64,000 bases of DNA, taken from IMG/VR virus record IMGVR_UViG_3300042691_030495; one strand, written 5' to 3'. The translations under genes and the position numbers were made by a program. Under the pieces are notes generated by a model. It ran no database searches, was not told the DNA's origin, and saw nothing but the letters and a program-made list of their open reading frames with translations. Positions within the stretch are counted from its first letter, which is position 1. Every line of letters begins with the position of its first letter. This document shows, piece after piece, positions 1 through 64,000 of the stretch. Origin of the DNA: a virus.

Positions 1-2370
<2,370 letters not shown>

Positions 2371-2461
2371 GAGATTTGTCCCTTAGGATAGGCTACCTCT
2401 TACATTTTACCTGAGATATGCCTTAGTGATTATTCGCTATAAAGTAAATATAGTGTATAAT

Positions 2462-3058
2462 TTACTTTAACTTTTTTATCCAGAATGCTGCTGATATGTA
2501 TTTTGTACCAAAAGTTACAGGAAGGGGTTCGTGGTAAAAGGGGGGCACCGAGGGGAAAACTAGAATACTTCCTGCCGAGGGCTTTATTGTCACATCTTGG
2601 TCGGGGAACCTAAGCTCTCCTCCTTCATAATCATCATTTAAATACATAACAGCAGACATAAGTGGCTCAATATTTGGTTCCCCGTAGTAGTCAACGTGCG
2701 GCCCCATTGCAGCGCCTACCCTATATTTAGAGATTCCTATTGACTCTGGTTCTATGTACTCTATGTTAAATCTTTGGGCGTAGTCTTTGCCTGCGGCGTC
2801 TAGTGCTGACTTTATAGTGGTGTATATAAAAGAAACTACTTCTGAGCTTTTGCTAAGCTTAGCCTCGTCTGTATATTTTTGATGTCCAAATATTTGTTTT
2901 TCTTCTGTCCCCGAGGCTACCCATTCGCGCCATGGGTCTATTAGATCACCATTTTTTAGCTGACTGTTAGATGTTTCTAGTAGCTCTACTATATTCTTTG
3001 GATTGGGGATGGCCTGTTCATAGTAGCAAATTCTTTCTGCAAATACTTCTGGGCTCAC
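2462..3058 (-). CDS. 2OG-Fe(II) oxygenase, prolyl 4-hydroxylase-like
   Basis: HVD...YLNDDYEGGEL.F...HEP...GTKY. Start placed at the GTG overlapping the upstream stop (track gives 3085). Confidence 0.9.
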   Translation of the reverse strand: MSPEVFAERICYYEQAIPNPKNIVELLETSNSQLKNGDLIDPWREWVASGTEEKQIFGHQKYTDEAKLSKSSEVVSFIYTTIKSALDAAGKDYAQRFNIEYIEPESIGISKYRVGAAMGPHVDYYGEPNIEPLMSAVMYLNDDYEGGELRFPDQDVTIKPSAGSILVFPSVPPFYHEPLPVTFGTKYISAAFWIKKLK

Positions 3059-3792
3059 TATGCGTACTTGTTTCCTTTTTCCCACTCTTCTTTTTGCGCA
3101 GCCTGCTCAGAACGAATTCCTTTTATTTCTTCTTCCCACTTGGCTTTTGTTTCGTCTGAGTACTCTGCGTCGGCAAAATCCCAAAAAGAAACCATAGTAT
3201 ACCTAGTTCCTTTTAGTATTTCTTTTACTCCGTGGATATTCTCAACACCTCCAGGGAAACAAATATAAGAGTATGCAGCTGGCTGGAACTCTATGTTGTG
3301 TTCTGGGAAGTATAACTCTCCACCCTCGTAGTCGTTATTTAGATAAAGTATTCCAACGTACTTATTAATCTCAAAAGCGTTTGGCGTTCCATCAAAATCT
3401 GAGTTATCTGAGTGAGGCGCAGCAAAACCTCCTACATCCCATTTTTGAGCGTGAGACGTGTTTGCAACCACTTCTCTATCAAATACAGCTTCTATAGCTT
3501 CTTTAAACCTATTTCTTAGTGAGTCAAAAAACATAGGCGGTAAGTTGTATTCAGCAAGTCTTGGGTCATCTGGGTGTATTCCCATGCCGGAGGATCCGTA
3601 AAATGCTATATCTCCCCATATTTCTGAGTATGATTCGACATAGTTAATAATGCTCACAGCGGCTTCAGGGGTCACAAAATTTGGAATTTCTATAATCCTA
3701 TTTTGTGGAATTCCTAGCTCTCCTAAAGTGTTGGGAGCGTCTTTGTAAATTTTAAAAGTACTGACGTCTATGCTATCTACAAAAAGTGACAT
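3058..3792 (-). CDS. 2OG-Fe(II) oxygenase, prolyl 4-hydroxylase-like
   Basis: HSD...YLNNDYEGGELYF...HGV...GTRY. Confidence 0.9.
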   Translation of the reverse strand: MSLFVDSIDVSTFKIYKDAPNTLGELGIPQNRIIEIPNFVTPEAAVSIINYVESYSEIWGDIAFYGSSGMGIHPDDPRLAEYNLPPMFFDSLRNRFKEAIEAVFDREVVANTSHAQKWDVGGFAAPHSDNSDFDGTPNAFEINKYVGILYLNNDYEGGELYFPEHNIEFQPAAYSYICFPGGVENIHGVKEILKGTRYTMVSFWDFADAEYSDETKAKWEEEIKGIRSEQAAQKEEWEKGNKYA

Positions 3793-3794
3793 AT

Positions 3795-4490
3795 CTACTC
3801 TCCAATTTTCTCTGAGCTAGTGTTTTTGTGTGACACTATTGTCCAGAAAAACGGACAAACATATCTAATTCCAGATGTAATTTCCGTCACCCCGTGGATG
3901 TAGTTCATATCTCCTGGAAAAAAGTATGCTGATCCAGGCTTTGGCTTAAACTGTATTCCTTGATCTGGGAAGTACAACTCTCCACCCTCGTAATCGTCAT
4001 TTATGTAGAACAGTCCGGCAATGTCATAGTATGGAAAGTCATTTGGTTTACCTCGATCTTCACCAATATGTAGCTCTTTATCTGCATGCGGATATTGGAA
4101 TTGTCCAGGCAGCCACCTGACCACAGCTGCGCTGGTGGGTAGAGCATCTACGTTAAAAAATTTATCTACTTCTACTTTTAGCCTAGCTTGCATGCCTTCA
4201 ATAACTTCTACAACTTTGGGGTCTACAGAGTTTAAAGTTTCATCTGTAGCTACGCGGTCTGCCCAGTAAGAGGCGTCATAGATACATACTCCATCTTCAT
4301 TAAAATGGGACTCAGTCACATCCCAGGCTGTATTTTTACGAGCAAAATTATTTAAATACTCTAGCTCATACTCCGTCATAAAGTTGTCTAAAGAAACGAT
4401 ATTGTCTGGAGATGCTCCAAAAAAGCCGGAAGGCGTGATTGAAACCCTTACAGGGTTGGATTTGCTGTTAGTTACATTTTCTTGGCTCAT
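3795..4490 (-). CDS. 2OG-Fe(II) oxygenase, prolyl 4-hydroxylase-like
   Basis: HAD...YINDDYEGGELYF...HGV...GIRY. Confidence 0.9.
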   Translation of the reverse strand: MSQENVTNSKSNPVRVSITPSGFFGASPDNIVSLDNFMTEYELEYLNNFARKNTAWDVTESHFNEDGVCIYDASYWADRVATDETLNSVDPKVVEVIEGMQARLKVEVDKFFNVDALPTSAAVVRWLPGQFQYPHADKELHIGEDRGKPNDFPYYDIAGLFYINDDYEGGELYFPDQGIQFKPKPGSAYFFPGDMNYIHGVTEITSGIRYVCPFFWTIVSHKNTSSEKIGE

Positions 4491-4504
4491 AGTTATATCC
4501 TATA

Positions 4505-5239
4505 TTATTCGTAAACCCTACGAGTCCAAACTTGTTTTTGGTAGACGCCCCCGTCCGGGACGCGGTATTTTGCACTATTAGAGTGGTTGTTTGTGGCCAT
4601 TTCTTTGTGGGAAATATCTGCGTCTACCTCGGAATGCCAATTTTCCCTCTTAAAAGGTAGCATCTGAGCGTATGGGGTCCCTGCTGGTACAACTCCAGTA
4701 AAGCCTTTTACTACAAAAAATGGCATAGTTCCAGGAAGATTTACTTGATCATTATCTATGATTCCACTGGTAGTTAGAAATGGCAGTTCAAATCTATTAA
4801 ATGGCTGGGTGTAGAGAACGCTGTAGCCTTCTGGAACTTTTACTGCCCAGTCAGACCACCATGCAAAGTGAAATTCATGATAGCCCATGGGATGAGAAAA
4901 TTGATGCATCGGTGGGCGCACCTGAACGAAGTCTTTGTTTTTTTCATCTAAAACTTTTACTTTTATTGCTCCATTTTCTTCATAAAATTCTATGTCGCAT
5001 GGGGTACGGTATACATATCCTGTCCCCATTATGTCAAATATTGCTGGACAGGCTTTCCAAGTTGGTATTTTTCCCCCGACCATCGGATCTTGCCAATACT
5101 CTCCAGTATCTGGTTTTACTGCAAATCTATCGGCTTTTCTATACCAGTCAGGGATTGTTTGGATTGTAGGTTTAGGTACTGAATCGCTCTCCCTGGTCAG
5201 CCACGGCCTATTTCTAATAAAACTAATTAGCTGTTTCAC
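4505..5239 (-). CDS. DUF6065-related protein
   Basis: IPDWYR, TWKACPAIFD, PEGYSVLYTQPFNR and PAGTPYAQMLPFKRENW motifs. Confidence 0.6.
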   Translation of the reverse strand: MKQLISFIRNRPWLTRESDSVPKPTIQTIPDWYRKADRFAVKPDTGEYWQDPMVGGKIPTWKACPAIFDIMGTGYVYRTPCDIEFYEENGAIKVKVLDEKNKDFVQVRPPMHQFSHPMGYHEFHFAWWSDWAVKVPEGYSVLYTQPFNRFELPFLTTSGIIDNDQVNLPGTMPFFVVKGFTGVVPAGTPYAQMLPFKRENWHSEVDADISHKEMATNNHSNSAKYRVPDGGVYQKQVWTRRVYE

Positions 5240-5957
5240 TTGTAGCTCCTGTCACGGGGCATACTGTTGTTTTTAGTTTAATACTTTTTGTCTCGTGCTT
5301 TCCCATAGAAGATCCGTCATAGTTAGTAGCATTTCTATACATTTTAGACCAGTCGCCTACAGAATTTTTAGCCTCCGCTGCGTCTCCATACTTTTTTAGC
5401 TCTTCCCAGTACTCTGGTGGCATGCTTCCTTCGGTTATTGACATCTCGTAGTTATTTTGTAGGCCAGCTACTGAAATTGGTATGATTGCAGCAACTGGAG
5501 TTCCCGCTGGTATAAATATTTCTTTATTTGGTTCGGTTATTTTTATAGCTATTGGTAGTTCTCCGGGATAAAAAGACGTGCTCATAAGAGTTGTAAAAGT
5601 CTGCATTCCTCTTATGAATTGATTGGGGACTGGCATCGTTAATATAGACGTATCTTCATCTGTATTAATTAGTAGTCCGGTTTTAAAGCTTAAGCTTGCA
5701 TGGGACCTACCTGTATACACGGTATCTTCGCCCTCTAAAATTGTTACATGGTCCGGTTCATAGTTGTCTACACCATCCCACACTGCACGAATATCTCTAT
5801 CAAATGATATTCCCCAGCCAAGACCATTTGTTAGCGTTAACGGAAAACACATGTAGGCATGCTTATCAGCTGTATTGTCCATCCAGTCTCTAGTGGCTTT
5901 TAGCTGTTCTAATTTAGCTGATTCAGGTCCTAATCGTTGGACCCTTATTTTTTTCAC
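5223..5957 (-). CDS. DUF6065 family protein
   Basis: RDWMD...HAYMCFPLTLTNGLGW...PVPN...PAGTPVAAIIP. Confidence 0.7.
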   Translation of the reverse strand: MKKIRVQRLGPESAKLEQLKATRDWMDNTADKHAYMCFPLTLTNGLGWGISFDRDIRAVWDGVDNYEPDHVTILEGEDTVYTGRSHASLSFKTGLLINTDEDTSILTMPVPNQFIRGMQTFTTLMSTSFYPGELPIAIKITEPNKEIFIPAGTPVAAIIPISVAGLQNNYEMSITEGSMPPEYWEELKKYGDAAEAKNSVGDWSKMYRNATNYDGSSMGKHETKSIKLKTTVCPVTGATSETAN

Positions 5958-6706
5958 TAGTTTCCGGTCTCGATATCGAAAGCAGGCTTGTGAAACTTAT
6001 CGGAAAAATCTAACATAGTTACCATCGAGTATTTTGTACCGGATGTTACTGGCATAGCTCGGTGGGGGTACATGTAGTTAGATGGGAACACATACAAATC
6101 TCCAGCTTTAGGTTTAACAGTAACTCCTTGGATGCTGAAAGCCAGCTCTCCACCTTCATAGTTGTCGTTTGGAAAAGCCACCAAAGACACTACGCAGTTA
6201 TACGAGTACCCGTGATCGTGGTGCTCTTGAAAGTGTTGCCCTGGTCCATACTTAACGTAGTTAGTTGCCTCCCAATAGCGGAGCTCACCGATGTTGTAAT
6301 TTTTGGTGTAGTGTTTGACTGCTTGTAGCTGCCTGTAGTGAGTGTCTTCCCACAGCTTTACTAGTTTTTGTCCAGCCTCTGACTTGTCGTGTTCAATATC
6401 ACTTTTTTTGTATTTAAAGTCAAAGCAGTCTCTATACTCTGGCATTTTTACTCCGTAGCCAACTAACGCATCTTGATATGTATATCTGTTAGAAGGGTCT
6501 AATAGAACACCTTCTAGACGATTGATAACGTCCATATTTTCTTGAATTACGTTCTCGTATACCCAGATACCGGAGTTTGGGGCTATTTCTCTAGCATTAG
6601 ACCACGTTTGTTCTTGAATCTCATACCAATTTTGGAGTCTATCTTGGTGCTCTGACATCTCCTGTTTCATTCGGTCGTCTGGCTCTCCTACATGCTTATC
6701 TTGCAT
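5957..6706 (-). CDS. 2OG-Fe(II) oxygenase, prolyl 4-hydroxylase-like
   Basis: HHD...NDNYEGGEL.F...FPSNYMYPHRA...GTKY. Confidence 0.9.
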   Translation of the reverse strand: MQDKHVGEPDDRMKQEMSEHQDRLQNWYEIQEQTWSNAREIAPNSGIWVYENVIQENMDVINRLEGVLLDPSNRYTYQDALVGYGVKMPEYRDCFDFKYKKSDIEHDKSEAGQKLVKLWEDTHYRQLQAVKHYTKNYNIGELRYWEATNYVKYGPGQHFQEHHDHGYSYNCVVSLVAFPNDNYEGGELAFSIQGVTVKPKAGDLYVFPSNYMYPHRAMPVTSGTKYSMVTMLDFSDKFHKPAFDIETGN

Positions 6707-6716
6707 TTTAAACTCC

Positions 6717-7469
6717 TTAATACTTTAGCTTGTAGTCTTGAATAATTGGGGAAACTTTATGATTTACGTCGCCTCGGTCGTTATAGTCAGTCATAATTAC
6801 AACTGAATATTTGACTCCCGAGATCATATCTTGAGAAGCATGTTCATAGATATATGTGGATGGGAAAACCACGATGTCTCCAGCTTTAGGCTTAATAGAT
6901 AAGCTATTCATTCTAGGAAACCAGATCTCTCCACCCTCGTAGTCGTCGTTTAGGTATACAACAACTGATATGGTGCACACATAAGTTGGCCCGTGGTCTG
7001 CGTGAACTTTAAAGTGGGTTCCCGGTCCGTCATATTTTACAAAATTAAAAGCTTCGTAAGATGCAATACCTACGCCCCAGTATTGACCGTAATCATCTAC
7101 ACATTGGCGGACCGCTTGAAAGACTCCTTCGTGAACATCGTAGAGTTCGGCGTTGTGTTCATTGCGCGGGCCTAAACCAGTGGAGTTTATTTTAAAATCT
7201 AAAGCATTTCTTGCTTGTAGATCAACTTCCGAAGACGAGGTGACTCGAGCGCCGTTCCAGCCATACCTGCCACCACTACTTAAGTTTTTCTCTAGCGTAT
7301 CAATATAGCTTTTACCTTGTTCCTTGGTAATTGCTCCACTATACACGTTAATACCTAGGGCAGGGTTAGCTACACTGATATTTGGATTGTGCAGCGATGC
7401 CCTATCTGGCATTCTATTTGCTGAGGTCTCTGACCTATCTTTTGTAAACCAATCATTCATACTGTACAT
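6717..7469 (-). CDS. 2OG-Fe(II) oxygenase, prolyl 4-hydroxylase-like
   Basis: HAD...YLNDDYEGGEIWF...HAS...GVKY. May start leaderless at 7460, after TAGGAT. Confidence 0.9.
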   Translation of the reverse strand: MYSMNDWFTKDRSETSANRMPDRASLHNPNISVANPALGINVYSGAITKEQGKSYIDTLEKNLSSGGRYGWNGARVTSSSEVDLQARNALDFKINSTGLGPRNEHNAELYDVHEGVFQAVRQCVDDYGQYWGVGIASYEAFNFVKYDGPGTHFKVHADHGPTYVCTISVVVYLNDDYEGGEIWFPRMNSLSIKPKAGDIVVFPSTYIYEHASQDMISGVKYSVVIMTDYNDRGDVNHKVSPIIQDYKLKY

Positions 7470-7523
7470 CCTACAGCATTTTTTAAAATTTGCTGTAAAA
7501 ACAGTGATAAATCTTACTGGTGT

Positions 7524-8363
7524 CTAAACTGCTCTAACCCGGAAGCCAGGAGGGAAGAAAGGGAACCTAGGCGGGAAGAACGGGAAGAAAGGGAACCTAG
7601 GCGGGAAGAACGGGAAGAAAGGGAACCTAGGCGGGAAGAACGGGAAGAAAGGAGGGAAGAATGGGAAGAACGGGAAGAATGGGAAAAACGGGAAGAACGG
7701 CGGGAAGAAAGGAAAAAATGGTGGAAAGAATGGAGGAGTTGTGTTTTGAATAGAAAGGGGGGAAAACTCCGAGTTACCGTTAGCATTAATTGCTCTTACT
7801 TTATACTGCTGAGAAGTGTTAGCTTCCTGAAGCACGTTTGCTGAAGTTGATGCAGTAGTGTCTGATTTAGAGTCTGTACTCTCCCAGTAATAAGAAGTTA
7901 TTGCAGATCCGCCAGTTGCAGGGGCTGACCAAGAGACCGCGTCAATTTGGTTAGCGTTAGATCCTGGATTTGTTGTGTTAGCAGTAGAGTTAGTGACTGT
8001 AGGGGCGTTTGGTGTTGCTGGCACAGTGGTCACGGCTACTGTTGTTGTTGCAGAAGAGGCTGATGTTCCTGCTGCATTTGTTGCAGTCACGCTAATGGTA
8101 TAAGTTACTGCAGAAGTTAGAGTCTCTACCACTACTGGAGATGAAGACCCTGTTCCAGTCCTAGTTGTTTCTCCAGAAGCCGTAGCGGTTACGGTGTAAG
8201 AAGTTGCTTCTGGTGAGGTGGCAGGTAGAGAAAAAGCTACGCTTGCTGCACCATTGTTAAATCCCCTGTTTGTTCCTACGTTTGTAGCAACTATGTTAAT
8301 AGGAGCCGATGGCTCTAAAGAGTCATTTTGCTGTTGGGAACGCTTGCCAGGTGATTTGCTCAT
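7524..8363 (-). CDS. Two-Fn3-domain protein with C-terminal Pro/Phe repeat tail
   Basis: Fn3 motifs (PSAP, YTVTA, VTATNAAGTS; WSAP..GGSAITSY, YKVRAINANGNS), then PPFFPPFFPFFPP...PPRFPFFPPGFRVRAV. Confidence 0.85.
   Translation of the reverse strand: MSKSPGKRSQQQNDSLEPSAPINIVATNVGTNRGFNNGAASVAFSLPATSPEATSYTVTATASGETTRTGTGSSSPVVVETLTSAVTYTISVTATNAAGTSASSATTTVAVTTVPATPNAPTVTNSTANTTNPGSNANQIDAVSWSAPATGGSAITSYYWESTDSKSDTTASTSANVLQEANTSQQYKVRAINANGNSEFSPLSIQNTTPPFFPPFFPFFPPFFPFFPFFPFFPFFPPFFPFFPPRFPFFPFFPPRFPFFPFFPPRFPFFPPGFRVRAV
7552..7738 (-). repeat. Pro/Phe-coding repeat, including three exact 30-bp tandem units
   Basis: The unit gggaagaaagggaacctaggcgggaagaac (+ strand) occurs three times from 7552, followed by degenerate 9/12-bp units. 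Confidence 0.95.
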
Positions 8364-8389
8364 AATATGTCATTCTACCTTAGATTTAA

Positions 8390-9250
8390 TTAAGCCTTTA
8401 GGTCTCCAAAGACCAGCCAAGTGTTTGCAGCTACCTTAGTCAGGGATACTGAAGAATTCAACGCCCTAAAGACCAATCCAGGTGTATACAAAAGAGTCAC
8501 AGACGCTCCTTGCACAATAGAAGCTCCTCCAGCTCCCACGCTCTGGTAGAAGTTGAGGGTAGTCCCAATTGGGAAAGTGATTGAGTTAGTAGTGTCTGCA
8601 TCTACTGTAACACTATAAGCTCCGCCAATTGCAGTTAGTGAGTCTCTATATGTTAAGGGCTGAGGTAGTGTTGATGTGGTGGCATTGGCTGTAATGGCAG
8701 CTTTGATCGGAGTAAGCGACGGTACACCCTGCAATGTCTGAGTTCCATCGGAAAACGCAATGCCGCTAGCACCAACGGTTACTGTTCCTGTAAATGTTGG
8801 GGATGCCTTAGGAGCTAGGGTGGTGTCTGTTGGGTGAACGTGATCTGCTCTAGCATACTTTAAAGATGTACCAGCTGCAGCAGTGCCGTCAGCTTCCGGA
8901 GTGGCTGAAGCAGCTTGACCAACAACAAATGCAGTAGTTGCAATCTGTGTGTCGTTTTGGTCAGCGGTTGCTGTTGGTGCTACTGGTGTTCCGGTAAACG
9001 ACGGGCTTGCTAGTGGTGCCTTGTCCTCGAGTTGGTCTTGAATAGAGGAGGTTACGCCAGCTACGTAGCCAATCTCTGTTGACGTGGTAGTGGCAGCTAC
9101 AAGATATCCGTCAACATCTGAAACAATGTCTCGACTTGCAGTGTACTGCGCGCGGTTTGGTGTCCAAACCTCTCCAGACCAAGTCCAAGTTCGGTCATTG
9201 TACGTATACTCATCGCCAACTTCTGGTTCTGCAGGAAAATTAATAGGCAT
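8390..9250 (-). CDS. Tail-fibre-like virion protein
   Basis: MPINFP..P.VGD.Y N-terminus, KAPLASPSFTGTPVAPT and YARADHVHP repeats, C-terminal FPIGT...NTWLVFGDL module. Confidence 0.8.
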   Translation of the reverse strand: MPINFPAEPEVGDEYTYNDRTWTWSGEVWTPNRAQYTASRDIVSDVDGYLVAATTTSTEIGYVAGVTSSIQDQLEDKAPLASPSFTGTPVAPTATADQNDTQIATTAFVVGQAASATPEADGTAAAGTSLKYARADHVHPTDTTLAPKASPTFTGTVTVGASGIAFSDGTQTLQGVPSLTPIKAAITANATTSTLPQPLTYRDSLTAIGGAYSVTVDADTTNSITFPIGTTLNFYQSVGAGGASIVQGASVTLLYTPGLVFRALNSSVSLTKVAANTWLVFGDLKA

Positions 9251-12200
9251 TATGCTTGTGCCTCTGTCCATGCTAGACGACCGCTGAATGACGCAGTTGA
9301 TGACGATAGGTTAGTTACAACGATGGTTAGTGTGTCTGGGCCATCTGGATAAATGCCTGAGTTAGAGGTTGTACCTCCACCACCAAGCACACAGTTGCCA
9401 AGGTCGCGAAGGCGGCTCAGCTCGATTGAGTCAGTACCCTGAGACAAGAAACCACCAGTAATTTCACCACCGGAGACAGTTACGTTACCATTTGTACGAT
9501 AGTCAGCAATTTGAGCCAGAGATGAGTTGGCTGTTCCTGTTTCAGCGAAGTTTGGAGTGGTCCAGGCGACTGAAGCTGAAGGCACTGCGTTCAAGTATGC
9601 ACGCACTAGATAGTTTGTACTCGCTGAGGTTGTGGTCACACCAAGGCTGTTCATCTTAAGCTGCATGCGGTTGATGATTTCACGCTGTCCAAAGTTAGCG
9701 CTAATGCCATTATCTACAGATGGAGCTAAACGGATTGAGAACAGTGCTTTCGATCCATTCGCTGGGATTGAAACGGTTCCAGTCTGACCGTAGGTAAAGA
9801 TGAGAGACGCATCATCGTCGAAACGACCATCCATAATTACCGACGTTCCCCAGTGGGAGATGGACGGTGCAAATGAAGGATACGCCAACTCCACCGAAGT
9901 GGGTGCAGTATCTACGTGGGTGTAGGTCTGAGCAGTCGCACCCATTGGTGCAAAAATCAGTGTTGGGTTAGATGAAGTGATTGCAGTATTTAAAGTGACT
10001 ACAGTACCGGCAATGTTTGTGATAAACGCACCATCTGGGGCTGGGCTAGGAGATGTGCTAGAAAACACGCGCTGTCCAACTTGAAGTCCAGTTGCATCTG
10101 AAACAATTCCTGAGTTAGATCCAGTAGTCCAAGTAGTGGCTACAGCGGTTGCACCAGCACCACCACGAGTTAGACCGGTGAAAGTGGTTGCAGTCTTGCC
10201 AGTGTAGTTTACGTACTCTTGCAATAGTCCAGCCTGGTTATCAGTAGTACTAGGGCGAATAATAAGAGTTCCTGATGAAGGGAACGCAGAGGTGTCAAGC
10301 ACTGTCATGGTTGTGTCAGTGCTTGAGAGACTCTCATCAACACGGGTAGTTGGTGGCAGCGTGGAAGACTCGTAGCGAGCTGGGAGGTTTCCAGAACGCA
10401 TATACGCTTCGTTGTTGACGTTGTTGTTCTTCATCTTGTGAACGTAGAACACGTTGCCGTCTTCACCACGGAGGCCCCAGCGAATAAAGCCAGCACCATA
10501 CCAAGAGTAGTCAATGTAGAACATCTGCATCTTCGTTAAGTCAACGGTGTAGCCAGAAGGTCCAGTACCGTCACACTTGTCTAAGTTGAACTGAGACTGA
10601 GGAATACGAACATCAATAGTCTTTGAAATACTCACGTGAGACGCGCTAGCAGCACGATATGAAGGTGAAATCGTGAAGTTAGGGGTAGCTGATATGTCAT
10701 CAACCGCGATAACTCGGTATGACTGTCCGCGGATTACTACATAGTCGCCTGGGATTAGCTGGCTAGAGTATGCAGTTGGGAATGAAGAACTAGTACGGGT
10801 AACTACGTTAGAGCCTTGAGTTACAGTTGAGCGACCAGAGAGCTGCTGAGTAGATGAGCGCTTTACAACATATAGACCTTGGCCATCAAACTCCCAGAAA
10901 ACACCGTTTTGAGAGTCAAACTGACCTAGTCGGTTAGCTGATCCGTACCAAGAGTTTACGTTTAGGTTTACGATACCAGTAGCTGGTCCAGCAGCAGATG
11001 TCGCCATCTCGTATGTAAATGTGTTAAAGCCAGTAATCTGGGCTACGCTGAATGTTCCGTTGTATGGAGCTTCGTTTGCACCCGCAACTAGGATCGAGGT
11101 TCCTGGCTGAATGTTGTGCTGCTCTTTAGTGGTAACAGTGGCAGTAGTTCCAGACGAGGTAATACCATCGATGGTTGCATATGGCTTAAAGATTGTTCCA
11201 GATGAAATTTGAAGACCCTTACCTGACTGGTAACGGAAGTAACGTCTAGTCTGACGAATTGCAGCTTCGTAGTTTGAGCTTGCGTTAGCAGAGAACAAAA
11301 CACCACCATCAAATGCACGGTGCAAGAACTGAGCCTGCGGACGTACATAAATAGACGCGTTTGTTGCAGTTAAGCCAGAAGGAGTGCCTTCAGTAGGGTC
11401 GGCGTAATAAACAAAAGTGGTTGGGGTGGCTACTGTTGCCACGCGGTATGAGCCGTTTGGTGGATTAGTTCCAGTGATACCAGTCACCGCAATTGTGTTA
11501 CCAATTGATAGCCCGTGAGGAACAGTAGTCGTTACATTCACCTTAAGATCTGAACCTGAAACCGTAACGGTTGGAGTTCCACCAATTTTTGCGTTGGTGT
11601 ATAAGTTAGCAACGTAAATTGCAGTCTTGTTTGGGTCGAGAATGTCTGTAACAGTGGTTTTGTTTTGAGCACGACCTAGGTAGGTAAATGTTCCAGTACC
11701 TCCACCTGACTCGATCAAGAAGTTACCGTTTGCCTCTGAAAGAAAAGTATCCTGTACGTTTACTGCAGTTCCGGTAACAGGGGCAACACCGGCAATAGCC
11801 TGACCTGAAGTCCAAGTCTCTGTTCCTGTTGTTGAATTTACAACTGCAAAAGTTGTGGTGCTTGGGGTTGAGTAGATTAAGTAAGTTCCGTTATAACCAG
11901 AAATTGATGATCCAGAAATAGTCACGTATTGCCCTGTTGAAAAACCGTGAGCCGCAGAAGTTGTGTATTGAACGTAGCCAGAAAATGGGGTGGATGGGTC
12001 AGCGCCAGTTACAGTTGCTGTAGTTGTAGAAAGTGTCACTGTCACAACGCGAGCGTTTGTTGACATGCTTATTCCAGAAACGTTAGGGATTGCAGTTGCT
12101 GAGGGTGCTGCAAAAGGACGGTTGTTGGTTACGGCTAGATTCTCCCACTTAGATTGCTGGGTACCGTACTCAAAGTCGGTATCGATCAGCGCCTGAGCGG

Positions 12201-12288
12201 TAGAGGTGCGTAGTTTATTTACCGGATCGGTAAGAATTTCTGTTGGGTTAAAACGGCCATCTGATGCCGGAAACTGTTGAATACTCAT
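9250..12288 (-). CDS. Large virion structural protein with repeated beta-barrel (TT..HG...G..V.I.G) modules
   Basis: 1012 aa, Thr/Gly/Ser-rich, ALIDTDFEYG, RQTRRYFRYQSGKG, MFYIDYSWYGAG; lies in the structural cluster. Confidence 0.7.
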   Translation of the reverse strand: MSIQQFPASDGRFNPTEILTDPVNKLRTSTAQALIDTDFEYGTQQSKWENLAVTNNRPFAAPSATAIPNVSGISMSTNARVVTVTLSTTTATVTGADPSTPFSGYVQYTTSAAHGFSTGQYVTISGSSISGYNGTYLIYSTPSTTTFAVVNSTTGTETWTSGQAIAGVAPVTGTAVNVQDTFLSEANGNFLIESGGGTGTFTYLGRAQNKTTVTDILDPNKTAIYVANLYTNAKIGGTPTVTVSGSDLKVNVTTTVPHGLSIGNTIAVTGITGTNPPNGSYRVATVATPTTFVYYADPTEGTPSGLTATNASIYVRPQAQFLHRAFDGGVLFSANASSNYEAAIRQTRRYFRYQSGKGLQISSGTIFKPYATIDGITSSGTTATVTTKEQHNIQPGTSILVAGANEAPYNGTFSVAQITGFNTFTYEMATSAAGPATGIVNLNVNSWYGSANRLGQFDSQNGVFWEFDGQGLYVVKRSSTQQLSGRSTVTQGSNVVTRTSSSFPTAYSSQLIPGDYVVIRGQSYRVIAVDDISATPNFTISPSYRAASASHVSISKTIDVRIPQSQFNLDKCDGTGPSGYTVDLTKMQMFYIDYSWYGAGFIRWGLRGEDGNVFYVHKMKNNNVNNEAYMRSGNLPARYESSTLPPTTRVDESLSSTDTTMTVLDTSAFPSSGTLIIRPSTTDNQAGLLQEYVNYTGKTATTFTGLTRGGAGATAVATTWTTGSNSGIVSDATGLQVGQRVFSSTSPSPAPDGAFITNIAGTVVTLNTAITSSNPTLIFAPMGATAQTYTHVDTAPTSVELAYPSFAPSISHWGTSVIMDGRFDDDASLIFTYGQTGTVSIPANGSKALFSIRLAPSVDNGISANFGQREIINRMQLKMNSLGVTTTSASTNYLVRAYLNAVPSASVAWTTPNFAETGTANSSLAQIADYRTNGNVTVSGGEITGGFLSQGTDSIELSRLRDLGNCVLGGGGTTSNSGIYPDGPDTLTIVVTNLSSSTASFSGRLAWTEAQA

Positions 12289-12602
12289 TACGCTATCTCT
12301 ACTCCGCTAATGTGGACTTTTACTGTGGTGGCTGATGCAAATCCGCGAATCTTTTTTGGAGTTGCGTTAGCACCTAAAACCTGTTTCATATCTACTGAAA
12401 TTGTTGCGTGACCTGCAATTGGGGTCTGATCGAACACTTCAACGCCATCCAACAAAATGTTGAATGTCTGCTCTGATGCACTGGTATTTACTACAACAAT
12501 GTTGGTCACAACGGTTGTAGTTCCAGTCGTCGGCACGGTATATAGATCGCCTACAGTTGTAGCGAATGCGGCTCTTGTTAGAGCTTTAGTTGTGGTAGCC
12601 AT
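12288..12602 (-). CDS. Small virion structural protein
   Basis: LYTVP..TTTVVTNIVV.N...HISGVEI pattern is common among tail-associated proteins. Confidence 0.6.
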   Translation of the reverse strand: MATTTKALTRAAFATTVGDLYTVPTTGTTTVVTNIVVVNTSASEQTFNILLDGVEVFDQTPIAGHATISVDMKQVLGANATPKKIRGFASATTVKVHISGVEIA

Positions 12603-12638
12603 TAGTTACTACTCTCTTTTCTTTTGTTATTTGTGCGT

Positions 12639-15600
12639 TTAGTAAGCACCCATGATTACCATTATATCGGTATCAGTAGGAAGCGTTGTCCAACCAGCAT
12701 CTCCGTTAGTGTTGGAAAGTTTAACTAAAAATTGTCCGGTAGTTCCTCCGGTAGGTAGAGACTCGCCAGAAGGGCCAGTTGGACCAGCGGGACCTTGCGG
12801 ACCGGCCTCACCGGAAGTTAAAACCCAATAGCCATCGTAGAAGGCGTAAATTCCAGCTTGCTCGCTATTGAACCATAAGTCACCCTGGGTTGCTCCGGTT
12901 GGAGGAGTTGCTGAGACCACAAGGCTTGCACCGCCACCCTCGCCGTTAGAAGCAACGGTGATACGACCCTTTGCGTCCACTGTAATGTTTGCGTTGGTGT
13001 ATGAACCAGCAGTCACACCTGAGGTTGCCAAGGTTGGGTTTGGGTAGGTCCCAGTTAAGTCTCCACCAGCAGGGCCGGTAGGGGTACGAGAGTTAGATAG
13101 TCGAGAGTCTGTAGTAATTACTGCAGTACCCGCAACGTCAGCTGGTTGGATGTTTCCAGAAGTAAGTGCACCACCAGTTACGGCTTTAACTACACCAGCA
13201 GTTAGAGGCATCACAACAGTTCCCGTAAACTCTGGGCTTTGTAGAGGAGCCTTAGCATCCAACTGTGTTTGGATTGCAGAAGTGACTCCATTTACATACG
13301 CAAGCTCGGCGTTAGACACGTCTCCGATTGAGGTAGTTGCTGGAAGTACAACAGTTCCGGTAAAGGTTGGGTCAGCAAGAGTTGCTACTACAGCCGCATC
13401 AATCGAGATCTCTGAACCGTCTTTAACAATTCCAGTTCCAGCAGTAATGTTTTGAGCTGCGCTAAACTGAGTGAAGTTAAGGTCGTCAACACCAAGGTCA
13501 ACTATTCCGCTGTTAGCAACAATAAAACCAGCGTTAGCGTAGAGAGTACCGTTCTGTACTAGACAGAAGTTTCCACCAGCGACTTCAGAGGTAGGGCTGT
13601 TGTCTGAGTCAGTTGCACGGGTTAACTCCCATGGGGCTGAACCTGATCCAAGATCGGTTACGGTGTAGATACCATTCTCTGTAGCGTCAGTCTGAGCTCT
13701 AACTAGAATTCGATCATTTAGAAGAACTGTATATCCGTCAATAGTTCCTAGAGCACCGTTAGATGCTTTAGTGATAGTTGCTCCGAGTCCAGATGTGCCA
13801 TTGTCGTAGGTTCCAGCGAGATTTGCAGTCGTAGCTACATCTACTGGATCCTTAACGCTTAGTCCTGTTGCTAGGTTGTCAACATAAGCCTTTGTTGCAG
13901 CATGTAAGTCCAAACTTGGTGCACCAGAAAGAGTCAAGGCTCCAGTTAAAGTTCCACCGGTTAGTGATAGCTTGCCATCAAGAGCAGTTTGAGTTGCGGT
14001 AGATACAGGCTTGTTAGCGTCTGAAGTGTTGTCTACGTTGCCTAATCCAACCATGCTCTTTGAGATACCGGATACGGTACCAGTAAAGGTTGCGCCAGCA
14101 AGAGATGCTTTTGCGTCCAGCTGAGTCTGAATTGCAGAAGTTACACCATCAACATAGTTTAACTCTTCAGTTGATGCGGTTATGCCGTCAAGAGTGTTTA
14201 GCTCAGCTGCAGATGCGGTTAGGTCACTAACATCTGCAGTCACAACTGTAATGTCGTTGCTTGTAGTGTTAATAGTCTTATTAGTAAGAGTCTGTGTTCC
14301 GCTGTTAGTAGTTACAGCATCGGTAATCTTAACGTTTCCTGAGCCATCAAACTCAACGCCAGTGCCTAGCTTTACAGAAATAGCGGCTGTTGGGTCATCA
14401 TAAGTAAGACCGTTGCCGACGTTTGCTCCAACAGCATCTTGCGCACGTTCGTTAGTGAAGTATAGGTTTGTACCTTCTTCAATGTCAGAAGTAGTAAGCG
14501 CGTTTATTGAAGTGTCTGTGTAGGTGTTAGCAGTGTTAAGCGCAGTGGTGGCTTTAGTCTGAGCACCTGTCTGGGTCTCAAGAGCAGCGGTATCCGCGAT
14601 GCCGTGGATGTTTGTGGTGTCAGCTTCGTGGGCAGCTAGCGCGGAGTTAGATGCTTTTGCATCTAGTGCAGTTTGGGTGGCAGTAGAGACAGGCTTATTG
14701 GCATCTGAGGTGTTGTCAACGTTACCAAGACCCACCATCGCCTTGGTAATACCAGATACGGTTCCGGTGAAGGTAGGGCTGTTTAGCGCTGCCTTCTGGT
14801 TAATCAAAACCTGGGTAGCAGTTGATACTGGCTTGTCTATGTCAGAAGTATTGTCAACGCTGCCAAGACCAACCATAGACTTTGTTACACCAGCTACAGT
14901 TCCAGTAAATGTTGGGCTGTTTATTGGTGCCTTTAGATCTAAAGCATCCTGAGTGTCTGATGATATTGGTTTATCTGCGTCAGAAGTATTGTCAACGCTT
15001 CCAAGACCAACCATAGACTTGGTAATACCAGATACGGTTCCCGTAAATGTTGGACCGTTGATTGGTGCTTTTTCGTCAATGGAGTCTTGTAACAATCCCT
15101 GTACAACACTTAAATCTCCGTCGTAAACTAAAAGACTAGCATCGGTAATACCGTGAACGTTAGTTTCATCTAAATTGTGATTGCTCACGGCTGTGGTTGT
15201 AAAAGTATTTGCAGTTTCTACTGCTTCATCTACTCCTGCATCTACCAAGATCTGTGCTTCGGCAATGGCTGCTGTCTCGGCTGCATCTGCCTTAGTCTGA
15301 GCACCAGTTTGCGTCTCTAAAGCTGAAGTGTCGGTAATGCCGTGAACGTTAGTTGTAGCGTTGTTGTGAGTTGCAATTGCATTGATTGCATTATCGTATG
15401 CAGTTTCTATTCTGTCATCGATTTCATCACTAACTACTAGATAGCCTGGAACTTGAGTTTCTAGTAGTACTCCAGTTCCGTCAAGAGTTGCCACTACAGA
15501 AGTGTCAATACTAAATTCGTTGCCTGTTAGCTCTAGACCGTTCCCTGCTAAGTAAGTGCCAGCACCAGAAAATTGAGTAAATGTAATTGGGTCTGTTCCG

Positions 15601-16754
15601 AGTGTGGTTATTGCATCAGTCTGCACCCAACCTGAGGAGTTATATAAAGTTCCTCCGGTTACAAAAGTAAAGTCTCCGCCTTGAATTTCAGCTGGGCTAT
15701 TGTAGTCATCTGCTCTTACCCAAGCGCCGGATTTAGCAAGATAAATACCATTTTGTGCTGGAGCAGTTTGAGCTCGAACTAATACTCTGTCGTCTGCAAC
15801 TAACTGAACGCCATCTACAACTAAAAGTCCTCCAGATGTTAGGTTTATGTTAGCTGTTGTTGCAGCAACAGTAGACTCGTGAACATGTAGACCCTCTGCA
15901 ACAGCGTCAACGTATCCTTTAGTTGCGGCGTCTAAGTTTTGAGTTGGATCTGCGTGTAGAGTTACTTGACCTGTAAATGTAGCTCCAGCTAGAGGAGCAT
16001 ATAGCTGGGCTGCTGAAAGTTCTGCAGCAGCTTGAGCAGCATTGGCTCTGTCTTGAGCACCGGAAGTTGTCTCTAAAGCAGAGGTATCAGGAATGCCGTG
16101 AACGTTAGTTGTCTCTGATTCATGGTCAGATATGCCGCCTGAAACTGCGGATGCAATTCTAGCTGAAACAGTGTTACCTGCTGTGCCGTCTACAGTTTCG
16201 TCGCCGATTAAGTCGTCGGTGTAAGCGTTAGCTGCTGTCTCGGCTGCATCTGCCTTAGTCTGAGCACCGGTAGCTGTCTCTAGTAGAGAGGTGTCTGCGA
16301 TGCCGTGAACGTCAGTTGTATCCGAAGCGTGGGTTGATAGATCAGTGCTACTTGCCTTTGAATTTAGCTGAGTCTGGATTGCAGAAGTTACACCATCTAG
16401 GTACCCGATCTCGGTGTCTGATACGCCAGTTACCTTATCCTGTTTGGTCCCTATGCTTGTAGAGATTGTGGTAAAGAAGTTTGCATCATCATTAATTGCG
16501 GCTGCAAGTTCGTTTAGTGTGTCTAAAGCCCCCGGAGCTAAGTCAACAACTCCACCAATGGCAGCTGTAATAGCAGAGGAAACTTCGGTAGGAGTCATGC
16601 CTGCGTATGGAAGGGCTGTCCAAGTAGCTGATCCAGTACCTACTTTAATCTTGCCGGTATTGGTTTCAAAGCCCAGTTCTCCAGCGGAAAGAGTGGGATT
16701 GACTGAGGTCCAGTTAGAGGCTGTATCGCGTCTAATTTGAATTTTAACTGCCAT
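12639..16754 (-). CDS. Long tail fibre protein with Mtd/hyaluronidase-like N-terminal domain
   Basis: [33 protein letters not shown]; repeated GLG.VDNTSD..KP.S and [12 protein letters not shown] units; [15 protein letters not shown]. Confidence 0.85.
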
Positions 16755-16756
16755 AA

Positions 16757-17512
16757 TTATCCATTCGCATTTCCACCATTAACGGTTACTAGATACATGG
16801 AGTCAGCGCTTCCACCGTCTAATACGTCGTAATTTGCTCCAGTAAGTACATCAGTATCTACGTTTTCCCACTGAGAGTTACTACTATTGTACAGTAATAT
16901 TTGATTGTCGGCCAGGTCGGTTAGCAAAACATCTGTTAGTTCTGCAACAGATGAAGCCCCGCCGCCAGTGTTCGTTATCCACTGAGTGTTGTAGTTGTCG
17001 CCATCAATTTTTGCAAGAATCTGACCGGTGGTTCCACCTGTTGGTACGCCTGGCCCTGTGGCACCTGTTGCACCTGTACTACCTGTTGCACCAGTCGGTC
17101 CGGTTGCACCTTTTGCAGAAAGTAGTGTCCAATATACAGTTCCACCTGTAGGTTGCCCTGGATATGGTCCTGTTGATCCAATATCTATATTGCGATACCA
17201 TGTCTGGCCTTCGTATGTGGCTACATCACCGACAGTGTATACAGTAGATGAAGAGTAGTCCCCAACAAAGTTCCATAAAGCGTCAGCACCAGTTGGACCG
17301 GTTGCTCCAGTTGCACCTGTTGCACCTGTTGCACCAGTTGCTCCCGTAGGACCTGTTGCGCCGGTAGGGCCCTGCTGAACAATCCAAGCCGAACCCGTGT
17401 GGACATAGACTTTATTTTCGTCTGCCTTAAAAAAGAGATCGCCAGCAGAACCTACCGACGGGAGAGTGTTTCCCGACGGTAGGCCTACAGGGGTTAAAAA
17501 CTTTTTAGACAA
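16757..17512 (-). CDS. Short collagen-like virion protein
   Basis: TTG start; GAT/GPT repeats flanking a Y.VGDV..YEGQTW module; [10 protein letters not shown] motif. Confidence 0.75.
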
Positions 17513-17534
17513 GACCTATCCTTTTTATAGGTTA

Positions 17535-19370
17535 TTAGCCTACTATAACAACTTGGTAAGAGTCAGCAGCAACATCATCCGCTGCTACCCAACTCAAAGT
17601 TGCGGTGTTGGTGTTGGTTCTGTCTACGTCAACTATTACTTCGTCAAAGCTGGCGATGTCGTAAACCTGGATTACTACGTTCCTAGTTCCTAGGTTGTGA
17701 GTAACTGTCCAAGTAACGGATCCGCTTGTTTCGGTTAGTAGTGGGTTTGCTGCAGTGTACTTGGTTGTTGCACCAAGGTTTGTGCGAGCATCGGCTGCAG
17801 TAGTTGCACCAGTACCACCGTTTGCAATAGCAATGGTTGTACCGTTCCATGTACCAGTAGCAATTGTTCCTACTGTGGTAATGGATGACTGACCAGCGTA
17901 AGTAGACGCGATGTCAATTGCATCAGCAGCTACTGTAATTCTGTCAGCAGTGCCTACTGCGTTGAAGATGTTACCGTCTAGGGTTAGACCATCGCCTGCA
18001 ACAAATGTTCCAGCACCAGAGAACTGTACCCAGGCGATGTCGTCAGTGCCTAGAGTTGCTATAACATTTGTCTGTACGAAACCAGCGTTGCCGTATGTGG
18101 CACCCTGATCTACGAATACGAAGTCACCTGGATCAATTTCTCCAGCACTGTCATAATCAAGTGCACGAGAAAGAGTGGTTCCGTTAGATACGTAGATACC
18201 GTTCTGAGCTGCGTTTGTCTGAGCCCTAACAAGAACTCGGTCTCCGCTATTGATGGTTACGCCATCAACAGCTGCAACTCCGGAACCTAGGTTAACGTTT
18301 CCAGTTGTTGCTGCCTTTACAGAAGCGTGGACGTGTAGACCTTCAGCTACTGAATCAACGTAGCCCTTGGTTGCGGCATCGCTTGCATCAACAGGAGTTC
18401 CTAAGTTGGTAATTTTGTAGGTGCCAGCGCTTAGGTCAGCGCTAAGAGCAGAACCAGAGCCCAGTGTTTTGTTGGTTAGGGTCTGAGTGTCAGTGGTTCC
18501 TACTACGTTTCCAGTAACTCCGTGAACGCTGCTGGTGTCATCTGCGTGGTCACCAATTTCGGTGTCAACGTAATTCTTAGTAGCTGCGTCTTGTGCGCTT
18601 GTTGGGTCAGCAAGATCAACAATCTTGTTCTGGTCTGCGTCTACGTTTGCACTTAGTACAGTTCCTGAACCTAGAGTCTTGTTGGTCAGTGTCTGAGAGT
18701 CAGTGTCACCAACAACGTCTCCAACGACGCCGTGAACGCCAGAAGATAGGTTGTTGTGAGTTGTTACTGCACTAGATGCTGCATCGTCTGCGTAAAGGCG
18801 AGTAGCAATTGTATCTGTGTCAACAACAATCTCGCCGGCACTAATCTCAAGGCCAGATCCTAGATCGGCTGAAATTACTCCGGTAGCGCTGTCGTAGTCA
18901 ATACCGTCTCCAGCAGAGATAGCATTGCGAGCACGAGTGTCGGTGAAGTACTTGTTAGTGGTACCTTCATCTAGGTCATCAGTGGTTGAGTCACCAACGC
19001 CGTTTTCTGCTGTAATGGTAAGACCAGTTCCATCACCTGTAATTGTGATGTTGGTCTTTGTCGCGCCTGTTAGAAGAGCAGCTGCATCGGTCTTGGCGCG
19101 TGCAGTAGTGTAATAAAGATTACTGGAGCCCTCCTCGATGTCGTCTGTGTCTAGTAGGTCGATAGCAGCATTAATTGCTTCTGTAACGTTGCCACCGGCC
19201 GCTAGTGATACCCATGTGGTGCTGTCCCAGATAGTTAGTTGCTTGGTGTCAGTATCAAAGTAGATCTGACCTGGTACCGGGTTAGCTGGGGCGATGGATA
19301 GGTTTTGAATCTTTGCATTTAAAAGCTCATTCTTATTAAGATTGAGCCCAGTTAGAAATTGACGAGCCAT
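17535..19370 (-). CDS. Tail-fibre-like virion protein
   Basis: [21 protein letters not shown] and DAATKGYVD repeats; C-terminal VTHNLGTR module. Confidence 0.8.
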   Translation of the reverse strand: MARQFLTGLNLNKNELLNAKIQNLSIAPANPVPGQIYFDTDTKQLTIWDSTTWVSLAAGGNVTEAINAAIDLLDTDDIEEGSSNLYYTTARAKTDAAALLTGATKTNITITGDGTGLTITAENGVGDSTTDDLDEGTTNKYFTDTRARNAISAGDGIDYDSATGVISADLGSGLEISAGEIVVDTDTIATRLYADDAASSAVTTHNNLSSGVHGVVGDVVGDTDSQTLTNKTLGSGTVLSANVDADQNKIVDLADPTSAQDAATKNYVDTEIGDHADDTSSVHGVTGNVVGTTDTQTLTNKTLGSGSALSADLSAGTYKITNLGTPVDASDAATKGYVDSVAEGLHVHASVKAATTGNVNLGSGVAAVDGVTINSGDRVLVRAQTNAAQNGIYVSNGTTLSRALDYDSAGEIDPGDFVFVDQGATYGNAGFVQTNVIATLGTDDIAWVQFSGAGTFVAGDGLTLDGNIFNAVGTADRITVAADAIDIASTYAGQSSITTVGTIATGTWNGTTIAIANGGTGATTAADARTNLGATTKYTAANPLLTETSGSVTWTVTHNLGTRNVVIQVYDIASFDEVIVDVDRTNTNTATLSWVAADDVAADSYQVVIVG

Positions 19371-19388
19371 TGTTATTGTTCTTCTTTC

Positions 19389-19706
19389 TTATGAGAGATG
19401 AGCTTTTCCAGAGATTGCTGCTGAAAAAGTAATAATTAGTGTTACTTGATTGGTGTGACTGACTGTGCCTTCTACCATTGAGCCAGCGCTATCGTAAACG
19501 GTGACGTTAGGAAAGAAGTTTAGGTTGTGGTTTACTGTCCACGCAGCTGATACAGCCCCTTGGTTGTGTACGTATGAAACTAGATCCACTACTTCGCTAG
19601 TCTGAACACCGGAGAGTCCTGATGCTCCCTGCGGTCCAGGAGCGGTAACTACTATCTGTCTAGCGTTTCTACCTGAAGTAACGTTGCTTGATGAGTCGCT
19701 TGGCAT
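19389..19706 (-). CDS. Small virion protein
   Basis: VVTAPGPQG motif; YVHNQ...WTVNHNLNFFPNVTV...SGKAHLS. Confidence 0.65.
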   Translation of the reverse strand: MPSDSSSNVTSGRNARQIVVTAPGPQGASGLSGVQTSEVVDLVSYVHNQGAVSAAWTVNHNLNFFPNVTVYDSAGSMVEGTVSHTNQVTLIITFSAAISGKAHLS

Positions 19707-20068
19707 TATCTAGTCACCTCTGCTCGAACTACAAAATTTCCACGTAAAATCTTGTATACGTAAAGACTGCTAGTTGGGGCAACTAACTCTAGGTCGTACA
19801 AATACTTACCTTCTGGTATAGTTGCCATGACCTCATCCGTAACGTATATATTGATATGACCGTTAGTCTGACCCAAAGATATTCCACCGTTTTCAGTAGT
19901 AATTGAAAGAATTACTGTGGAGTTATCAGAGATCGATCTAACTTTCATTCTGGCTGTATAACCCGCCAAAAGAATCGGTTTTTTTGCAGGATCTCTCCAT
20001 AAAACAGTGCGTGACAAGGTGGAGCCTTGATCAGCCACGATATTATAAAGACCGGCAGGAGCGCTCAT
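19706..20068 (-). CDS. Small virion adaptor protein, paralog of 2011-2370
   Basis: DQGSTL...GYTARMKVR...YLYDLEL...KILRGNFVVRAEVTR. Confidence 0.6.
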   Translation of the reverse strand: MSAPAGLYNIVADQGSTLSRTVLWRDPAKKPILLAGYTARMKVRSISDNSTVILSITTENGGISLGQTNGHINIYVTDEVMATIPEGKYLYDLELVAPTSSLYVYKILRGNFVVRAEVTR

Positions 20069-20151
20069 TTGATTGACTCTTTCGGCAAAGGTACAGTCTC
20101 TATTATTTTACATCATCTGAGCTTTGCCAATAAGGGCGGTATACTTTCAAT

Positions 20152-20379
20152 ATGAGTGAGACTTTAATTGACCTGTCTACCTTAGATTCTGACCTAGAAG
20201 ATGCAAGTAGGTTTGCCCACTACGCGGAAAAAGTATCGGTCACTGAAGGCTATGTTTTAGGGACTCCAGTTCTTGCCGTATGCGGAAAACTTTTTATCCC
20301 GTCCAGAGACCCTAAAAAGTTTCCACTTTGCCCGATTTGCAAAAAAATTTCTGAAGCACTATTCTTTTCAGAAGAGTAA
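20152..20379 (+). CDS. DUF3039 domain protein (actinobacterial)
   Basis: RFAHYA.K...GTPVLAVCGKLFIPSRDPKKFPLCPICK; leaderless after TATACT. Confidence 0.85.
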   Translation: MSETLIDLSTLDSDLEDASRFAHYAEKVSVTEGYVLGTPVLAVCGKLFIPSRDPKKFPLCPICKKISEALFFSEE

Positions 20380-20491
20380 AAATCACTCGTTAATTTTTGT
20401 TCTATACTGGATACTCAACCAGTCCTGACGTTTGCTTTTAGCAATAAAAAACGTCAGGATTTTCCGTCTCTAATTTGAAAGGTACCTAAAA

Positions 20492-20713
20492 ATGGTAACT
20501 GTGTATACCCTCCCTTCTTGCGTTCAATGCGAGAGCACAAAGAAGTACCTATCAAAATTAGAAGTAGACTTTAGAACTGTCGACCTTAGCGAAGACGAAA
20601 TTGCAATGGATCTTGTTAAGAGCCTTGGGTACCAGGCAGCCCCTGTAGTTGTATCCGGAGAGAGCCACTGGAGCGGATTCCGCCCAGATAAGCTAGACGC
20701 CTTAACTAACTGA
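20492..20713 (+). CDS. nrdH: Glutaredoxin-like NrdH
   Basis: CVQC, APVV, WSGFRPDK. Confidence 0.95.
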   Translation: MVTVYTLPSCVQCESTKKYLSKLEVDFRTVDLSEDEIAMDLVKSLGYQAAPVVVSGESHWSGFRPDKLDALTN

Positions 20714-21108
20714 GGCACCGTGTTTGACATCGTTTATTTTTCGAACGTGTCTGAAAACACTAAAAGATTTGTAGAAAAACTTGGAATAAACTCCATAAGA
20801 GTTCCAATCAAGTGGGATGACAAAAAACCTTTAGTAGTAACCAGAGACTTTGTTTTAGTTGTTCCCTCTTACGGAGGGGGAGCTGAAGGCAAGACTGTTC
20901 CTCGACCTGTAGTTAAATTTCTCAACATTGAGGAAAATAGGAAGTTTCTTAAGGGTATTGTAGGAACCGGCAACACAAACTTTGGTGCTCACTACTGCGG
21001 AGCAGCGGAGACTGTTGCAGCAAAGACAGGTGCGCCTTTGCTGTATCGTGTAGAAATAACTGGCACACCAGATGATGTAATAGAAGTTATAGAGAGGCTA
21101 GAGCTACT

Positions 21109-24187
<3,079 letters not shown>

Positions 24188-24196
24188 GGAGGTAGC

Positions 24197-24241
24197 ATGG
24201 ATTGCAATTGTGGCGACTGCCAGTGCGGAACCAATAAGTAA
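24197..24241 (+). CDS. 14-aa Cys-rich micropeptide MDCNCGDCQCGTNK
   Basis: AAGGAGG SD just upstream; sits between the nrdF stop and the terminator. Confidence 0.55.
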   Translation: MDCNCGDCQCGTNK

Positions 24242-24246
24242 GAAAA

Positions 24247-24275
24247 GCCATCCTTCGGGGTGGCATTTCTTTTGT
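24247..24275 (+). terminator. Intrinsic terminator of the nrd operon
   Basis: GCCATCC-TTCG-GGGTGGC followed by a T-rich tract. Confidence 0.8.
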
Positions 24276-24286
24276 AAGATATAGTT

Positions 24287-24472
24287 ATGCCAACTTATGA
24301 ATATAAATGTTCAGAAAACCCTGAACACCGATTTACAGAAATACGTGAAATGTCAGAAGAAGCAAGCAGATCAACTTGCGCTGAACCGACCTGCAATGGT
24401 AGACTTATACGTATATTTGGAGCTCCTTCTATTACATTTAATGGAACGGGGTTCAACTCAAGTCGCGGTTGA
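24287..24472 (+). CDS. FmdB-family zinc-ribbon protein
   Basis: MPTYEYKC...C..C.G.L.R.FGAPSI.F.GTGF. Confidence 0.8.
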   Translation: MPTYEYKCSENPEHRFTEIREMSEEASRSTCAEPTCNGRLIRIFGAPSITFNGTGFNSSRG

Positions 24473-24487
24473 AAGGTACATATCTAA

Positions 24488-24844
24488 ATGGCAGGTCTCT
24501 ACCCGACTGAAGGTACTGGAATAGTTCCATGGTTTCTACTTAACACCGACGCTGTACCACTTTGTGCTGAAACAGACCCTGATTCTTTTTTTCCTAAAGA
24601 CTATTTTGATGATGAAAACGGAAAGTCAGCAGCCAGCTCATATGAAAATGAGCGAAGTGCTAAAGCAATTTGCAATGAGTGTCCGTTAAAACTTGACTGC
24701 TTAATGTATGCAATGACTACTGGTCAGCATGGGATCTGGGGGGGAACTACAGAGAACGAACGTCGCGCTATCCGCCGGGGTAGGGGAGTTAAGCTACAAC
24801 GCTCTCTGGGACTGACTCCACTAAGAGAATCGAAAACGCGGTAA
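24488..24844 (+). CDS. whiB: WhiB-family Fe-S transcription factor
   Basis: C..TDPD.FFP, AKAICNECP...C, GIWGG. Confidence 0.92.
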   Translation: MAGLYPTEGTGIVPWFLLNTDAVPLCAETDPDSFFPKDYFDDENGKSAASSYENERSAKAICNECPLKLDCLMYAMTTGQHGIWGGTTENERRAIRRGRGVKLQRSLGLTPLRESKTR

Positions 24845-24902
24845 AATAGAAGAGCCTGGGAGAGAGGCAATTAACCTATTTAACTCTACCCAGGGAGACA
24901 CA

Positions 24903-25256
24903 TTGAATATTGCAACAACAGTCGCTAAGAGGACTATAGCTCTTATCATTCTTCGCGTAAGCGGAACCCTTGCTGGTGGTAGCATTGCTGGAGTTGAACT
25001 CTGGCAGGCAGCTATGCTTGCAGCTTTTATCGGCGTAATGGACGTCGCCGAGTCACTATCTAGATCTTATGTAGTTGACGGCGACTTGAGCAACGACGAA
25101 ATTAACCGTGCATTTGCAAGCTCCGCTGAGGCTGAACTTTCTGCCCAGAGCTCACAGTCAGTTCCGGCGCAGGAAACCACTCAGGATGACCTAAACTCCT
25201 TCTCTAGCGATGAGGACGAGTACGAAGACGACGAAGAGTACGAAACTTCTAAGTAA
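24903..25256 (+). CDS. Small membrane protein (holin-like?), paralog of 50848-51132
   Basis: Hydrophobic helices, GVELW.A and DG.L...EIN.AF motifs, acidic tail. Confidence 0.6.
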   Translation: MNIATTVAKRTIALIILRVSGTLAGGSIAGVELWQAAMLAAFIGVMDVAESLSRSYVVDGDLSNDEINRAFASSAEAELSAQSSQSVPAQETTQDDLNSFSSDEDEYEDDEEYETSK

Positions 25257-25265
25257 TTAACCCCT

Positions 25266-25304
25266 AAAAAGAGGGCTACATCAATTTGGTGTGGCCCTCT
25301 TTTT
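25266..25304. terminator. Hairpin terminator, possibly bidirectional
   Basis: AAAAAGAGGGCTACATC...GGTGTGGCCCTCTTTTT. Confidence 0.7.
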
Positions 25305-25320
25305 GTGTTATGGTGTCTTT

Positions 25321-25578
25321 ATGACTGATATTGATAGAAGTGTTGATTTCGAAGAGTGGCTTAAAGTCGGAGTGTCTAATGGGTGGTGCGGCCCTGCCGT
25401 TTGCTACACCCATGACGGTCTTCCGACGTCTGAGCCAGAAGATGCAGAATTTGAGGAAGGCAACGACCCCTGTCTGCACATTATTAGGCTTTATGAAGAT
25501 GATGATCATAAAGCAGCAATTGAGACAAACCACTCTCCTTCAACCTGGAGAGCTACTAATCGCGGCATTGACGTATAA
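25321..25578 (+). CDS. Conserved hypothetical phage protein
   Basis: FEEWL..G...GWCGPAVCYTHDGLP...DPCLHIIRLY. Confidence 0.7.
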   Translation: MTDIDRSVDFEEWLKVGVSNGWCGPAVCYTHDGLPTSEPEDAEFEEGNDPCLHIIRLYEDDDHKAAIETNHSPSTWRATNRGIDV

Positions 25579-25586
25579 GGAGAGTA

Positions 25587-25727
25587 ATGGCAAAAGGTAA
25601 AGGCGGGGGAAAACCTACCACCCCGGTAAAAGATAATTCTGGCGCAGATCGCAATAATGGTAAAGCTAGAAAAAAGCACCCCAAGATGTTTGACCCAGTC
25701 AAGCGTAGGTTAGTTGCTGTAAAGTAA
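25587..25727 (+). CDS. 46-aa basic peptide
   Basis: AAGGAG SD; MAKGKGGGKPTTPVKDNSGADRNNGKARKKHPKMFDPVKRRLVAVK. Confidence 0.65.
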   Translation: MAKGKGGGKPTTPVKDNSGADRNNGKARKKHPKMFDPVKRRLVAVK

Positions 25728-25734
25728 CTAATAA

Positions 25735-25806
25735 TCCTCTCTAGCTCAACGGCAGAGCGTTCGACTGTTAATCGAATGGTTCGTGGTTCGAATCCACGGG
25801 GAGGAG
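25735..25806 (+). tRNA. tRNA-Asn(GTT)
   Basis: Cloverleaf; anticodon arm TTCGA-CTGTTAA-TCGAA; GGTTCGAATCC T-arm; CCA not encoded. Confidence 0.93.
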
Positions 25807-25971
25807 CGGAGACTTAACCTCTCCAAGAAGCGGGCCCATCAGTAAACGAGCTTTCCTCAAAAAACCTGAAATGGGCTCGCTTTCTTATTCACTAAAACTT
25901 GACATAATCTTTAAGTATGATACACTTATAGTCTATTTGACTTATCTACCTTAATTTGCTAGTTTGACTCC

Positions 25972-26370
25972 ATGATAAGAATATGGAAAACACTTACAGT
26001 TCTAGGGCTAGCAACACTAGTCCTATCTTCGTCTGTAGCTCTCGTAGCTCCGGCGCAAGCTGTTAGTAGAGGATATCTACTAGCATCCACAGTGGTTGCA
26101 TCCAGTGAAGCCGTTAAGATCTCTCAGCAAGCGCCTGGATCATCTAGAGCAAAACTAGAGTGGGTGCCAGTCACTAATGCTACTGAATACAGAATCTATA
26201 AGACTGGCTCTATTAGACCGGCTTGGAGGCTATTTGCAATCTCTCCAGCTGGAGCTACTAGTAGGACCGTAGTAGATGCACCTGGTGCAGTTGCCATTTA
26301 TAGAGTGATGGCTGTCGTTAACGCTAAAGAGGTTTTAATAGGCAGAGTTAACTATATTCCAACTCGTTAA
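25972..26370 (+). CDS. Secreted protein with signal peptide and Fn3-like fold
   Basis: Hydrophobic N-terminus ending in AQA; L.W.PV..ATEYRIY...YRVMAV. Confidence 0.6.
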   Translation: MIRIWKTLTVLGLATLVLSSSVALVAPAQAVSRGYLLASTVVASSEAVKISQQAPGSSRAKLEWVPVTNATEYRIYKTGSIRPAWRLFAISPAGATSRTVVDAPGAVAIYRVMAVVNAKEVLIGRVNYIPTR

Positions 26371-26505
26371 GGTACTAAATATAGCACGTTGGTGCCCGCC
26401 ATTTGTATAGTTAATGTACAAAAGGTAGTGTACAAAAACCTTGTATAAACTTAAACCTAAGGTTGTACAAAATAGTGACAAATAGGCGTCTTTGCTGCCC
26501 TATTC

Positions 26506-27108
26506 TCACAGCTTTTCAACGCTAATGTTGGCTATCATGCTTAGCCGGTAGTCGTGGTCTTTTGGGTGTTCCCATGCGTGGAAGTAGTCTCCATCAAAAA
26601 GTACTGCCCTACCGGCTTTAGGGGAGAGCCTTTTCATAATCTTTAGCTCTTCTTGCTTGTGAATATTTCCGTCCACCTTTAGGTCATACATAATGGTATC
26701 TCCGTCAGAGTCATTTAGAAATATTAAAAGAATGTAGTGCTTATATCTGTTTCTTAGGTCTACGTGGGGGGTTAGTGGTCTATTGTCTTTTGAAAGAGGT
26801 GTTAGATTGACCCTTGTCCTAAAAAAGTCTAAAACCTTAAAGTTATGCTTGTCGCAGAACTTGTCTACTAGCTTGTGGGCTAGGGGGAGAAGTGGACTGT
26901 TTATGTCTTCTGGATCGGGCTCAGAGACTACAACTAGTCTATCTAAGAAGTTAGGTCCTTCTATTCCATAAATCCCATCGTTGGCTGCCCCGATTGATGG
27001 GTTTAAGGAGAATGGGAGCTCTAAAATAGAATCTTTTAGCTCAGCCAAGTCCTCTAAACTCAAGAAATTATCATCAATTATGTAGTCCGGGAATCTGTTT
27101 TCTATCAT
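26506..27108 (-). CDS. 2OG-Fe(II) oxygenase
   Basis: PHVD...FLNDSDGDT...PKAGRAVLFDG..FHA...R. Confidence 0.85.
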   Translation of the reverse strand: MIENRFPDYIIDDNFLSLEDLAELKDSILELPFSLNPSIGAANDGIYGIEGPNFLDRLVVVSEPDPEDINSPLLPLAHKLVDKFCDKHNFKVLDFFRTRVNLTPLSKDNRPLTPHVDLRNRYKHYILLIFLNDSDGDTIMYDLKVDGNIHKQEELKIMKRLSPKAGRAVLFDGDYFHAWEHPKDHDYRLSMIANISVEKL

Positions 27109-27182
27109 TTTTACAGTATAGCAAGAACTATAAGCGCCCCTATTCCTTTGCAGAGGGAGAGTTTTCTTTGTATACTGTAAAT

Positions 27183-27776
27183 ATGAAATTAGACAAAATA
27201 GAAGTGGCCCCCGGGTTTGTTGACGATGCAGACATTTCTTACTACATAGACTTGATAAACAGGCTTGAAAAAGATGAGCTAGACAATTTTATGGTTGTCC
27301 AAGACGGGAAAAGAAGAACACTAATCTTTGGTAACTATGAAAATGACATTAAGAATAAGCTTCTTGCTAGGCCCACTATGGATCTTTTTAAGGGGGAGGA
27401 ACTAGTTAAAGTACGTAGTCTAATCTCTAAAATACTAGACAAGATTAAAGATTTTTATAGCGTCACTGATGATCTCTATATGTGCTCTATGTTTGTGGCC
27501 AAACAGTATCCTGGGGCTGAGGTGGGGATGCACTCTGATGTAGATAACGGAGTAAACCTTCACTTTGAGTACAGCGCTGTTTTATATTTAAACACTCTAA
27601 AAGTTGGCGGTGAGCTTAAGTTTGTCAGCTTAAACTACTCTCACAAGCCAGAGAAGGGCGATCTTGTATTCTTCCCTAGTAAAACAACTGGAATGCACTA
27701 CGTTAAGCCTGTCGAGGAAGACAGGTATAGCTTGTGCTTCTGGACAACAAAAGATAAAAACTTTGAGCTGAAATAG
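27183..27776 (+). CDS. 2OG-Fe(II) oxygenase, P4H-like
   Basis: HSD...YLN...GGEL.F...HYV...RY; leaderless ATG after TATACT. Confidence 0.85.
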   Translation: MKLDKIEVAPGFVDDADISYYIDLINRLEKDELDNFMVVQDGKRRTLIFGNYENDIKNKLLARPTMDLFKGEELVKVRSLISKILDKIKDFYSVTDDLYMCSMFVAKQYPGAEVGMHSDVDNGVNLHFEYSAVLYLNTLKVGGELKFVSLNYSHKPEKGDLVFFPSKTTGMHYVKPVEEDRYSLCFWTTKDKNFELK

Positions 27777-28465
27777 TGGACGCCCCTATTAGAGCCGGAA
27801 AAGCCCTCCTCTATGCTCGAGTATCTACAGCGCTACAAGTGAGCGATGGAGTGTCGCTAGACGTGCAGGAACGCACAATGGTGAACGCTGCTGAGTTCCA
27901 TGGCTTTGAATCATGGGAGCTGGTGCGTGAAGAGGGTAAGTCTGGTAAGTCGATTACTGGTAGGCCGGCTTTGACAGAGACGTTGGGGCGCTTGAAGCGC
28001 AAAGAAGTAGACGCCCTTATTGTTACAAGAATAGACAGACTTGCTAGGTCGACTACAGACTTCTTGGATATCGTGGATAGAGCCAACAAGGAGGGGTGGA
28101 GGTTGATCATGTTGGACCTAAACCTAGACACCTCGACCTACCAGGGGCGCTTCGTTGTGACGGTGATGTCGGCGCTCGCTGAGATGGAGCGAGGCATTAT
28201 TGCTGCTCGCCAGAAAGACGTGCATAAAGACCGCCGCGAGCGGGGGATTGTTTGGGGTGTGGATATGGGGCCTAAGAACAAGACTCCAGCTGAGGTCAAG
28301 GAGCGCATCTTGTCGGAGCGAAATCGTGGACGCGCCTATGGAAAGATTGCTGATGATCTGAACAGGGACGAGGTGCCTACGCAGAATGGTAGAAAGTGGT
28401 ACGCGTCAACTGTAAAGAATATAGTAGACGCCACTATTGTTGGGGAATCAAAAGATGAAGCCTAG
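27776..28465 (+). CDS. Serine recombinase (resolvase/invertase family)
   Basis: YARVST, SG...GRPAL, RIDRLARS, ALAEMER. Confidence 0.92.
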   Translation: MDAPIRAGKALLYARVSTALQVSDGVSLDVQERTMVNAAEFHGFESWELVREEGKSGKSITGRPALTETLGRLKRKEVDALIVTRIDRLARSTTDFLDIVDRANKEGWRLIMLDLNLDTSTYQGRFVVTVMSALAEMERGIIAARQKDVHKDRRERGIVWGVDMGPKNKTPAEVKERILSERNRGRAYGKIADDLNRDEVPTQNGRKWYASTVKNIVDATIVGESKDEA

Positions 28466-29360
28466 GTCATTTAACAAGGTTGATATTGATGCTGAGCGTG
28501 GTGTGGTCCGTAAGTCATCCACGGACGTAGAAAAGCTTAAAAACGAAATCCTATTTTACGTAGATGCTCCTGATGGAGTAAAGAAGCTTATGCCTAAACT
28601 ATATAGGTATTCTGAGGACTTTTCTTGGTACGAGATGGAGTATCTAGAATGGACTACTATAACTGAGCTAGTCAATAGCAGGGAGCTATCTTCGGAGGAG
28701 TGGGCCTCTATATTCTTTTCAATAAGCGAAGCTTATATGTCATTTAATGAAAACTTAGAGGATACCTCTTTTTCCTACCTTTACGAGATCTTTATAGGTA
28801 AGGCGCTAAAAAGAGCTCGTGGGCTAGACAATAAAGAGCTTAGAAACATATTCTTTAACGGATGTATTGTAAATGGGGTTGCAAGAAGGGGGTTAGCAGA
28901 TTCACTAATATCTCAAATGGGAGTGCTGTTTAGGGTAACTAAAGAAGTTTCTTTGCTGCATGGTGATTTTTGCTTCTCCAACATACTGATTAGCAACGAC
29001 TTAAAAAAGATTAAAGTTTTAGATCCTAGAGGAGGATTTAACGAACCTTCGATATATGGCCCTAAGGCTTATGACATAGCTAAATTGGCTCAGAGTTGCT
29101 ATAGCTGGTACGACAAAATAGTAGAGGGTCACTACAAACTTGTAAGGTCGGACAACGGTTATGAACTATTTACGGTTGGTGAAATCTGGACAATCGATGC
29201 CAGGATTGCTTTTGATCCAATGTTAGAAACATTTGACTTAACTGAAAATGATGCTAAGATTTTAGCTGGGTTAATGCTTGCTGGGACCCCTGCATTGCAC
29301 CTAGATGACCCCGAAAGGGCCATATCACTGGCCCTAAACGCCGTTCTACTGCTTTCCTAG
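28455..29360 (+). CDS. APH/choline-kinase-like phosphotransferase (capsule/sugar-kinase type)
   Basis: LLHGDFCFSNIL, LDPRG, YDIAKL. Confidence 0.75.
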   Translation: MKPRSFNKVDIDAERGVVRKSSTDVEKLKNEILFYVDAPDGVKKLMPKLYRYSEDFSWYEMEYLEWTTITELVNSRELSSEEWASIFFSISEAYMSFNENLEDTSFSYLYEIFIGKALKRARGLDNKELRNIFFNGCIVNGVARRGLADSLISQMGVLFRVTKEVSLLHGDFCFSNILISNDLKKIKVLDPRGGFNEPSIYGPKAYDIAKLAQSCYSWYDKIVEGHYKLVRSDNGYELFTVGEIWTIDARIAFDPMLETFDLTENDAKILAGLMLAGTPALHLDDPERAISLALNAVLLLS

Positions 29361-29381
29361 AATTTCGGGTAGACTGGCCCT

Positions 29382-29780
29382 ATGTCAATCCCAAACAGAG
29401 TAAAAATTGGTGCGCAGATCTTTAAGGTCGAAGAGCGTAGCGTAAAGCAAGACGGCACCCTTAACGATAACTCTTATGGTTACACTTTGGACCAGGGGAA
29501 CTTAATAGTAATAGACGCCTCTATTGCCTTCACTAAAAAACAGCAGACGCTCCTACACGAAGTGATTCATGCTCTAGGGATGGTACATGCTGCGGGAATG
29601 AAGCAACCTAGTGGCAAAGATGAGTATGAAGTCTGGGAACATCATTTTATTGGCATTTGGGAATCTCCTATGTTATTGTTCATCAAAGACAATCCAGAGG
29701 TTATAGAGTGGTTGCAACTAGAAGAGGAGCCTGAAGTTGGGTCGAAGAAAAAGCCAGGAGCCGTCAGGTCCAAGGCCTAA
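29382..29780 (+). CDS. HEXXH zincin-like phage protein
   Basis: IPNRVKIG...QTLLHEVIHA. Confidence 0.7.
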   Translation: MSIPNRVKIGAQIFKVEERSVKQDGTLNDNSYGYTLDQGNLIVIDASIAFTKKQQTLLHEVIHALGMVHAAGMKQPSGKDEYEVWEHHFIGIWESPMLLFIKDNPEVIEWLQLEEEPEVGSKKKPGAVRSKA

Positions 29781-30078
29781 CGATGCTTGGGTCTGTGAAA
29801 CCTCGATCCAAGTCAATGGGAGAAACGTCACTCTTGGCACTGAAGTAAAAATTCGTGGCGTCCGGGGAAGATTTAGGTTTGTAAAGAAAGTCACCACTCC
29901 TACCACCGAGTGGATAGATGTTTGGGGTGGCCCTAAGGGAGCCGAGTCTATGAGAAGTTTTAGGGTGGGGCAGATAAAAACAGTTCACTATAAAAACCAA
30001 ACTGTAGGCAATCTTGCAGTAGAGTACAAAGAGAAGAAAGCTGCCAAGAAGGCAGAGCTAGAGAATGGTGAGGATTAG
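29737..30078 (+). CDS. Hypothetical phage protein
   Basis: Overlaps both neighbours; GTEVKIRG.RGRFRF...WIDVWGG...RSF. Confidence 0.6.
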   Translation: MGRRKSQEPSGPRPNDAWVCETSIQVNGRNVTLGTEVKIRGVRGRFRFVKKVTTPTTEWIDVWGGPKGAESMRSFRVGQIKTVHYKNQTVGNLAVEYKEKKAAKKAELENGED

Positions 30079-30541
30079 ACCAAAAATGAGTTGTTCATGC
30101 AAAACTGTAAACGCCCCTATTGTTGACATCGAAGTCCTAGAAGGCGGATCTATTCCTAAGTATGCAAGGGATGGGGATGCTGGTGCGGACCTGACTTCAA
30201 GTGGGTATGCGCTTATACCTGCTGGCGGTCGTGCACTTGTGAAGACTGGGATAAAGATTGCAATTCCTTATGGGTATGTTGGTCTGGTACACCCTAGAAG
30301 TGGTCTAGCTCTAAAAAGTGGAATCACTGTGCTTAACACTCCTGGGACTATCGACTCTGGTTATAGAGGTGAGGTAGGGGTAATTCTCTACAACACAACG
30401 GATAGCTACTTTGAAGTTCAGGCTGGAGATAGGATTGCTCAGCTTGTTGTGCAAAAGGTCGAAACCGTTGAGTTTAATCCAGTAGACGCCCTTACTGAAA
30501 GCGACAGAGGCGAAGGCGGATTTGGATCTACAGGAGTTTAG
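30065..30541 (+). CDS. dut: Trimeric dUTPase
   Basis: GDAGADL, PRSGLA, GTIDSGYRGE, DRIAQL, RGEGGFGSTG. Confidence 0.96.
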   Translation: MVRIRPKMSCSCKTVNAPIVDIEVLEGGSIPKYARDGDAGADLTSSGYALIPAGGRALVKTGIKIAIPYGYVGLVHPRSGLALKSGITVLNTPGTIDSGYRGEVGVILYNTTDSYFEVQAGDRIAQLVVQKVETVEFNPVDALTESDRGEGGFGSTGV

Positions 30542-31161
30542 AGAAGTTTTTCTATCTCTGAGCAGATTAGATTGTAAGCTTCTTCTGAAGTAAGTGGCGG
30601 ATGATCTTGGTTCTGCATGGGCTCTACGATACCTTCAGTAACGTTTTTGTGGTAGTAGTCCAACAGCGTATAGTTGTGGAATCTCTTAATTAGCTTTCCA
30701 TCTCGGTCTACCAAAAACTTCTCAAAGTTCCCGCCCATCGCTTCGTTGGAGTCTTTTGTAAGCTCCTTATAGAGCTCGTGGGTCTCAGCGTAGTTGTTAC
30801 GCTTCTCTCTCCAAGTCTCGTGGGGATTAGATGTGACTAGCTCGGAAAACTCAAATGTTACGTTGTATTTGTTTACTGCATAGTCTTTGGCGTCTTCTCC
30901 ACAGCTAATGCCATTTTCTGCGTACTCGTTGTAAGTAATCCCAGGGCCGCAAAAGTCGTTAGTTGGCACAGCAACTATCTCAAAGCCTTGATCTTTGTAC
31001 TTTTTATATATCTCTTCTAGGGTCTCTAACTGAGGGGAGTTTCCGCAGTCGGCCGTTACGTTGACAATCATAGATACTTTGCCCTTGAACTTGGATAGAA
31101 AGTTTTCTTCTCCCTCTAGGGACTTAAGTGGTATATCGTAGATGGATTCTATGGTGCTCAT
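30538..31161 (-). CDS. Glutathione peroxidase-family protein
   Basis: GKV..IVNVTADCG..PQ...LE.IY, P.NDF, NFEKFLVDRDG. Confidence 0.85.
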   Translation of the reverse strand: MSTIESIYDIPLKSLEGEENFLSKFKGKVSMIVNVTADCGNSPQLETLEEIYKKYKDQGFEIVAVPTNDFCGPGITYNEYAENGISCGEDAKDYAVNKYNVTFEFSELVTSNPHETWREKRNNYAETHELYKELTKDSNEAMGGNFEKFLVDRDGKLIKRFHNYTLLDYYHKNVTEGIVEPMQNQDHPPLTSEEAYNLICSEIEKLL

Positions 31162-31233
31162 TTATCCTCGGTTTGATCGTAATTACTGGGCTTGTTATAT
31201 CATTTTACCCTAGCCCAAGGTATACTAGTGGTT

Positions 31234-31896
31234 ATGGATAAATTTATGGGACCGATTGTAATAGACGATTTTCTAGACAGTAGCTTGATAGTAGAGCTAG
31301 TAGAGTTCCTAGACCCTATGCTAAAGGACAGCCCTAGGCAGGCAATGCGTGGAGCTTTGGGATACGAGACCTCTGCAATAGCTGCTTCTGTCGGTAGTGG
31401 GACTCCTGCTGTCCCGGGATTCGAGGGCACTGAATCAGAAAAAACCGTTAGAGCTTTAGAAGACGTATACAAAAGAGTCAGAGTTTCCATGGAAGAACAC
31501 TTTGGCGTCGAGATGGATTTAGTAAACTGCAACTACCAAGAGCTAGGAGAGGGTGGAAGTAACCCTCTTCACTCGGATAGTACAAAACTAGATGGCTCTC
31601 CTTGGAGAGATGATGGCATTGAAGAAGAGTTGGAGTTTTCTGCTCTTGTCTATCTAAATAGCGTAGGGGTAGATTTCACTGGTGGAGAGATAGAGTTTCC
31701 TCTACAAAATATATTGATAAAGCCTAAAGCAGGCCAGCTGGTCTACTTTAGAGGCGACATAGACCACATACACGAAGTAAAGACCGTCACTGGTGGCCTA
31801 AGAAAAGTCCTAGTATTCTTCTTTGCGCGAAAAGGCAACATCTCTTCAGTTCAGTTTTTTGCAGAAGATGTAGCTGGTGGAGACGTAATTAACTAG
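31234..31896 (+). CDS. 2OG-Fe(II) oxygenase, P4H-like
   Basis: HSD...YLN...DFTGGEIEF...HEV...R. Confidence 0.87.
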   Translation: MDKFMGPIVIDDFLDSSLIVELVEFLDPMLKDSPRQAMRGALGYETSAIAASVGSGTPAVPGFEGTESEKTVRALEDVYKRVRVSMEEHFGVEMDLVNCNYQELGEGGSNPLHSDSTKLDGSPWRDDGIEEELEFSALVYLNSVGVDFTGGEIEFPLQNILIKPKAGQLVYFRGDIDHIHEVKTVTGGLRKVLVFFFARKGNISSVQFFAEDVAGGDVIN

Positions 31897-32222
31897 TAAT
31901 TAGTTCCATTTATATAGTTGGCTAGATCCTCGTACTCTTTATTGGTTTCCGCGTGCTTTATTACTTTGTAGTACTGAGCTGCAACTTCATCCTGCATTGA
32001 GTTCCAATCAAGGGAGTCAACAAGAATTGGGTGCCAAGCTGTTCCGTCAAACACTGCAGGCTCCTCTTCGCCGTACACATAGACATAGCCCATCTTCTGG
32101 CCTTGCTCTTCGAACGGGCTGTCTAGGATTCCGTCTGGGTCTGGCCATAAGCGAACTCCGCGAAGTAGCCCTGCGCGAGGATTGATCTTGGTAGCGGCTT
32201 GACTTTTTTCTTCAGTTGTCAT
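31893..32222 (-). CDS. Hypothetical protein
   Basis: GGAG SD upstream; 109-aa ORF. Confidence 0.6.
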   Translation of the reverse strand: MTTEEKSQAATKINPRAGLLRGVRLWPDPDGILDSPFEEQGQKMGYVYVYGEEEPAVFDGTAWHPILVDSLDWNSMQDEVAAQYYKVIKHAETNKEYEDLANYINGTNY

Positions 32223-32318
32223 ATTATTCTCCTATACTAGAAAGTAGTGAACGTCATTATTACCATAGGAAAAAGTATACATGTCAAACACTGATTTTGC
32301 AAAAATAGGGGGTAAGAG

Positions 32319-33254
32319 GTGAGTTACCTAAACAAAACAATTTTTGTTATGGTCCCTGCTTATAGAGATCCAGTGCTTAGGGAGACTCTTGATTCAATAT
32401 TTCAAAATGCCTTGAACCCTGAAAGAGTGTTTGTTGCTATTGGTGCTCAGTACGATAATGAAATTCCAATGCCAGATCTTACGGGGCTTCCTAGTAAAAA
32501 CCTAAGATTGTTGACTATACACCCTGAAAATAGGCCAGGGGTATACAGGCTTAGAAGCATCCTTAATAAGTTGTATGCTGGCGAAGACTACTATCTATCT
32601 ATAGATTCTCACACCTTTTTGGCGGAAGGCTGGGACGAAGAGTTAATCCGCAGCTTAGAGTCATTCAATGACAAGAAGACAGTACTACAGGCTTACGAGC
32701 CTGGCTCAATTTTGCACAAGAATGGCACCATGAAGTATATTCACTATCAGATGTCTGTCAGCTTAGATAATGAAGTAAATATCCCGAGGCTTGTTATGAA
32801 AGATTTAATATACAAAGACTTATTAGAGACTGAAGAGATGCCTGTTTCAGACTATGTTCAAGCTGGAATGATATTCACTAGAGGAACCTTTGCAGATGAG
32901 ATTAGATGGGGCGAACTCTGGCAAAATGACCAAGAAGAGCCGTTCCTATCTTTTGAAATGTTTATGCTGGGTTGGACCTCGAGGTTGATGGTGACGCAGA
33001 AAGTTATTAATCATGAACCAGATAGGTATTATGAAACGGTCTACAGTAGTGAGCCGGAGAGCCACAATAGGAATTTTCGTGATAGTTGGGGCATCCAGAA
33101 AGATGATTTGTCTGTAGTGTGCCCCAAGATTTTTGCAGCTATGATTAGTAATTCTGGTCCTTTTAAAGTGTTAAAGGCCATTAAATCTCCTCGAGACTGG
33201 TGGCACTCAATTGGTCTTGAAGACGAGTATGAGAAATATAAAGATCTTTTTTAA
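32319..33254 (+). CDS. GT60-like glycosyltransferase (hydroxyproline GlcNAc-transferase/Gnt1 family)
   Basis: TIFV...AYRDP.L..TL..IF.NA.NPERVFV, EDYYLSIDSH..L..GWD..LI, AGMIF..G.F, EE..LS...F..GW. Confidence 0.8.
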   Translation: MSYLNKTIFVMVPAYRDPVLRETLDSIFQNALNPERVFVAIGAQYDNEIPMPDLTGLPSKNLRLLTIHPENRPGVYRLRSILNKLYAGEDYYLSIDSHTFLAEGWDEELIRSLESFNDKKTVLQAYEPGSILHKNGTMKYIHYQMSVSLDNEVNIPRLVMKDLIYKDLLETEEMPVSDYVQAGMIFTRGTFADEIRWGELWQNDQEEPFLSFEMFMLGWTSRLMVTQKVINHEPDRYYETVYSSEPESHNRNFRDSWGIQKDDLSVVCPKIFAAMISNSGPFKVLKAIKSPRDWWHSIGLEDEYEKYKDLF

Positions 33255-33287
33255 AAGTTTTAGGATAATGTGTATGTTATAAGAAAA

Positions 33288-33361
33288 CGAGACTTAGCTC
33301 AGCTGGTTAGAGCAAACGGCTCATAACCGTTCGGTCGTCGGTTCAAGTCCGACAGTCTCGA
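33288..33361 (+). tRNA. tRNA with CAT anticodon (elongator Met or Ile2)
   Basis: CGAGACT/AGTCTCG acceptor (C1-G72 paired, so not initiator); AACGG-CTCATAA-CCGTT. Confidence 0.9.
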
Positions 33362-33379
33362 CAGAAAGGAAAAGAAAAA

Positions 33380-33889
33380 ATGACAGCACTAAATTTAACT
33401 CCCGAAGCTTTAGCCAGGTTTTGGGCAAAGGTAGATATAAAAGATGAAAAGTCATGCTGGCTTTGGACTAGAGCGGTAAATAGTAAGGGCTATGGTTCTT
33501 TTGCTATAAACGGTAAAGGAGTTTCTGCTCACAAGATATCTTGGGCTTTAGCTAAAAATGATGGAATTTTGTCTGGTCCTAAAGATCACGTTATGCACTC
33601 CTGTGATATTAGATCCTGCGTCAACCCAAACCACTTAAGTCTAGGCAGTGCTCGTGATAATGCTAGAGATGCAATAAGCAAAGGCCGAAATGTAGTGAGA
33701 ATTCCTAGTAAGGATCCGTACTGCAAAAAAGGCCACCCTAGAACTCCTGAGAACACCCACCCCAAGAAGCACACCTGTCTTGTTTGCGAACGAGACTCTA
33801 ACAGAGAATCAAAAAGAAGAGAGCGCGAGAGAGATAGACCGGCTTACAACAAGAAGCACAGAGAGTACTATCAGAGGACTAAGAAGTAG
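33380..33889 (+). CDS. HNH homing endonuclease
   Basis: RFWAKV...CWLW...GYG...AHK...VMHSCD...CVNPNHL..G...DN, then C..GH. Confidence 0.9.
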   Translation: MTALNLTPEALARFWAKVDIKDEKSCWLWTRAVNSKGYGSFAINGKGVSAHKISWALAKNDGILSGPKDHVMHSCDIRSCVNPNHLSLGSARDNARDAISKGRNVVRIPSKDPYCKKGHPRTPENTHPKKHTCLVCERDSNRESKRRERERDRPAYNKKHREYYQRTKK

Positions 33890-33894
33890 AAATT

Positions 33895-34161
33895 ATGATT
33901 GAAAGAGGTAACATACGTCAGGTAGCTGAAGCTATAGGAATGTCCCCCCATACGCTGTACTCGTGGAGACGAATTGGTTTCCTAGAGATGGGAGCTGACG
34001 GCCAAGTTGAGGTTGCCCACGCTCTTAAGATTAAAGCTTTTATGAAAAAGTGGAAGCGAAGCAACAATCAAAATGACAGGATGCCAGCCCTGTTTAGGGG
34101 CGGAATTAGTAACTATCATGAGTCAGTTATAACAAGAATTAAAAAAGATTTAAGACCCTAA
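33895..34161 (+). CDS. MerR-like HTH protein
   Basis: IRQVAEAIGMSPHTLYSWRRIG. Confidence 0.6.
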   Translation: MIERGNIRQVAEAIGMSPHTLYSWRRIGFLEMGADGQVEVAHALKIKAFMKKWKRSNNQNDRMPALFRGGISNYHESVITRIKKDLRP

Positions 34162-34214
34162 GCAGGGCTAAAGCTAGCGGTCTAGACTTCACGGTATGTG
34201 ATTACAATTAACTT

Positions 34215-35540
34215 ATGCTAAATTACCAGTTGACTAGTTCCCGCTCTTGGCGAACCATTAAGGGTGCTGCTGCCACCCTAAGGACGTATCAGGTGCAAGA
34301 TGGAAGCATTCCTGATGTTTCTAAACATGATGCCTGTCTAATCGCGGTAAAAGAGCTGGCTAACGAGCTACGTAATATCTCTAGAGAGCTTACGCACGAC
34401 CGGGAGTATCTTCTAGCCTGCGCTTCTGACTTTGAAGACTGGGCCGACTCTGGCTTTGAGACCCCTGACTTTTATGAGTCTTTGTCTAAGTTTAAGCCAG
34501 AACAAAACAGAGCCAACAATGTTTTGCACATAGTGGTGTTTCCCACTTATACACAGAACGGCTCTAATAATCGATATGTAGAGGCTGTGGCGTTTGAGGT
34601 TATTTGGCCAGACTTTATTGCTCGGGTAGAAAAAAGTTATACAAACCCTGCATTTATTCCTATTAGGTTTTTAAGCTTTAGCTCAGGGTATTTAACAAAC
34701 TCGGCCGTTCTGTTCCCCGAGTCGGTTGCAACTAAGTCTGCCCCTAAGTTTACTTGGGGCGGAATTTTCGCTGACAGGGAGGCCGCTAGATTAAGAAGAG
34801 TGGCACTATCCGCGAGTGAGATAACAAACCTTGATCTTCCTCTAGAGGCTAAGAGCTTACTAACAAACAGGGAGTTAGCAGAGCATACTTTTGTTTTGTG
34901 GGACTTGATTCATGACCGCGCTCATATGCGAGGCAATCTGCCCTTTGATCCTTTTATGATTAAGCAGCGCATGCCTTTCTTTTTGTATGCGCTCGAGGAG
35001 CTCCGCTGTGATCTAACAGCATTTAGAGAGTGTGTTGCGATTGTCAATGATGTGGATGCAGATCCGGAAGCTAGAAAGCATGCTCGGTTAGTTCAATATG
35101 CTGTCTTGTTTGACCGCATCTTTAGGTTTCCACTGACTAATGGCAGGGAGCGAAACTATGACTCCGTGGCTGGTCAACTGCTTTTTGCATACTTACACCA
35201 GAACAAAGTTATTCACTGGGTGGACACTAAGCTGACCATAGACTGGGAGAGACTTGCTGACTCGGTTATACGCCTTTCTGATGATATAAACGAGCTTTAC
35301 TTTAACTCGATTGATCGACCTAGAACCGTGCACTGGCTGGCAGCATATGATTTGGTATCTAAATGGCTGCCGCCGCATCCTGCGTCTAAGTGGGCCACTA
35401 AGGACTTACCCCTTACTGGAACGCCTGGTGATCTTACTGACCAAGTTATGGAAGACGAGTTTCCGCTCTCTATGTTCTATGAAGCACTATCTAAAAAGTT
35501 GTCCCCTGTGGTGCAGTCGGCAGTGGGGATTATTATTTAA
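34215..35540 (+). CDS. DUF6421 family protein (actinobacterial, zincin-like)
   Basis: FPTYTQNGS, NSAVLFPE, IFADREAAR, WDLIHDRAHMRGNLPFDPFMIKQRMP, LEELRCDL. Confidence 0.8.
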   Translation: MLNYQLTSSRSWRTIKGAAATLRTYQVQDGSIPDVSKHDACLIAVKELANELRNISRELTHDREYLLACASDFEDWADSGFETPDFYESLSKFKPEQNRANNVLHIVVFPTYTQNGSNNRYVEAVAFEVIWPDFIARVEKSYTNPAFIPIRFLSFSSGYLTNSAVLFPESVATKSAPKFTWGGIFADREAARLRRVALSASEITNLDLPLEAKSLLTNRELAEHTFVLWDLIHDRAHMRGNLPFDPFMIKQRMPFFLYALEELRCDLTAFRECVAIVNDVDADPEARKHARLVQYAVLFDRIFRFPLTNGRERNYDSVAGQLLFAYLHQNKVIHWVDTKLTIDWERLADSVIRLSDDINELYFNSIDRPRTVHWLAAYDLVSKWLPPHPASKWATKDLPLTGTPGDLTDQVMEDEFPLSMFYEALSKKLSPVVQSAVGIII

Positions 35541-35609
35541 CTTGCCAAAGTGGGGTAACCTGTGATACAGTGTTTTTGCGTTAAAAACAAATATAGATAG
35601 GAGACGCAA

Positions 35610-35957
35610 ATGAAACAAAAATCTGCACTTAGGCTCTCGGAAGAGACTTTATCATATGAGAATGCTTGGAGATACGGAAAGTATTTTTATATAGCTACCT
35701 TGACTGACGGAAGGGATGTCGGGTTTTCTGCTGACAAAGTTCTAGTTACCGACACAGGGGACCTGTTAGCTATGTCCACATCCTTTGCAAGAGATAGAGG
35801 AGACGGCACTGGCAAATTTGATCGCGAAGAAACAGAGGCTAGAACTACTGTTTGCCTAGCAAAAGGTCAGTGGGTCTCTTTCTATGCAGCTAGTGCCTTA
35901 ACCGGAGATCCAGTCGGCCTTGATTGGGTTGAGGGGTATGTAGCTAAAAAGTCTTAG
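35610..35957 (+). CDS. Hypothetical protein
   Basis: AGGAG SD; AKGQWVSFYAAS..TGDP. Confidence 0.65.
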   Translation: MKQKSALRLSEETLSYENAWRYGKYFYIATLTDGRDVGFSADKVLVTDTGDLLAMSTSFARDRGDGTGKFDREETEARTTVCLAKGQWVSFYAASALTGDPVGLDWVEGYVAKKS

Positions 35958-35968
35958 TAATTAAGACA

Positions 35969-36041
35969 CCCCGTGTACTCCAATGGCAGAGAGAGCCGAC
36001 TTAAAATCGGTACAGTATCGGTTCGAGTCCGATGGCGGGGA
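35969..36041 (+). tRNA. tRNA-Leu(TAA), short variable arm
   Basis: GCCGA-CTTAAAA-TCGGT; ATCGG-TTCGAGT-CCGAT; A73. Confidence 0.85.
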
Positions 36042-36055
36042 CATAATTCAGAATC

Positions 36056-36640
36056 TTAAACGATGTCATCTTCTTTTTTAAAGACAAATACGATTGCACT
36101 TCTTGGGGTATTTGGAAATACTTCATGAGACGTACCAGATGGTACAAAGATTACATCCCCTGGATTTAGTTCATAGTCAGTGTATTCTTTTGAGTCTCCG
36201 ACGTAGATTCTCCATGTGACGGATCCTACGCATTGTGTGTAGACATTATCAGTATCGTCTTCGTGTCTCTCGACTTTCTTTTCTGAGCTACTTAAGCTAA
36301 TAATTGCAAGGGACCCGCTTGGTTCTTTATTAAAAGTAGAGACAAGATCTGACTTTATTTCTTCAAGCCCTGGGAAAAAGTCTTCTTGTGGTCTATCTAT
36401 AAGGATTGTCATATAGCCCCAGAAAGCAACTAGACCTTTTCTAAATTGACTATTATCGTCGCCTTCTTCCATCTCCTCTTGTCTTGATTTAGGCATTGGT
36501 TGCTGCGAGCCAAAGTCAATAAAGTTGATAAAATAGTCCCATTTGTCTGGGAAATTAGAGTAGTGTTTTGGGAAAACTGTGACAGTTCTATTTCTTATAG
36601 ACTCTTTTAAAAGATTTTTGTTATGCTTTTCGCTGAACAT
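36056..36640 (-). CDS. JmjC/cupin-domain oxygenase
   Basis: HEDDTDNVY.QC.G...W...LNPGDVIFVPSG..HEV....R. Confidence 0.75.
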   Translation of the reverse strand: MFSEKHNKNLLKESIRNRTVTVFPKHYSNFPDKWDYFINFIDFGSQQPMPKSRQEEMEEGDDNSQFRKGLVAFWGYMTILIDRPQEDFFPGLEEIKSDLVSTFNKEPSGSLAIISLSSSEKKVERHEDDTDNVYTQCVGSVTWRIYVGDSKEYTDYELNPGDVIFVPSGTSHEVFPNTPRSAIVFVFKKEDDIV

Positions 36641-36697
36641 ATGGTAATTATATATCATAAGGTCCCTAAGTGTGGGGCTGTGTTATGATATGGGAAT

Positions 36698-36898
36698 ATG
36701 GTAAGTAAAAAACGTTCGCTGGCTAAGTCTCTGACTTGGCGCGTAATTGCAGTTGTTAGCACCCTGTTGATTGGCTATGCCATGACCGGGAGCTGGGCTT
36801 TCGCGGTGTCGCTGACTGTTGTGTCGAACGTAATTAACTTTGTGCTGTACTACATACACGAGCGTGTGTGGCTGGGTGTGGACTGGGGTAGGAGCTGA
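36698..36898 (+). CDS. DUF2061 membrane protein
   Basis: RSLAKSLTWRVIA...LYYIHERVW..VDWG. Confidence 0.85.
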   Translation: MVSKKRSLAKSLTWRVIAVVSTLLIGYAMTGSWAFAVSLTVVSNVINFVLYYIHERVWLGVDWGRS

Positions 36899-36899
36899 G

Positions 36900-37067
36900 A
36901 TGTCTGAACGTGAAAATATAAACGCCACTACTGTTGCAGACGAAGCAGCAGAGAAGAAAGTCCTATTTGGATGGTGTATGGATGGAAATGATGAGGAGTG
37001 TATAGTGGAGTTTCCTAGGCACAGGTGCTCGTGTGAGTGTCACCAGGGAGTGCAACATGAGGGCTAA
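36900..37067 (+). CDS. Small Cys/His-rich protein
   Basis: FGWCMDG..EEC...CSCECH; AGGAG SD. Confidence 0.55.
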   Translation: MSERENINATTVADEAAEKKVLFGWCMDGNDEECIVEFPRHRCSCECHQGVQHEG

Positions 37068-38043
37068 ACATGATGTAGAAGCTCATGCTGGTACTTGGCA
37101 TAGCGAGACAAAGCTCTTAAGAAGAAATGGCCACAGTGCAAATCGATTTAGAGTGGAAGACTTTAATACCAGTAAAGTGGGCTCCAACTCTGTTAAGTTT
37201 TTGGTTTCTAACAAAAGAAAAATTGTTTTTGACAATACTGATTCGTATGGCCACATACTAATGTTTTGGGTCGATATGGCCATAAAAGAAATGTCTTTAA
37301 CTAAAGAAAAGCTCATTTTTGTTTTTGCCCAAAGCGCTGACCATAGGGAACGAATTTTAGAAGGATCTGAAAGTCTCACAAAGTACTTAGTCAAGAGGTT
37401 CACTGATCTAGGTCATGAAGTCGAGTTTATAGATGATGGTGGGGTTGTCATAAATAACTTTGTCTTATACAAAATGTGGCATCACATTGCCCCGGATAAC
37501 GGTTCTAGGGTTGGTGCTTTCTTGTCTAGCGGTCTTGACTACTCTAAACCTCCTAGTAAAAAAATCTATTTAAGTAGGGGTAAGACTACAACTTATATTG
37601 GTAACAAACATATGATGATCCCTCTGTCTGAGACGACAACATCGATTGGCATGAGTAAGTATAGAGACGAAAACAAATATAAATTCACTGACAGAATAGA
37701 TGATGAAGAGCAAGTAGAAGCTTACTTTAAAAGTCTTGGATTTGAAATTGTATACCCAGAGGACATAGAGTCTTTTGCTGATCAGCTGCAGCTAATAGCG
37801 TCAGCTAAACTTTTAGCCTCTGTTACTAGCTCTTCATTAATTGCCTCTGTAGTTATGGCACCAAATACTTGCATAGTAGAGCTTTCTACCCCGTTGGAGG
37901 ATAGCAGGATCCACTCCCACTACAAAGTCTTGTCCGAAGTAAATAGAAAAAACTATCTTTCAATTTCTAATTCTAGAGTTGCTTCCGAAGTAATTAACTC
38001 TATAGAAACAAATTTAGCTGTTAAAAGCTTTCTATTGAGTTAA
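37057..38043 (+). CDS. GT61 (DUF563) glycosyltransferase
   Basis: YGH, KKIYLSRG, RI.DEEQVE.YF..LGFEIVYPE...F.DQ......AK. Confidence 0.8.
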   Translation: MRAKHDVEAHAGTWHSETKLLRRNGHSANRFRVEDFNTSKVGSNSVKFLVSNKRKIVFDNTDSYGHILMFWVDMAIKEMSLTKEKLIFVFAQSADHRERILEGSESLTKYLVKRFTDLGHEVEFIDDGGVVINNFVLYKMWHHIAPDNGSRVGAFLSSGLDYSKPPSKKIYLSRGKTTTYIGNKHMMIPLSETTTSIGMSKYRDENKYKFTDRIDDEEQVEAYFKSLGFEIVYPEDIESFADQLQLIASAKLLASVTSSSLIASVVMAPNTCIVELSTPLEDSRIHSHYKVLSEVNRKNYLSISNSRVASEVINSIETNLAVKSFLLS

Positions 38044-38594
38044 GAAAGAACGTCGTAGAAGAAAACTAGAAGAACTCTACGTGTTCCTTTTGTAATCTCT
38101 GCAACTCCGTGCGAAACATAATAGCCAGGGAAGACAACCATGTCTCCAGCTTTTGCTTTTACAGAAGTGTTCTGATCTGGGAACACAAGTTCCCCGCCTT
38201 CATAGTCATCGTTTAGAATAAGACTGCAAACGTGAGACCGCTTCATTCCATCAAATATGCCATCGTTGTTTGCGTCTTCATCCCTGTGTGCAGGTAGAAC
38301 TGCCCCCTCAAACATGGTGACACCAAACATCCGATTAAACGTTAGTGTCCCCAGCATGTCATATTTATCTAAAAAGTAGTCTTTTACAATATTCAAAACT
38401 TTAAGTAAGATTTTGTTTGGATCCATAGATATAGGATAGTTTTCTGGAACCTCTACTGAAAAACTTTCTATAAGTCCAGACCCCTCAAATAAAGGCTTCG
38501 GGTCGTAGCCAGAATTTTTTATTACCATCTCGTTAAGCTGGCGTAGCTCGTCTGCAGAGATGTTCCCCTCTAGCACTTCGTAGGTGGGTTCCAT
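38040..38594 (-). CDS. 2OG-Fe(II) oxygenase, P4H-like
   Basis: HRD...LNDDYEGGELVF...HGV...GTR. Confidence 0.87.
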   Translation of the reverse strand: MEPTYEVLEGNISADELRQLNEMVIKNSGYDPKPLFEGSGLIESFSVEVPENYPISMDPNKILLKVLNIVKDYFLDKYDMLGTLTFNRMFGVTMFEGAVLPAHRDEDANNDGIFDGMKRSHVCSLILNDDYEGGELVFPDQNTSVKAKAGDMVVFPGYYVSHGVAEITKGTRRVLLVFFYDVLS

Positions 38595-38663
38595 ATTTAA
38601 GTCTCCTAGTTTCACGTAGTATTAGACTATATTACCGGAACGCAAGCTGAGGAGATTTTCCCT

Positions 38664-39395
38664 ATGACAAACGTAGTTATTCCCATGGCCGGGGGTGGCA
38701 GTCGGTTTTCCGATGCTGGCTACGAATTGCCTAAACCTTTGATTGATGTAACCGGGCTTCCTATGGTTCAGAAGGCAGTCTGGAGCATGGGCATCGGCGC
38801 TCGCTATGTCTATGTAGTGCAGGCCGAACACAATAAAAAGTACAACCTTACTGAGCTCCTCCCAGCGATGACTCCGTCTTTAGAAGTTATTGTGCTTGAA
38901 GTAGATGAGATTACAGAGGGGGCGGCAGCTACTGTACTAGTTGCAAAAGACTACATAGACAACGATGACTTGTTAGTAATCTGTAACGCAGATCAAATTG
39001 TAGAGTGGGTGCCAAATGATTTCCTCAAAGATGCTGGGGAGAATAGAAACTTAGATGGAAGTATTGCTACTTTTACAGCCGAGGGTGACCAGTGGTCTTA
39101 TGCTAAAACAGACGAGAGTGGTCATGTAGTCGAGGTGGCTGAAAAGAATCCAATTAGTGACCAGGCCACTGTTGGGATTTATTATTGGAGATATGGCTCA
39201 GATTTTGTCAAGTACGCAGAGCAAATGATTAAAAAGGACATTAGAGTCAACGGTGAGTTTTATGTGACTCCGGTATATAACGAGGCAATTCTTGATGGAA
39301 AATCTGTAGGTGTCTACCCTGTGGACAAGATGATACCTCTAGGGACTCCTGAGGACTTAAAGTTGTACTTGGATTCACTGACAGATAGTCTATAA
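38664..39395 (+). CDS. Sugar-phosphate nucleotidyltransferase-like protein (GT2/BcbE-like)
   Basis: VIPMAGGGSRF..AGY..PKPLI, TEGAA.TV, AEKNPIS..ATVGIYY, NGEFYV.PVYN, LGTPEDL. Confidence 0.85.
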   Translation: MTNVVIPMAGGGSRFSDAGYELPKPLIDVTGLPMVQKAVWSMGIGARYVYVVQAEHNKKYNLTELLPAMTPSLEVIVLEVDEITEGAAATVLVAKDYIDNDDLLVICNADQIVEWVPNDFLKDAGENRNLDGSIATFTAEGDQWSYAKTDESGHVVEVAEKNPISDQATVGIYYWRYGSDFVKYAEQMIKKDIRVNGEFYVTPVYNEAILDGKSVGVYPVDKMIPLGTPEDLKLYLDSLTDSL

Positions 39396-39403
39396 TTAAA
39401 CAT

Positions 39404-40048
39404 ATGAAAGACGCATCTTTAGCTTTAGACGACTTCTCGAATGCTGGATTAACCGCTAGTGAGATATACCCTGGCATATTCGTAGTAAAAGATTTTCTGA
39501 CTGATCATGAGATCGAAACTTTAACCAATCAGTTCTCGAGCATGAGCGAGGATGATTGGAGTGTTCAGTACACTCAAAGTCTTTACGAGTTTATTAAGAA
39601 TCAATATGGTGTAGACACTATTGAAGAGGCCCAGGAGCTAGGTCATCCTGTTAAAATAGATTCGAATTGGGTTGATAAAAACGCCCTTATTAAAGATGAA
39701 ACTGTCTGCAACAGTATTAATACTAGGCTTGGTAAAATCTTTGAAAACTTAAAAGATCTAGAGCTACAGGGCGCTGGATCTATTCAAAGGCAGTATGAGG
39801 GTATCGACCTTGGGTATCACGTAGACAGCTTGTCTAATCCTCTTGTGGCCTACGCTGCTGTCATGTACGTTAATGGAGACTTCAATGGCGGGGAGTTGCA
39901 CTTTCCTACTATTGATGTGCTGTTTAAACCAGAAGCTGGTAACTTAATAGTCTTCCCTTCGGCTGACGAATACCTACATGGAGTTACTCCAGTAGAAGCT
40001 GGACCTGTTAGGTATGCGCTTCCAGCTTTTGTAAACAAAAAAGTGTAG
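39404..40048 (+). CDS. 2OG-Fe(II) oxygenase, P4H-like
   Basis: HVD...Y.NGDFNGGELHF...HGV...GPVRY. Confidence 0.87.
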   Translation: MKDASLALDDFSNAGLTASEIYPGIFVVKDFLTDHEIETLTNQFSSMSEDDWSVQYTQSLYEFIKNQYGVDTIEEAQELGHPVKIDSNWVDKNALIKDETVCNSINTRLGKIFENLKDLELQGAGSIQRQYEGIDLGYHVDSLSNPLVAYAAVMYVNGDFNGGELHFPTIDVLFKPEAGNLIVFPSADEYLHGVTPVEAGPVRYALPAFVNKKV

Positions 40049-40057
40049 GGATAAAAT

Positions 40058-40987
40058 ATGAGTATTGGGGTTAATGAGCACCCAACCTATGGGTTTGCCG
40101 ACAGTCACCTAGGGGAAAATATTAAGTATATCCACATGACCCGGCAGTCGATAGTAGTTTCTGATTATGGTGGGCAAGATGTAAGTCAAAGCTATATATC
40201 TAAAAAAAGAAAAGTATTTCTTCCGGGAGATGTTACGTATGGTCATTTAATTTCGGAAGTACTGGGTTGCGCCATATATGAAATTGACACTTCGCCTGAA
40301 AAGATTCATTTTATATTTAGCGCTGGTCCAGAAAGCATTCCCGCACTAAGAAATAACACGGGGACCCTTCTTGAATTCTTCTCTAGAAAACTGAAAAGCT
40401 TGGGACATGATATTACCTTTACTCCTCAAGTTGAGCAGGTAAATACCGGTGCTGTTGCAAACAACTTTGTGGTTCACTGCAAGAGCATTGCTAGTTCTCC
40501 GTATACTTTAAAAAGAGTTAGAGATGTATTTTTAAGTGAAATAGAGCAGAAAACTCCTTCTGAAAAAATATACCTGAGTAGGGGTAAGACGCTCTTAAGT
40601 AGCACGTTCGGAGATCGCATCTCTCAAGAAGAAGTTTTAGAGGACTACATGCGCACTCTTGGTTTTACTGTTATATACCCTGAAGACCTTGAAACTTATG
40701 ATCAGCAGTTGGAAATTATAACGTCTGCCAAAGTCCTTGCTTCTGTAACCAGCTCATCTTTGCTGGCCTCTATTTTTATGCATCCTGGATCTACTGTCGT
40801 GGAGTTTGCTGTTGAACTATTTCATGGGGACCCAGCGGTAACTCCTGGTATGGTTCAAACATTGTATTATGAGATCTCAAAAGCTTTTGATTTAAACCAT
40901 GTCTCAATAAGTAGCGATGGAAGCTCGTCTAATTTACTAGAGATTATTGAGTCAAATTCAGGGCTAAAATCACTTCTATCGGGTTGA
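40058..40987 (+). CDS. GT61 (DUF563) glycosyltransferase
   Basis: YGHL, EKIYLSRG, RI..EEVLE.YM..LGF.VIYPE, ASVTSSSL; paralog of 37057-38043. Confidence 0.8.
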   Translation: MSIGVNEHPTYGFADSHLGENIKYIHMTRQSIVVSDYGGQDVSQSYISKKRKVFLPGDVTYGHLISEVLGCAIYEIDTSPEKIHFIFSAGPESIPALRNNTGTLLEFFSRKLKSLGHDITFTPQVEQVNTGAVANNFVVHCKSIASSPYTLKRVRDVFLSEIEQKTPSEKIYLSRGKTLLSSTFGDRISQEEVLEDYMRTLGFTVIYPEDLETYDQQLEIITSAKVLASVTSSSLLASIFMHPGSTVVEFAVELFHGDPAVTPGMVQTLYYEISKAFDLNHVSISSDGSSSNLLEIIESNSGLKSLLSG

Positions 40988-41014
40988 GCCCGGGGATGGC
41001 CTATACTTAGTTAT

Positions 41015-41719
41015 ATGAGTCCTGTATTTAATGTAGACGCCTTTACTGCTGCTGGCTATGAAGTAGAAGAGCTTGCATCCGAAGTTTGGCTAGTGCGAAA
41101 TCTTGTAAATGACGAAGATCTAAAGCCTGTGTTTGACTACATTGAAAGTCTTTCTGAAGAAGACTGGTTGGGTCATTACATGGACCACCTGCGCGATAGG
41201 GCGGAGCGAGAATATGGCACTCGGGATATTGAAACTTTAAACAAAGAAGGCAAACTCGCCATCACTTTTGATTGGGCAGATAAAACTGTTAGAGTCGAGA
41301 ATCTCCCGATACTAGGCAAAGTTAATGACGCTATTACAAAGATTATCTCCTATGACCCAAACTTGTACTTTAATGGCCTAGGCACTATTCAACGTCAATA
41401 CGAAGGGTCAGATCTTAAAGTTCACGTAGATAACCATGTTGATCCGTATGTTGCTTACGCTGCAGTTATCTACTTGAATGATGATTACGTTCACGGGGAA
41501 GTCATATTCCCTGAGCAGGGGCTAGAAGTTAAGCCTGAAGCTGGTTCAATGCTGTTTTTCTCATCGGGTGAGACACACCCTCATGGAGTGAACCCTCCTG
41601 GACCCGGTCCCTTTCGCTACGTGTTTCCTTGCTTTATAAAACAAACAGAGCTACCTGAAGGTTTTGTCCACAGTCCTAGCGATATACATATGAAATATTC
41701 AACTAAGAGGAAGTATTAA
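41015..41719 (+). CDS. 2OG-Fe(II) oxygenase, P4H-like
   Basis: HVD...YLNDDYVHGEV.F...HGV...GPFRY; paralog of 39404-40048. Confidence 0.87.
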   Translation: MSPVFNVDAFTAAGYEVEELASEVWLVRNLVNDEDLKPVFDYIESLSEEDWLGHYMDHLRDRAEREYGTRDIETLNKEGKLAITFDWADKTVRVENLPILGKVNDAITKIISYDPNLYFNGLGTIQRQYEGSDLKVHVDNHVDPYVAYAAVIYLNDDYVHGEVIFPEQGLEVKPEAGSMLFFSSGETHPHGVNPPGPGPFRYVFPCFIKQTELPEGFVHSPSDIHMKYSTKRKY

Positions 41720-42418
41720 ATGACAGAAATTATATTTAGATCTAGTATGACGGTTGAGCTTGTTCAGTCTATGGGCGACGACTCTAGCGTTGTTAAGTCT
41801 GCCCGAGTGTCCACTGGTGGCGGAACTAGTACTCCTGAAAGAGATGCTGGACTGATTAACTATTTAATGAAAGATCGTCATGGTACTCCGTTTGAGCACA
41901 ATGCTTTTACCTTCTATATCGAGGCACCTATCTTTGTCTTCCGTGAGTTTATGCGTCACAGGATTGCTTCATACAATGAGGAGTCTGGACGCTATAAAGA
42001 GTTGGCTCCTATTTTCTATGTCCCTAAAGAGAGCCGTAAGTTAGTTCAGGTTGGTAAACCTGGCTCATATACTTTTGAAGAGGGGACCTACAGGCAGAAA
42101 AAGATACTACCTGCTGACATAAAGCGAATTGCTACTGAGGCATACTCTTCCTACGAAAAGCTACTAAAAGAGGGAGTTGCTCGAGAAGTAGCCAGAACTG
42201 TACTACCAGTTGGACTTTACTCTTCTATGTTTGTAACAATGAACGCTCGTGCCCTGATGAACTTTTTGAGCTTGCGTACTTCCGTTGAGTGGTCTAAGTT
42301 TCCTTCTTACCCACAGGCTGAGATTGAAATGGTTGCAGAAAAGATGGAAGCTATCTTTGCTGAAAAGATGCCAATTACTTATAAGACATTTAACATGAAT
42401 GGTCGAGTAGCCCCATAA
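41720..42418 (+). CDS. thyX: FAD-dependent thymidylate synthase
   Basis: HGTPFEH, RHRIASYNEESGRY, REVARTVLP. Confidence 0.96.
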   Translation: MTEIIFRSSMTVELVQSMGDDSSVVKSARVSTGGGTSTPERDAGLINYLMKDRHGTPFEHNAFTFYIEAPIFVFREFMRHRIASYNEESGRYKELAPIFYVPKESRKLVQVGKPGSYTFEEGTYRQKKILPADIKRIATEAYSSYEKLLKEGVAREVARTVLPVGLYSSMFVTMNARALMNFLSLRTSVEWSKFPSYPQAEIEMVAEKMEAIFAEKMPITYKTFNMNGRVAP

Positions 42419-42469
42419 AATAAAACTGGCACCTAGGATGTCCTAGATGCCAGCTCTACTTGTTGCTTA

Positions 42470-43693
42470 TTACTTTGTCGGGTTTGTTCCATCTGCACTA
42501 GGTGTAGCTGGCTGAGGGGCCGAAGTAGCTTTAAACTTCGGACGGATAACAACGTGAACCTGGTCGTAGCGACGGTCGCGCTTGTACACGCCTCCACCGT
42601 TAGACTGTGATCCACCCATTCCGTTAGTGGTGTTTCCTTCGTAGCATGTGATGGTCTTCTTCTTAGGGTTAGTCTTAAGAACAATTCCAGTGTGGTCTGG
42701 GTCATTGTTGCGCTCCCAGTCGAAGAATATGATGTCGCCAGGAAGGGCTTCGGTAACCTTTACGGCTTCAAAGCCTTTCTTCTTTAGACCATTGATTCCT
42801 GCAGTGCAGCCTACGTATCCCTTAGGGGTCTGAGCGTTGCGTACAATGTAGCCTGCTCCAGACTTCTGGAAGATGTAGGAAACGAAAGACGCACACCACG
42901 GAGCATAGTTAAGTCCCATGAACTTACCGAACATGGTGTCTTTCTTTGGTCCCTCGACGTACTTCTTGTCTACAAAGTATTTTGCAAGAGCTAGAACTGC
43001 TTCTGGGCTTCCAGGAGTTAGTCCTTCCTTTTCGATTAGTGGGTGTAAAGGAATTCCTGCTACAGCAGTCTTTGCTGGTGCTGCTTTCTTTGGTGCGGGT
43101 GTTGCGTGTTGCGCAACAGGCTCCGCATCTTCGTGGTTGATTGGAGCTATGGTGACAGGAGCATTTTCTGGAGTTGCAACTTTACCTTCTGCAATTAGCT
43201 TTTCCTGCTGGATAACAGACTTAACAAAAGCAATTGGGCTAACGAAGCCTTTGCCTTTTAGATCCCAGACGTGCTTTTTGCCTTCAACAATTTCAAAGTG
43301 TAGGTGTCTTCCAGCTGAAGCTCCGGTGTTTCCCATGACTCCTAGAACCGTTCCAGCTTCAATCTTCTGCCCGGTCTTGACTTTAAGAGATCCTTCTACC
43401 ATGTGGCCGTAGCGGGTGACGTACCACTTACCGTTAACTTTACAACGAAGGTCTACGTAGTATCCAACTCCTCCTAAAGATCCGTCAGCGTTTTTAAGCT
43501 TTGATGTGCCTGCATAGACTACAGTTCCGTCATGCCAAGCTTCACAGAAAATCTTTTCGGCTGGTCCCCAAAGGTCATCGCCATTATGGTGCTTCTTAAT
43601 TTTTTCGATGGGATGCACTCTCCATCCGAAAGGACTTGTAATCTTCCAAGCCTTCCCCTGTTTCCCGTCTATAGGGAACTGTGCTTTTGCCAT
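42470..43693 (-). CDS. Endolysin: M23 peptidase + CHAP domain
   Basis: HNGDD, YGHM, HLHFEI; PWCASFVS, PGDIIFFDW, HTGIV, EGNT. Confidence 0.88.
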   Translation of the reverse strand: MAKAQFPIDGKQGKAWKITSPFGWRVHPIEKIKKHHNGDDLWGPAEKIFCEAWHDGTVVYAGTSKLKNADGSLGGVGYYVDLRCKVNGKWYVTRYGHMVEGSLKVKTGQKIEAGTVLGVMGNTGASAGRHLHFEIVEGKKHVWDLKGKGFVSPIAFVKSVIQQEKLIAEGKVATPENAPVTIAPINHEDAEPVAQHATPAPKKAAPAKTAVAGIPLHPLIEKEGLTPGSPEAVLALAKYFVDKKYVEGPKKDTMFGKFMGLNYAPWCASFVSYIFQKSGAGYIVRNAQTPKGYVGCTAGINGLKKKGFEAVKVTEALPGDIIFFDWERNNDPDHTGIVLKTNPKKKTITCYEGNTTNGMGGSQSNGGGVYKRDRRYDQVHVVIRPKFKATSAPQPATPSADGTNPTK

Positions 43694-43782
43694 TGTAACT
43701 CTCCTAGATATAGTATCTCCCACTCAATTGTACCAAGCGCTCGGGGGGTGCGAATTTGGATTAGATAGTGTAGGCTTTCATC

Positions 43783-44049
43783 ATGGACTTTAAAGAACGA
43801 AGCGCATACTTAAGCGACTACATGGCGAAAGTGATAGACGCCAAAACTGTAGCAGAAAACGCACAAAAAGCAGCATTAGATGCAGCTTCTGAATTTGGGT
43901 ATGAGATGGGGGTAATGTTCGAGAAGGGCCGGATATATGAAGAGTTGGACACGATCTACCACTCCTTGACAGATGAGGAAGAGGATGCTAGGTTGACCTT
44001 AGAGATCGCCAAGCAGGTAGTCTCTAGAACGGACTACAAAGATGAATGA
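43783..44049 (+). CDS. Hypothetical protein
   Basis: Leaderless ATG after TAGGCT; first of a run of small overlapping genes. Confidence 0.6.
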   Translation: MDFKERSAYLSDYMAKVIDAKTVAENAQKAALDAASEFGYEMGVMFEKGRIYEELDTIYHSLTDEEEDARLTLEIAKQVVSRTDYKDE

Positions 44050-44242
44050 AAGTTTTGACTTTAACTTTGACGCATCGGAATACGCTAAATCCATAGACAG
44101 TGAGAAACTTGCTGATCTTTGGGCGAAGGTAGAAGTTGCAAAGATTATGATGGATCAGGCAAATAAACTAACTCGTCAGGTTTATGCTGACCTAGAGTTT
44201 TATAAAATGACTTCTACTTTTCGAGATGACCCAAATGACTGA
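44042..44242 (+). CDS. Hypothetical protein
   Basis: Overlaps both neighbours. Confidence 0.55.
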   Translation: MNESFDFNFDASEYAKSIDSEKLADLWAKVEVAKIMMDQANKLTRQVYADLEFYKMTSTFRDDPND

Positions 44243-44417
44243 GCACGCTCCTAGAGATCTCCCACTAAGTGATGCACCTAGATCATGGCGACGTGATATT
44301 AAAGTTATGGAACGGATTTGTATACACGGGATTGGTCATCCGGATCCAGAACTTGAATATGAGGGAGAAGATGCGGTCCACTCCTGTGATGGTTGCTGTT
44401 GGAGTGAGACACCTTAA
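44226..44417 (+). CDS. Small Cys/His metal-binding phage protein
   Basis: ERICIHGIGHPDP...HSCDGCC. Confidence 0.65.
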   Translation: MTQMTEHAPRDLPLSDAPRSWRRDIKVMERICIHGIGHPDPELEYEGEDAVHSCDGCCWSETP

Positions 44418-44605
44418 TGCAAACTTGGATTGATATTCTAACGGACCCGCATCATCTATTGGCAGACTTCCTAATGAACGTTGGCTTTGAGATCGCTTTT
44501 GCTTGGGTTACATATTTAATTCTAGTTAAAGCTCTTAGACAGAGTAGAAGAAAAAAGCCTAGGGGAAGAAGAGCTAAAAGAAGGTCTGATACAATTAGAA
44601 GATGA
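44417..44605 (+). CDS. Small membrane protein
   Basis: DILTDPHH, one TM helix, basic tail. Confidence 0.55.
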   Translation: MQTWIDILTDPHHLLADFLMNVGFEIAFAWVTYLILVKALRQSRRKKPRGRRAKRRSDTIRR

Positions 44606-44922
44606 ACAGCTTAGAGGGTAAGACTTCTGGTGTGTATAAGGTTTACACAGAAACCAGTTCTTACATTATTAATCTCAATCGTGGGATAGCTAAGCGCGCA
44701 CCGGGGGATGGGATGGGTAAGGCTCCTGAAGAGGAGCTAGAGCTAGAAGTGGTAATGCTTCGTGGGGATAATATGTGGTTCAATCTTCGGGCAGTAAATG
44801 CTACTGTTGGGCAGATAATGCACCTAGATTGTGAAGGAATCGACGCCACAAGTGGTTATACTTGGCGTAGGACAACAATCGTACGAAAGATTGAAAAGAT
44901 AGATGGACGCAAAAAAGTATGA
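44602..44922 (+). CDS. Hypothetical protein
   Basis: Y.V.TETSSY.I...R.PG...RTT.VRKIE. Confidence 0.6.
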   Translation: MNSLEGKTSGVYKVYTETSSYIINLNRGIAKRAPGDGMGKAPEEELELEVVMLRGDNMWFNLRAVNATVGQIMHLDCEGIDATSGYTWRRTTIVRKIEKIDGRKKV

Positions 44923-45088
44923 TCGGCAGGTTGAACTTGTCGACATTGGTGAGGCCGAAGAGCTCGCTGTAAAAATGATCATGCAAGAAGGAGCCTTACG
45001 GTTCCAAGACTTGGTGGTTGCTGAACTTACAAAGCATGGTATGTTCGACGCCATTACTGTTATAGAAAAAGTCGAGCTTGACTCTTAA
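44903..45088 (+). CDS. Hypothetical protein
   Basis: Overlapping small ORF within the run. Confidence 0.5.
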   Translation: MDAKKYDRQVELVDIGEAEELAVKMIMQEGALRFQDLVVAELTKHGMFDAITVIEKVELDS

Positions 45089-45350
45089 ACAGAGAGTTAA
45101 GGATGCTGCAAAACCACATCTTGCCCAGTATGGGAGAGCTCCTGTATTGGTTAAGGGTGCCACTTGGGTTCTTGTCGCGTTAATCATCATTCCTGATCCT
45201 TTTGACTGGATCCCTGGACTCGCGCTAATGGACGAACTTTTGTATGCTTCTGTACTATTATGCTTACTACATAAGTATGGTGCAGCTGCTGGTGAAGACA
45301 AAAGAAGTGCAAAAGATCTAGTTAACGAAATTATAGGGAGAAAAAACTAA
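45078..45350 (+). CDS. YkvA/DUF1232-like membrane protein
   Basis: IIPDPFDWIPGLALMDE. Confidence 0.6.
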   Translation: MTLKQRVKDAAKPHLAQYGRAPVLVKGATWVLVALIIIPDPFDWIPGLALMDELLYASVLLCLLHKYGAAAGEDKRSAKDLVNEIIGRKN

Positions 45351-45637
45351 TGGACATTGAACAATTTAAAGAAGTATCTAAACCGTTTTACAGTGAGACC
45401 TATCAAGTTCTAGTTAAGAAGCAGGCTGACTATGGGCCACTTAATATCTCTAGAGCTCCTGGAGGTCCTTTGAATGGTCTTAGGGTTCGTATGCATGACA
45501 AGCTATCTCGTATTAATCACTTGATTGACAGCGGTGCAACACCAGAGAACGAAAGTTTGCGCGACTCTTTCCTAGATCTTGCAAACTATAGCGTTATCGC
45601 AATGATGGTTCTAGATGGCAAATGGCCAAGTGAGTAA
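45350..45637 (+). CDS. Nucleotide-modification-associated domain 1 (DUF1599) protein
   Basis: KKQADYG..NI, GL.VRM.DK.SRI, ESL.DSFLDLANY. Confidence 0.8.
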   Translation: MDIEQFKEVSKPFYSETYQVLVKKQADYGPLNISRAPGGPLNGLRVRMHDKLSRINHLIDSGATPENESLRDSFLDLANYSVIAMMVLDGKWPSE

Positions 45638-45803
45638 TGAAGAAGCCGAAAAGCTTAAGCAAGAGGGCCGCGAGGAAGTCTTGGACTGGCTTGTAGCTAG
45701 GGAGTTCCTAGGCTACAGTAGGCCGGAAAACCTATACTTTCGGTGGGACTGGTACAAGGGTGTCCTTACCCAGATGCCTTGGGCCAAATCAGAGAAAAAC
45801 TAG
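45615..45803 (+). CDS. Hypothetical protein
   Basis: Small ORF in the run; probable GTG start near 45630. Confidence 0.5.
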   Translation: MANGQVSNEEAEKLKQEGREEVLDWLVAREFLGYSRPENLYFRWDWYKGVLTQMPWAKSEKN

Positions 45804-45842
45804 ACTGATAAAATTAACCTATCTTTAGAGATAGGAAATATT

Positions 45843-46031
45843 ATGACTCCAACACCTCCATACTTTCAGAGCCAAATGGAAGAGCAAAAGAAGTGGGACG
45901 ATGGCTTTAGAGCTGGGGTAGCTGAAGTTGTCTCTGCACTGTCAGAAAACGTGTCATCTGAAGACTTAGAGGGTCCCACAAGGGACTGGGTAAAAGACTT
46001 TAACGACAAGGTCTCAAAGAAGTATTTGTAG
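45843..46031 (+). CDS. Hypothetical protein
   Basis: AGGA SD; WDDGFRAG. Confidence 0.55.
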   Translation: MTPTPPYFQSQMEEQKKWDDGFRAGVAEVVSALSENVSSEDLEGPTRDWVKDFNDKVSKKYL

Positions 46032-46088
46032 TCTAAATATTCTGATAGGGTAAACATAGCCCGATTAAAAGCTTAGGAGACTACTGGC

Positions 46089-46388
46089 ATGAGGATTAAT
46101 GAGAAGAGCTTGCAACGTCTTCAAAAGCAGCGCCACATGTACGACATTCAGCGTATGATTTTGGCCAATCCTCTATTTAAAAACCTAGGTGCTAAAGATC
46201 AAAAGACCTTACAAAAGCTTATTTATAAAGCTGAGCTGGCTGAGATGTTTATGCGCGATCGTAACGTGATTAGGATCAACCAATCCTTTGATGAGATTAT
46301 GGAAAATGTCATGGGTATGATTGACGAGTCTATGTATAGCGAAGAAGAACTTGAAGAAAAAAGACGTCGCGAAGAGGATGATTTTTAG
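46089..46388 (+). CDS. Hypothetical protein
   Basis: AGGAG SD; 99 aa with acidic tail. Confidence 0.6.
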   Translation: MRINEKSLQRLQKQRHMYDIQRMILANPLFKNLGAKDQKTLQKLIYKAELAEMFMRDRNVIRINQSFDEIMENVMGMIDESMYSEEELEEKRRREEDDF

Positions 46389-46460
46389 ACTTTTGTGTGT
46401 ATAATGAAATTGTACTTATGGGTACTGTTCATTGTTATTCCTTTAGTGTGATTGATACAG

Positions 46461-46498
46461 AAAGCCCCCGGTGTAGAGGCCGGGGGTTTTTTGTTTTT
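46461..46498. terminator. Intrinsic terminator between convergent genes
   Basis: AAAGCCCCCGG-TGTAGAGG-CCGGGGGTTTTTT. Confidence 0.8.
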
Positions 46499-46510
46499 AA
46501 GGTCTGTGTG

Positions 46511-47281
46511 CTATGGGAGTCTTGACCAAGTTATTGGTCCAACAATGCCGTCAACTTTTAAACCATTTGCTTTCTGAAAAGCTCGGACTGCTCTGTCAGT
46601 GATTGGACCGAACTGTCCGTCTTGTTTTAGACCCAACTTACTTTGTAGAAAAACTACATTCGGTCCTGTAGATCCTATTTTTAACCACTTACCTAATCTA
46701 GGTTTTTTACTTACTGGAGGAGTAGGTGGTGGGGTAGGGACTGGAATTGACGTTGGTGCTGGTGCAGAGTTAGATGCTCTCTTATTGCACTCAGCAACAA
46801 TGTAGTCAAGTTGAGACATTATGAATGGTCCAGGACAAGCGGTTGCTTTGTACTGTGAGTGCCACGCTATAAAGAACTCTGACTGTCTAACTGAAGGCTC
46901 ATTCTTTGCAAATCCTTTTCCTGCTCTAGGCGATTGACTTGCGTGAAACACAATTACATCAATTAAAGCATTAAGAGATTCCGGAGATATAGGCCAATCT
47001 CCTCCAGTAGAAGAGTTATCTATCTCAAACGAAACAGCGTTTGGATCTGGGGCTCCACCAGTTGAGTGGGGTCTGCGTTCAGGGTTTACAATCCCTGTTA
47101 CAGCTCCGCTTCTGGCTATGTGATATGTGGGGTGTGAATCTCTAGTGTTAGCGTTAGCTACATAAGATAACCCGTTAGTACCTGCAACGTGGTGTATTAC
47201 TACTCCGTTGATTGGTTGACCATTACGAGAGCCACCAAATCCGTTATCTTGTACTCCTGATACTTTTGGATACCACGTCAT
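46511..47281 (-). CDS. N-acetylmuramoyl-L-alanine amidase + peptidoglycan-binding domain
   Basis: VVIHH.A, HY.I, FEI, WHS...TACPG; G..V..LQ..LG...DG.FGP.T..AV..FQ...GL.VDGIVGP.TW. Confidence 0.88.
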   Translation of the reverse strand: MTWYPKVSGVQDNGFGGSRNGQPINGVVIHHVAGTNGLSYVANANTRDSHPTYHIARSGAVTGIVNPERRPHSTGGAPDPNAVSFEIDNSSTGGDWPISPESLNALIDVIVFHASQSPRAGKGFAKNEPSVRQSEFFIAWHSQYKATACPGPFIMSQLDYIVAECNKRASNSAPAPTSIPVPTPPPTPPVSKKPRLGKWLKIGSTGPNVVFLQSKLGLKQDGQFGPITDRAVRAFQKANGLKVDGIVGPITWSRLP

Positions 47282-47409
47282 ACGTTTCTCCTCTTTAACA
47301 TTTACTTCTCCTTGCGCGTTGGGACTTGTTTCCAGTTTTAGAAACAATAGTGCCGTCTTCGACAAGCCCCCTTGATTTATAAAGTAAAAGTAAAGTTAAG
47401 TACTTTTTA

Positions 47410-48084
47410 TTAGCCCAGCAGTCCCCAGGTCTTAGGTCCGACAACTCCATCAGCAGTTAAACCTTTTGAAGCTTGGAAAGCGACAACAGCTGCGTGAGTC
47501 TTAGGACCGAATGGACCAGTTGGGTTTACACCAAGTTTGTTTTGTAAGTAAAGAACATCTGCGTTAGCAGGTTCGCCTTGCTTTAGCATTCTTCCTGGGT
47601 ACGCTCTTGTTCCAGCTTTAGCTGGTGCTGCAGGTGTTGCAGGTGCAGGTGCAGCACTTGTAGGTGCGCCTCTAAAAGCTTCGTAGTCAATGTTTCCAGC
47701 ACCCATAGTTGGTGTACCGCCGACTCTGAATGAGAAGTGAAGGTGTGCTCCGTAGCCGTTTTCTTTGCCAAGACCTGAGCCACCAGTTAGGCCAATTACT
47801 TGACCCTGCTTTACTGCTTGTCCTGGTTGAACATCAATGCGTGAAAGGTGCAGGTAATCTGCAGTGTGACCTGATGGGAAGCTTAGAAATACCATACGTC
47901 CACCAGCCCCGGTGAAAGTGTTAACAATATTTATAACAGTTCCGTCAGCGACTGCTTTTGCTGGTGTTCCAGTAGCAACCGCGTAGTCAACTCCTGGATT
48001 TACTGAGGGCTTTGCCCTATTCTTGTGCCCGTTAAAGCTATCTGAAATTGATCCGCCATCTACTGGCCGTATCCATGTTGACAT
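47410..48084 (-). CDS. M23 peptidase + peptidoglycan-binding domain
   Basis: NPGVDY, YLHLS, GAHLHF; C-terminal PG-binding repeat. Confidence 0.88.
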   Translation of the reverse strand: MSTWIRPVDGGSISDSFNGHKNRAKPSVNPGVDYAVATGTPAKAVADGTVINIVNTFTGAGGRMVFLSFPSGHTADYLHLSRIDVQPGQAVKQGQVIGLTGGSGLGKENGYGAHLHFSFRVGGTPTMGAGNIDYEAFRGAPTSAAPAPATPAAPAKAGTRAYPGRMLKQGEPANADVLYLQNKLGVNPTGPFGPKTHAAVVAFQASKGLTADGVVGPKTWGLLG

Positions 48085-48194
48085 ATTAAATCTCCTTAGT
48101 TTTCCATAATTATTTGGAATGTGCGTTAATACTGCTTTTCAGCATCAAATTATATTATACATGAAAAATTTTTCACCCTTTTATTTACAACGGA

Positions 48195-48240
48195 TATAAG
48201 AAACCCCGGTAACTACTCCAATTACAGAGAGCTACCGGGG
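48195..48240 (-). terminator. Intrinsic terminator for minus-strand genes
   Basis: CCCCGGTA...TACCGGGG stem followed by TTTCTT on the minus strand. Confidence 0.6.
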
Positions 48241-48252
48241 CTTAGGGAACGA

Positions 48253-48459
48253 CTACTTAGTTTTCTTTTTTGTTTCTTTTTCTTCCTTCTCATAGCGGAA
48301 GAACGGGAAGGTTACAACCCACAGGAGGAGGGTCAAACCAATTAGGTTTCCTGTTAGATCTTTAGCGGAGCCTTCTAGTACTAACCATGCAACGGCCATA
48401 CCAAGAAGAGTCCACGACTGCTCGATTACGTCTTTTACTAGTGCTTTGATGAAATGCAT
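48253..48459 (-). CDS. Small two-TM membrane protein
   Basis: QSWTLLGM.VAWLVLEGSAK. Confidence 0.65.
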   Translation of the reverse strand: MHFIKALVKDVIEQSWTLLGMAVAWLVLEGSAKDLTGNLIGLTLLLWVVTFPFFRYEKEEKETKKKTK

Positions 48460-48867
48460 TTATTTGCTTCCTTTTTCTCTTCTTTGTTTTAGTAGTTCAA
48501 AGTCTTTGACTTTTGTTTCTCCCATGTAGTCCCACGCATATCCTCCTGCAATTAATGCAGTGTTAACGGATTCGCTTGCGCCATCTAGGAAAATCCAACC
48601 AAGGATCCGGCCATACTTTTCAGTAGAGTCTGGCTTCTCGGTGCGAATAACAATAAGACTTGCAGCCTTTAGGGTCTCAGCTAAGTGCTTCTTAACTTCT
48701 AGTCCTAAAGCCTTTTCTGCTTTGTCAGTCGTGCGTGATTCTGGTGTATCTATTCCAGCTAGACGGACTCGCTGGGTGTAGGAGATGTTGAAGCCTAGAT
48801 CTAGATCGACGTCAATAGTGTCTCCGTCAACTACCCTTAAGACTTGCTTTACTCGATATTCGTACAT
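48460..48867 (-). CDS. Thermonuclease (SNase-like)
   Basis: VVDGDTID, RVRLAGIDTPE, EKYGRIL. Confidence 0.9.
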   Translation of the reverse strand: MYEYRVKQVLRVVDGDTIDVDLDLGFNISYTQRVRLAGIDTPESRTTDKAEKALGLEVKKHLAETLKAASLIVIRTEKPDSTEKYGRILGWIFLDGASESVNTALIAGGYAWDYMGETKVKDFELLKQRREKGSK

Positions 48868-50844
48868 TTATGCTCCGCTTCTTATGTTTACGGTGGTTGC
48901 TATACCGGCCATTGAAACGGCGGATAGGGCTATCTGGGTGACTACAACGGCTGTAACAACCACCTTTTCTGACTGCTCTCGGACCTGAGGGCTCATGTCA
49001 GCTCCAGCGTTTCCTAGGAAGTTAAGGGTTTCTAGGGCCCCTCCAAGGACGTCACCAAGGAGTGGGATGGCTGCTAGGGACTCGTCTAGGACAATGTCAT
49101 CCTGCTGGGCTGCCACGAATAGGGCCTCAAGAGCCTGCTCGTACTCCTCAGAGCCTGGTTCTGCTGTTTCGAAGGTCTCGAGGGCTGCCTCAATAAGAGC
49201 CTCTGCCTGGGCCTCTGAGAGCTCTGTAGGGACTATTTCAGCTAGGTCTATATCCATAAGGACTTCAGGGGTAATCTCCTCTGGCAAATCCTCTACAGAA
49301 GTGATAGGCTCCTCTTCAGAAGGAGTTGGTTCAGGTGAAGGTTCAGGTGAAGGCTCAGGTTCGACAGGTTCTGGAGAGGGCTCTACAGGTTCTGTGGTTG
49401 GCTCTTCTGGTTGCTCTGGTTCCTCTGGCTGTGGTGTGGTCGGTTCTTCTGGCTCTGGCTCCAGCGATGGTTCTGGTTCTGGGACTACTGGTGTGGTCGG
49501 CGGTACGGTTGGTTCAACGGTCGGTTCTGGGGATGGAGTCGGAGTCGGCTCCACTGGAATCGGCTCATAAGTAACCAGAAGGATTAGCACCTTCACGGTT
49601 CCGCCTGCTGGATCATTCTGGAAAGTTTCGTTCGATACTTCTACTGTTGCTGAAGTCTCTCCAGCTAGTAGCTCAAACAAAATAGAAGAGACGTCTTGTC
49701 CTCTGGTCGAGTTGTTTGGATCTCCGTAGTATCCTGTGGCACTGGCAATTCTCTGACCTTCAGGGGCGATTATCTCTATAGACTGGCCTTCGTTTGTAAC
49801 TGTTGCACCATTTGGAACTGTAGGTGGAGGCGGTGGAGGGGACGCTACTAATGTCGAAGCAGTGTCCGAGTATGGAGAGTAGACAGCTTCTGTGTCGTTA
49901 TCAGAACGTATTCTGAATTGGTAAGTCTGATCTAATCCACCTGTTGTTTGGAAAGAGTCTCTAGGTATGATGATGCTGTTTGTAGTAGACGCTACTCCCC
50001 AGCCGGTGACAAAGTTATCTGTTGACCAACTGACTGCGTAGCGCTCTACTGAAGTGCTTGTAGGGGTTGGAGCATCCCAGGTAAGCTGAACGGTTCCATC
50101 CTGTAGTTGAGTAGCGGTTACGTTTGTTGGAGCGTTAAGAGACGGAGCTGGTGGCTCTGGGGTAAAAGGGTTCTCTGTTGGTGGCTCTGGAGTAAGCTCT
50201 GGAGTCTCTTCAGTCTCTTCAATTCCGTAGGTCTCAAAGTCAACGATTGTGCCATCGTTTAGACGCACTCCGGTTCTAGGGTTGTACTGTGGGTACTCTG
50301 GACCAGAGAGGGTGTAAGCCATAGCAACTGTGCCATCTGAAAGAATGGCAGCAGTAATCACAATATGAGTTGGCTCTGTTGCATTTTGTAGCCAGATTGG
50401 TCTAGCTGAAATGTCTACCTGGAATCCACCATCTGATGAACGAATGATTAAATGTTCGTCAGATCTCCACTGCGGGTATACAACCCAGTCGAAGGAGTAG
50501 AGGGAGATAGAAGGAGTAGAGGGGTAAGTCCAGTAGGTTCCATCTGGAGCGCCGAAGACGATAACTGAGTTGGTTGTAGCGTAGACGCTGTTATAGGCTA
50601 CTCCGTCAAAAGTTACGTCAACGGATAGTGGAATCTGATAAGAGGTGTCATCTCCACCGCAAGTGTTAAGCTCTACAACTACTGGTTCAGTTGAAGCATT
50701 TTGTTGGGCAGCAGCCACTGCAGCTTCTTGTCCTGGGTAGACGCAAGTATTAGCGTTGGCTAAGTCTGCTGCAAGGAATGCTGGGGCAAACGCGAGTAAA
50801 AAGGCTAGAAGGATTCTGCTTCTAGTTAGTTTAAATTTAGGCAT
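48868..50844 (-). CDS. Exported Fn3-domain protein with Pro/Glu/Thr-rich stalk and C-terminal hydrophobic segment
   Basis: Signal peptide; LNAPTNV...LTWDAP...YQFRIRSDND; (PEP/PT)n stalk; GADMSPQVRE..EKVVV. Confidence 0.75.
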   Translation of the reverse strand: MPKFKLTRSRILLAFLLAFAPAFLAADLANANTCVYPGQEAAVAAAQQNASTEPVVVELNTCGGDDTSYQIPLSVDVTFDGVAYNSVYATTNSVIVFGAPDGTYWTYPSTPSISLYSFDWVVYPQWRSDEHLIIRSSDGGFQVDISARPIWLQNATEPTHIVITAAILSDGTVAMAYTLSGPEYPQYNPRTGVRLNDGTIVDFETYGIEETEETPELTPEPPTENPFTPEPPAPSLNAPTNVTATQLQDGTVQLTWDAPTPTSTSVERYAVSWSTDNFVTGWGVASTTNSIIIPRDSFQTTGGLDQTYQFRIRSDNDTEAVYSPYSDTASTLVASPPPPPPTVPNGATVTNEGQSIEIIAPEGQRIASATGYYGDPNNSTRGQDVSSILFELLAGETSATVEVSNETFQNDPAGGTVKVLILLVTYEPIPVEPTPTPSPEPTVEPTVPPTTPVVPEPEPSLEPEPEEPTTPQPEEPEQPEEPTTEPVEPSPEPVEPEPSPEPSPEPTPSEEEPITSVEDLPEEITPEVLMDIDLAEIVPTELSEAQAEALIEAALETFETAEPGSEEYEQALEALFVAAQQDDIVLDESLAAIPLLGDVLGGALETLNFLGNAGADMSPQVREQSEKVVVTAVVVTQIALSAVSMAGIATTVNIRSGA

Positions 50845-50847
50845 ACT

Positions 50848-51132
50848 CTACTTCTTGGCCTTAGCCTTAGTGGTGGAATTGCCGTCCTGATCGACGCCCT
50901 TAAGGGACATAGCAGGGGCAAAGGCAGCGTTGATTTCTGCACGGGTTAATTTGCCATCTTCTAGGAAGGCAACGGATAGACGCTCGATAACCTTGGCAAC
51001 TGCAAGGATTCCGCCCATAGCCATAGCCAGCCATAGGTCTACGCCCATGACAGCTCCAGCGCCAATGACGCCTAGGGCAGATGCGATAAAGGTTGCCACT
51101 ATTCGGGCAAGAACATTAAGGGTTGTTTTCAA
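50848..51132 (-). CDS. Small membrane protein (holin-like?), paralog of 24903-25256
   Basis: RIVATF.ASALGVIGAG, GVDLW, DGKLT..EIN.AF. Confidence 0.65.
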   Translation of the reverse strand: MKTTLNVLARIVATFIASALGVIGAGAVMGVDLWLAMAMGGILAVAKVIERLSVAFLEDGKLTRAEINAAFAPAMSLKGVDQDGNSTTKAKAKK

Positions 51133-51214
51133 TCTGGGGCCTTTAAATTAGGCCTCTCCCCAGAGAACTACTGCTTATATTTTATCAGACTTCTATTTGT
51201 AGTAGTATTTTTTT

Positions 51215-52273
51215 ATGGAAGAATCCACTAGAAAATTACGTATTGATTTAGAGAATACATACGAGCCAGAAGAGTGCTACATAACTACGCACCAAATTTT
51301 TGAAGAGTTTAGTCTCGCTCCGTCTTTAAAAGATCTTTCATTATCTCTACATAACCCTGATCCCGTAAATATGGGCAGCACTGAATTAGATTTTGTAGAT
51401 ACAAATGAAATGATTTCAGATGAGATTAAAGTTTTAATTTATGTCCAAGACACTATCTATCACTTTTTTATAGACTCTCTAACTATGATCCTTAAGATAC
51501 ATAAGGAGCATTCAAATATTAAGTTTGTTTTATACCTACAAAGAGCTAGAGGCACTAAGGGTATAGATAATTTCTACGAGCTACTATTTTTAATTCTAGA
51601 CGGGCAAGGTGTAAACTATACAACCGTATCCACCGTACCGGGGAAAGACTATGCACCAGTCTATAAATTTAATAACTATGTGCGAATAGACAGACAAGTC
51701 AATATCCACCACTTGATGTCTTTCTTAGACGTGGAGTATATGGCAGACATTGCTATTAAATACTCTAGAAAGTATATGAATGCTACCGAGTCGGTTGAAC
51801 CGTTTAGGAAGCTATACATATCTAGAGGCAACGCTCCATCTGATTTAGGACCTATAGAAGAGGACTATCCAGACTACAGGGACGACCTGAGAATGAACGA
51901 CGCCCTAAAGTTAGAGGAATTCTTTGTCAGTCAAGGGTACGAAGCTTTCAGCCCTGAGAAGAAGTTTGGCTCTATTATGGAGCAGATTGTGTATATGAGT
52001 GAGGTAAAGACCCTAGCTTCCATTACAAGCTCTGGCCTAGCTAACATGATATTTATGAGGCCTAACCAGACAATCATTGAGGTTCAGGCTGAGCTGGTCC
52101 AGGTTATGAGGTTTGAGAAGGATAGCTATGTCTACCCTAAACAGCAGATACATAACTACTATTCGACCTTATCCTTTATGAGGCAGCATACCCATATAAG
52201 TATCCCTAGCCGTAGGGATCCGGATAAGGTAATTAAGACCCTAACTAGCGGTCAACTTTCCTATTTAATTTAG
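51215..52273 (+). CDS. GT61 (DUF563) glycosyltransferase
   Basis: YHFFIDSL, RKLYISRG, LEEFF...GYE...PE, EQI.YM, SSGLANMIFM.P...IIEV. Confidence 0.82.
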   Translation: MEESTRKLRIDLENTYEPEECYITTHQIFEEFSLAPSLKDLSLSLHNPDPVNMGSTELDFVDTNEMISDEIKVLIYVQDTIYHFFIDSLTMILKIHKEHSNIKFVLYLQRARGTKGIDNFYELLFLILDGQGVNYTTVSTVPGKDYAPVYKFNNYVRIDRQVNIHHLMSFLDVEYMADIAIKYSRKYMNATESVEPFRKLYISRGNAPSDLGPIEEDYPDYRDDLRMNDALKLEEFFVSQGYEAFSPEKKFGSIMEQIVYMSEVKTLASITSSGLANMIFMRPNQTIIEVQAELVQVMRFEKDSYVYPKQQIHNYYSTLSFMRQHTHISIPSRRDPDKVIKTLTSGQLSYLI

Positions 52274-52325
52274 TTGCATTTGCCTTAACAGTGTGCTAGG
52301 GTTATTGGTTTAGGAGGTGTAAATT

Positions 52326-52493
52326 ATGGAAATTACATTCGTTTGGAGCTGGCTATCCTTTTGGGTAGGTGTTGCTTCTGTATTCGTAAGCCTGTTTGCT
52401 ATAGCTGTAGTAATGGCTGTAGCCAATGCTGGTAAGGCAAAGAAGAAGACTTCTGAGCTTATCGACATGCAATGGGGCTCAAGCTTTAAGTAG
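52326..52493 (+). CDS. Small membrane protein (55 aa)
   Basis: AGGAGG SD; MEITFVWSWLSFWVGVASVFVSLFAIAVVMAV. Confidence 0.6.
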   Translation: MEITFVWSWLSFWVGVASVFVSLFAIAVVMAVANAGKAKKKTSELIDMQWGSSFK

Positions 52494-52521
52494 CCCCTCA
52501 ATTGCTGGTAGAATAGGTGTC

Positions 52522-52671
52522 ATGGAGATACTTATCTGGCTGGGCGTATTAGCCTGGTTTGTTGGTGCTGTTGGCGCTTATTTTGTCGTATCTATCAAAC
52601 TATCTAAAGAGATAAAAGAGATGACCCCTGATCAGCGGAGAGAGTTCTTTAAGACTCGGAGGCAGAGATAG
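52522..52671 (+). CDS. Small membrane protein
   Basis: Leaderless after TAGAAT; one TM helix. Confidence 0.5.
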   Translation: MEILIWLGVLAWFVGAVGAYFVVSIKLSKEIKEMTPDQRREFFKTRRQR

Positions 52672-52674
52672 AGG

Positions 52675-52923
52675 CTAAAGCTCTCTACCCTCTTCAAATT
52701 CTTCTTCTCGTTCTGGCCCCCAGGCATAATACTTAACGGTCTTGAGAAGGTCCAGAACTTCATATGTAAGGGCCTCTGTGGCCAATAGAAGGTCTGCCTT
52801 GTGTTCTGGATCTGTAGGCTGCTGTACCTCTGTGTGGACTTCCTGGACGGCATAAGCGCATAATTCTAAACGCCTTAGAGCTACATCTATAGGCGTTGCT
52901 AGTGGATCTCTCTGACCTGCCAT
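52675..52923 (-). CDS. Hypothetical protein
   Basis: Leaderless after TAAAAT. Confidence 0.6.
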   Translation of the reverse strand: MAGQRDPLATPIDVALRRLELCAYAVQEVHTEVQQPTDPEHKADLLLATEALTYEVLDLLKTVKYYAWGPEREEEFEEGREL

Positions 52924-52959
52924 AAGACTATTTTAAGGGCTGAATGAGAGGGGGAGTTT

Positions 52960-53835
52960 AGTAGATTCAATCCTTCCAATCCTCTTAATCCTTTGATTAG
53001 TTTCTTAATATAGAAAATTCTAGAAAATATTTTTCAACTTATAAAAGTAATAAAGGGATTGAAGGGGATTGGACGGATTGGAGGGATTAAAAACTTACTT
53101 GCGCTATCTTGCTTGGTTGGTATACTACGGAGAAACCGTGGCTATTGGGGATAAATAACTACTTGACAAGTTAGATGGATAGTGTATTGTTAGGAGGGGT
53201 ATTTAATCCCCGTCTTTACTGTCTTTTATGGCAGTATCCTTGGCTTCTTTCCTAGATCCCTTTAGCTTCTTTGGGGTCTGGACTAGGTGAGGAGCCTTCA
53301 GCATAGACTGAAATAACGCTTGGGCTTCTGCCTTGCGTCTGGCTTCATTGGCTCTATCTAGCATGGCTTCAGTATAGCAGTTCTTTATATATAATATAAA
53401 TCAATAATCAATAATCAAAATCAATAAATCAATAGATCAATAGTTATACGAGTTCTGAAGTTGGCTTCGTAATTTTGAAACTTGTAGGGGGATTGATTTA
53501 TTGATTTATTGACTTTGATTTCCGGTTTGAAGTATAGCAGGGGGGTCTGGCATATTGACCTATATTACTTATATTTGCAACAGCAGTAGGCTAGAATCAT
53601 AGAAGGTATTATCAAAAGAAAAAAGATATCTTTTCTTAGAATCTGATAATACTAAAGGGCTAAGTATAACATAGATTCTAGAAAATACTAGGTTATTTTT
53701 TGATAATACCTAGTTAAAATAGTACTTATATACTTATCTTACTATTAGTATATTGCCCGTATAGGAGTTTTTTCCGGGGGTTACTATGCTGAAAGTCCAA
53801 TAAGTGTATAAGTCTATAAGTAGTATTTTCTATGC
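52960..53835. repeat. AT-rich region of inverted short-repeat arrays, putative replication origin
   Basis: (CAATCC)n...(GGATTG)n; (ATCAATA)n...(TATTGAT)n; GTATTATCA/TGATAATAC; TACTTATA/TATAAGT. Confidence 0.6.
53203..53364 (-). CDS. 53-aa basic peptide
   Basis: TATACT + 6 nt + ATG; MLDRANEARRKAEAQALFQSMLKAPHLVQTPKKLKGSRKEAKDTAIKDSKDGD. Confidence 0.55.
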   Translation of the reverse strand: MLDRANEARRKAEAQALFQSMLKAPHLVQTPKKLKGSRKEAKDTAIKDSKDGD

Positions 53836-53914
53836 TAGACTGTAAACTATGGAATTGGACTTGACATTTGCTTTTTTGTTCGAGACTATATAGACTACTA
53901 CAAAGACAGGAGAT

Positions 53915-54196
53915 ATGATGAATGACACTGAAGCTACCGAGGTGTTAAAAGCAATCCATGAAGAGTACCGTGAACGGTATATCAGAGATGGCTACCTTGA
54001 TTTCAATAAAGACATCAACGACCTAATGATGAAAGAGATGAACTACTATCCAGAAAAGTTAGCCTCTTCCGTAACGGTCGAAGGAGTTAAAGTCGGTTGG
54101 TATCAAGACGCCAAAGGATCATTGTATCGATATGACGGAGTCATTTGGGATGTAGTCCCGAAGGACAAGATTTCAGGATTGGAGTACCTAGGTTAA
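53915..54196 (+). CDS. Hypothetical protein
   Basis: AGGAG SD. Confidence 0.6.
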   Translation: MMNDTEATEVLKAIHEEYRERYIRDGYLDFNKDINDLMMKEMNYYPEKLASSVTVEGVKVGWYQDAKGSLYRYDGVIWDVVPKDKISGLEYLG

Positions 54197-54690
54197 TGTC
54201 TGACATTTTTAATTCTTTAAGTTTCTCTGAGGAAGATGTCGAAGCTGTGCTAGATGAGTTCGAAGCTGAGCAAGCTTTGAATGGACAGATCTGTGCTTGC
54301 GGTCATCCAGTTAAACACCATAAGTACAGCAAGATCCTTGGGATTACTCAGTGTAAAGCTGGGAAGCAGCTCTGTAACTGTGCTTATGTGAATCCGGTTC
54401 TTCGAGTATCGAACAGTAGATTCTTTATGAGGAAGTCTACGGGCCATGGGCCTAGACACGCTCTGACTCTGGGAATCCACTCAGTGGTTAGGGAGAATCT
54501 CAATAGGGGTGACGACAATCAGATATCCATGGATTGGATGAACAACCCTGTCTCTTGTGAGAAGTGCAAGGCAACAGACAAGAAGCTGAGCCCAATACTT
54601 TTAACAACCAGTAGGACCAGGTTTGACCTAGACATCGAGCTCAAGGATCGACTGGTCACAGCTCTACTTTGTGGGGAGTGTGCTGGTTAA
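54196..54690 (+). CDS. Cys-rich zinc-binding protein
   Basis: CACGH...H, C...CNC, CEKC...CGEC. Confidence 0.65.
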   Translation: MSDIFNSLSFSEEDVEAVLDEFEAEQALNGQICACGHPVKHHKYSKILGITQCKAGKQLCNCAYVNPVLRVSNSRFFMRKSTGHGPRHALTLGIHSVVRENLNRGDDNQISMDWMNNPVSCEKCKATDKKLSPILLTTSRTRFDLDIELKDRLVTALLCGECAG

Positions 54691-54919
54691 TATGGAAGAG
54701 AAACTAGAGTCGATAGCCAAGGCGATTGAGAGCCATATTGCAATCCTTGTGGACTATGATGTAATTGAGGCTCAAGTTGGAGATACCCTCTCCGAGTATG
54801 TTTGGGCCATTGTTACTGATAATCAAGAGGAGTCAGAGACCCTGGCAACCGTAAGCAAAATAGGAGAGAATAATGAAGTTCACCTTCTGGGACCAACTGG
54901 TTTTAAACCTGACTGGTAG
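54671..54919 (+). CDS. Hypothetical protein
   Basis: Coupled to the upstream gene. Confidence 0.5.
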   Translation: MGSVLVNMEEKLESIAKAIESHIAILVDYDVIEAQVGDTLSEYVWAIVTDNQEESETLATVSKIGENNEVHLLGPTGFKPDW

Positions 54920-55149
54920 ACTACCGCGGAGGACTCAAGCTGAGGTCGACGATCTGATTGCCCTCAAAGAGATGATCTCCAGGGTAACTGAGCTTGAGTA
55001 CAGGTCTAGGTTGCTTGCCGCTGAGAAGCGTAAGGTTGCCAAAACTAAGAGCGACACGCCCAAGCCAACAAAGCCAAAAACTACCAGAAAAAAGAAGGCT
55101 GAATAGCCTCTCTACACAGCTTAAAAAAGATACTGTAGTATGTACTTAA

Positions 55150-55373
55150 GAACACATTTGTACCACAGATGGGTTCAACAAGCTTCGGCGAAGGCGGTCA
55201 AGCTGAAACCGAAGTCGGAGAGTATTCTCCGATGCCTGGCATAGTTGCTAGGTGTAAATGAATACAGGTCTGCAGGAATCTAACGTGTCTCAACTCACGC
55301 TGGGAGAGAGTTCCTAAACTGACCAGAAGTGACCGTTTCGTCTGCTAAGGTAGGCGAGACGGTTTACTTTTTA
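55150..55373 (+). ncRNA. Candidate structured ncRNA (five consecutive stems plus terminator)
   Basis: Back-to-back hairpins with several G-U pairs, ending in a long stem plus T tract; no ORF. Confidence 0.5.
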
Positions 55374-55387
55374 TCTGGGAGTTTTAG

Positions 55388-55633
55388 TTGGCAGAAGACA
55401 TAGTGAAAATAGTTCCACTCGCTGAGGAGATGGGCATAAGTTACAAGACAATATATGTCTGGATCAACGACTGCCGCCTTGAGATGAAGAAGCCTGGGTT
55501 CGTCAGCAGGTCCGAAGCTTGGGAAGTCTTCGACTATATGAGATCGAAACGGTCAGAGATTTCTTACTTCACATCGACTTATGGTATCAACCGAGATGCC
55601 TATGGACGATTCATTTCTGAGCCTAATGAATAA
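55388..55633 (+). CDS. HTH DNA-binding protein
   Basis: LAEEMGISYKTIYVWI. Confidence 0.55.
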   Translation: MAEDIVKIVPLAEEMGISYKTIYVWINDCRLEMKKPGFVSRSEAWEVFDYMRSKRSEISYFTSTYGINRDAYGRFISEPNE

Positions 55634-55683
55634 ACAAAAGTCATAAACAAATCAATAAACAACATTAATGTTAAACTAAATTT

Positions 55684-56352
55684 ATGTGCGAGATATGTAC
55701 AACTGAGATGGCGGAGAGCTATGTAGCTCTTCCCAAGTTTAAGATTACCCCTGAGCAAAAGTTGTTGCTAAAGGGCAAACCTCATACTGGCTTAAATTCA
55801 AAACTAACCCCAGAGCAACTAGAAGATCGTCGACTCTATAAGCGAAGCTACGACAAGCTCTATCGAGAGTGGCGCAGGGCTAACGGCGACAATTATCAAA
55901 AAGAATATCAAAAGATATACAAGAGAAACCACGCTTCAGAGATTCACGAATACATAACTGGGTACCGAAAAAAGAACCCTGAATATGCCTTAAAAGCCAG
56001 TAGAAGAAAGCGAGCTAGAAAAGCTCTAGCTCCATCGCATCACTACACTTCAAAAGACATCCTAAGTATTCATGGGACAGCATGCTATCTATGTGGCAGA
56101 GAAATTGATTTATCAGCCCCACGCTCATCAGGAATTCCTGGCTGGCAGGAGGGCCTACATTTAGATCACGTAATCCCGCTGGCAGCAGGTGGCTCCGACA
56201 CTGTTGAGAATGTTAAACCGACTCATGCACTCTGTAATATGAGAAAGAATTCTGCCATTCCGATTGACATTGGAGATACGGAAATAACGGTTAAGGTACT
56301 ATTTGATCAGATATACGGTCAACCTAAAAAGGGTAGGCCATCAATTGAATAG
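55684..56352 (+). CDS. HNH endonuclease
   Basis: RRKRARK...CYLCG...HLDHVIPLAAGGSDTVENV...HALCNMRK. Confidence 0.88.
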   Translation: MCEICTTEMAESYVALPKFKITPEQKLLLKGKPHTGLNSKLTPEQLEDRRLYKRSYDKLYREWRRANGDNYQKEYQKIYKRNHASEIHEYITGYRKKNPEYALKASRRKRARKALAPSHHYTSKDILSIHGTACYLCGREIDLSAPRSSGIPGWQEGLHLDHVIPLAAGGSDTVENVKPTHALCNMRKNSAIPIDIGDTEITVKVLFDQIYGQPKKGRPSIE

Positions 56353-56532
56353 TCATCCGTTGTTTATGCGGGGGAAAAAGGTAGCTCACACTCTCTCCAC
56401 ACGCAAAAATTCGTCCGGAACTAATCACCAAGTTTTAACGAATGTACAATTGTTAGTTAGGGCGGCCAGGATTTCCGTCCTCTCCCCAGTAGATCCTGGT
56501 CGTCCGCTACTCAAACAGTTGGAGCGTTTAAC

Positions 56533-57582
56533 ATGAGCACTCAGGACCTATCCCCTGAATATCAGATAGATGAACCAATCGACCTTAGGGCCGATCTGGC
56601 CTCTCTTGGAATCGAAGAAGTCGATAAAGGCGTCTGTGAAGACAACTATGAAAACCGTGGTATATTACGGCGCGCTAAACTCAACTGGGATCCAGTCTTC
56701 TCAACGAACGGCGTGCCTACAGGACTAATAAGGGCCCGATCAAAAGAGACCACCAAGGAACGCCGCCTCCTATCCCTAGCGGAGAAGCGTCCACTACTTG
56801 TCAACCAATCGGATAACAACTCAGATTTCTTAACCGGCCTGGACCTCTTAGCGGAATCCGCCTCGGATTATTTAGTACCGCCTTGGGTTGTGCATTCTAC
56901 CAGGTTATACTTGAAAGAGCAAGAGGACGGTGGACCAAAATCCGCTAAACGCCAGCCGCTCTGCCAGCCCCACCGTTGCCGCCAGATCAAAGATGACGGT
57001 ATCCGCTGTATGCTCTGGGCATCGGGACGTCCAAAGGATGACGGTCTCTGCCGGATACATTTGCGCAGTGTTAAAAAGTTAACCTCGGATGACATTGAAC
57101 GGGCGCGCACTAAGTTGATGCAAGCCGCCCCGTATGCCGTCGACAAACTTGAGGAGCTTATGGAGTTCGCTGAGAGCGAACCGGTAATGCTCAAAGCCGC
57201 AACCGAGATCCTTGACCGAGCCGGCGTGCGCGGAGGTATAGAGATTGACTCGAACGTTAATATCGACGTCCGGCCTGCAGCGGAAGTAATCAACGAACGT
57301 CTCAACCGGCTTGCCGCAGGAGCCATTCATGCAGCGGCCCGCTTATCTCAGGAAGGTATGGACGTCGTTGACGCTGAGGTTGTAGTTGAGGGTGAAGATA
57401 CCGGATCCAAAACTTTTAACGAATCATTGGACGGCCCGGTAGACGTAACGACCGGATCTGAAGATAACGGATCTATAACGTTTAACGAATCATTAAAAGA
57501 TGACCTGGATCCAACGGAATCCACAGTCCACGGTCCACAGTCCACAGAAGAACGGCCTGCTCTACCTAAGGAAGAGAAATAA
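56533..57582 (+). CDS. Putative terminase small subunit-like protein
   Basis: C...DG.RC...C.IH module followed by AAPYAVDKLEEL...ESEPV.LKAATEILDRAG, a helical pattern seen in TerS-like proteins. Inference only. Confidence 0.45.
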   Translation: MSTQDLSPEYQIDEPIDLRADLASLGIEEVDKGVCEDNYENRGILRRAKLNWDPVFSTNGVPTGLIRARSKETTKERRLLSLAEKRPLLVNQSDNNSDFLTGLDLLAESASDYLVPPWVVHSTRLYLKEQEDGGPKSAKRQPLCQPHRCRQIKDDGIRCMLWASGRPKDDGLCRIHLRSVKKLTSDDIERARTKLMQAAPYAVDKLEELMEFAESEPVMLKAATEILDRAGVRGGIEIDSNVNIDVRPAAEVINERLNRLAAGAIHAAARLSQEGMDVVDAEVVVEGEDTGSKTFNESLDGPVDVTTGSEDNGSITFNESLKDDLDPTESTVHGPQSTEERPALPKEEK

Positions 57583-57920
57583 TGAATAACCTAAACGGTA
57601 ACCCGGATCCAACCTTTGCACGGATCATTGAAGCGGCCCGCACCCATTACGAGAACCTCAAAGCGGACATCCCAAACGCCTCTAACCGGATAGAGTACAT
57701 ACGTCTGACGACCTTAGCTCAGGAAGCATATACTCTTTTAACGAATCTTGAATTGTTCGAGCTCGGTCTCGTCTACGCACGGGTAGCTAATCTAGACGCC
57801 CAGTCAATGGAGCGTTACATGGAAATAATCGCGTCTCGCAAATCTGACGGATCCGAGATCCCGTTGGATCTACCAGAGTTTAAAAGTCCGTTTACACCAC
57901 CACCGTCCACAATGCAGTAG
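57582..57920 (+). CDS. Hypothetical protein
   Basis: TAATG coupling to the upstream gene. Confidence 0.6.
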   Translation: MNNLNGNPDPTFARIIEAARTHYENLKADIPNASNRIEYIRLTTLAQEAYTLLTNLELFELGLVYARVANLDAQSMERYMEIIASRKSDGSEIPLDLPEFKSPFTPPPSTMQ

Positions 57921-57929
57921 ACTTCTCCC

Positions 57930-58802
57930 ATGAGGTTTAAAAAGACGCAAGGACCTGGACCACACGTAGAGCTGTTCATATCCACAGCACAGAAGTACTT
58001 GGGGTATACTTCAGAGATCCTCGGCCGTAATATGTTTGGTCAAAAGGTTGGTTACGACGCCGGCCCATGGAGTGGCGCGTTCATTGATGTTGTTGCCCGG
58101 GAGTCCCTGGTGAACATTCCATCATTCGTTTATTCAGCTGCCGGTCTGGCGGAATGCATTCGTAGTGGCGCGATCTCGCGAGCGCCGCGGCCTGGTGACA
58201 TAGCGATCTTTAACTTTTCATCAATGAGCGGACATGAGCCGGATCCCTTCGGCCCGCCCCATTGCGGGATCGTTACTGACGTCCAAGAATTCACGAAGAG
58301 CGGCCGGTTTGTAACGGTTGAGGGAAACACTGAAGGTGGATCCAAACATTTAACGAAGGACGGCGTGCACCAAAAGATCCGCCACGTAACGGACGTTGTA
58401 ATCTTCTGCAGGCCCGCCTTCACTAACGGGAAGATCCGATCCAGGAAGACTTTTTACGAACGGTTCATGGATCTGTTCGATGCGGCCCGCACTCGTATAA
58501 CGGTTGCTGAACTGGAGGAGATCCGGATAGCGGCGAGCGCGCCTTCAGTATTAAAGTTAAACGGAGAGATCCGCCACGGGGATCGGAACAAACGGATCGA
58601 GACGATCCAGCTAGCGCTCGCAACGGTAACGGACCTCAGGGGCTGTGAACCAGGGAAGTGGGATGCCATCACGGCTGCGGCCTGCTCGCGCTTTCAACGA
58701 AACATTGGACGAACCGGATCTGATGTTACGGGTCTTCCGGATCCGGGTACTTTAAAACGTTTGTCAAAAGTTAGCCGCGTTTTCAAACTTGAATCCGAGT
58801 AG
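57930..58802 (+). CDS. CHAP-like domain + peptidoglycan-binding domain protein
   Basis: PRPGDIAIF, HCGIV, TVEGNT. The usual catalytic Cys (PWC) is Ser (PWSGAF). C-terminal PG-binding-like helices. Confidence 0.75.
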   Translation: MRFKKTQGPGPHVELFISTAQKYLGYTSEILGRNMFGQKVGYDAGPWSGAFIDVVARESLVNIPSFVYSAAGLAECIRSGAISRAPRPGDIAIFNFSSMSGHEPDPFGPPHCGIVTDVQEFTKSGRFVTVEGNTEGGSKHLTKDGVHQKIRHVTDVVIFCRPAFTNGKIRSRKTFYERFMDLFDAARTRITVAELEEIRIAASAPSVLKLNGEIRHGDRNKRIETIQLALATVTDLRGCEPGKWDAITAAACSRFQRNIGRTGSDVTGLPDPGTLKRLSKVSRVFKLESE

Positions 58803-58847
58803 TTCTTGTGCTAGACTTCGATGGTCTATAGAAAGGACGTTAAAAAC

Positions 58848-59189
58848 ATGAACAAAGCAGTAATTGAGTCCTACCTCAGGAACCTCCTTGGCCAGGTTGC
58901 TGGAGCAGTCATGATTGTTACCCAGACATCAGGAATTCTGAATCCAATCGACTTCGGTACCAGTGAGTGGCTCCTCGTGGCCAACGCCTTGTGGGCGTCC
59001 CTCATCCCAGTAATCCTACGTTGGGTCAACAAGGCCGACCCAGCATTCGGCGCGGTTGCAGAAGTTGCAGCCAAGGAAATCACAAAGAAGATCTCTTCAG
59101 CGGCAAGCTCAGCAAAGAAGAAACCTGCTGCTAAGAAGCCAGCAGCAAAGAAGCCAGCAGCAAAGAAGCCGGCAGCAAAAAAGAGATAA
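58848..59189 (+). CDS. Holin-like membrane protein with histone-H1-like (KKPAA)n tail
   Basis: IESYLR...ALWASLIPVILRWVNKADPAFG; KKPAA four times. Confidence 0.65.
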   Translation: MNKAVIESYLRNLLGQVAGAVMIVTQTSGILNPIDFGTSEWLLVANALWASLIPVILRWVNKADPAFGAVAEVAAKEITKKISSAASSAKKKPAAKKPAAKKPAAKKPAAKKR

Positions 59190-59204
59190 CTTTTAACGAA
59201 TCAT

Positions 59205-59250
59205 AAGAAGCCGGCCCGGTTCAATGTAACCTCGGCCGGTTTTCTTTTTT
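59205..59250 (+). terminator. Intrinsic terminator
   Basis: GCCGGCC...GGCCGGT followed by TTTCTTTTTT. Confidence 0.7.
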
Positions 59251-59261
59251 CTAAAATAGAC

Positions 59262-59290
59262 TTGACAAATAAAAAACGGCATGCTAGTGT
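59262..59290 (+). promoter_or_regulatory. SigA-type promoter
   Basis: TTGACA-17 bp-TAGTGT with TG extension. Confidence 0.7.
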
Positions 59291-59319
59291 TTCAAAACAG
59301 CTAACAGAAAGGACTGAAC

Positions 59320-59598
59320 ATGCAGTCAAAATACATCAAGATGTTATCGGATGAGCAGAGAATTTGCAGGGCCTGCGGATATGAACGTTCACCAAATGCC
59401 GGCCCGTCGGATGACTTGCAGTATTTTAAACAAGGACCGTACCACCCGTCATGTCATGAAGAGGTTGAGCAGCTGATCAAAACTTTTAACGAAAGCGGCG
59501 TGCCCCGTGAAAAAGCGATCGAGATATTTAAGCGCCTCGGTATTAATTTAGAACTGCTCAGTGTCAACGGAGTGTCTGCTAAGAACTTGACAAAATAG
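59320..59598 (+). CDS. Hypothetical zinc-binding protein
   Basis: CRAC...HPSC; GAAAGGA SD. Confidence 0.6.
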   Translation: MQSKYIKMLSDEQRICRACGYERSPNAGPSDDLQYFKQGPYHPSCHEEVEQLIKTFNESGVPREKAIEIFKRLGINLELLSVNGVSAKNLTK

Positions 59599-59615
59599 TA
59601 ACGGCTTGCTATAGT
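59587..59615 (+). promoter_or_regulatory. SigA-type promoter
   Basis: TTGACA-17 bp-TATAGT with TG extension. Confidence 0.75.
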
Positions 59616-59622
59616 CAATGCT

Positions 59623-59724
59623 ATGGATGAAAAGTGCGAGCTCTGCGGAGCAACGGGTAAGGGAACATCGGCGTGGGGCGGTTGGTGCCACGACTGCGAC
59701 AATCAAATGTCGGAAGCGGTTTGA
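59623..59724 (+). CDS. 33-aa leaderless zinc-ribbon peptide
   Basis: MDEKCELCGATGKGTSAWGGWCHDCDNQMSEAV; ATG 7 nt after the -10 box. Confidence 0.55.
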   Translation: MDEKCELCGATGKGTSAWGGWCHDCDNQMSEAV

Positions 59725-60080
59725 GTAACGGCGTGCACTGGATTTGTTCGCGCGCCAACAGTTACGGTATCGGCGTGCGCCGTTTGCCACGGAGTACCTG
59801 CACCTGCGGTGAGTACTGGATGTTCTACTGCGAGGACTGCGGAGAGTGCACACATTGCATCGGTGAGTACTACATGGTCGAGGACGAGGTTTGGTATTCC
59901 GCGATCAGCGCACGGAGCAAACCCGACATGCTTTGCGTTGGGTGCCTGGAAACTCGCATCGGTCGACTTTTAACGAAAGATGATTTTAGTGACGCCCCGT
60001 TGAATTCGCTGCCATTCTGGACTAGGTCCGAGAGATTGAAATCTAGATTGAATTCGACCGGGCCTACTTTTCACGAATGA
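59721..60080 (+). CDS. Cys-rich phage protein
   Basis: CEDCG...EYYMV.DEVW...LCVGCLE.RIGR.L...DF; start uncertain. Confidence 0.65.
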   Translation: MSNGVHWICSRANSYGIGVRRLPRSTCTCGEYWMFYCEDCGECTHCIGEYYMVEDEVWYSAISARSKPDMLCVGCLETRIGRLLTKDDFSDAPLNSLPFWTRSERLKSRLNSTGPTFHE

Positions 60081-60194
60081 TCGATTGTGCTCCGCGAGGA
60101 GGGGTTCCAAAACTTTTTAAAAAAATCTTCCCTTTTTCCCTTTTGTTTTTGAAAACTATGGTATAGTTCAAATACCAAATAGAGAGGGGAAGTC

Positions 60195-60350
60195 ATGGAC
60201 TTCTATGGAAACCCAGAAATCAAAAAGGCCTATCAGGCTGGCTTCAATGATGGACTCCAATGTGGCGTAGATAACGCACGAGAGTTCGAATACATAAATG
60301 AAGAGCAGGCAGAAGAACTTCTGACTGAACTAGTGAAAGAGGAAAACTAA
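60195..60350 (+). CDS. Hypothetical 51-aa protein
   Basis: GAGGGG SD; TAATG overlap with the next gene. Confidence 0.55.
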   Translation: MDFYGNPEIKKAYQAGFNDGLQCGVDNAREFEYINEEQAEELLTELVKEEN

Positions 60351-60811
60351 TGGGGCTAGACATGTATCTTGAGGCGAGGAAGTTTGTCTCGTCATACTCT
60401 GACGCCGAGACTTACCAGAACCTGAAAAAGCAAATGGCGCTCGCGGACGGAGACCTGCCGCACAGCAACTTCGGCACGCTCAGTCTTGAGGTTATGTATT
60501 GGCGGAAAGTAAACGCCGTCCATGATTGGTTTGTTCGTGAGGTTCAGAACGGCGAGGATGACTGTAAGACGTATCACGTCAGCAAGGAAAAGCTTGCCGA
60601 ACTCGTGGACATCTGCAAGCGGATTGTCGATAAACAAGACCCGACGGTTGCTGCGGATTTACTCCCATCGGCGAGCGGGTTCTTCTTTGGGTCAACGGAC
60701 TATGATGAGTATTACTACGAAGGCCTGCTTTGGACTATCGAGGGGATTGAACGGATACTGAATAATCCGGCCTATGACGGCATGGACTTCTACTACCAAG
60801 CCAGTTGGTGA
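60350..60811 (+). CDS. Conserved phage protein
   Basis: MGLDMYL...YWRK.NA.HDWFV...LLP..SGFFFGS..YDEYY...YQASW. Confidence 0.75.
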   Translation: MGLDMYLEARKFVSSYSDAETYQNLKKQMALADGDLPHSNFGTLSLEVMYWRKVNAVHDWFVREVQNGEDDCKTYHVSKEKLAELVDICKRIVDKQDPTVAADLLPSASGFFFGSTDYDEYYYEGLLWTIEGIERILNNPAYDGMDFYYQASW

Positions 60812-60994
60812 AACCTGACGGTTGGCTTGCTGGTTCGTGAAAAGTTCACCAGCAGCAGCTGACGGCATGGATCGTAAGTCCTGGTGCAGCGGCTTGCTGT
60901 TTCGTGAAAAGTTCAGCACAGTTGACGGGGATCCAAACTTTTAACCAACGGTGAAGCTATATGTATACCCAAATCACCATGCGGCGAGCGCGGT

Positions 60995-61318
60995 ATGCTA
61001 TGTTTCATGCGTTCATTAGAGTTACACGTAATCGAGACGGCAAGCGACGTTGACGACGCCGTTACCGCTGGTGTACTCCTACCCGAGAGCCTGGTAGAGA
61101 CAGAGTGCTCTGACTGCTCTGAAGGGGTTGGTTACAGCGGACTCGACGAATTCGCGCCGTTCTCAGTGGTGATCGACGAGAATGATAGAGATTGGATTCT
61201 CTGCAGCGAATGCGCATCTCCAGTGGTTGACGGGGGATGGAGACAAGCCACACATATGCCTGAGACGTACTCTAAAGGGAATATCTATGAGCCTGATGAG
61301 GACCTAGACTTCTACTGA
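60995..61318 (+). CDS. Zinc-binding hypothetical protein
   Basis: CSDC...CSEC; probable leaderless start at 61007. Confidence 0.55.
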   Translation: MLCFMRSLELHVIETASDVDDAVTAGVLLPESLVETECSDCSEGVGYSGLDEFAPFSVVIDENDRDWILCSECASPVVDGGWRQATHMPETYSKGNIYEPDEDLDFY

Positions 61319-61403
61319 TCCATTTTGACTTCAGCCCAGGCTGAGCCAAACTTTCCACGATCGTGGGGCAAAAAAGAATTTGAAAAACTTTTAACGAATA
61401 CGC

Positions 61404-61433
61404 TTGCGTTTTGTCAGCCAATCGTGCTATCGT
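61404..61433 (+). promoter_or_regulatory. Probable early promoter
   Basis: TTGCGT-18 bp-TATCGT with TG extension; AACTTTTAACGAA just upstream. Confidence 0.5.
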
Positions 61434-61485
61434 TCTTTTGTTGGCAAAAGCCAACGATAAGGACACAAAACGAAAGGGTATCAAA

Positions 61486-62100
61486 ATGGCAATTACGCCA
61501 GTAATGACAAGTCCAACGATTGTAGGGAAAGCTCTCTACTTGGAACTTGTAAACAATCCAGACGCACCAGAGGGTTCGATTGGTATGTGGCACAAGGACG
61601 CTGTAAAGCAAGTAATCATAATGCCACAACACTTGGACGAAGTTGGTATCGCACAACCAGTTCAGATTTGGGACAGAGTTCTTTCCAAGCACTCTCCAAG
61701 AAGCCAATGGGACGCTAACAGATTTGGCTCTGGCAGATTGGTAAAGAAGTTGGACGAATCCAAACTCGAAGCTGAAACTGGTTATCACATTTCTTACTCA
61801 AGCTACTCGAGTGATGAACTAGCAAGTATGTCGCCAGTTGATAAGCACAACGCAACCATTTACACAATTACTGAAAAGATGAAAAGCTACTTGCTCGACA
61901 ACTATTCCGTGAAAGATGAAAATGGAGAATCTACAATGGTCGCTACCCAGACTTGGGTGGTCAGAGATTCCAAGCCACTTGCTATCGAAATGACTAACGA
62001 GGAACTTGACTTAGCTCGCTCTGGCAAAACACCTCAAGCTGTTATCCGCAGAATCCAAAAGGCAAGATTGTCTGCTGGCTTCCCAGAAAAAATCGTCTAA
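61486..62100 (+). CDS. Hypothetical (early) protein
   Basis: Start set by the GAAAGGG SD and ATCAAAATG. Confidence 0.7.
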   Translation: MAITPVMTSPTIVGKALYLELVNNPDAPEGSIGMWHKDAVKQVIIMPQHLDEVGIAQPVQIWDRVLSKHSPRSQWDANRFGSGRLVKKLDESKLEAETGYHISYSSYSSDELASMSPVDKHNATIYTITEKMKSYLLDNYSVKDENGESTMVATQTWVVRDSKPLAIEMTNEELDLARSGKTPQAVIRRIQKARLSAGFPEKIV

Positions 62101-62127
62101 GACAGAAAACGAAAGGACACAATCAAA

Positions 62128-63180
62128 ATGTATCTACAACGAGAAATCGCAAAAGGCACTTACAATCTCAATGGTGTATCAGACATAGACACACTATTCA
62201 GCGAGATTGTTGGAAACGCTGTATTACACACAACAACCCCAACACTTGATTCACTTGTTGGAGTTGGTGGTCGTGCCACGCTAAGGGCAAAGCCAACTGC
62301 TAAGGGTGCTAAAGTTGTATCTGAAACTACAACCCCAGAAACTCCAACAGATTTGGAAATTGTAATGGAAACGACTGAATCACTTTCGGGAGAGGAATCT
62401 TATTCTCGACCAAATGGTGAGGACTACTACGCTCGCAACTGGGGAGAACACACAGACATAGAAGTTCTACGCAAAGCGAGAAAAGCCAACCAGTTTGTAA
62501 TGCTGTATGGAAGTCCAGGAACAGGAAAGACTGCTTGTGTCGAAGCCGCTTTCCCAGACGAACTTTATACAGTTCTTGGTTCGGGCGATACCGAAGTCGC
62601 TGACTTGGTAGGTGGCTATGTCCAAACTCCGAGTGGTGGATTCGAGTGGGTGGACGGAAGTTTAGTCAAAGCCGCTTCCGAGGGCAAAGTTCTACTGATT
62701 GACGAAATTGGTCTGATTGACCCGAAAGTTCTTTCGGTTGTCTATGGACTAATGGACGGCAGAAAAGAAATCACAATCACACAGAATCCAGAGCGAGGCA
62801 CAGTAAAAGCTAAGGACGGATTTTTTGTAGTTGCGGCTACTAATCCAAATGCGGCAGGGGTGCGATTGAGTGAAGCCTTGCTTTCTCGATTTGTTATCCA
62901 AGCTGAAATGACTACTGACTGGTCGCTCGCTAGAAAACTTGGCGTTCCGAATCCTGCCGTAGTTGCTTCACAGAACTTGTCAAAGAAATTGGAAAGTGGT
63001 GAAACTTCTTGGTCGCCTCAAATGCGAGAGCTACTTGCCTTTAGAGATTTGAGCAAGTCGTTTGGAACTAAGTGGGCGATTGAGAATCTACTTGCTTCCG
63101 CACCAGAGATTGACAGACCAGTTGTCCAAGATGTGTTCACTCGAGTATTCGGACAGTCTATCTTGCCAGCAAAGATTTAG
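62128..63180 (+). CDS. MoxR/CobS-like AAA+ ATPase
   Basis: GSPGTGKT, LLIDEIG, F.VVAATNP, LSEALLSRF. Confidence 0.88.
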   Translation: MYLQREIAKGTYNLNGVSDIDTLFSEIVGNAVLHTTTPTLDSLVGVGGRATLRAKPTAKGAKVVSETTTPETPTDLEIVMETTESLSGEESYSRPNGEDYYARNWGEHTDIEVLRKARKANQFVMLYGSPGTGKTACVEAAFPDELYTVLGSGDTEVADLVGGYVQTPSGGFEWVDGSLVKAASEGKVLLIDEIGLIDPKVLSVVYGLMDGRKEITITQNPERGTVKAKDGFFVVAATNPNAAGVRLSEALLSRFVIQAEMTTDWSLARKLGVPNPAVVASQNLSKKLESGETSWSPQMRELLAFRDLSKSFGTKWAIENLLASAPEIDRPVVQDVFTRVFGQSILPAKI

Positions 63181-63316
63181 AGCTAGTGTCCTTGCTCTAA
63201 ACCGAAAGGGGTGGACGCAAGTGATCGTGGAGATAATTCCTAATCGCTTGCGTTCACTCCCAAAGGGAACTACACTTAGGACATAACTAAAAATGCCAAC
63301 GAAAGGGAAAATCAAA

Positions 63317-64000
63317 ATGGCACATTACGGACACAGTAAGAAGTCAAGACTTCGCACCAGAGATAAGAGTTCCAAACCAGAGTGGCTTCGCACTTGCTCG
63401 GAGATTGGATTGGTTGCTAACAACTGGGCGATTCGCTCTGACCTAGTTGTTTACGCAGGGGACGATTCGGCAGAGGGCAAAGCGATTGCCGCTTACTACT
63501 CGGACATTTCAGAAATCGAAGTGGACATAGCACAAGCGTTCGGGAGTGCGACTACTCCTGAAATGGTTGGCAACTTTACTCAAAGGGCAACACAATTCGA
63601 GTTCCCAAATGCGACAGGCGTGATTTATCACGAAGCACTACACGCTCGCTTTACTGCTTGGGACACGAACTATCTGGCAAGTCTGCTCGACCCAAATGAG
63701 CAAAAAGCATTTATGTTGCTCGAGGAATCTCGAATCGAAAAGCGTGGAGTAATTGAGCGACCAGAGAATCGTTTATTCTTACGCTCGTCTGCTTTACACT
63801 TGGCACTCGAGGACGCTGACCCTGAAACACTTTCCGCTATGGGAGATGTTTGGCAGGGTGCGTTTGTGTCTGCCCTATCGCTCGCTCGTTATGACGCAGG
63901 AGTTTTGGACGCTGATGATGTGGCAGAGCTTTACACTTCACTCACTTCGATTCTTGGTATGGAACTTTACAGAGAGCTACGAAAGATTTGGGTGGAGTTC
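63317..64000 (+). CDS. CobT-like/VWA partner protein, N-terminal HEXXH domain; truncated by the window
   Basis: Not in the ORF track. MAHYGHSKK...GVIYHEALHARFT...LLEESRIE; follows the MoxR ATPase. Confidence 0.75.
   Translation, partial: MAHYGHSKKSRLRTRDKSSKPEWLRTCSEIGLVANNWAIRSDLVVYAGDDSAEGKAIAAYYSDISEIEVDIAQAFGSATTPEMVGNFTQRATQFEFPNATGVIYHEALHARFTAWDTNYLASLLDPNEQKAFMLLEESRIEKRGVIERPENRLFLRSSALHLALEDADPETLSAMGDVWQGAFVSALSLARYDAGVLDADDVAELYTSLTSILGMELYRELRKIWVEF

What the first reader, a model, noticed from the sequence alone, without database searches (positions are those of the whole stretch)
2462..8363. Pro-Phe repeat virion protein with a dedicated seven-enzyme tailoring cassette
Seen: an Fn3-Fn3 protein ends in about 55 residues made almost only of Pro and Phe (PPFFPPFFPFFPP...(FFPPRFPFFP)x3). 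Directly downstream on the same strand lie five P4H-like 2OG-Fe(II) oxygenases, each with an intact HxD...H...K/R signature, and two DUF6065-like genes. The whole block sits inside the tail-fibre region. Known: viral and plant-type P4Hs hydroxylate Pro-rich repeats. Inference: this has a 'substrate plus modifying enzymes' layout, like a RiPP cluster. The tail may be hydroxylated at Pro, and possibly at Phe, by site-specific paralogs to give a modified adhesive or protective virion appendage.
Basis: partly seen in the sequence, partly recalled or inferred. Interest (0 to 1): 0.92.

Follow-up and report, generated by a model that had tools for sequence, protein, structure and literature searches.

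The report
Phage Phe-Pro tail with hydroxylase cassette
An uncultured large phage encodes, at the end of a tail-fibre operon, a small protein with a tail made almost only of phenylalanine and proline, followed by five prolyl-hydroxylase-type enzymes and two helper proteins; the same set recurs in about 160 related phage contigs, which makes the tail a testable substrate for phage oxygenases of unknown role, but no chemistry has been shown.

Summary
On the minus strand, an Fn3-Fn3 protein (7524-8363) ends in a 70-residue tail with 34 Phe and 27 Pro. Five 2OG/Fe(II) oxygenases with intact catalytic motifs and two DUF6065-type genes follow it, tightly packed inside a fibre operon.

In about 160 viral contigs the repeat gene and the cassette stay adjacent. 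That held in 61 of 61 loci anchored on Fn3 and in 44 of 45 anchored on DUF6065. The last locus lacks upstream sequence.

The core oxygenase folds like protein prolyl 4-hydroxylases, not like DNA or RNA oxygenases. The DUF6065 proteins have a dUTPase-like fold and show no evident catalytic motifs. Elsewhere they occur fused to the same oxygenase type. They are probably adaptor subunits, so "seven enzymes" overcounts.

In many homologs a Hint-like self-cleaving domain follows the repeat, so the repeat would be the mature C-terminal tail.

My best reading is that the oxygenases hydroxylate prolines of this tail (about 55%). Rivals are collagen-like fibres, host proteins, and 2OG or nucleotide metabolism. 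Phe hydroxylation and an adhesive role are untested. This scan has noted the same system before on other DNA, and I found no paper describing it.

The parts
8390..9271 (-). Tail-fibre-like protein (293 aa), directly upstream of the repeat protein. Homologs hold this position in nearly all related loci.
   Evidence: PHROG tail-fibre families, E 1e-11 to 1e-5. Synteny maps.
7524..8363 (-). Fn3-Fn3 protein with a C-terminal Phe/Pro repeat tail. This is the candidate substrate.
   Evidence: Pfam fn3, 36.4 bits. 797 homologs, all with aromatic/Pro repeats after the Fn3 pair.
7527..7736 (-). The 70-residue tail itself: 34 Phe, 27 Pro, 5 Arg. It ends PPGFRVRAV.
   Evidence: Translation and codon counts.
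7552..7685 (.). 30-bp tandem repeat (4.5 copies, three of them exact) inside the tail's coding DNA. It indicates recent expansion.
   Evidence: Tandem Repeats Finder, score 203.
6717..7469 (-). Oxygenase 1 (250 aa), clade o2. This clade is present in the 88 PFFP-type loci and absent from all 19 FFxPP-type loci.
   Evidence: PF13640, 46.8 bits. Motifs. Tree clades.
5957..6706 (-). Oxygenase 2 (249 aa), clade o0. It is a universal core member of the cassette, and its stop overlaps the start of the DUF6065 gene.
   Evidence: PF13640, 54.1 bits. AF2 model pLDDT 93.5. The best fold matches are all protein prolyl 4-hydroxylases.
5223..5957 (-). DUF6065 protein a (244 aa), a universal core member. 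It has a dUTPase-like jelly roll plus C-terminal helices and is probably an accessory subunit.
   Evidence: Pfam DUF6065, 89.8 bits. AF2 pLDDT 79. VIA Z about 10 and Foldseek 1e-4 to dUTPases. Fusions to 2OG oxygenases elsewhere.
4505..5239 (-). DUF6065-like protein b (244 aa), a divergent paralog. It is missing in some FFxPP-type loci.
   Evidence: phrog_7084, 2.8e-32. hhalign to the DUF6065a profile, 92% probability, E 6e-7.
3795..4490 (-). Oxygenase 3 (231 aa), clade o1, a universal core member.
   Evidence: PF13640, 31.6 bits. Motifs. Clades.
3058..3792 (-). Oxygenase 4 (244 aa), clade o6, in the variable part of the cassette.
   Evidence: PF13640, 31.7 bits. Motifs.
2462..3085 (-). Oxygenase 5 (207 aa), clade o9, in the variable part of the cassette.
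   Evidence: PF13640, 50.3 bits. Best PDB sequence hit is the Bacillus anthracis P4H, 1e-5.
2011..2370 (-). Small fibre-assembly-like protein that closes the cassette and opens the next fibre module. A second copy lies at 19706-20068.
   Evidence: phrog_1084 2.6e-24 and phrog_3304 1.3e-8.
2..2011 (-). Collagen-like fibre (GPT/GAT triplets) that runs off the window. It is a rival substrate.
   Evidence: Translation. A collagen-like ORF follows the cassette in only 19 of 41 loci with enough downstream DNA.

Best explanation
This is a conserved phage module for modifying one of the phage's own fibre-locus proteins. The last gene of a tail-fibre operon encodes two Fn3 domains followed by a genetically expandable repeat built from Phe-Phe (or Tyr) and Pro or Pro-Pro. 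The genes that follow are packed as one unit. They encode a core of prolyl-4-hydroxylase-type 2OG/Fe(II) oxygenases (clades o0 and o1, here also o2), one or two DUF6065 proteins, and a variable set of further paralogs. I infer that the oxygenases hydroxylate prolines of the repeat in their different sequence contexts (F-P-P, P-P-F, F-P-F). I infer that the DUF6065 proteins act as non-catalytic partners, either holding the substrate or assembling the enzymes. Hydroxylation would turn a very hydrophobic tail into a stiffer, more soluble polyproline-II-type stalk. It might also provide sites for sugars, because the phage also encodes a hydroxyproline-GlcNAc-transferase-family protein. In relatives, a Hint-like domain directly after the repeat would cut itself off, leaving the repeat as the C-terminal tail of the mature protein. 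Shown here: the gene content, the synteny, the folds and the fusions. Inferred: the substrate, the chemistry, the virion location and the purpose.
For: 1. Synteny. All 61 Fn3-anchored loci with at least 4 kb downstream carry DUF6065 plus at least two oxygenases. Of the 45 DUF6065-anchored loci with at least 5 kb upstream, fetched without any Phe-Pro pattern, 42 have the repeat gene upstream. L115 has it too. The genome of L088 has the full cassette next to an Fn3-repeat-Hint gene elsewhere. Only L147 is unresolved, because it lacks upstream sequence.
2. This linkage persists while Fn3 identity drops to 44-65% and DUF6065 identity to 39-75%. It also persists while gene order changes and the oxygenase count ranges from 4 to 10 in the 17 complete cassettes.
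3. Every homolog keeps an aromatic/Pro repeat, though the grammar differs (PFFPPFF, PYFVPPFF, FFxPPG, FSPFG). Synonymous codon variation shows selection on the protein.
4. The core oxygenase model (pLDDT 93.5) matches only protein prolyl 4-hydroxylases among its top ~45 hits: Chlamydomonas P4H 2jig/3gze at 2e-10, PPHD, PHD2, PBCV-1 vCPH 5c5t, human C-P4H-II and B. anthracis P4H. All five paralogs keep the catalytic residues.
5. DUF6065 occurs naturally fused to 2OG-FeII_Oxy_3 in 5 of 10 long homologs tested and in an ESM Atlas cluster of 84 viral proteins.
6. In three more distant contigs that carry such fusions, a protein with a proline run lies within the four genes upstream. In L171 it is polyPro followed by Cys and a Hint-like domain. 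In L172 and L173 the proteins end in PPPPPP and PPPPPGP.
7. A collagen-like gene is a less constant neighbour than the repeat gene, 19 of 41 loci.
8. The window also encodes a PF11397 protein (Skp1 hydroxyproline GlcNAc-transferase family).
Against: There is no chemical, proteomic or expression evidence of any kind. All ~160 syntenic loci belong to one broad phage lineage, so shared descent could explain much of the linkage. The co-variation between repeat type and oxygenase clade o2 (88/19/7/0) rests on only three changes of type on the tree and is not statistically usable. The oxygenase count correlates only weakly with repeat length (rho 0.34, p 0.18, n = 17). The tail has almost no X-Pro-Gly or Ser-Pro sites like those used by characterised P4Hs. 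The phage has other oxygenases and other Pro-rich or collagen-like proteins. DUF6065 also occurs without oxygenases, in haloarchaeal viruses next to RNR and in a bacterial locus between RNA-modification genes. One further viral DUF6065/oxygenase locus showed no proline run in the DNA held.
Confidence: 0.55

Rival explanations
1. The oxygenases modify other structural proteins of the same fibre region: the collagen-like GPT/GAT fibres or the large fibre proteins. The Fn3-repeat protein would then be just another fibre-locus component or an assembly factor.
For: The cassette lies between two fibre modules, and a collagen-like fibre follows it in the window and in 19 of 41 loci. The best PDB sequence hit of oxygenase 5 is the Bacillus anthracis collagen-type P4H, at 1e-5. 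Lysyl hydroxylases LH3 and mimivirus L230 also appear. From my own knowledge, the B. anthracis enzyme can hydroxylate X-position Pro.
Against: A collagen-like gene is absent next to the cassette in about half of the loci with enough flank. The repeat gene is essentially always there. In distant contigs with DUF6065-oxygenase fusions, the nearby upstream gene is a proline-run protein, not a collagen. Collagen genes elsewhere in those genomes were not surveyed.
Confidence: 0.2
2. The oxygenases act on host proteins (for example EF-Tu or ribosomal proteins, as bacterial PPHD-type hydroxylases do). Alternatively, they simply consume 2-oxoglutarate to reprogram host metabolism, as proposed for cyanomyovirus 2OG oxygenases.
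For: Pseudomonas PPHD bound to EF-Tu (4iw3) is among the top fold matches. Sullivan et al. 2010 (PMC3037559) proposed 2OG drawdown or DNA repair for the 1-5 oxygenases found in most cyanomyoviruses.
Against: The genes sit in a fibre operon with no promoter-like or terminator-like break that stands out, not among early genes. There are five to thirteen paralogs, only 20-36% identical to each other, held in conserved order. That speaks for distinct specific tasks, not bulk 2OG turnover. Fusion to DUF6065 and the constant repeat-gene neighbour are not explained.
Confidence: 0.1
3. The cassette modifies nucleotides or nucleic acids (TET/JBP-like or AlkB-like chemistry), with the dUTPase-fold DUF6065 proteins binding nucleotides.
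For: DUF6065a has a dUTPase-like fold (Z about 10). Oxygenase 3 has a sub-threshold Tet_JBP hit (19.5 bits against a cut-off of 34.9). The haloarchaeal virus homolog lies next to RNR. A bacterial homolog lies between RlmN and a pseudouridine synthase.
Against: No TET, JBP or AlkB structure is among the top ~45 fold matches of the core oxygenase. There is no Pfam dUTPase hit. By eye, the residues invariant in DUF6065 do not resemble the dUTPase motifs. The location is a fibre operon. DUF6065 is also fused to a sulfotransferase and to TPR repeats, which fits an adaptor better than a nucleotide enzyme.
Confidence: 0.05

Closest known systems
Chlorovirus PBCV-1 prolyl 4-hydroxylase (vCPH, PDB 5c5t) and the proline-rich repeats encoded by that virus
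   Same: Both are virus-encoded P4H-type 2OG oxygenases. The same virus also encodes proline-rich repeat proteins that can serve as substrates. 5c5t is among the top fold matches (1.4e-9).
   Different: PBCV-1 is a virus of eukaryotes with a single enzyme. To my knowledge that enzyme is not linked to a substrate gene, its repeats are of the PAPK type, and there is no DUF6065 partner. Here there is an array of 4-10 or more paralogs fixed next to an aromatic/Pro repeat gene in a phage fibre operon.
Algal and plant hydroxyproline-rich glycoprotein pathway (Chlamydomonas P4H-1, PDB 2jig/3gze; extensins)
   Same: It is the best structural match of the core oxygenase (2e-10). Its substrates are polyproline-II repeats, and hydroxylation is followed by O-glycosylation. 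The window encodes GT60-, GT61- and NTP-transferase-type proteins.
   Different: The plant and algal substrates are Ser-Pro and poly-Pro repeats in secreted wall proteins. Here the repeat is Phe/Tyr-Pro, the system is cytoplasmic and phage-encoded, and glycosylation is only a possibility.
2OG-Fe(II) oxygenase sets of T4-like cyanomyoviruses (Sullivan et al. 2010, PMC3037559)
   Same: Large tailed phages with multiple PF13640-type oxygenases of unknown role. The window's fibre protein at 9250-12288 is 41-44% identical to cyanomyovirus virion proteins.
   Different: The cultured cyanophages have only partial, 26-41% identical matches to these oxygenases. No homolog of the Fn3-repeat protein or of DUF6065a was found in 50,697 phage records. 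No substrate has been proposed there.
RiPP biosynthetic gene clusters (precursor plus tailoring enzymes plus a recognition element)
   Same: A gene-encoded substrate lies next to several tailoring enzymes and a possible non-catalytic recognition protein.
   Different: There is no short leader/core precursor, no protease or exporter, and no known RRE fold. The 'leader' is two folded Fn3 domains, and the product is probably a structural protein rather than a released peptide.
Hedgehog and bacterial intein-like (Hint) autoprocessing domains
   Same: Many homologs carry a Cys-initiated domain of about 150 aa, often ending in HN, directly after the repeat. There are weak Pfam hits to PT-HINT, Hint_2 and Intein_splicing.
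   Different: The window's own protein lacks this domain. All the Pfam hits are below their cut-offs, and cleavage or ligation has not been tested.
Trimeric dUTPases (e.g. PDB 1dun, 5y5o, 3zez)
   Same: DUF6065a shares the jelly-roll fold (Z 9.7-10.2 over about 115 residues).
   Different: There is no Pfam dUTPase hit and no recognisable dUTPase motif. DUF6065a has an extra C-terminal helical part and is found fused to oxygenases and to a sulfotransferase.

Membership tests
P4H-type 2OG/Fe(II) oxygenases (Pfam PF13640) | Pfam score above the curated cut-off | tested here: met
   All five score 31.6-54.1 bits against a cut-off of 27.
P4H-type 2OG/Fe(II) oxygenases (Pfam PF13640) | HxD...H iron triad and a basic residue that binds the 2OG C5 carboxylate | tested here: met
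   The alignment of the five paralogs shows H-x-D, the distal H and a K/R-Y in every one. These are invariant H162, D164, H215 and K225 in 41 orthologs of oxygenase 2.
P4H-type 2OG/Fe(II) oxygenases (Pfam PF13640) | Fold closest to protein prolyl hydroxylases rather than to nucleic-acid or small-molecule oxygenases | tested here: met
   For the oxygenase 2 model (pLDDT 93.5), nearly all of the top ~45 Foldseek hits are protein P4Hs. The other four paralogs were not modelled.
P4H-type 2OG/Fe(II) oxygenases (Pfam PF13640) | Hydroxylates peptidyl proline | not testable with these tools
   This needs an enzyme assay or mass spectrometry.
DUF6065 (Pfam PF19541) | Pfam score above the cut-off | tested here: met
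   The protein at 5223-5957 scores 89.8 bits against 26.6.
DUF6065 (Pfam PF19541) | The second gene (4505-5239) belongs to the same family | tested here: inconclusive
   No Pfam hit at E <= 0.01. It shares phrog_7084 and matches by hhalign at 92% probability, E 6e-7 over 134 columns. It is a divergent paralog.
Fibronectin type III domain | Pfam fn3 score above the cut-off | tested here: met
   36.4 bits against 25, in two stretches.
Trimeric dUTPase family | Jelly-roll fold | tested here: met
   VIA Z 9.7-10.2, rmsd 2.3-2.8 Å over about 115 residues. Foldseek 1e-4.
Trimeric dUTPase family | Sequence-family membership with the five conserved dUTPase motifs | tested here: not met
   No Pfam dUTPase hit at E <= 0.01. 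The invariant residues of the DUF6065 alignment do not resemble the motifs by eye. No residue-level structural alignment was made.
RiPP gene cluster | Short precursor with leader and core, a recognition element of known type, and a leader protease or exporter | tested here: not met
   The precursor is 279 aa with two folded Fn3 domains. No protease, exporter or RRE family was found among the ten ORFs scanned.
Collagen-type P4H substrate | Repeated X-Pro-Gly triplets | tested here: not met
   The tail has a single Pro-Pro-Gly. The neighbouring collagen-like ORF has Pro mostly in the X position (GPT).
Hint/intein-like domain (in homologs only) | N-terminal Cys, C-terminal His-Asn and a Pfam Hint-family hit | tested here: inconclusive
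   The Cys and HN motifs are present in many homologs. The Pfam hits are all below cut-off: 18-25 bits against 27.7-35.8. The window's protein has no such domain.

The most novel reading that the evidence does not exclude
Large uncultured phages carry a self-contained protein-tailoring system. An expandable aromatic/proline repeat at the C-terminus of a fibre-locus protein is multiply hydroxylated by a bank of diverged prolyl-hydroxylase paralogs. These are recruited by a new class of dUTPase-fold adaptor (DUF6065). In many relatives a Hint domain then exposes or ligates the repeat, and the repeat may be glycosylated. This would be a phage counterpart of extensin or collagen maturation, and it would give phage 2OG-oxygenase arrays a first assigned substrate.
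Probability: 0.4. Interest if true: 0.85.

Novelty: new variant of a known kind. Interest (0 to 1): 0.72.

Why it matters
Multiple 2OG/Fe(II) oxygenase genes have been known in cyanophages and other large phages since at least 2010 without an assigned substrate (PMC3037559). A gene-encoded repeat that stays beside a conserved oxygenase core across about 160 contigs is a concrete candidate. It can be tested at the bench by co-expression and mass spectrometry. If the reading holds, three things follow. Phages would chemically mature their own fibre-associated proteins. DUF6065 would gain a function as an oxygenase partner. The Phe/Pro repeat would be a new kind of hydroxylation substrate and possibly a new biomaterial motif. 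If it fails, the conserved linkage still marks an unexplained module worth study.

Tried and rejected
1. Complex prediction of oxygenase 2 with DUF6065a, using both alignments, returned no verdict. It says nothing either way.
2. Co-variation of repeat grammar with oxygenase clade o2 gives counts of 88/19/7/0. There are only 3 changes of type on the DUF6065 tree and too few independent pairs. Inconclusive.
3. Oxygenase count against repeat length gives rho 0.34, p 0.18. Against Tyr count it gives rho 0.49, p 0.045. With n = 17, no correction and no phylogenetic independence, I did not use either.
4. Megablast of the region and tblastn of the Fn3-repeat protein and DUF6065a against 50,697 phage records found nothing. 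There is no cultured relative to lean on.
5. A scan of genome contigs with the Fn3-repeat protein found 600 pattern hits but no relative. The DUF6065 alignment could not be used on that collection.
6. No whole genome is held for the window.
7. The 'longer' search for fused DUF6065 forms of 448 aa or more found nothing. The fusions of 375-419 aa came from the exhaustive search instead.
8. Searches of five related complete or near-complete phage records for the window's PF11397 glycosyltransferase found nothing, and the controls did not ring. This is uninformative.
9. The sigma-70 promoter, terminator and T4-late (TATAAATA) scans gave no useful signal in the cassette.
10. Literature searches for DUF6065 and for the repeat strings found no phage paper.
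11. I considered that the tail might be a non-coding polypyrimidine tract or be read in another frame, and rejected both. Fn3 upstream and Hint-like domains downstream are in the same frame in homologs, and the purines cluster at synonymous positions.

Full report
**What is there.** All the genes of the finding lie on the minus strand and read from high to low coordinates. The order is as follows:

- a 1012-aa virion structural protein (9250-12288), 41-44% identical to structural proteins of Synechococcus myoviruses such as S-PM2 and S-RSM4;
- a 293-aa tail-fibre-like protein (8390-9271);
- the Fn3-Fn3 protein with the Phe/Pro tail (7524-8363);
- oxygenase 1 (6717-7469) and oxygenase 2 (5957-6706);
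- DUF6065a (5223-5957) and DUF6065b (4505-5239);
- oxygenases 3, 4 and 5 (3795-4490, 3058-3792, 2462-3085);
- a small fibre-assembly-like protein (2011-2370; phrog_1084/3304);
- a collagen-like fibre that runs off the window (2-2011).

Inside the cassette the gaps are 2-14 nt or the genes overlap, and 54 nt separate the repeat gene from oxygenase 1. The scans showed no promoter-like or terminator-like break that stands out. The region has no nucleotide match among 50,697 phage records, and no whole genome is held. The phage is uncultured. Its own DUF6065 protein is on record on a 142-kb contig.

**The tail.** From residue 210 the protein has 70 residues: 34 Phe, 27 Pro, 5 Arg and four others. 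The tail includes three exact 30-bp units. In the Phe/Pro codons, purines occur only at third positions of Pro codons, and Pro codons vary (CCT, CCG, CCA). In 105 distinct homologs the repeat uses CCA 61%, CCG 23% and CCT 15%. In many homologs the Fn3 domains upstream and a folded domain downstream are in the same frame as the repeat. The tail is therefore translated as Phe/Pro and is under selection as protein. It is not a stray polypyrimidine tract.

**The family.** A protein search gave 797 hits. All those inspected have the two Fn3 domains followed by an aromatic/Pro repeat, but the grammar varies:

- PFFPPFF and PFFPFF, as in the window;
- versions with Tyr, His or Trp;
- PYFVPPFF;
- FFxPPG, with period 6;
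- FSPFG.

What comes after the repeat also varies. It can be:

- nothing but a few residues, as in the window;
- a Cys-rich cap;
- an acidic tail;
- a Cys followed by a domain of about 150 aa, often ending in His-Asn. This gives sub-threshold Pfam hits to PT-HINT, Hint_2 and Intein_splicing.

If that domain cleaves itself as Hint domains do, the repeat becomes the C-terminal tail of the mature protein in those phages as well. That step is inference. No relative was found in one-genome-per-species prokaryote contigs or in cultured phages.

Eighty viral loci were fetched with the Fn3-repeat protein. The patterns used included Phe-Pro strings, so that set is biased towards such tails. A gene map shows the same order everywhere: fibre, Fn3-repeat, oxygenases and DUF6065 genes, all on one strand. 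All 61 loci with at least 4 kb downstream have DUF6065 and at least two oxygenases.

For an unbiased view I fetched 86 loci with a DUF6065a alignment. Of 45 with at least 5 kb upstream, 42 have the Fn3/repeat gene upstream. The three exceptions break down as follows:

- L115 does have an Fn3-FFxPPG gene that my BLAST threshold missed.
- L088 is a second oxygenase+DUF6065 pair in the replication module of a complete 115-kb genome. That genome carries the canonical cassette beside an Fn3-repeat-Hint gene 50 kb away.
- L147 begins inside an enlarged cassette and lacks upstream sequence.

The linkage holds while Fn3 identity to the window falls to 44-65% and DUF6065a identity to 39-75%.

**Anatomy of the cassette.** A tree of 777 distinct oxygenase sequences shows that the paralogs are old, conserved clades kept in order. 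The universal core is clade o0 (oxygenase 2), DUF6065a and clade o1 (oxygenase 3). Clade o2 (oxygenase 1) and DUF6065b are usual but not universal. A variable tail of further clades follows, giving 4-10 oxygenases in the 17 complete cassettes. The window's five paralogs are only 20-36% identical to each other, yet all keep HxD, the distal His, K/R-Y and the NDDYEGGEL-type motif. Clade o2 is present in 88 PFFP-type loci and absent from all 19 FFxPP-type loci, with 7 PFFP loci also lacking it. The repeat type changes only three times on the DUF6065 tree, so this cannot be separated from shared descent.

**What the enzymes are.** Sequence searches of the PDB give weak hits to the B. anthracis P4H, lysyl hydroxylase LH3, mimivirus L230, PiuC and PBCV-1 P4H. 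An AlphaFold2 model of oxygenase 2, built with 41 orthologs, has pLDDT 93.5. Its top ~45 Foldseek matches are almost all protein prolyl 4-hydroxylases:

- Chlamydomonas P4H, including the complex with a (Ser-Pro)5 peptide;
- Pseudomonas PPHD with EF-Tu;
- PHD2;
- PBCV-1 vCPH;
- human C-P4H-II;
- B. anthracis P4H;
- Dictyostelium PhyA.

No TET, JBP or AlkB enzyme appears among them.

**What DUF6065 is.** The DUF6065a model (pLDDT 79) has a dUTPase-like jelly roll (VIA Z 9.7-10.2, Foldseek 1e-4) plus C-terminal helices. There is no Pfam dUTPase hit. By eye, the invariant residues of the family do not look like the dUTPase motifs. DUF6065b is a divergent paralog (hhalign 92%, E 6e-7). The ESM Atlas lists a viral cluster of 84 proteins that fuse 2OG-FeII_Oxy_3 with DUF6065, and a bacterial cluster that fuses JmjC/Cupin_8 with DUF6065. 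An exhaustive profile search found 1381 relatives. Of ten long relatives scanned, five are DUF6065+2OG-FeII_Oxy_3 fusions, one is a sulfotransferase+DUF6065 fusion, one carries TPR repeats and one an Arm DNA-binding domain. Such fusions argue that DUF6065 works physically with tailoring enzymes, most often this oxygenase type. I therefore read the two genes as accessory subunits, not enzymes. A complex prediction for oxygenase 2 with DUF6065a gave no verdict.

**Beyond this lineage.** Three contigs that carry DUF6065-oxygenase fusions could be read.

- L171 comes from a 188-kb contig with different, Ala/Asn-rich fibres. Its order is: fibre; a 226-aa ORF made of a Pro/Val run followed by Cys and a Hint-like start (Hint_2, E 0.004); three unassigned or methyltransferase-like genes; the fusion; an LtfC-like small protein; more fibres. 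This mirrors the window's layout with unrelated sequences.
- In L172, a 139-aa protein two genes upstream of the fusion ends with a run of six Pro.
- In L173, the protein directly upstream ends in a five-Pro run.

A fourth viral locus (L175) has DUF6065 between two oxygenases but shows no proline run in the DNA held. A bacterial locus (L176) has DUF6065 alone, between RlmN and a pseudouridine synthase. Haloarchaeal viruses have it alone next to RNR. The association is therefore frequent in phages but not universal for the family.

**Rival substrates.** The collagen-like fibre is the obvious alternative. However, a collagen-like ORF (at least 10 GXY) follows the cassette in only 19 of 41 loci with 4 kb or more downstream. 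One lies upstream in only 2 of 74. Collagen genes elsewhere in those genomes were not surveyed. The window has further candidates and further enzymes. There is a 658-aa protein with a Pro/Thr/Glu-rich linker (48868-50844). There is also a second cluster at 32-42 kb with three more PF13640 oxygenases, a JmjC protein, two GT61 proteins, an NTP-transferase and a PF11397 protein. PF11397 is the family of the Skp1 hydroxyproline GlcNAc-transferase. That cluster supports the general idea that this phage makes and perhaps glycosylates hydroxyproline. It also weakens the word 'dedicated'.

**Known context.** Sullivan et al. 2010 (PMC3037559) recorded 1-5 2OG-Fe(II) oxygenases in 14 of 16 cyanomyoviruses and suggested DNA repair or 2OG turnover. 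I found no paper that mentions DUF6065, and none that links the repeat strings to a phage. This scan's own notes show that the same system has been seen before on other DNA, and other follow-up reports reached similar readings. I came to mine before reading them, and they are not independent evidence.

**Verdict.** On the other hand:

- the two DUF6065 genes are probably adaptors rather than enzymes;
- exclusivity for this substrate is not shown;
- every chemical and functional claim remains untested: Pro or Phe hydroxylation, site-specific paralogs, an adhesive or protective role, and presence in the virion.

I put about 55% on the oxygenases hydroxylating the repeat tail. I put 20% on other fibre proteins as the main substrates, 10% on host proteins or 2OG metabolism, and 5% on nucleic-acid chemistry. 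The remainder is unassigned.

Noticed in passing
L013:4810-6156, L025:6101-7480, L036:7487-8851, L114:2896-4224 (homologs of window 7524-8363): Many homologs continue after the repeat with a Cys and a domain of about 150 aa, often ending in His-Asn. Pfam hits to PT-HINT, Hint_2 and Intein_splicing are weak and below cut-off. Other homologs end in Cys-rich caps or acidic tails. Self-cleavage would leave the repeat as the mature C-terminus, possibly as a reactive thioester.
   Followed up: partly
window 32319-41719: A second modification cluster. It holds a PF11397 GlcNAc-transferase-family protein (Skp1 hydroxyproline type), a JmjC protein, two GT61 proteins, an NTP-transferase and three more PF13640 oxygenases.
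   Followed up: partly
window 48868-50844 (-): A 658-aa ORF with no PHROG hit and a Pro/Thr/Glu-rich linker (16 Pro in 40 residues). It is another possible hydroxylation or glycosylation substrate.
   Followed up: no
L171:5394-9239: In a 188-kb contig with unrelated fibres, a polyPro(Val)-Cys-Hint-like ORF lies four genes upstream of a DUF6065-oxygenase fusion. Methyltransferase-like genes lie between them, and an LtfC-like gene follows.
   Followed up: partly
P0378, P0343, P0382 (distant DUF6065 proteins): DUF6065 is also fused to an Stf0-type sulfotransferase, to TPR repeats and to an Arm DNA-binding domain. The ESM Atlas lists bacterial JmjC/Cupin_8+DUF6065 fusions.
   Followed up: partly
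L088:8772-10651 (record G001, 115 kb): A second oxygenase+DUF6065 pair sits in the replication module (DNA pol III alpha, RecA-like, RuvC-like neighbours) of a genome that also has the canonical fibre-locus cassette.
   Followed up: partly
L167 (Halophage HF1 48119-49003) and about 50 haloarchaeal tailed viruses: Homologs of the second DUF6065-like gene (26-34% identity) stand alone between ribonucleotide reductase and the tail/baseplate genes, with no oxygenase nearby.
   Followed up: partly
L176:6001-6915: A bacterial DUF6065 gene lies between RlmN (a radical-SAM RNA methyltransferase) and a pseudouridine synthase, with no oxygenase. This hints that the family may have other partners.
   Followed up: no
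window 2011-2370 and 19706-20068 (-): Two copies of a ~120-aa phrog_1084 / fibre-assembly-like gene. Each opens a run of fibre genes, so the cassette sits exactly at the junction of two such modules.
   Followed up: no
L141:18546-20312, L078:10666-11704, L046:2633-3643: Some related contigs carry a second Fn3-repeat gene on the other side of the cassette or further upstream.
   Followed up: no

Follow-up and report, generated by a model that had tools for sequence, protein, structure and literature searches.

In the 64,000-nt window analyzed here, part of the 141-kb genome of an uncultured lake phage (IMG/VR record IMGVR_UViG_3300042691_030495), we found a putative coupled hydroxylation and glycosylation system with its own sugar supply, a reading that is well supported. 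The oxygenases, sugar transferases, and sugar-activating enzymes probably work jointly in hydroxylating and sugar-coating proteins, because related phages have these genes fused or overlapping. The full proposal, to which we give somewhat better than even confidence, is a cytoplasmic protein-tailoring system of three linked modules. Prolyl-hydroxylase-type Fe(II)/2-oxoglutarate enzymes and one JmjC-like cupin would add hydroxyls to repeat-rich phage proteins. A GT60-type GT-A enzyme and three GT61 GT-B enzymes would place O-linked sugars on these proteins and probably lengthen the glycans. An APH-fold kinase would turn a free sugar into a sugar-1-phosphate, from which a nucleotidyltransferase would make the NDP-sugar donor. 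The family and fold assignments, the intact catalytic motifs, and the fusion or overlap of each module pair in other phages or metagenomic proteins were established directly.

A first-pass annotation had read positions 28455-52273 as a hydroxyproline O-glycosylation pathway. From this reading, comparative evidence supports the grouping of the oxygenases, GT60/GT61 enzymes, kinase, and nucleotidyltransferase as one likely functional unit, the assignment of the transferases to protein-glycosylating types, and a predicted phage-encoded route to activated sugar. We further infer that the sugar would go onto the hydroxyl just formed (on Hyp or Hyl), that it may be GlcNAc on hydroxyproline, that GT60 would act first with GT61 following as extender, and that the target may be a virion protein. 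Gene linkage indicates a shared pathway or substrate, and a sugar on the hydroxylated residue does not follow from it. It was also noted that all locus counts overstate independence, because many of the related loci share a few lineages.

Eleven PF13640 genes were identified in the window, and the HxD...H motif with its following basic residue was kept in all 11. Four of these P4H-type oxygenase genes fall within 28455-52273, namely the one nearest the GT60 gene (31192..31896, plus strand, triad intact) and those at 38040..38615 (minus), 39404..40048 (plus), and 41015..41719 (plus), while two more lie just upstream of the span (26506-27108, minus; 27168-27776, plus). The six additional 2OG oxygenases counted there previously were corrected to four PF13640 genes and one cupin. 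Against the PDB, the oxygenase profile best matched the prolyl 3-/4-hydroxylases P3H1, B. anthracis P4H, and PBCV-1 P4H, with Tet-like matches weaker by approximately seven orders of magnitude. Oxygenases occupied 3 of the 8 GT-flanking positions compared to about 1.1 expected, an adjacency that is only suggestive within the window alone. The GT-oxygenase association is nevertheless not attributed to chance, because fusions and overlapping gene pairs occur in other lineages. Were the oxygenases and GTs unrelated cargo amassed in a hyperplastic genome region, their scatter over 24 kb and both strands of the window, intermixed with nucleotide-metabolism, lysis, tRNA, and homing-endonuclease genes, would be accommodated. 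However, the fusions and overlaps recur in several lineages (GT60-oxygenase, GT61-cupin-oxygenase, kinase-nucleotidyltransferase), and we regard this already disfavoured explanation as very improbable.

The cytoplasmic GT60-like GT-A glycosyltransferase (32319..33254, plus) was assigned by Pfam to PF11397 "Glycosyltransferase (GlcNAc)" (E 1.1e-24; 88 bits, cutoff 21). The first-pass annotation had called this protein GT60-like, had proposed HMM assignment as a check, and had allowed that it might not be GT60; the call was confirmed. Residues D96-S97-H98 and H232 are invariant, and the best PDB folds for its AlphaFold model (pLDDT 88.6) were all ppGalNAc-T, the first other enzyme among the matches listed being TarS at rank 44. 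The enzyme is proposed to combine a ppGalNAc-T-like fold with a DxH...H metal site. No N-terminal TM segment was evident in the sequences of any of the four GTs.

The genetic link between this family and the oxygenases was encountered repeatedly. In three related loci (L001, L002, and L005), the start of the GT60 gene is overlapped by the stop of an oxygenase gene of the 27168 type, and in L003 and L006-L009 a second GT60 paralog has an oxygenase directly upstream (3-nt gap or short overlap). The best 150 profile matches included 61 long proteins, and at least 13 of these were GT60-PF13640 fusions. These metagenomic fusions carry one to four GT60 domains with P4H-type oxygenase domains and, in some, a peroxiredoxin domain; protein P0151 has one GT60 and one PF13640 domain. 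As to a sugar supply, UDP-glucose-dehydrogenase-like and epimerase/dehydratase genes adjoin the GT60 genes of L007, protein P0129 fuses GT60 to an epimerase, and L001 holds NTase-HAD, GT61, oxygenase, and GT60 genes all within 4.3 kb. In the window itself, the GT60 gene is not co-transcribed with an oxygenase, and a minus-strand gene judged to be real (31893-32222) separates the two. The existence of proteins with three to four tandem GT60 domains implies that some PF11397 domains may extend glycans rather than start them. A Cys-type glutathione peroxidase/peroxiredoxin-like protein (30538..31161, minus; PF00255, E 1.4e-16) is a possible accessory. The AhpC-TSA domain fused into GT60-oxygenase multidomain proteins parallels it at clan level only, with no direct phmmer match between the two.

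The three GT61 paralogs were likewise borne out, all matching PF04577 in Pfam (41-51 bits, cutoff 27). Paralog 1 (37033..38043, plus; E 1.9e-13) kept its annotated family and lost its annotated start, as 37057 is internal to the gene. Paralog 2 (40058..40987, plus) matched over its full length, and fold matches 1-16 of its AlphaFold model (pLDDT 80) in the PDB were all POMGNT2. It lies within one operon of the window with an oxygenase on each side, and the gene order previously noted at 37-41.7 kb (GT61, oxygenase, NTase, oxygenase, GT61, oxygenase) was exact. At the syntenic position of paralog 3 (51215..52273, plus), L013 carries four GT61 genes and L060 a GT61-kinase-NTase operon. The divergent neighbour of paralog 1 is a candidate cupin/JmjC-like metal oxygenase (36056..36658, minus; JmjC_2, 29 bits) with an invariant H132-x-D134...H178. 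We found GT61 fused to a homologous cupin domain in four contigs (L016-L019) and a conserved oxygenase, GT61, and cupin triad, in that order, in L014, L016, and L018-L020, while L017 has the fusion without an oxygenase call. Oxygenases make up just 5 of the 69 genes in the GT61-oxygenase-cupin loci. Its surroundings give a hint of the target: in L019 and L017 the triad adjoins tail-fibre genes homologous to those at 7524, 12639, 17535, and 16757 of the window, and in L014 an oxygenase and a homolog of the DUF6065 gene from the Phe-Pro-tail cassette come after it.

These pairings bear on the chain exactly as first annotated, in which P4H-type enzymes make hydroxyproline, GT60 adds alpha-GlcNAc in the manner of Gnt1 on Skp1, and GT61 extends the glycan, all on virion proteins. 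P4H-type oxygenases do overlap or fuse with GT60, the GT60-like enzyme without a TM segment would be cytoplasmic like Gnt1, the Hyp-GlcNAc transferase of Skp1 belongs to PF11397, and POMGNT2, the sole solved GT61, lengthens an O-linked sugar on a peptide. However, GT60 also includes Ser/Thr O-GlcNAc transferases, the sequence cannot tell donor or acceptor, and the known Skp1 extenders belong to GT2/GT74/GT77 or GT32/GT8, not GT61. Moreover, GT61 is paired with hydroxylases of its own, an oxygenase and a cupin, which suggests parallel hydroxylase-GT pairs and not one linear chain. We consider the exact chain possible but doubtful.

A target other than protein appears less probable still. On this reading the enzymes would act on phage DNA bases, hydroxylated in TET/JBP fashion and then glycosylated, on a polymer of the host envelope, or on a secondary metabolite or small peptide. 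In its favour are the dUTPase, ThyX, ribonucleotide reductase, and NMAD1/DUF1599 genes of the same region, a distant XacN1 homolog located near replication genes and a carbamoyltransferase, and the metabolite synthesis proposed for the Syn9 array by Iyer et al. (PMC2938197). Three oxygenases gave Tet_JBP matches, but these were below threshold whereas PF13640 scored above it, and prolyl hydroxylases lead the PDB ranking. Protein glycosyltransferases were the best match for both GT folds, the fusion partners include the collagen GT domain of PLOD as well as a protein O-fucosyltransferase, the triad adjoins fibre genes, and the window showed neither a cytosine methylase nor a hydroxymethylase.

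Returning to the proposed protein-tailoring system, its likeliest targets would be the collagen-like (GxT)n fibres of the phage, the protein with the Phe-Pro tail, or that with the Pro/Thr/Glu linker. The candidate substrates comprise a large collagen-like (GAT/GPT)n fibre cut at the window end (2..2011, minus; PF01391, E 9e-59), a collagen-like (GPT/GAT)n fibre protein (16757..17512, minus), and an fn3 protein with a terminal Phe-Pro repeat tail, adjoined by five oxygenases (7524..8363, minus). A fourth candidate (48868..50844, minus) has a signal peptide, a C-terminal TM, fn3, and a long Pro/Glu/Thr linker, which is (TP/EP)n in its L013 homolog. This membrane protein lies beside GT61 paralog 3 and was rejected as a general partner, with GT61 nearby in 1 of approximately 72 homologous loci.

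The composition of these proteins also suits Thr/Ser O-glycosylation, with the prolines modified separately so that the substrate but not the residue would be shared. The candidates are Thr-rich, with (GAT/GPT)n fibres and (TP)n linkers, and the nearest folds are the Ser/Thr-directed ppGalNAc-T and an O-Man extender. Possible precedents are BclA of Bacillus, with its collagen-like (GPT)n stretch, and mycobacteriophage capsids, with Ser/Thr-glycosylated mycobacteriophage virions documented by Freeman et al. 2023 (via PMC11256854). By itself, this explanation leaves the single-polypeptide GT-hydroxylase fusions unaccounted for, although shared-substrate channelling could explain them. Thr-linked sugars are an equal rival to the hydroxyproline-GlcNAc chain and similarly tentative.

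The sugar supply was examined through two genes. The proposed APH-fold sugar (anomeric) kinase (28455..29360, plus) was called from weak profile matches, motif, and linkage. The earlier kinase-like label held as APH-like from its Atlas neighbours with APH and an H-x-D-x4-N motif at residue 175 (HGDFCFSN), but the Pfam match to APH_6_hur was below threshold (E 0.0015); NCBIfam MTRK gave E 2.9e-6. The predicted sugar-1-phosphate nucleotidyltransferase (38664..39395, plus) proved to be PF00483 NTP_transferase in Pfam, as annotated, with a GGGSRF...PKPL motif and a match to PDB 4evw (E 2.4e-22). It opens the NTase-oxygenase-GT61-oxygenase-ThyX operon, with gaps of 8, 9, 27, and 0 nt; ThyX (41720-42418) closes it and adjoins the oxygenase at 41015..41719. 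In the window the kinase gene lies 9 kb from the nucleotidyltransferase gene, and of 30 distant phage loci about 20 have the two fused or overlapping.

No paper on a phage hydroxylase-GT60/GT61 system was found in the literature. Sugar activation has precedents in the NahK-type anomeric sugar kinase with GlmU/UDP-sugar pyrophosphorylase salvage and in LicA/LicC choline activation. Those systems likewise pair a small-molecule kinase of the APH fold with an NTP_transferase, a pairing seen here as fusions or overlaps, whereas the phage enzymes gave no significant sequence match to solved NahK or LicC and their sugar substrate is putative. For the tandem dioxygenase array of Syn9, Iyer et al. 2010 (PMC2938197) proposed secondary-metabolite synthesis. 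Both phages combine many classical 2OG oxygenases with one JmjC-type enzyme in a hyperplastic region, but glycosyltransferases are absent from that text (0 occurrences), while here GTs and sugar activation are physically linked to the oxygenases.

Actinobacteriophage-encoded GTs and a putative O-glycosylation of virion proteins are points of likeness to mycobacteriophages. Their GT families are not known to be those of the present phage, hydroxylases are not involved, and glycosylation there is experimentally shown whereas here it is predicted from genes. In Che8 and Rita, the phages' own GTs O-glycosylate virion proteins (Freeman et al. 2023, via PMC11256854). The virus-encoded P4H of PBCV-1 (PDB 5c5t) was detected by the phage oxygenase profile (E 1e-11), and it is accompanied in that virus by Pro-rich repeat proteins and virus-encoded glycosylation. 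The phage genome likewise has Pro-rich repeats such as PEP/TP together with virus-encoded GTs. PBCV-1 differs as a eukaryotic chlorovirus without a GT60/GT61 link. Its capsid glycans are N-linked and are not known to occur on Hyp.

LH3 (PLOD3) and Mimivirus L230 (PDB 6fxk, 6ax6), both detected by the oxygenase profile, join hydroxylase and GT in one polypeptide for collagen-like repeats. The GT61-cupin fusions of the phage relatives repeat the LH3 logic, and protein P0054, where a PLOD GT domain adjoins GT60 domains, adds to the likeness. In contrast to LH3, the phage families are GT61/GT60 and not LH3 GT-A domains, the GT61-fused hydroxylase is a small cupin and not a PF13640/LH domain, and the window keeps hydroxylase and GT as separate genes. 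A P4H-Gnt1 fusion has been reported from Pythium, and the GT60-oxygenase fusions in metagenomic proteins parallel it. In the Skp1 pathway of Dictyostelium and Toxoplasma, as outlined in PMC3515798 and PMC9485057, the P4H PhyA is followed by the GT60 Gnt1 and further GTs. The phage system differs in being bacteriophage-borne, in having about 11 oxygenase paralogs compared to one, in GT61 as its would-be extender, and in its probable targets, which are repeat-rich structural proteins and not Skp1. What the two appear to share is a cytoplasmic P4H-type oxygenase coupled genetically to a soluble PF11397/GT60-type GT-A enzyme with a DxH motif.

The window represents 64 kb of an uncultured-phage contig of about 141 kb. 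Its first part (0-20 kb) holds a minus-strand fibre operon with two collagen-like (GAT/GPT)n proteins, an fn3 protein with a Phe-Pro repeat tail and a five-oxygenase cassette. The 20-52 kb portion is a mixed region, in which genes for ribonucleotide reductase, dUTPase, ThyX, three tRNAs, an HNH endonuclease, a serine recombinase and lysins were found among glycosyltransferase (GT), oxygenase, kinase and nucleotidyltransferase (NTase) genes. The order GT61, oxygenase, NTase, oxygenase, GT61, oxygenase, described in the first-pass annotation, was exact in the gene map. The NTase, oxygenase, GT61, oxygenase and ThyX genes form a tight same-strand operon (gaps of 8, 9, 27 and 0 nt), and the oxygenase at 38040 lies on the opposite strand to it. 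Six oxygenases had been claimed for the 28455-52273 span, and this count was not upheld, as we found four PF13640 oxygenases plus one HxD...H cupin. It was noted that a serine recombinase with Resolvase and Recombinase domains (27776-28465, +) is located between oxygenase and kinase genes, its end overlapping the longest ORF of the kinase-like gene. At 33288-33889, a tRNA-Met is directly followed by an HNH/His-Me homing-endonuclease gene, and this tRNA, shared with Enterococcus phages, was the sole match in a megablast of 30-45 kb against cultured phages. A small DUF1599 gene ('nucleotide modification associated domain 1') was also observed at 45350-45637 (+), with a counterpart at 6673-6960 of the related viral locus L007; it overlaps the ThyX start in loci L003 and L006-L009 and lies 3 kb from ThyX in the window.

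We assessed the proposed GT60-like enzyme (32319-33254), and its assignment was borne out by a PF11397 match of 88 bits (gathering score 21; E 1.1e-24), a domain present in all 31 of its 31 homologs. The DxH metal motif (D96-S97-H98) and a downstream H232 were invariant across 16 sequences. An AlphaFold model (pLDDT 88.6) was compared with solved structures in a PDB fold search, where the best matches were GT27 ppGalNAc-T enzymes and the first different enzyme listed was TarS, at rank 44. The protein is thus predicted from its model to be a GT-A fold enzyme with a DxH motif, related to GT27. It possesses no TM segment, and its best viral matches were uncultured-phage proteins already labelled 'Glycosyltransferase, GlcNAc'. 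GT60 enzymes take UDP-GlcNAc as donor, with hydroxyproline (Gnt1) or Ser/Thr (Gnt2/TcOGNT) as acceptor. A tblastn search with the window protein recovered nothing beyond two Xanthomonas jumbo phages, which showed 25% identity and had no oxygenase neighbour, a scan of genome contigs found no GT60 relatives, and no significant PDB sequence match was obtained by phmmer for the GT60, kinase and GT61 proteins. Between the GT60 gene and the oxygenase at 31192 lies, on the opposite strand, a gene of 109 aa (31893-32222, -) that has a good Shine-Dalgarno but matches no family.

The three GT61 enzymes at 37033-38043, 40058-40987 and 51215-52273 (all +) were likewise confirmed, with PF04577 scores of 51.2, 51.5 and 41.5 bits (cutoff 27), and share only 26-32% mutual identity. 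The model of the second paralog (40058-40987; pLDDT 80) matched POMGNT2, the solved GT61 enzyme, in the top 16 positions of the PDB fold search (E 4e-9 to 5e-8), with TM scores of only about 0.5, followed by heptosyltransferases at E >= 1.5e-4. Characterised eukaryotic GT61 enzymes are secretory-pathway or membrane-anchored; however, inspection of the three window sequences revealed no N-terminal hydrophobic segment, and these paralogs would be cytoplasmic. The cupin at 36056-36658 (-) scored 29 bits to JmjC_2, yet across only 30 residues, and its HxD/E...H triad was invariant; its PDB profile matches were generic cupins (E >= 9e-4). No matches, and no cultured relative, were found by tblastn with either the first GT61 paralog or a GT61-cupin fusion protein.

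The window contains 11 PF13640 genes, every one of which retains an intact HxD...H triad together with a basic 2OG-binding residue. A profile built from 14 oxygenases first matched prolyl 3-hydroxylase 1 (P3H1), the B. anthracis P4H and the PBCV-1 P4H, with collagen LH3 and Mimivirus L230 lower in the list and Tet-like enzymes much weaker. By their HMM match, triad and basic residue, the PF13640 genes class as 2OG oxygenases of the prolyl-hydroxylase type. Separately, the region encodes a full-length DUF6421 protein (34215-35540, +; E 7e-201) that matches solved PolE proteins (9j2e and others) at E of about 1e-9. In one report (PMC12614342), PolE desaturates amino acids in an Fe- and pterin-dependent manner. 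The DUF6421 protein, from a mainly actinobacterial family, adds a further host-type oxidase to the region.

Because the linkage evidence internal to the window was only suggestive, other loci and proteins were compared. The related loci were drawn from few lineages, and it is with this in mind that the counts of linked loci are to be read: in L001, L002 and L005 (GT60 68% identical) the oxygenase gene overlaps the GT60 start, and in L003 and L006-L009 (52-57% identical) an oxygenase lies immediately upstream of a second GT60 paralog, separated from it by 3 nt or overlapping it slightly. A GT60 profile search of 1.84 billion representatives recovered 3609 relatives. Long proteins accounted for 61 of the best 150, and at least 13 of the 61 fuse one to four PF11397 domains with PF13640 domains, several having AhpC-TSA in between. 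Among these metagenomic proteins, P0151 is a plain two-part fusion of GT60 and oxygenase, P0054 joins GT60 to a protein O-fucosyltransferase and a PLOD collagen-GT domain, and P0129 joins it to a sugar epimerase/dehydratase. The overlapping or adjacent genes and the GT60-PF13640 fusions together bear out the coupling of P4H and GT60 proposed in the first-pass annotation.

Proteins P0041-P0048, P0058 and P0059 from the same metagenomic search (1100-2460 aa) carry two to four tandem PF11397 domains, which in most cases are combined with P4H-type oxygenase domains (one or two) and in some with peroxiredoxin; one tandem-PF11397 protein carries the JGI name 'Tpa1-like proline 4-hydroxylase/peroxiredoxin'. 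The occurrence of several tandem GT60 domains in one protein implies that initiation is not the role of all PF11397 domains. A Cys-type glutathione-peroxidase-like gene (30538-31161, -) adjoins the oxygenase at 31192 and GT60 in the window. Its product and the AhpC domain in the fusions gave no direct sequence match, the likeness being at clan level only. As the GT60-oxygenase fusions carry an AhpC-TSA domain, a peroxidase may protect or serve the oxygenases.

We found a second form of linkage in loci L014, L016 and L018-L020, which possess a triad combining a PF13640 oxygenase and a GT61 with a homolog of the window cupin. The GT61 and cupin form a single protein of 542-548 aa in four of the L014/L016-L020 loci, and L017 carries the GT61-cupin fusion with the oxygenase call absent. 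Oxygenases made up only 5 of the 69 genes in the triad loci. The triad adjoins tail-fibre genes homologous to the window fibre genes in L019 and L017, and in L014 an oxygenase comes after it, together with a homolog of the Phe-Pro-tail cassette's DUF6065 gene. That oxygenases and GTs modify DNA bases was considered, given the sub-threshold Tet_JBP matches, the NMAD1-ThyX neighbours and the XacN1 context; this role is disfavoured by the folds matched, by the ranking of P4H enzymes for the oxygenases and by fusion partners that are protein GTs. Mere co-location by chance is contradicted by the domain fusions.

A route to an activated sugar was examined through the NTase and kinase-like genes. 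The NTase (38664-39395) stood as annotated, with PF00483 at 41 bits (cutoff 21), an NDP-sugar pyrophosphorylase (4evw; E 2.4e-22) as its best PDB match and an N-terminal MAGGGSRF...LPKPL motif of the GxGxR...K type. The kinase-like label at 28455-29360 is tentative, drawing on an HxDxxxxN loop, Atlas neighbours that carry APH and sub-threshold APH-family matches (Pfam 18 bits against 27); the APH match of the fused kinase relatives is likewise below threshold (22.3 bits against 23.2). Of 30 distant viral loci, about 20 carry the kinase-like gene either fused to an NTP_transferase or overlapping one. In the syntenic relative L060, GT61, kinase and NTase genes overlap in an operon where the window has its third GT61 paralog, L001 holds NTase-HAD, GT61, oxygenase and GT60 within 4.3 kb, and UDP-glucose-dehydrogenase-like and epimerase/dehydratase genes adjoin the GT60 genes of L007. 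It was also noted that an NTP_transferase-DHBP synthase (RibB) fusion, at 4569-6011 of L107 (also in L108, L110, L112 and L113), directly precedes the kinase-like gene, an arrangement hinting that some kinase/NTase pairs activate a non-hexose substrate.

The candidate substrates include a collagen-like protein of more than 670 aa (2-2011, -), which extends past the window end, consists nearly entirely of GAT/GPT triplets and has a local GC of 54% compared to about 44% elsewhere, together with the Phe-Pro-tail protein (7524-8363, -), the (GPT/GAT)n fibre (16757-17512, -) and a Pro/Glu/Thr-linker protein (48868-50844, -). With Thr as abundant as Pro in these candidates, sugars linked to Thr are as likely as Hyp-linked ones. 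Bacillus BclA, which bears Thr-linked sugars, offers one precedent for Thr linkage. Mycobacteriophage capsids offer another, their Ser/Thr glycosylation being documented (Freeman et al. 2023, cited in PMC11256854).

The linker protein was also considered as a dedicated substrate of the adjacent third GT61 paralog. In L013, four GT61 genes adjoin the linker-protein homolog. The idea was dropped after a survey of 80 loci with a homolog, of which about 72 had a full ORF, as a GT61 lay within 8 kb in only 1 of the ~72. The protein is kept as a substrate candidate with no dedicated GT61 partner. It has a signal peptide, fn3, the linker and a C-terminal TM segment, and is paired with a 94-aa membrane protein (together 48868-51132, -); the pair is conserved in more than 50 viral contigs (L021-L100 set), and a nuclease and lysins come next at the loci whose neighbours were read. 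A lysis or surface role is possible for it. We draw no link between the Phe-Pro-tail protein and triad locus L019, as the homolog there has no such tail.

On account of the fusions, overlaps and operons in other loci and proteins, the best reading of these sequences is that hydroxylases and protein-type GTs would act in a shared pathway on common substrates. The oxygenases would hydroxylate and the GTs glycosylate the same proteins, with the phage kinase and NTase supplying the NDP-sugar donor. Metabolite synthesis, put forward for the Syn9 dioxygenase array in the one detailed analysis of such genes (PMC2938197), is a less likely alternative. More tentatively, and at rather less than even confidence, aquatic phages may encode a complete cytoplasmic hydroxy-amino-acid O-glycosylation system, with paired P4H-GT60 and P4H/JmjC-GT61 modules, a kinase-NTase salvage feed and virion fibres bearing Hyp- or Hyl-linked glycans.

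Aquatic phages count 2OG-Fe(II) oxygenases and glycosyltransferases among their most frequent unexplained 'auxiliary' genes, and papers list them without function. The literature on GT60 in phages, or on oxygenases with GTs in cyanophages, yielded gene lists only, and our literature searches found no paper tying phage oxygenases to GT60 or GT61. The fusions and operons give a concrete, testable hypothesis of hydroxylation-coupled glycosylation of repeat-rich phage proteins with a phage-made donor. If the Hyp/Hyl-glycan reading is true, prokaryotic viruses would gain their first example of such a modification, and a trait until now of eukaryotes and giant viruses would extend to bacteriophages. 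The great many orphan '2OG-Fe(II) oxygenase' genes of aquatic phages would then have a function. The reading would further bring to light GT61 enzymes that are cytoplasmic and a new bifunctional GT61-cupin architecture, and bear on protease resistance or host recognition by phage fibres.

Among known systems, the nearest parallels are the Skp1 PhyA-Gnt1 pathway, collagen LH3, Mimivirus L230, the PBCV-1 P4H and mycobacteriophage virion glycosylation. Compared to the Skp1 pathway, the window is without the Skp1 substrate and the known extenders (GT2/GT74, GT77 or GT32, GT8), none of these families occurring among the window ORFs scanned, and has GT61 enzymes. The coupled P4H and GT60 are common to both. 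The novel elements are the fusion and triad of GT61 and cupin, the fusions of kinase and NTase, and the multi-GT60/peroxiredoxin/P4H proteins.

Follow-up and report, generated by a model that had tools for sequence, protein, structure and literature searches.

A non-palindromic, asymmetric 13-bp word (AACTTTTAACGAA) recurs many times across the 5 kb that surround the lysis genes of a large uncultured freshwater phage, and among related phages it varies in step with an adjacent small DNA-binding protein, so that it is probably this protein's binding site, serving gene control. We read the copies as operator- or stoperator-like sites of a phage-encoded, monomeric winged-helix regulator, to which we give a probability of roughly 0.45. 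In the window (the whole 64-kb stretch of this genome that was analysed), the array extends from 56430 to 61398 (4969 bp) over a block of + strand genes and consists of four exact and 11 near copies with up to two mismatches, at a mean spacing of about 350 bp (Table 1). Twelve of these 15 copies are on the + strand and three on the − strand, and an additional copy with three mismatches, at 61349, is also on the + strand.

Table 1. Copies of the 13-bp word and neighbouring features, in window coordinates.
Feature	Coordinates	Strand	Remarks
81-aa winged-helix gene (HTH_17/Xis/MerR class)	55388..55633	+	candidate motif binder
Site 1, AAGTTTTAACGAA	56430..56442	+	1 mismatch
Conserved leader hairpin, invariant loop GTCCTCTCCCCAGT	56459..56506	+	just 3′ of site 1
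349-aa 'TerS-like' gene	56533..57582	+	weak profile match
Site 2	57411..57423	+	exact; 3′ tail of TerS-like gene; codes TFNE
Site 3	57477..57489	+	1 mismatch; second copy in TerS-like tail
Site 4	57733..57745	+	2 mismatches; weak; in 112-aa gene
Site 5	58345..58357	+	1 mismatch; in endolysin gene, different frame (HLTK)
Site 6	58448..58460	+	2 mismatches; endolysin linker
Reverse near-copy	58760..58772	−	2 mismatches; end of endolysin gene; 13/13 identical in L002
Site 7	59188..59200	+	exact; overlaps stop codon of holin-like gene
Site 8	59481..59493	+	exact; in 92-aa gene
Site 9	59965..59977	+	1 mismatch; in 135-aa gene (phrog_6053)
Site 10	60065..60077	+	2 mismatches; stop codon of 135-aa gene
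Reverse site, AACTTTTCACGAA	60834..60846	−	1 mismatch; intergenic
Second reverse site	60901..60913	−	1 mismatch; intergenic; within repeat of 67-bp period
Site 11	60936..60948	+	1 mismatch; intergenic; preceded by GGATCCA
Weak copy	61349..61361	+	3 mismatches; intergenic
Site 12	61386..61398	+	exact; 5 nt upstream of −35 of first early promoter

The number of copies is not expected by chance. The four exact copies, all on the + strand, have no counterpart in 100 shuffles, and with up to two mismatches allowed the 64 kb contain 19 matches as against 2.9 ± 1.6 in shuffled sequence, 15 of the 19 falling within the array. All the near copies named in an earlier, sequence-only reading of this DNA are present, the one at 61349 being the weakest, as are its two intergenic reverse copies, and to these we add one that it had overlooked (the conserved reverse near-copy at the end of the endolysin gene). 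Rather than being spread uniformly along the genome, the copies fall within 5 kb, out of 84 kb or more that were examined: there is no further exact copy anywhere in the window outside the array, the same strain's contig L070 (52128–73180 in window coordinates) adds only one two-mismatch match, at 65320, and in the near-identical strains L073 and L074 nothing within one mismatch of the word occurs over the following 20 kb, from the early block through to the large terminase gene. Two more local claims hold in part. GGATCCA, said to precede the motif often, is an exact prefix at only three of the 15 copies, while a GATC lies within 14 nt upstream of six; across family copies GATC is found upstream of 18 of 113 as against 5–6 of 113 at control offsets, and it is generally dense here (38 in 56–60 kb versus about 14 per 4 kb elsewhere). 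Likewise, the array does end at a compositional boundary in this strain, where the last copy ends at 61398 and palindromic 4-mers, at 31–38 per kb, drop to 11–18 per kb at 62.1–65.1 kb, but this does not extend to a relative, G002, in which the word occurs within the early block; in one relative the copies are confined to 26 kb, compared with 5 kb here.

The word works at the DNA level. Its family consensus, AACTT[CT]N[ACT]ACGAA, matches 117 times in the related loci (1.09 Mb in total), where 0.8 matches are expected, and the sequence flanking the family copies carries almost zero information. Copies occur both inside ORFs and between genes, as had been noticed in the window: in the family 57% are genic and 43% intergenic, non-coding DNA making up 13% of the sequence, and the co-oriented genic copies use all three reading frames (11/19/21). 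The tail of the TerS-like protein reads GSKTFNESL and GSITFNESL, so here the DNA word sets the residues, again as first proposed. Orientation goes with local transcription, 73 of 98 strict sites (and 78% of copies) being co-oriented and all six sites in long minus-strand genes of relatives being minus-oriented; the exception is G002, where at least two early promoters have reversed copies directly adjoining their −35-like hexamer (promoters were assigned by eye and conservation, a consensus scanner having missed most of them). The predominance of co-oriented copies (78%) would also suit a signal acting in the RNA, for instance a site of processing or protein binding or a stretch of a hairpin, and an AAGTT that could pair with the 5′ half of the word lies within 40 nt downstream of 27 of 113 family copies, as against nine in an upstream control, with a peak 10–12 nt past the word (13 copies). 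However, this partner is missing for most copies, the sequences that can pair are for the most part complete inverted pairs of the 13-mer itself, a reversed copy ahead of a transcription start would not yield the same RNA, and a covariance-model search of the region (Rfam) returned no RNA family match; we regard an RNA-level signal as very improbable. The start-associated sequences of Cluster K phages, 13-bp words set a constant short way upstream of start codons, were considered as well and rejected, with distances from intergenic copies to the following start here ranging from 6 to more than 500 nt and most copies being genic.

Several sites occupy defined positions at promoters, and many are kept across lineages. 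Site 1 lies 2 nt upstream of a conserved −10-like TACAAT (56445–56450) of the TerS-like/lysis operon, a layout that recurs in L002, L004 and L019 and is degenerate in L014 and L064; the site itself is identical between this phage and L002 at 12 of 13 positions. The adjacent leader hairpin, with compensatory changes in 13 of 15 predicted pairs across 16 phages and G-U pairs on the + strand, is context of the array and not a member of it. At the other end, site 12 precedes the first early promoter (−35 TTGCGT at 61404–61409; extended −10 TGcTATCGT, ending at 61433), and the order of motif, 4–6 nt and TTGACA is kept in L002, L004, L014, L019 and L064, that is, in six phages including this one. 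The 36 nt directly upstream of the weak copy at 61349 are replaced in a variant strain. Between these ends, sites 2, 6 and 7 are each identical to L002 at 13 of 13 positions, while the 40-nt flank of site 2 is identical at only 23 of 40. Equivalents of site 2 are found in the tails of L014 and L017, the variant word of the latter changing the peptide to TSNE, and apparent equivalents of site 6 in the endolysin linker were recognized by eye as TF(N/Y)E in L004, L014, L019 and L064 and, in another frame, as LLTK/LLTN in L005, L006 and L008 (contexts likewise by eye, unaligned). Site 7 is followed directly by a terminator-like stem-loop and T-run, and site 9 is kept in L002, L004 and L014. Other copies turn over: site 3 is not conserved in the aligned comparison with L002 and in sister strains (L070–L072, runs X1/X17) is weakened by two substitutions, with a reversed copy created at 57489; and site 5 is missing from the aligned position in L002. 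Site 4 may be maintained by a conserved LLT(N/E)L peptide.

A candidate cognate protein is encoded by the small winged-helix gene just upstream of the TerS-like gene. Twenty related phage loci show an enrichment of the family word of about 150-fold, and the winged-helix gene is found in every motif-enriched locus and in those only: loci with the gene have 3–17 matches each versus 0.1–0.2 expected, whereas 44 related loci without it have nine matches in 649 kb versus 5.6 expected, which is background. As this co-occurrence is confined to one clade, it counts as one evolutionary event. In L012 a divergent double HTH_17-like gene goes with a divergent word. Word and protein also co-vary. Altered 3′ halves (ACTAA, ATTAG, AATAA) form one clade on the winged-helix tree, requiring one change (support 87/82), a fit equalled by one of 500 shuffles, whereas on the TerS-like tree the 3′-half labels are scattered and need four changes, at least two of them forced by starred branches; a TTTT variant also fits the winged-helix tree more closely than the TerS-like tree. 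Tree supports are moderate (about 85%), and the variant labels were assigned by us. The same pattern bears on whether the sites might instead be those of an actinobacterial host factor that the phage has recruited, for example a nucleoid protein or global regulator. Neighbouring promoters do bear other repeats resembling host-regulator sites (GTTAYCA direct repeats, GACACG), but the 3′ half diverges among close phages, tracking a fast-evolving phage gene, and the word is absent from sister phages that lack the winged-helix gene, which makes a host factor improbable. The earlier description of the array as oriented and protein-binding agrees with these data: the word is a discrete, frame-independent and strand-biased 13-mer, conserved with lineage variants, and the protein encoded at 55388, with which it co-varies, had already been named there as a candidate binder.

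The candidate binder is identified by fold class. In Pfam the window protein matches HTH_28 at 22 bits, below the cut-off, while its L006 orthologue matches HTH_17 at 32 bits (cut-off 27); profile searches return Pukovnik Xis (E = 6e-4) and, second best, RacA (E = 8e-3). The predicted model (pLDDT 84) has a strand-helix-helix arrangement, a two-strand wing and a long helix, and matches RacA (best, probability 0.96–0.97), BldC, Xis, MtaN, P2 Cox, terminase DNA-binding domains and lambda Nu1. In sequence and predicted fold alike the protein fits an HTH_17/Xis/MerR-type winged helix, a fold equally typical of small-terminase DNA-binding domains. For BldC, Xis and Cox, small proteins that lack a dimerisation domain, binding to asymmetric or direct-repeat sites has been reported. 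RacA binds many sites dispersed across the origin-proximal Bacillus subtilis chromosome, and its rank as best fold match and second-best profile match would suit an architectural array, in which the protein coats the 5-kb domain in the manner of RacA or ParB-like proteins and organises, tethers or pauses the DNA, for example as a stop or landmark for DNA entry beside the early block, instead of controlling specific promoters. The restriction of copies to one domain adjoining the palindrome-poor block and the local GATC enrichment in 56–60 kb are consistent with this. Anchoring, however, does not require the strong orientation of the sites, several of which lie precisely on promoter elements, and G002 has the domain in a different place with respect to the early block; we consider anchoring as doubtful as a host factor.

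The sequence-only reading had left the choice between terminase/pac recognition sites and stoperator-like sites, and of these the latter fit better, given the promoter positions and the minus-strand orientation, while pac recognition is weakened. Under a terminase explanation (pac or cosB-like), the packaging start would be marked by the winged-helix protein, by the 349-aa TerS-like protein or by the two together, and the end of the array would be the start of the first-packaged or first-injected block, in keeping with its stop at the compositional boundary. In several characterised phages, pac or cos lies within or just upstream of the small-terminase gene, and here the TerS-like gene has one upstream copy and another within its 3′ end. 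The R sites of lambda cosB are bound by the gpNu1 winged helix, and SPP1 has pacL/pacR boxes; the present array resembles both in placing repeated short words in or beside a small-terminase-like gene, and the candidate binder is of the same winged-helix fold class as gpNu1, its fold matching lambda Nu1 and other terminase DNA-binding domains. The 349-aa protein combines a conserved N-terminal domain, a Cys-rich segment, an LKAAxEILDRAG-motif helix and a variable acidic tail, and its profile matches the small terminases of PaP3 (7joq, E = 0.008) and NV1 (6w7t, E = 0.3) on that helix, which is their oligomerisation helix; fold searches give weak hints at most (DUF5681, TerS), and Pfam and PHROGs searches gave no matches, so that by profile it is weakly TerS-like. 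Against these likenesses, known small-terminase recognition elements are found no more than a few hundred bp from the cut site, while the sites here, some 350 bp apart over 5 kb, are not gathered in a single nucleoprotein complex; unlike in lambda and SPP1, relatives carry copies at early promoters and within the early block, orientation in minus-strand genes matches local transcription, and the variants track the winged-helix tree and not the TerS-like tree. Moreover, a second small-terminase candidate, a 185–188-aa double-HTH gene, sits directly upstream of the large terminase gene about 20 kb away, and no motif copy lies near it. Contig depth in a related population is equal on either side of 61400 and flat across it, signalling neither a repeat nor an end, and no common start point was found among related contigs. 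Terminase recognition is unlikely, and the finding cautions that the "TerS-like" label of the neighbouring gene is insecure.

The operator/stoperator-like reading is best compared with Cluster A mycobacteriophages, in which an immunity repressor of the L5 gp71 type binds operators and stoperators located genome-wide in promoter regions and short intergenic spaces (PMC9283540). Similarities include a 13-bp asymmetric word in many copies, for which one protein molecule is the simplest reader, a correlation of site orientation with transcription direction, copies at promoters and others along transcription units, specificity that varies among related phages, and actinobacterial hosts. The differences are that copies here lie within 5 kb and more than half are genic, unlike the genome-wide sites of Cluster A, and that the candidate which co-varies with the word, an 81-aa Xis/MerR-type winged helix, is not a 183-aa two-domain repressor; unlike in Cluster A, moreover, neither the window nor the annotated relative DSL-LC01 showed an integrase or any sign of lysogeny. 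BldC and phage Xis/Cox, which share a minimal MerR-like winged helix without a dimerisation domain, recognise sites that are asymmetric or repeated head to tail, and can regulate transcription; they polymerise on close tandem repeats, whereas the sites here are mostly isolated, hundreds of bp apart, and inverted pairs of the word are only occasional. Counting against an operator reading are the genic position of more than half of the copies, the extent of the array (only 5 kb here) and a promoter geometry that varies by lineage (co-oriented with a 5-nt gap versus reversed and abutting the −35).

As operator/stoperator-like sites, the copies would form a local regulon of the 81-aa protein, which would bind the asymmetric site as a monomer; that it binds the word, and in which direction and by what means it would regulate, we infer. 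The regulon would comprise a site over the core of the promoter for the TerS-like/endolysin/holin operon, mostly co-directional sites within and behind this operon among the following small genes, and a site immediately preceding the −35 of the first early promoter. Promoter-bound protein would occlude or modulate RNA polymerase, protein on co-oriented internal sites could, by analogy with stoperators, hinder elongation, and both effects together may gate when the packaging and lysis genes, as well as the early unit next to them, are expressed. It is conceivable, though on balance unlikely, that a minimal Xis/MerR-type winged-helix monomer and its fast-evolving asymmetric 13-bp site constitute stoperator-like, orientation-dependent control in large, apparently lytic actinophages, gating the packaging–lysis operon and the first early promoter, with lineages diversifying in specificity like immunity groups. 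If true, the stoperator principle would have been invented independently, with a different protein fold. Oriented arrays of single-protein sites that act on RNA polymerase during elongation have been described mainly in one mycobacteriophage group, and how mycobacteriophage stoperators block is still debated; the case described here would supply a second, unrelated protein/site pair, with about 20 natural specificity variants already sequenced. It also suggests a likely function for a gene and a recurring word, both of which are widely distributed among abundant freshwater phages.

The 13-bp word AACTTTTAACGAA occurs in four exact copies in the window (57411, 59188, 59481 and 61386), every one on the + strand, with no match in 100 shuffles. 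Eleven copies with at most one mismatch were found against approximately 0.08 expected by chance in 64 kb, and 19 with at most two mismatches against 2.9 ± 1.6 in shuffles, 15 of them within 56430-61398. A mismatch scan recovered every copy listed in the sequence-only reading, the one at 61349 with three mismatches, and added a conserved reverse near-copy at 58760 that had been overlooked. Near-copies in the TerS-like gene (encoding ERAReKL, about +586) and in a phrog_7971 gene were dropped as false positives and are not counted as sites because the protein sequence keeps them. Contig L070, from the same strain (four differences in 11.9 kb), spans window positions 52128-73180, and L073 and L074, from near-identical strains, extend to the large terminase gene; past 61398 and as far as that gene, these contigs contain no copy with at most one mismatch and one two-mismatch match only, at 65320, such that the array is limited to 5 kb in at least 84 kb.

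Across 64 related IMG/VR loci gathered via the 349-aa TerS-like protein (1.09 Mb in total), the pattern AACTT[CT]N[ACT]ACGAA occurs 117 times against 0.8 expected, and the sequence flanking the 13-mer is almost uninformative. Intergenic copies make up 43% of these occurrences where the non-coding share of the sequence is only 13%, and the 51 co-oriented intragenic copies use all three reading frames (11/19/21). The three frames, the many intergenic copies and the shuffle statistics together rule out a protein repeat or chance. Several copies seem to occupy equivalent places in relatives. Judged by eye from unaligned contexts, the word in the endolysin linker apparently encodes TF(N/Y)E in one set of phages and LLT(K/N) in another; in the 349-aa protein, tail copies of the TTT variant encode TFNE and those of the TCT variant TSNE. 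In L002, a relative with 81% identity overall, five of eight sites match the window at 12-13 of the 13 bases, one of them with flanks identical at only 23 of 40 positions. Sites also turn over: two substitutions in sister strains weaken the 57477 copy and generate a reversed copy beside it. The four differences that separate L070 from the window over 11.9 kb, this motif flip included, all sit in the acidic variable tail of the 349-aa gene (window 57489-57539), where a more distant population (sequencing run X15) carries numerous substitutions and small deletions.

Several other roles for the word were rejected. A self-contained promoter is ruled out, as no conserved element lies at a fixed downstream distance and the distance to the start codon is variable; no gene for a phage RNA polymerase is annotated in the relative DSL-LC01, which also counts against it. 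When the window is compared with eight relatives, the points where homology breaks off do not coincide with the copies, as they would at a recombination or module junction. An obligatory hairpin is excluded because a partner arm accompanies only about 15% of copies, mostly as full inverted pairs of the word, and no known RNA family in Rfam matches; that the word acts as an RNA signal seems very improbable.

In the complete 154 kb genome G003, 8 of 11 matches with at most one mismatch fall within 49-60.5 kb, and in the 136 kb genome G002 all 19 exact ACTTYNAACGAA matches fall within 35.7-61.9 kb. The forward copies in G002 are mostly intragenic, around and past the TerS-like gene, and several reversed copies occupy early intergenic spacers, two or more of them immediately next to a -35-like hexamer with TATCTT 17 nt further on. 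The array had been described as ending at a compositional boundary; this stands for the window strain but, because of the reversed copies among the early genes of G002, does not extend to the family. Several relatives carry perfect head-to-head motif pairs about 4.8 kb ahead of the TerS-like gene (listed in the table), with, for example, a 2-3 nt spacer, and G002 has two such pairs, at 35757 and 35893, 136 bp apart. The centre of these pairs also fits the Gram-positive SOS-box pattern CGAAC-N4-GTTCG. An architectural role, in which the array would shape the DNA itself, we regard as distinctly unlikely.

The source phage is large, uncultured and freshwater, and is related to Actinomycetia phage DSL-LC01; its local gene order is given in the table. 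The HNH endonuclease gene is an insertion shared by the window strain and its near-identical relatives; in L002 and L004 the sequences on its two sides are contiguous (window 55621 to 56359). It resembles a free-standing homing endonuclease rather than a member of the packaging genes. Palindromic 4-mers reach 78-84 per kb in window 57000-59100 and drop to 11-18 per kb at 62.1-65.1 kb; GATC, GGATC and GGATCC are 2-3 times enriched at 57000-59100, with 38 GATC in 56-60 kb vs about 14 per 4 kb elsewhere, and GATC tends to sit 8-22 nt upstream of motif copies.

Features of the array region and of related loci (window coordinates unless a locus is named)
Feature	Position	Setting
Terminator	55331-55364	first in local gene order
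81-aa helix-turn-helix (winged-helix) gene	55388	after terminator
HNH endonuclease	55684-56352	between 81-aa gene and TerS-like gene; insertion peculiar to strain
349-aa "TerS-like" gene	56533	after HNH endonuclease
112-aa gene		after TerS-like gene, before endolysin
Endolysin	57930	after 112-aa gene
Holin-like gene		after endolysin
Terminator-like stem-loop and T-run		after holin-like gene
Several small genes		between terminator-like stem-loop and palindrome-poor block
Palindrome-poor block	from about 61400	opens with AAA ATPase and CobT-like gene
Head-to-head motif pairs	L013:5160-5187, L017:6330-6358, L015:5203-5242, L018:5140-5170	
GTTAYCA-N4-GTTAYCA repeat	L014:15295-15321, L019:15371-15397, L064:15411-15437	

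In a tblastn profile of all local genes, motif enrichment goes together with the small helix-turn-helix gene, which is the direct upstream neighbour of the TerS-like gene in each of the 20 enriched loci; L012 has a divergent double version. Under a broadened family pattern, loci with this gene hold 3-17 matches each vs 0.1-0.2 expected, and the 44 loci without it hold 9 in 649 kb vs 5.6 expected. Its product belongs to the HTH_17/Xis/MerR class: the L006 orthologue scores 32 bits against HTH_17 (cut-off 27), a profile search finds Pukovnik Xis (E 6e-4) and RacA (8e-3), and the structural model (pLDDT 84) matches RacA, BldC, Xis, MtaN, P2 Cox, terminase DNA-binding domains and lambda Nu1. The leader of the gene (window 55120-55387) has a -10-like TAGTAT, a structured stretch of about 200 nt and the strong intrinsic terminator, which leaves only 23 nt before the start codon; it looks like an attenuator-type leader, and an Rfam search of it returned no match.

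The word itself varies with this protein. Its 5′ half, AACTT, is constant, while most phages have ACGAA as the 3′ half and L009-L012 have ACTAA, ATTAG/ATTAA or AATAA, each variant being enriched in the phages that carry it (3-8 copies vs at most 0.05 expected). In a small sample with moderate supports and variant labels assigned by us, the altered-3′-half phages form one clade of the winged-helix tree, requiring one change (support 87/82; equalled by 1 of 500 shuffles), and the TTTT-variant phages require two; on the TerS-like tree the same labels are scattered, with well-supported branches imposing at least two changes and the tree requiring four. The winged-helix protein evolves far faster (terminal branches 0.2-1.8 vs 0.01-0.2), and its gene has evidently been exchanged relative to its TerS-like neighbour. 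This exchange and the tree contrast are our main argument for taking the winged-helix protein, not the TerS-like protein, to set specificity; that the sites instead serve a host factor is hardly probable.

The sequence-only reading had offered terminase (pac) recognition as one function of the copies, and a profile of the 349-aa protein does match two small terminases of solved structure over their core helix (E 0.008 and 0.3), with weak DUF5681 and TerS hints from fold and atlas searches; Pfam and PHROG gave no match. We nevertheless consider packaging sites unlikely, as the array is spread over 5 kb, copies occur at early promoters of relatives, site orientation tracks local transcription, the word shows no co-variation with the TerS-like protein, contig depth is equal either side of 61400, and no copies lie near a 185-188-aa double-HTH gene that immediately precedes the large terminase gene. 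The product of this double-HTH gene (L074:18028-18594 and L073:16697-17254, about 20 kb past 61400) has two helix-turn-helix segments and is a candidate alternative small terminase or late regulator; in L073 its gene is separated from the large terminase gene by an inserted collagen-like tail-fibre-type gene. Contig starts do not place a physical end near the array: many related contigs break in the 6 kb ahead of the TerS-like gene, but at no common homologous point. A terminal repeat from 61400 was rejected on contig-level depths of about 12.5 on both sides in run X15. Small pieces of the TerS-like gene appear in one metatranscriptome and are uninformative.

Some copies sit at likely promoters, calls that rest on cross-phage conservation because a consensus promoter scan gave background level only. 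The spacer between the winged-helix and TerS-like genes is conserved in 18 phages; there the leader of the lysis operon that begins with the TerS-like gene (window 56353-56532) comprises a -10-like TA(A/C)AAT followed by a long hairpin, whose 15-bp core (56459-56506) has compensatory changes in 13 of 15 pairs, with several G-U on the + strand, and whose invariant 17-nt loop includes CCUCUCCCC. No Rfam family matches this leader, a candidate cis-regulatory RNA in which G-rich stretches ahead of the hairpin could base-pair with its loop. The motif ends 2 nt ahead of the leader -10 in the window, L002, L004 and L019, with degenerate copies there in L014 and L064, while other lineages have copies in the leader just ahead of the start codon, in some cases one reversed copy paired with a forward one. 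At the other end of the array, the last copy (61386) ends 5 nt ahead of TTGCGT, with TATCGT, preceded by TG, 18 nt on; five relatives have the motif, 4-6 nt, TTGACA, an extended -10, a 5′-UTR hairpin and a GAAAGGGG ribosome site. In L014, L019 and L064 the motif copy at the first early promoter is immediately preceded by a direct repeat with an 11-bp period, GTTAYCA-N4-GTTAYCA, which resembles a response-regulator site.

The closest known kind of element is the stoperator (PMC9283540), of which the array is not counted as a member because it departs from the genome-wide spread, intergenic placement and gp71-type repressor that define stoperators. Judged from sequence comparison, the site family is real, oriented, lineage-specific and tied to a small winged-helix protein. 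Our best reading, to which we assign a probability of about 0.45, is that these sites may exert operator- or stoperator-like control over the late packaging-lysis operon and the early-gene junction.

Follow-up and report, generated by a model that had tools for sequence, protein, structure and literature searches.

Why should a phage genome lose nearly every short palindrome from one position onward, and what might the place of that change say about how its DNA enters the host? The question is raised by the last 2.6 kb of the window analysed here, a stretch of 64,000 nucleotides from an uncultured virus. The first-pass annotation had read the change as the physical end of the genome, entering the cell first. 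Here, we describe the depletion and its borders, compare it with the same locus in related phages and weigh the explanations that it allows.

Palindrome loss to the right of position 61392

From 61392 to the end of the window, 12 of the 16 palindromic tetranucleotides are avoided, with a single GATC (63223) and a single TATA (62566) as exceptions. More specifically, ACGT, ATAT, CATG, CCGG, CGCG, GCGC, GGCC, GTAC, TGCA and TTAA each have a count of zero in 61400-64000, and the words kept are AATT (8), AGCT (12), CTAG (4) and TCGA (18). Recounting thus bore out the nine missing palindromes, the lone GATC and the four persisting words that had been listed beforehand, and the depletion is even stronger than described at the time, with ATAT and TATA likewise missing (TATA 1). 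The final avoided word left of the zone is a TTAA at 61391; the switch, which had been called abrupt and placed near 61400, is therefore sharp to a few bases. In the rest of the window the 12 avoided words occur at 30-75 per kb throughout, including 54-75 per kb in 57-60 kb. Counting palindromes along the window excludes an absence of depletion and shows that the depletion is regional.

The avoided words are rarer than composition and codon usage predict. Only 22 tetranucleotides occur at most once in the zone and 12 of these are palindromes, compared with 16 palindromes among all 256 words. Shuffling synonymous codons (n = 1000, each protein and the per-gene codon usage preserved) gave an expectation of 93.7 ± 8.5 avoided words in the three purged genes, with a minimum of 67; one is seen, which rules out codon bias. 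The depletion extends to the spacers, whose 407 non-coding bases contain one avoided word, and to 5- and 6-bp palindromes. Observed and expected counts of interrupted palindromes are 0 and 23 for TTNAA, 0 and 11 for GGNCC, 1 and 12 for GTNAC, and 2 and 9 for CCNGG. Palindromic 6-mers built on the retained cores are nearly all depleted as well (1 against ~17 expected, six CTCGAG excepted).

Seven contigs span the switch at 99.92-100% identity, and the exact ATPase protein of the zone is on record in 38 blocks from independent assemblies. The mis-assembly of a foreign contig, a concern raised in the first-pass annotation, is ruled out by these two observations. A megablast search of the window against phage records gave no match, and an exact 40-mer taken at the end of the window had no match in IMG/VR.

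Gene content, extent and conservation of the purged zone

Table 1. Features at the palindrome switch and purged zones in related genomes.
Feature	Position	Strand	Basis or remark
Predicted left boundary of terminal repeat	56353..56532	.	synteny only
Unpurged, palindrome-rich leader with motif array	56533..61391	+	word density, homologues
Final copy of the 13-nt motif AACTTTTAACGAA, exactly on the switch	61386..61398	+	motif scan
Inner (left) 2.6 kb of the palindrome-purged zone	61392..64000	.	word counts
Host-type promoter-like site ahead of first purged gene: TG, TTGCGT, 18 nt, TATCGT	61404..61433	+	sequence inspection
Purged gene 1, 204 aa, no family match	61486..62100	+	profile scans
AAA+ ATPase, AAA_5, CobS/MoxR-like, 350 aa	62128..63180	+	PF07728, E 6e-21
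Second promoter-like site: TTGCGT, 17 nt, TACACT	63248..63276	+	sequence inspection
CobT-like protein with VWA domain, putative, 614 aa, N-terminal part in window	63317..64000	+	ends at 65161, outside the window
Purged zone, this genome	61.39 to ~76.4 kb		islands inside
Purged zone, G001	8.86-22.3 kb of 153.7 kb
Purged zone, G002	46.2-63.9 kb of 136.3 kb
Purged zone, G004	2.6-34.3 kb

The 204-aa protein has weak homologues at the matching position in relatives and is followed by a putative CobS/CobT-like pair. The AAA_5 match of the first member is clear, and this ATPase is 74% identical to the protein annotated 'AAA family ATPase' in Actinomycetia phage DSL-LC01. The second member matches VWA_CoxE at 25.4 bits, slightly below the cut-off of 26.4 bits, and is 42% identical to the 'cobalamin biosynthesis protein' of the same phage. 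The site at 61404 may serve as a promoter, judging from its sequence; its CGCTTGCGTT box is repeated at 63245 and has no other copy in 73 kb. The lone GATC lies just upstream of the second promoter-like site.

The leader to the left of the switch encodes a 349-aa protein, a 112-aa protein, an endolysin (57930-58802) and small genes, and homologues of leader genes are the opening genes of the terminal repeat of the Microbacterium phage A3Wally. A TerS-like gene considered at 57.3-58.8 kb was dropped, as the gene at 57930-58802 matches endolysins. Fifteen copies of the motif lie in 56430-61398 (at most two mismatches), 12 of them on the plus strand, and the whole window holds 19 copies against 2.9 expected. 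The segment immediately ahead of the leader contains the first copy (56430) and a conserved hairpin (56461-56505), and is preceded by an HNH endonuclease gene at 55684-56352.

Metagenome contigs that extend the window (coordinates of this genome) show that the clean stretch runs contiguously to 65311 and continues as a mosaic to ~76385. Between 61392 and 65311 there are 2 avoided words, compared with ~150 expected from the rate in the window itself. The zone is therefore finite, ~15 kb in total and interspersed with unpurged islands, and does not open a genome arm of different composition. In the S8 peptidase gene of one island, the only words kept are CGCG, GCGC and CATG, two TATA aside, and such islands with different avoided sets point to gene flux between zones. 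Furthermore, a repeat array at the predicted right tip contains ~33 GATC sites. The cleanest part of the zone adjoins the switch, and every zone gene reads away from it; a smooth fall in purge strength from one border was considered and dropped, the gradient being absent.

A generic promoter scan showed no enrichment relative to shuffled sequence (28 against 22.6 and 25 against 23.1), and terminator-like sites showed a modest one (35 against 19.9 and 28 against 15.8). Searching the zone proteins with Pfam and PHROGs returned only AAA_5, the borderline VWA match and DUF3846. Neither an anti-restriction family nor a restriction-type nuclease turned up in the scanned zone proteins.

Of 56 related phages, about half carry one purged zone, located at the same position in the genome. 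In 29 of the 56 distinct cassettes, 8 or more of the 16 words occur at most once, whereas upstream control windows reach 7 at most. Each whole genome examined has a single zone, starting 0.5-1.5 kb upstream of the ATPase gene, and throughout the family the cassette is conserved in synteny and shared by vertical descent (ATPase identity 57-76%). Across lineages there are 23 distinct sets of kept words, with CTAG kept nearly always, which fits what is expected from differing restriction-modification (R-M) repertoires of the hosts. It is plausible that the missing words list the R-M specificities of the host, as first proposed.

The homologous cassette of DSL-LC01 has the same gene order and no purge. 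The purge is likewise absent from the terminal repeats of A3Wally and a second Microbacterium phage, Pumpernickel, and from the left arm of Gordonia phage Sixama, and the first-step-transfer DNA of T5 has no general palindrome purge. With A3Wally, Pumpernickel, Sixama and T5 all unpurged, these comparisons yield no cultured example.

A predicted terminal repeat and the explanations of the purge

A3Wally and Pumpernickel have exact terminal repeats of 15,503 and 19,963 bp that cover the syntenic region. Their TerL proteins are 60-63% identical to that of the phage studied here, and the order of 349-aa protein, endolysin, small genes, HTH protein and TerL is common to the group. Homologues in the A3Wally repeat match the 349-aa protein at E 8e-45 and the HTH protein at E 5e-51, and the endolysin is represented there as well. 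Both cultured repeats open with homologues of the 349-aa gene and the endolysin gene, start ~62 bp before the homologue of the 56533 gene and terminate inside a short conserved element. From this synteny we infer a corresponding repeat in the present genome. Its left end is predicted at ~56.47 kb, before the 56533 gene and ~5 kb upstream of the switch, and its right end at the element near ~76.39 kb, ~12.4 kb past the end of the window. The idea of a terminal location is supported in that the syntenic region of two cultured relatives belongs to a long direct terminal repeat, but synteny puts the ends elsewhere.

The end element, of the form GAAAC...GCCAAA, has a single-copy, same-strand counterpart in this genome (76353-76407) and in G001, G002, G004 and G005, and a profile made from it picks up G003 (E 5e-18) and G007 (E 7e-11). 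Its likeness to the cultured repeat ends is short, with an nhmmer E of 4 for A3Wally and a match to Pumpernickel by pattern only, nhmmer giving none. Ordinary palindromes are back within ~15 bp past the element in this genome, G001, G002 and G004. A strict association of the element with the zone border was dropped, being true in only 4 of 7 whole or partial genomes; in G003, G005 and G007 the strongly purged zone stops ~15 kb short of the element, and TerL lies in the intervening stretch. Six genomes have the element directly ahead of the gene for the 169-aa homologue, and it could therefore be the control region of that gene.

The longer the collapsed genome, the shorter the predicted repeat (r = -0.81, permutation p ~0.001, n = 8), and the two lengths sum to 162.7 ± 4.4 kb. 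This size compensation suggests that the interval behaves like a terminal redundancy. The phage has a genome of ~142 kb, would measure ~162 kb as packaged and probably infects freshwater actinobacteria. In the relatives, contigs tend to end either 0.2-2 kb ahead of the 349-aa gene or within the endolysin gene, and with the clusters in these places their use as a mark of the switch was abandoned.

The best reading of the locus, which we regard as moderately probable on the sequences compared, is a T5-like, restriction-proof early block that enters first and lies within the long terminal repeat. The end packaged last would enter first, namely the right end, predicted at the conserved cut-site element, by analogy with the first-step transfer of T5. 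The window would then contain the innermost 2.6 kb of a ~15-kb early block, made up of small genes and opening with the 204-aa protein and the AAA+/VWA pair. These ~15 kb would be exposed to host restriction enzymes during expression from host-type promoters, and the remaining genome would be protected by then or enter only later. In a block open to restriction any Type II site would be costly, so that selection would have rewritten synonymous sites and spacers until almost no 4-6 bp palindrome remained; sites outside the block would be neutral. The block is probably purged because it must outlast the host enzymes until the phage disarms them. Position 61392 probably marks where the exposed segment ends on its inner side, a location comparable to that of the injection stop in T5, and the 15 motif copies that start there would form a candidate pause or stop region.

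Several observations count against a first-entering block of this kind: the unpurged islands and the GATC sites at the predicted tip, the three zones that end early, the short resemblance between the end element and the cultured ends together with the element's possible role in gene control, and the lack of a purge in A3Wally, Pumpernickel, Sixama, T5 first-step-transfer DNA and DSL-LC01. A fuller scenario for the freshwater actinophages of 126-154 kb (as assembled) strikes us as unlikely. It combines T5-like two-step delivery by the right end of an 18-37 kb repeat, a stop at the 61398 array, a 204-aa/AAA+/VWA cassette that frees the stop or shields the remainder, and missing words that catalogue the host enzymes.

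An unlikely alternative does without staged entry, and only the early transcription units would need to stay intact in the first minutes. Breaks elsewhere would be repaired or prevented as soon as early proteins are present, or a co-injected protein coat would be stripped only where host polymerase transcribes. Sites would then be selected against only in DNA transcribed early. The zone borders do coincide with transcription-unit borders (the promoter-like site at 61404 on the left, terminators and the start of the next block on the right), and the zones of G003, G005 and G007 lie within the predicted repeat and reach neither of its ends. However, an unrepaired double-strand cut is equally lethal anywhere, and no regional effect of this kind is documented without staged entry. 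Moreover, the purge in four genomes ends within ~15 bp of the element in which cultured relatives have a physical end. The unpurged islands are equally hard to explain with and without staged entry.

The first-pass proposal itself placed the physical end at ~61.4 kb, with the purged side as the entering tip and the side with the motifs and GATC sites packaged first and entering last. What stands of it is a purge that is real, regional and of the kind expected from restriction enzymes; the end at 61.4 kb we now consider decidedly unlikely. A switch abrupt to a few bases with a motif copy exactly on it would suit such an end, as would the position of the cleanest part of the zone and a direction of reading reminiscent of transcription-assisted entry. 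Yet the left repeat end of two cultured relatives lies ~5 kb further left, upstream of the 56533 homologue, and it is the opposite zone border, not 61392, that matches the element holding the cultured repeat end. The contig ends of relatives also cluster elsewhere.

Self-immunity appears very improbable. Here the phage's own palindrome-cutting nuclease or nucleases would degrade host DNA early, and the first-entering block would have to lack their words. The escape of T5 DNA while the phage breaks down host DNA in first-step transfer has been described as unclear (PMC10644984); lineage-specific word sets could follow phage-encoded nucleases, and an HNH endonuclease gene lies at 55684-56352. 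Twelve 4-mers and many 5- and 6-mers would nevertheless call for many nucleases or one unusually general enzyme, the zone proteins scanned include no restriction-type nuclease, and staged entry would still be required. A foreign or artefactual segment (recent transfer from a donor that avoids palindromes genome-wide, an effect of codon bias or a chimeric assembly), to which the abrupt shift and the islands with another avoided set might point, is largely refuted and hardly credible given a vertically shared, syntenic cassette, a junction spanned by independent assemblies and one zone at the same place in every whole genome examined.

If the reading as a first-entering early block is true, a regional palindrome purge would mark first-exposed DNA in uncultured phages from sequence, with no infection needed. 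Because related lineages avoid different word sets, a zone may be an indirect record of the Type II restriction enzymes present in its host population in lakes. The tie between this uncultured family and cultured Microbacterium phages with mapped terminal repeats opens an experimental route.

Comparison with known systems

Restriction of T5-like phages works only through sites in the part of the terminal repeat that enters in first-step transfer (PMC10644984). The phage studied here would resemble T5 and BF23 (Tequintavirus) in the long direct terminal repeat that is predicted for it (T5 has one of 10.2 kb, the cultured relatives have repeats of 15.5-20 kb) and in the small early genes with host-type promoters, here also predicted, that the repeat contains. 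The inner end is repeat-rich in both, with the T5 injection stop signal at 9140-10149 and the motif array running leftwards from 61398, and an avoidance of sites in exposed DNA is seen here (1 against 94 expected, a single zone per genome). The purge is far more extreme than in T5 itself, however, with 12 of 16 tetranucleotide palindromes purged. In addition, the predicted entering end is the right one, and the unpurged inner part of the repeat spans 5 kb and is coding. Two-step entry, a property of T5, is a proposal for the present phage.

Bacillus phage SPO1, which is unrelated to the phage studied here, carries a host-takeover module in a 13-kb terminal redundancy. The two are alike in that many small early genes, in SPO1 each with its own promoter and terminator, lie inside a long terminal redundancy; we know of no report of palindrome purging in the SPO1 module.

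In T7-like phages (Murciavirus), restriction acts via motifs in the leading, first-injected region (PMC12455610). There too the location of sites matters besides their number, a motif-free leading region escaping despite motifs elsewhere, and predictions of R-M escape should take both into account. Murciavirus differs in being a podovirus with a short repeat, studied experimentally for a single Type I motif, whereas the present phage is siphovirus-like, ~142 kb, with a wholesale loss of Type II-type palindromes documented purely in silico.

Finally, the genome-wide under-representation of short palindromes in phages has been attributed to R-M pressure (Rusinov et al. 2018, PMC6286503), and here as well short palindromes fall below expectation. 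Unlike that general avoidance, the purge described here occupies ~10% of the genome between sharp borders, the remainder having ordinary or raised palindrome density, and it affects many words at once, in a set that shifts between close lineages.

Loss of palindromic words to the right of position 61392

Between 61400 and 64000, ACGT, ATAT, CATG, CCGG, CGCG, GCGC, GGCC, GTAC, TGCA and TTAA are absent, GATC (63223) and TATA (62566) each occur once, and AATT, AGCT, CTAG and TCGA retain their usual frequency. The first-pass annotation had listed nine of these missing 4-mers, the lone GATC and the four persisting words; the counts confirm it and add ATAT and TATA. The last avoided word before the switch is a TTAA at 61391, and elsewhere in the window the 12 avoided words reach 30-75 per kb. 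Palindromes account for 12 of the 22 tetranucleotides with at most one match in the purged stretch.

Synonymous codons were shuffled 1000 times within the three genes of the stretch, preserving proteins and codon usage. The genes contain 1 avoided word against 93.7 ± 8.5 expected (lowest shuffle, 67), and the 407 spacer bases of the purged stretch also contain 1. The interrupted palindromes TTNAA, GGNCC, GTNAC and CCNGG are depleted as well, as are nearly all 6-bp palindromes with the four retained cores, CTCGAG (n=6) being the exception. Because of these shuffle, spacer and longer-palindrome results, we attribute the loss to a general palindrome purge, carried by codon choice and spacers, and not to a composition effect. 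Furthermore, within 61392-65311 the strand-specific trinucleotides ATA, CAT, TAG and CCT are 3-4 fold low, the His codon CAC is used 15 times and CAT once, and the Pro codon CCC is never used; constraints beyond palindromes may act there.

An assembly artefact, which had been named as a possible refutation of the earlier claim, is ruled out by seven contigs that span the switch and match the window at 99.92-100% identity and by the exact ATPase protein, recorded in 38 blocks from independent assemblies. Contig walking extended the phage's own sequence downstream to 82.9 kb in total. The clean stretch is contiguous to 65311, past which the zone is a mosaic of ordinary-density islands and purged genes, with gene content varying among strains. 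No purge was found within 1-61 kb of the window. An S8 peptidase gene in the zone (L124:12163-13095 of the downstream sequence; 74723-75655) keeps only CGCG, GCGC, CATG and two TATA, an avoided set unlike that of its neighbours. Its homologues sit elsewhere in the related genomes G001 and G002, and it looks imported.

Left of the switch, an oriented array of AACTTTTAACGAA copies at 56430-61398 was confirmed by motif search. A TerS-like gene considered at 57.3-58.8 kb was rejected, the gene at 57930-58802 being an endolysin. The lysis module (57000-60000) is GC-richer and carries 54-75 avoided words per kb, above the window norm, with 42 GATC in 5 kb; relatives show the same enrichment at this position. 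A 58-bp insertion/deletion at 60132-60191 distinguishes the window from an otherwise identical 142-kb JGI contig.

Coordinates of purged features in the window's phage and related genomes, and of the end element
Feature	Position	Remarks
Clean stretch	61392-65311	Promoter-like site, 204-aa protein, AAA_5 ATPase, 614-aa CobT-like VWA protein, terminator
Gene without avoided words	67022-67540	Own genome
Gene without avoided words	71372-71611	Own genome
DUF3846 gene without avoided words	71976-72341	Own genome
Gene without avoided words	72561-72857	Own genome
End element	76353-76407	Own genome, 12.4 kb beyond window end; alignment with cultured repeat ends
G001 purged zone	8.86-22.3 kb of 153.7 kb	Both borders sharp
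G002 purged zone	46.2-63.9 kb of 136.3 kb	Both borders sharp
G004 purged zone	2.6 to 34.3 kb	Mosaic
G003		Avoided words low genome-wide, plus one deeper zone

The purge among related phages

ATPases 57-76% identical to that of the window are encoded at 80 IMG/VR loci, many of which have an abrupt switch 0.5-1.5 kb before the ATPase gene, with the purge extending for at least 10 kb. In 29 of 56 distinct cassettes, at least 8 of the 16 palindromic words occur at no more than one match per 2.9 kb, a level never reached by more than 7 of 16 in upstream control windows. These 29 cassettes show 23 different kept-sets: 28 cassettes retain CTAG, 1 retains ACGT and none retains ATAT. The whole genomes examined have one purged zone each. 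The purge is absent from some relatives with the same gene order, such as the Actinomycetia phage DSL-LC01, and from T5 and the cultured relatives checked (A3Wally, Pumpernickel, Sixama). That the location is conserved while the word sets vary suggests a changing, sequence-specific selective agent, with restriction enzymes as the obvious candidate.

Predicted boundaries of a terminal repeat

A3Wally, Pumpernickel and other cultured Microbacterium phages have large terminases 60-63% identical to that of our phage. According to their records, A3Wally and Pumpernickel have exact direct terminal repeats of 15,503 and 19,963 bp. Both start ~62 bp upstream of a homologue of the 349-aa gene at 56533 and continue with an endolysin homologue and many small plus-strand genes. 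Synteny places the left boundary of a predicted repeat in our phage at about 56.47 kb, which is 5 kb to the left of the switch. The physical end proposed earlier near 61.4 kb is thus unlikely, also given the position of the end element (Table).

Just upstream of the 349-aa gene, where the repeat is predicted to start, lies a hairpin (56461-56505; loop CCTCTCCCC) that may represent a conserved leader structure in RNA or DNA: G001 and G002 retain its loop but differ in its stem. An HNH endonuclease gene (55684-56352) directly precedes this boundary; the relatives examined yielded no homologue at that position. Nearby is a hot spot of assembly breaks: among IMG/VR relatives (L012-L091), contig ends are ~4x commoner upstream than downstream of the ATPase, with clusters either inside the endolysin gene or 0.2-2 kb ahead of the 349-aa gene.

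The two cultured repeats terminate within a short element whose GAAAC and GCCAAA blocks are invariant. It can be aligned to an element present once, and on the same strand, in our phage, G001, G002, G004 and G005. A profile of the freshwater copies recovers G003 (E 5e-18), G007 (E 7e-11) and G006 (E 0.002), and the A3Wally repeat end at E = 4 only, which makes the connection with the cultured phages suggestive but unproven. In our phage, G001, G002 and G004, ordinary palindromes return within ~15 bp past the element; in G003, G005 and G007 the deep zone stops ~15 kb before it, with TerL between. The element lies directly upstream of the same 169-aa gene in six genomes and could be its control region. 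Across eight genomes, the distance between the 349-aa gene and the element falls as collapsed genome length rises (r = -0.81, permutation p ~0.001), and the two add up to 162.7 ± 4.4 kb, which fits an interval packaged twice into a fixed-capacity capsid.

Adjoining the predicted right terminus, a non-coding array (L124:13160-13660; 75.72-76.22 kb) holds ~33 GATC in AGATCT/GGATCAGATCT-type repeats and a few CCGG, the other avoided words being absent; G002 has CTAGG-type repeats at the matching place. The word CAAACGA lies ~15 nt past the cut at both A3Wally repeat junctions (L126:1-30, 15504-15530) and the Pumpernickel right junction (L129:19964-19990). It resembles TAACGAA, with which the array motif of the window ends, and this may hint at a terminase recognition word.

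Proposed entry of the purged block and comparison with T5 and T7

Because the genes for terminase, portal and head are found on the right-hand side of the cut element, and because in tailed phages studied for this the DNA end packaged last exits first, the right-end repeat copy would be packaged last and enter first. The purged DNA would occupy three quarters of the predicted ~20 kb repeat, on its right-hand side and flush with the predicted right terminus, and staged, right-end-first entry of this block is our interpretation. Difficulties for it are the unpurged islands within the phage's own zone, the GATC array at the predicted tip, the three lineages not purged up to the element, the element's possible control role, and the unpurged cultured relatives and T5. 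An alternative with no staged entry, in which only early transcription units would need to stay intact, retains appreciable weight. The earlier claim of restriction-proof, first-entering DNA is partly supported: it gains from a purge that is regional and recurs in many relatives, with word sets differing by lineage, and loses its end at 61.4 kb; that the block is restriction-proof, first-exposed DNA is likely.

R-M systems can attack T5-like phages only at sites in the first-step-transfer portion of their terminal repeat (PMC10644984), and they target T7-like phages by way of leading-region motifs (PMC12455610). With staged entry, the purge would likewise be limited to the block exposed to restriction, and the switch would mark the inner limit of exposure. 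T5 has an injection stop signal, and here the oriented array occupies a comparable position; T5 itself, in contrast to our phage, has no palindrome purge. We regard the purged block of this uncultured actinophage family as a new and extreme form of the leading-region principle known from T5 and T7.
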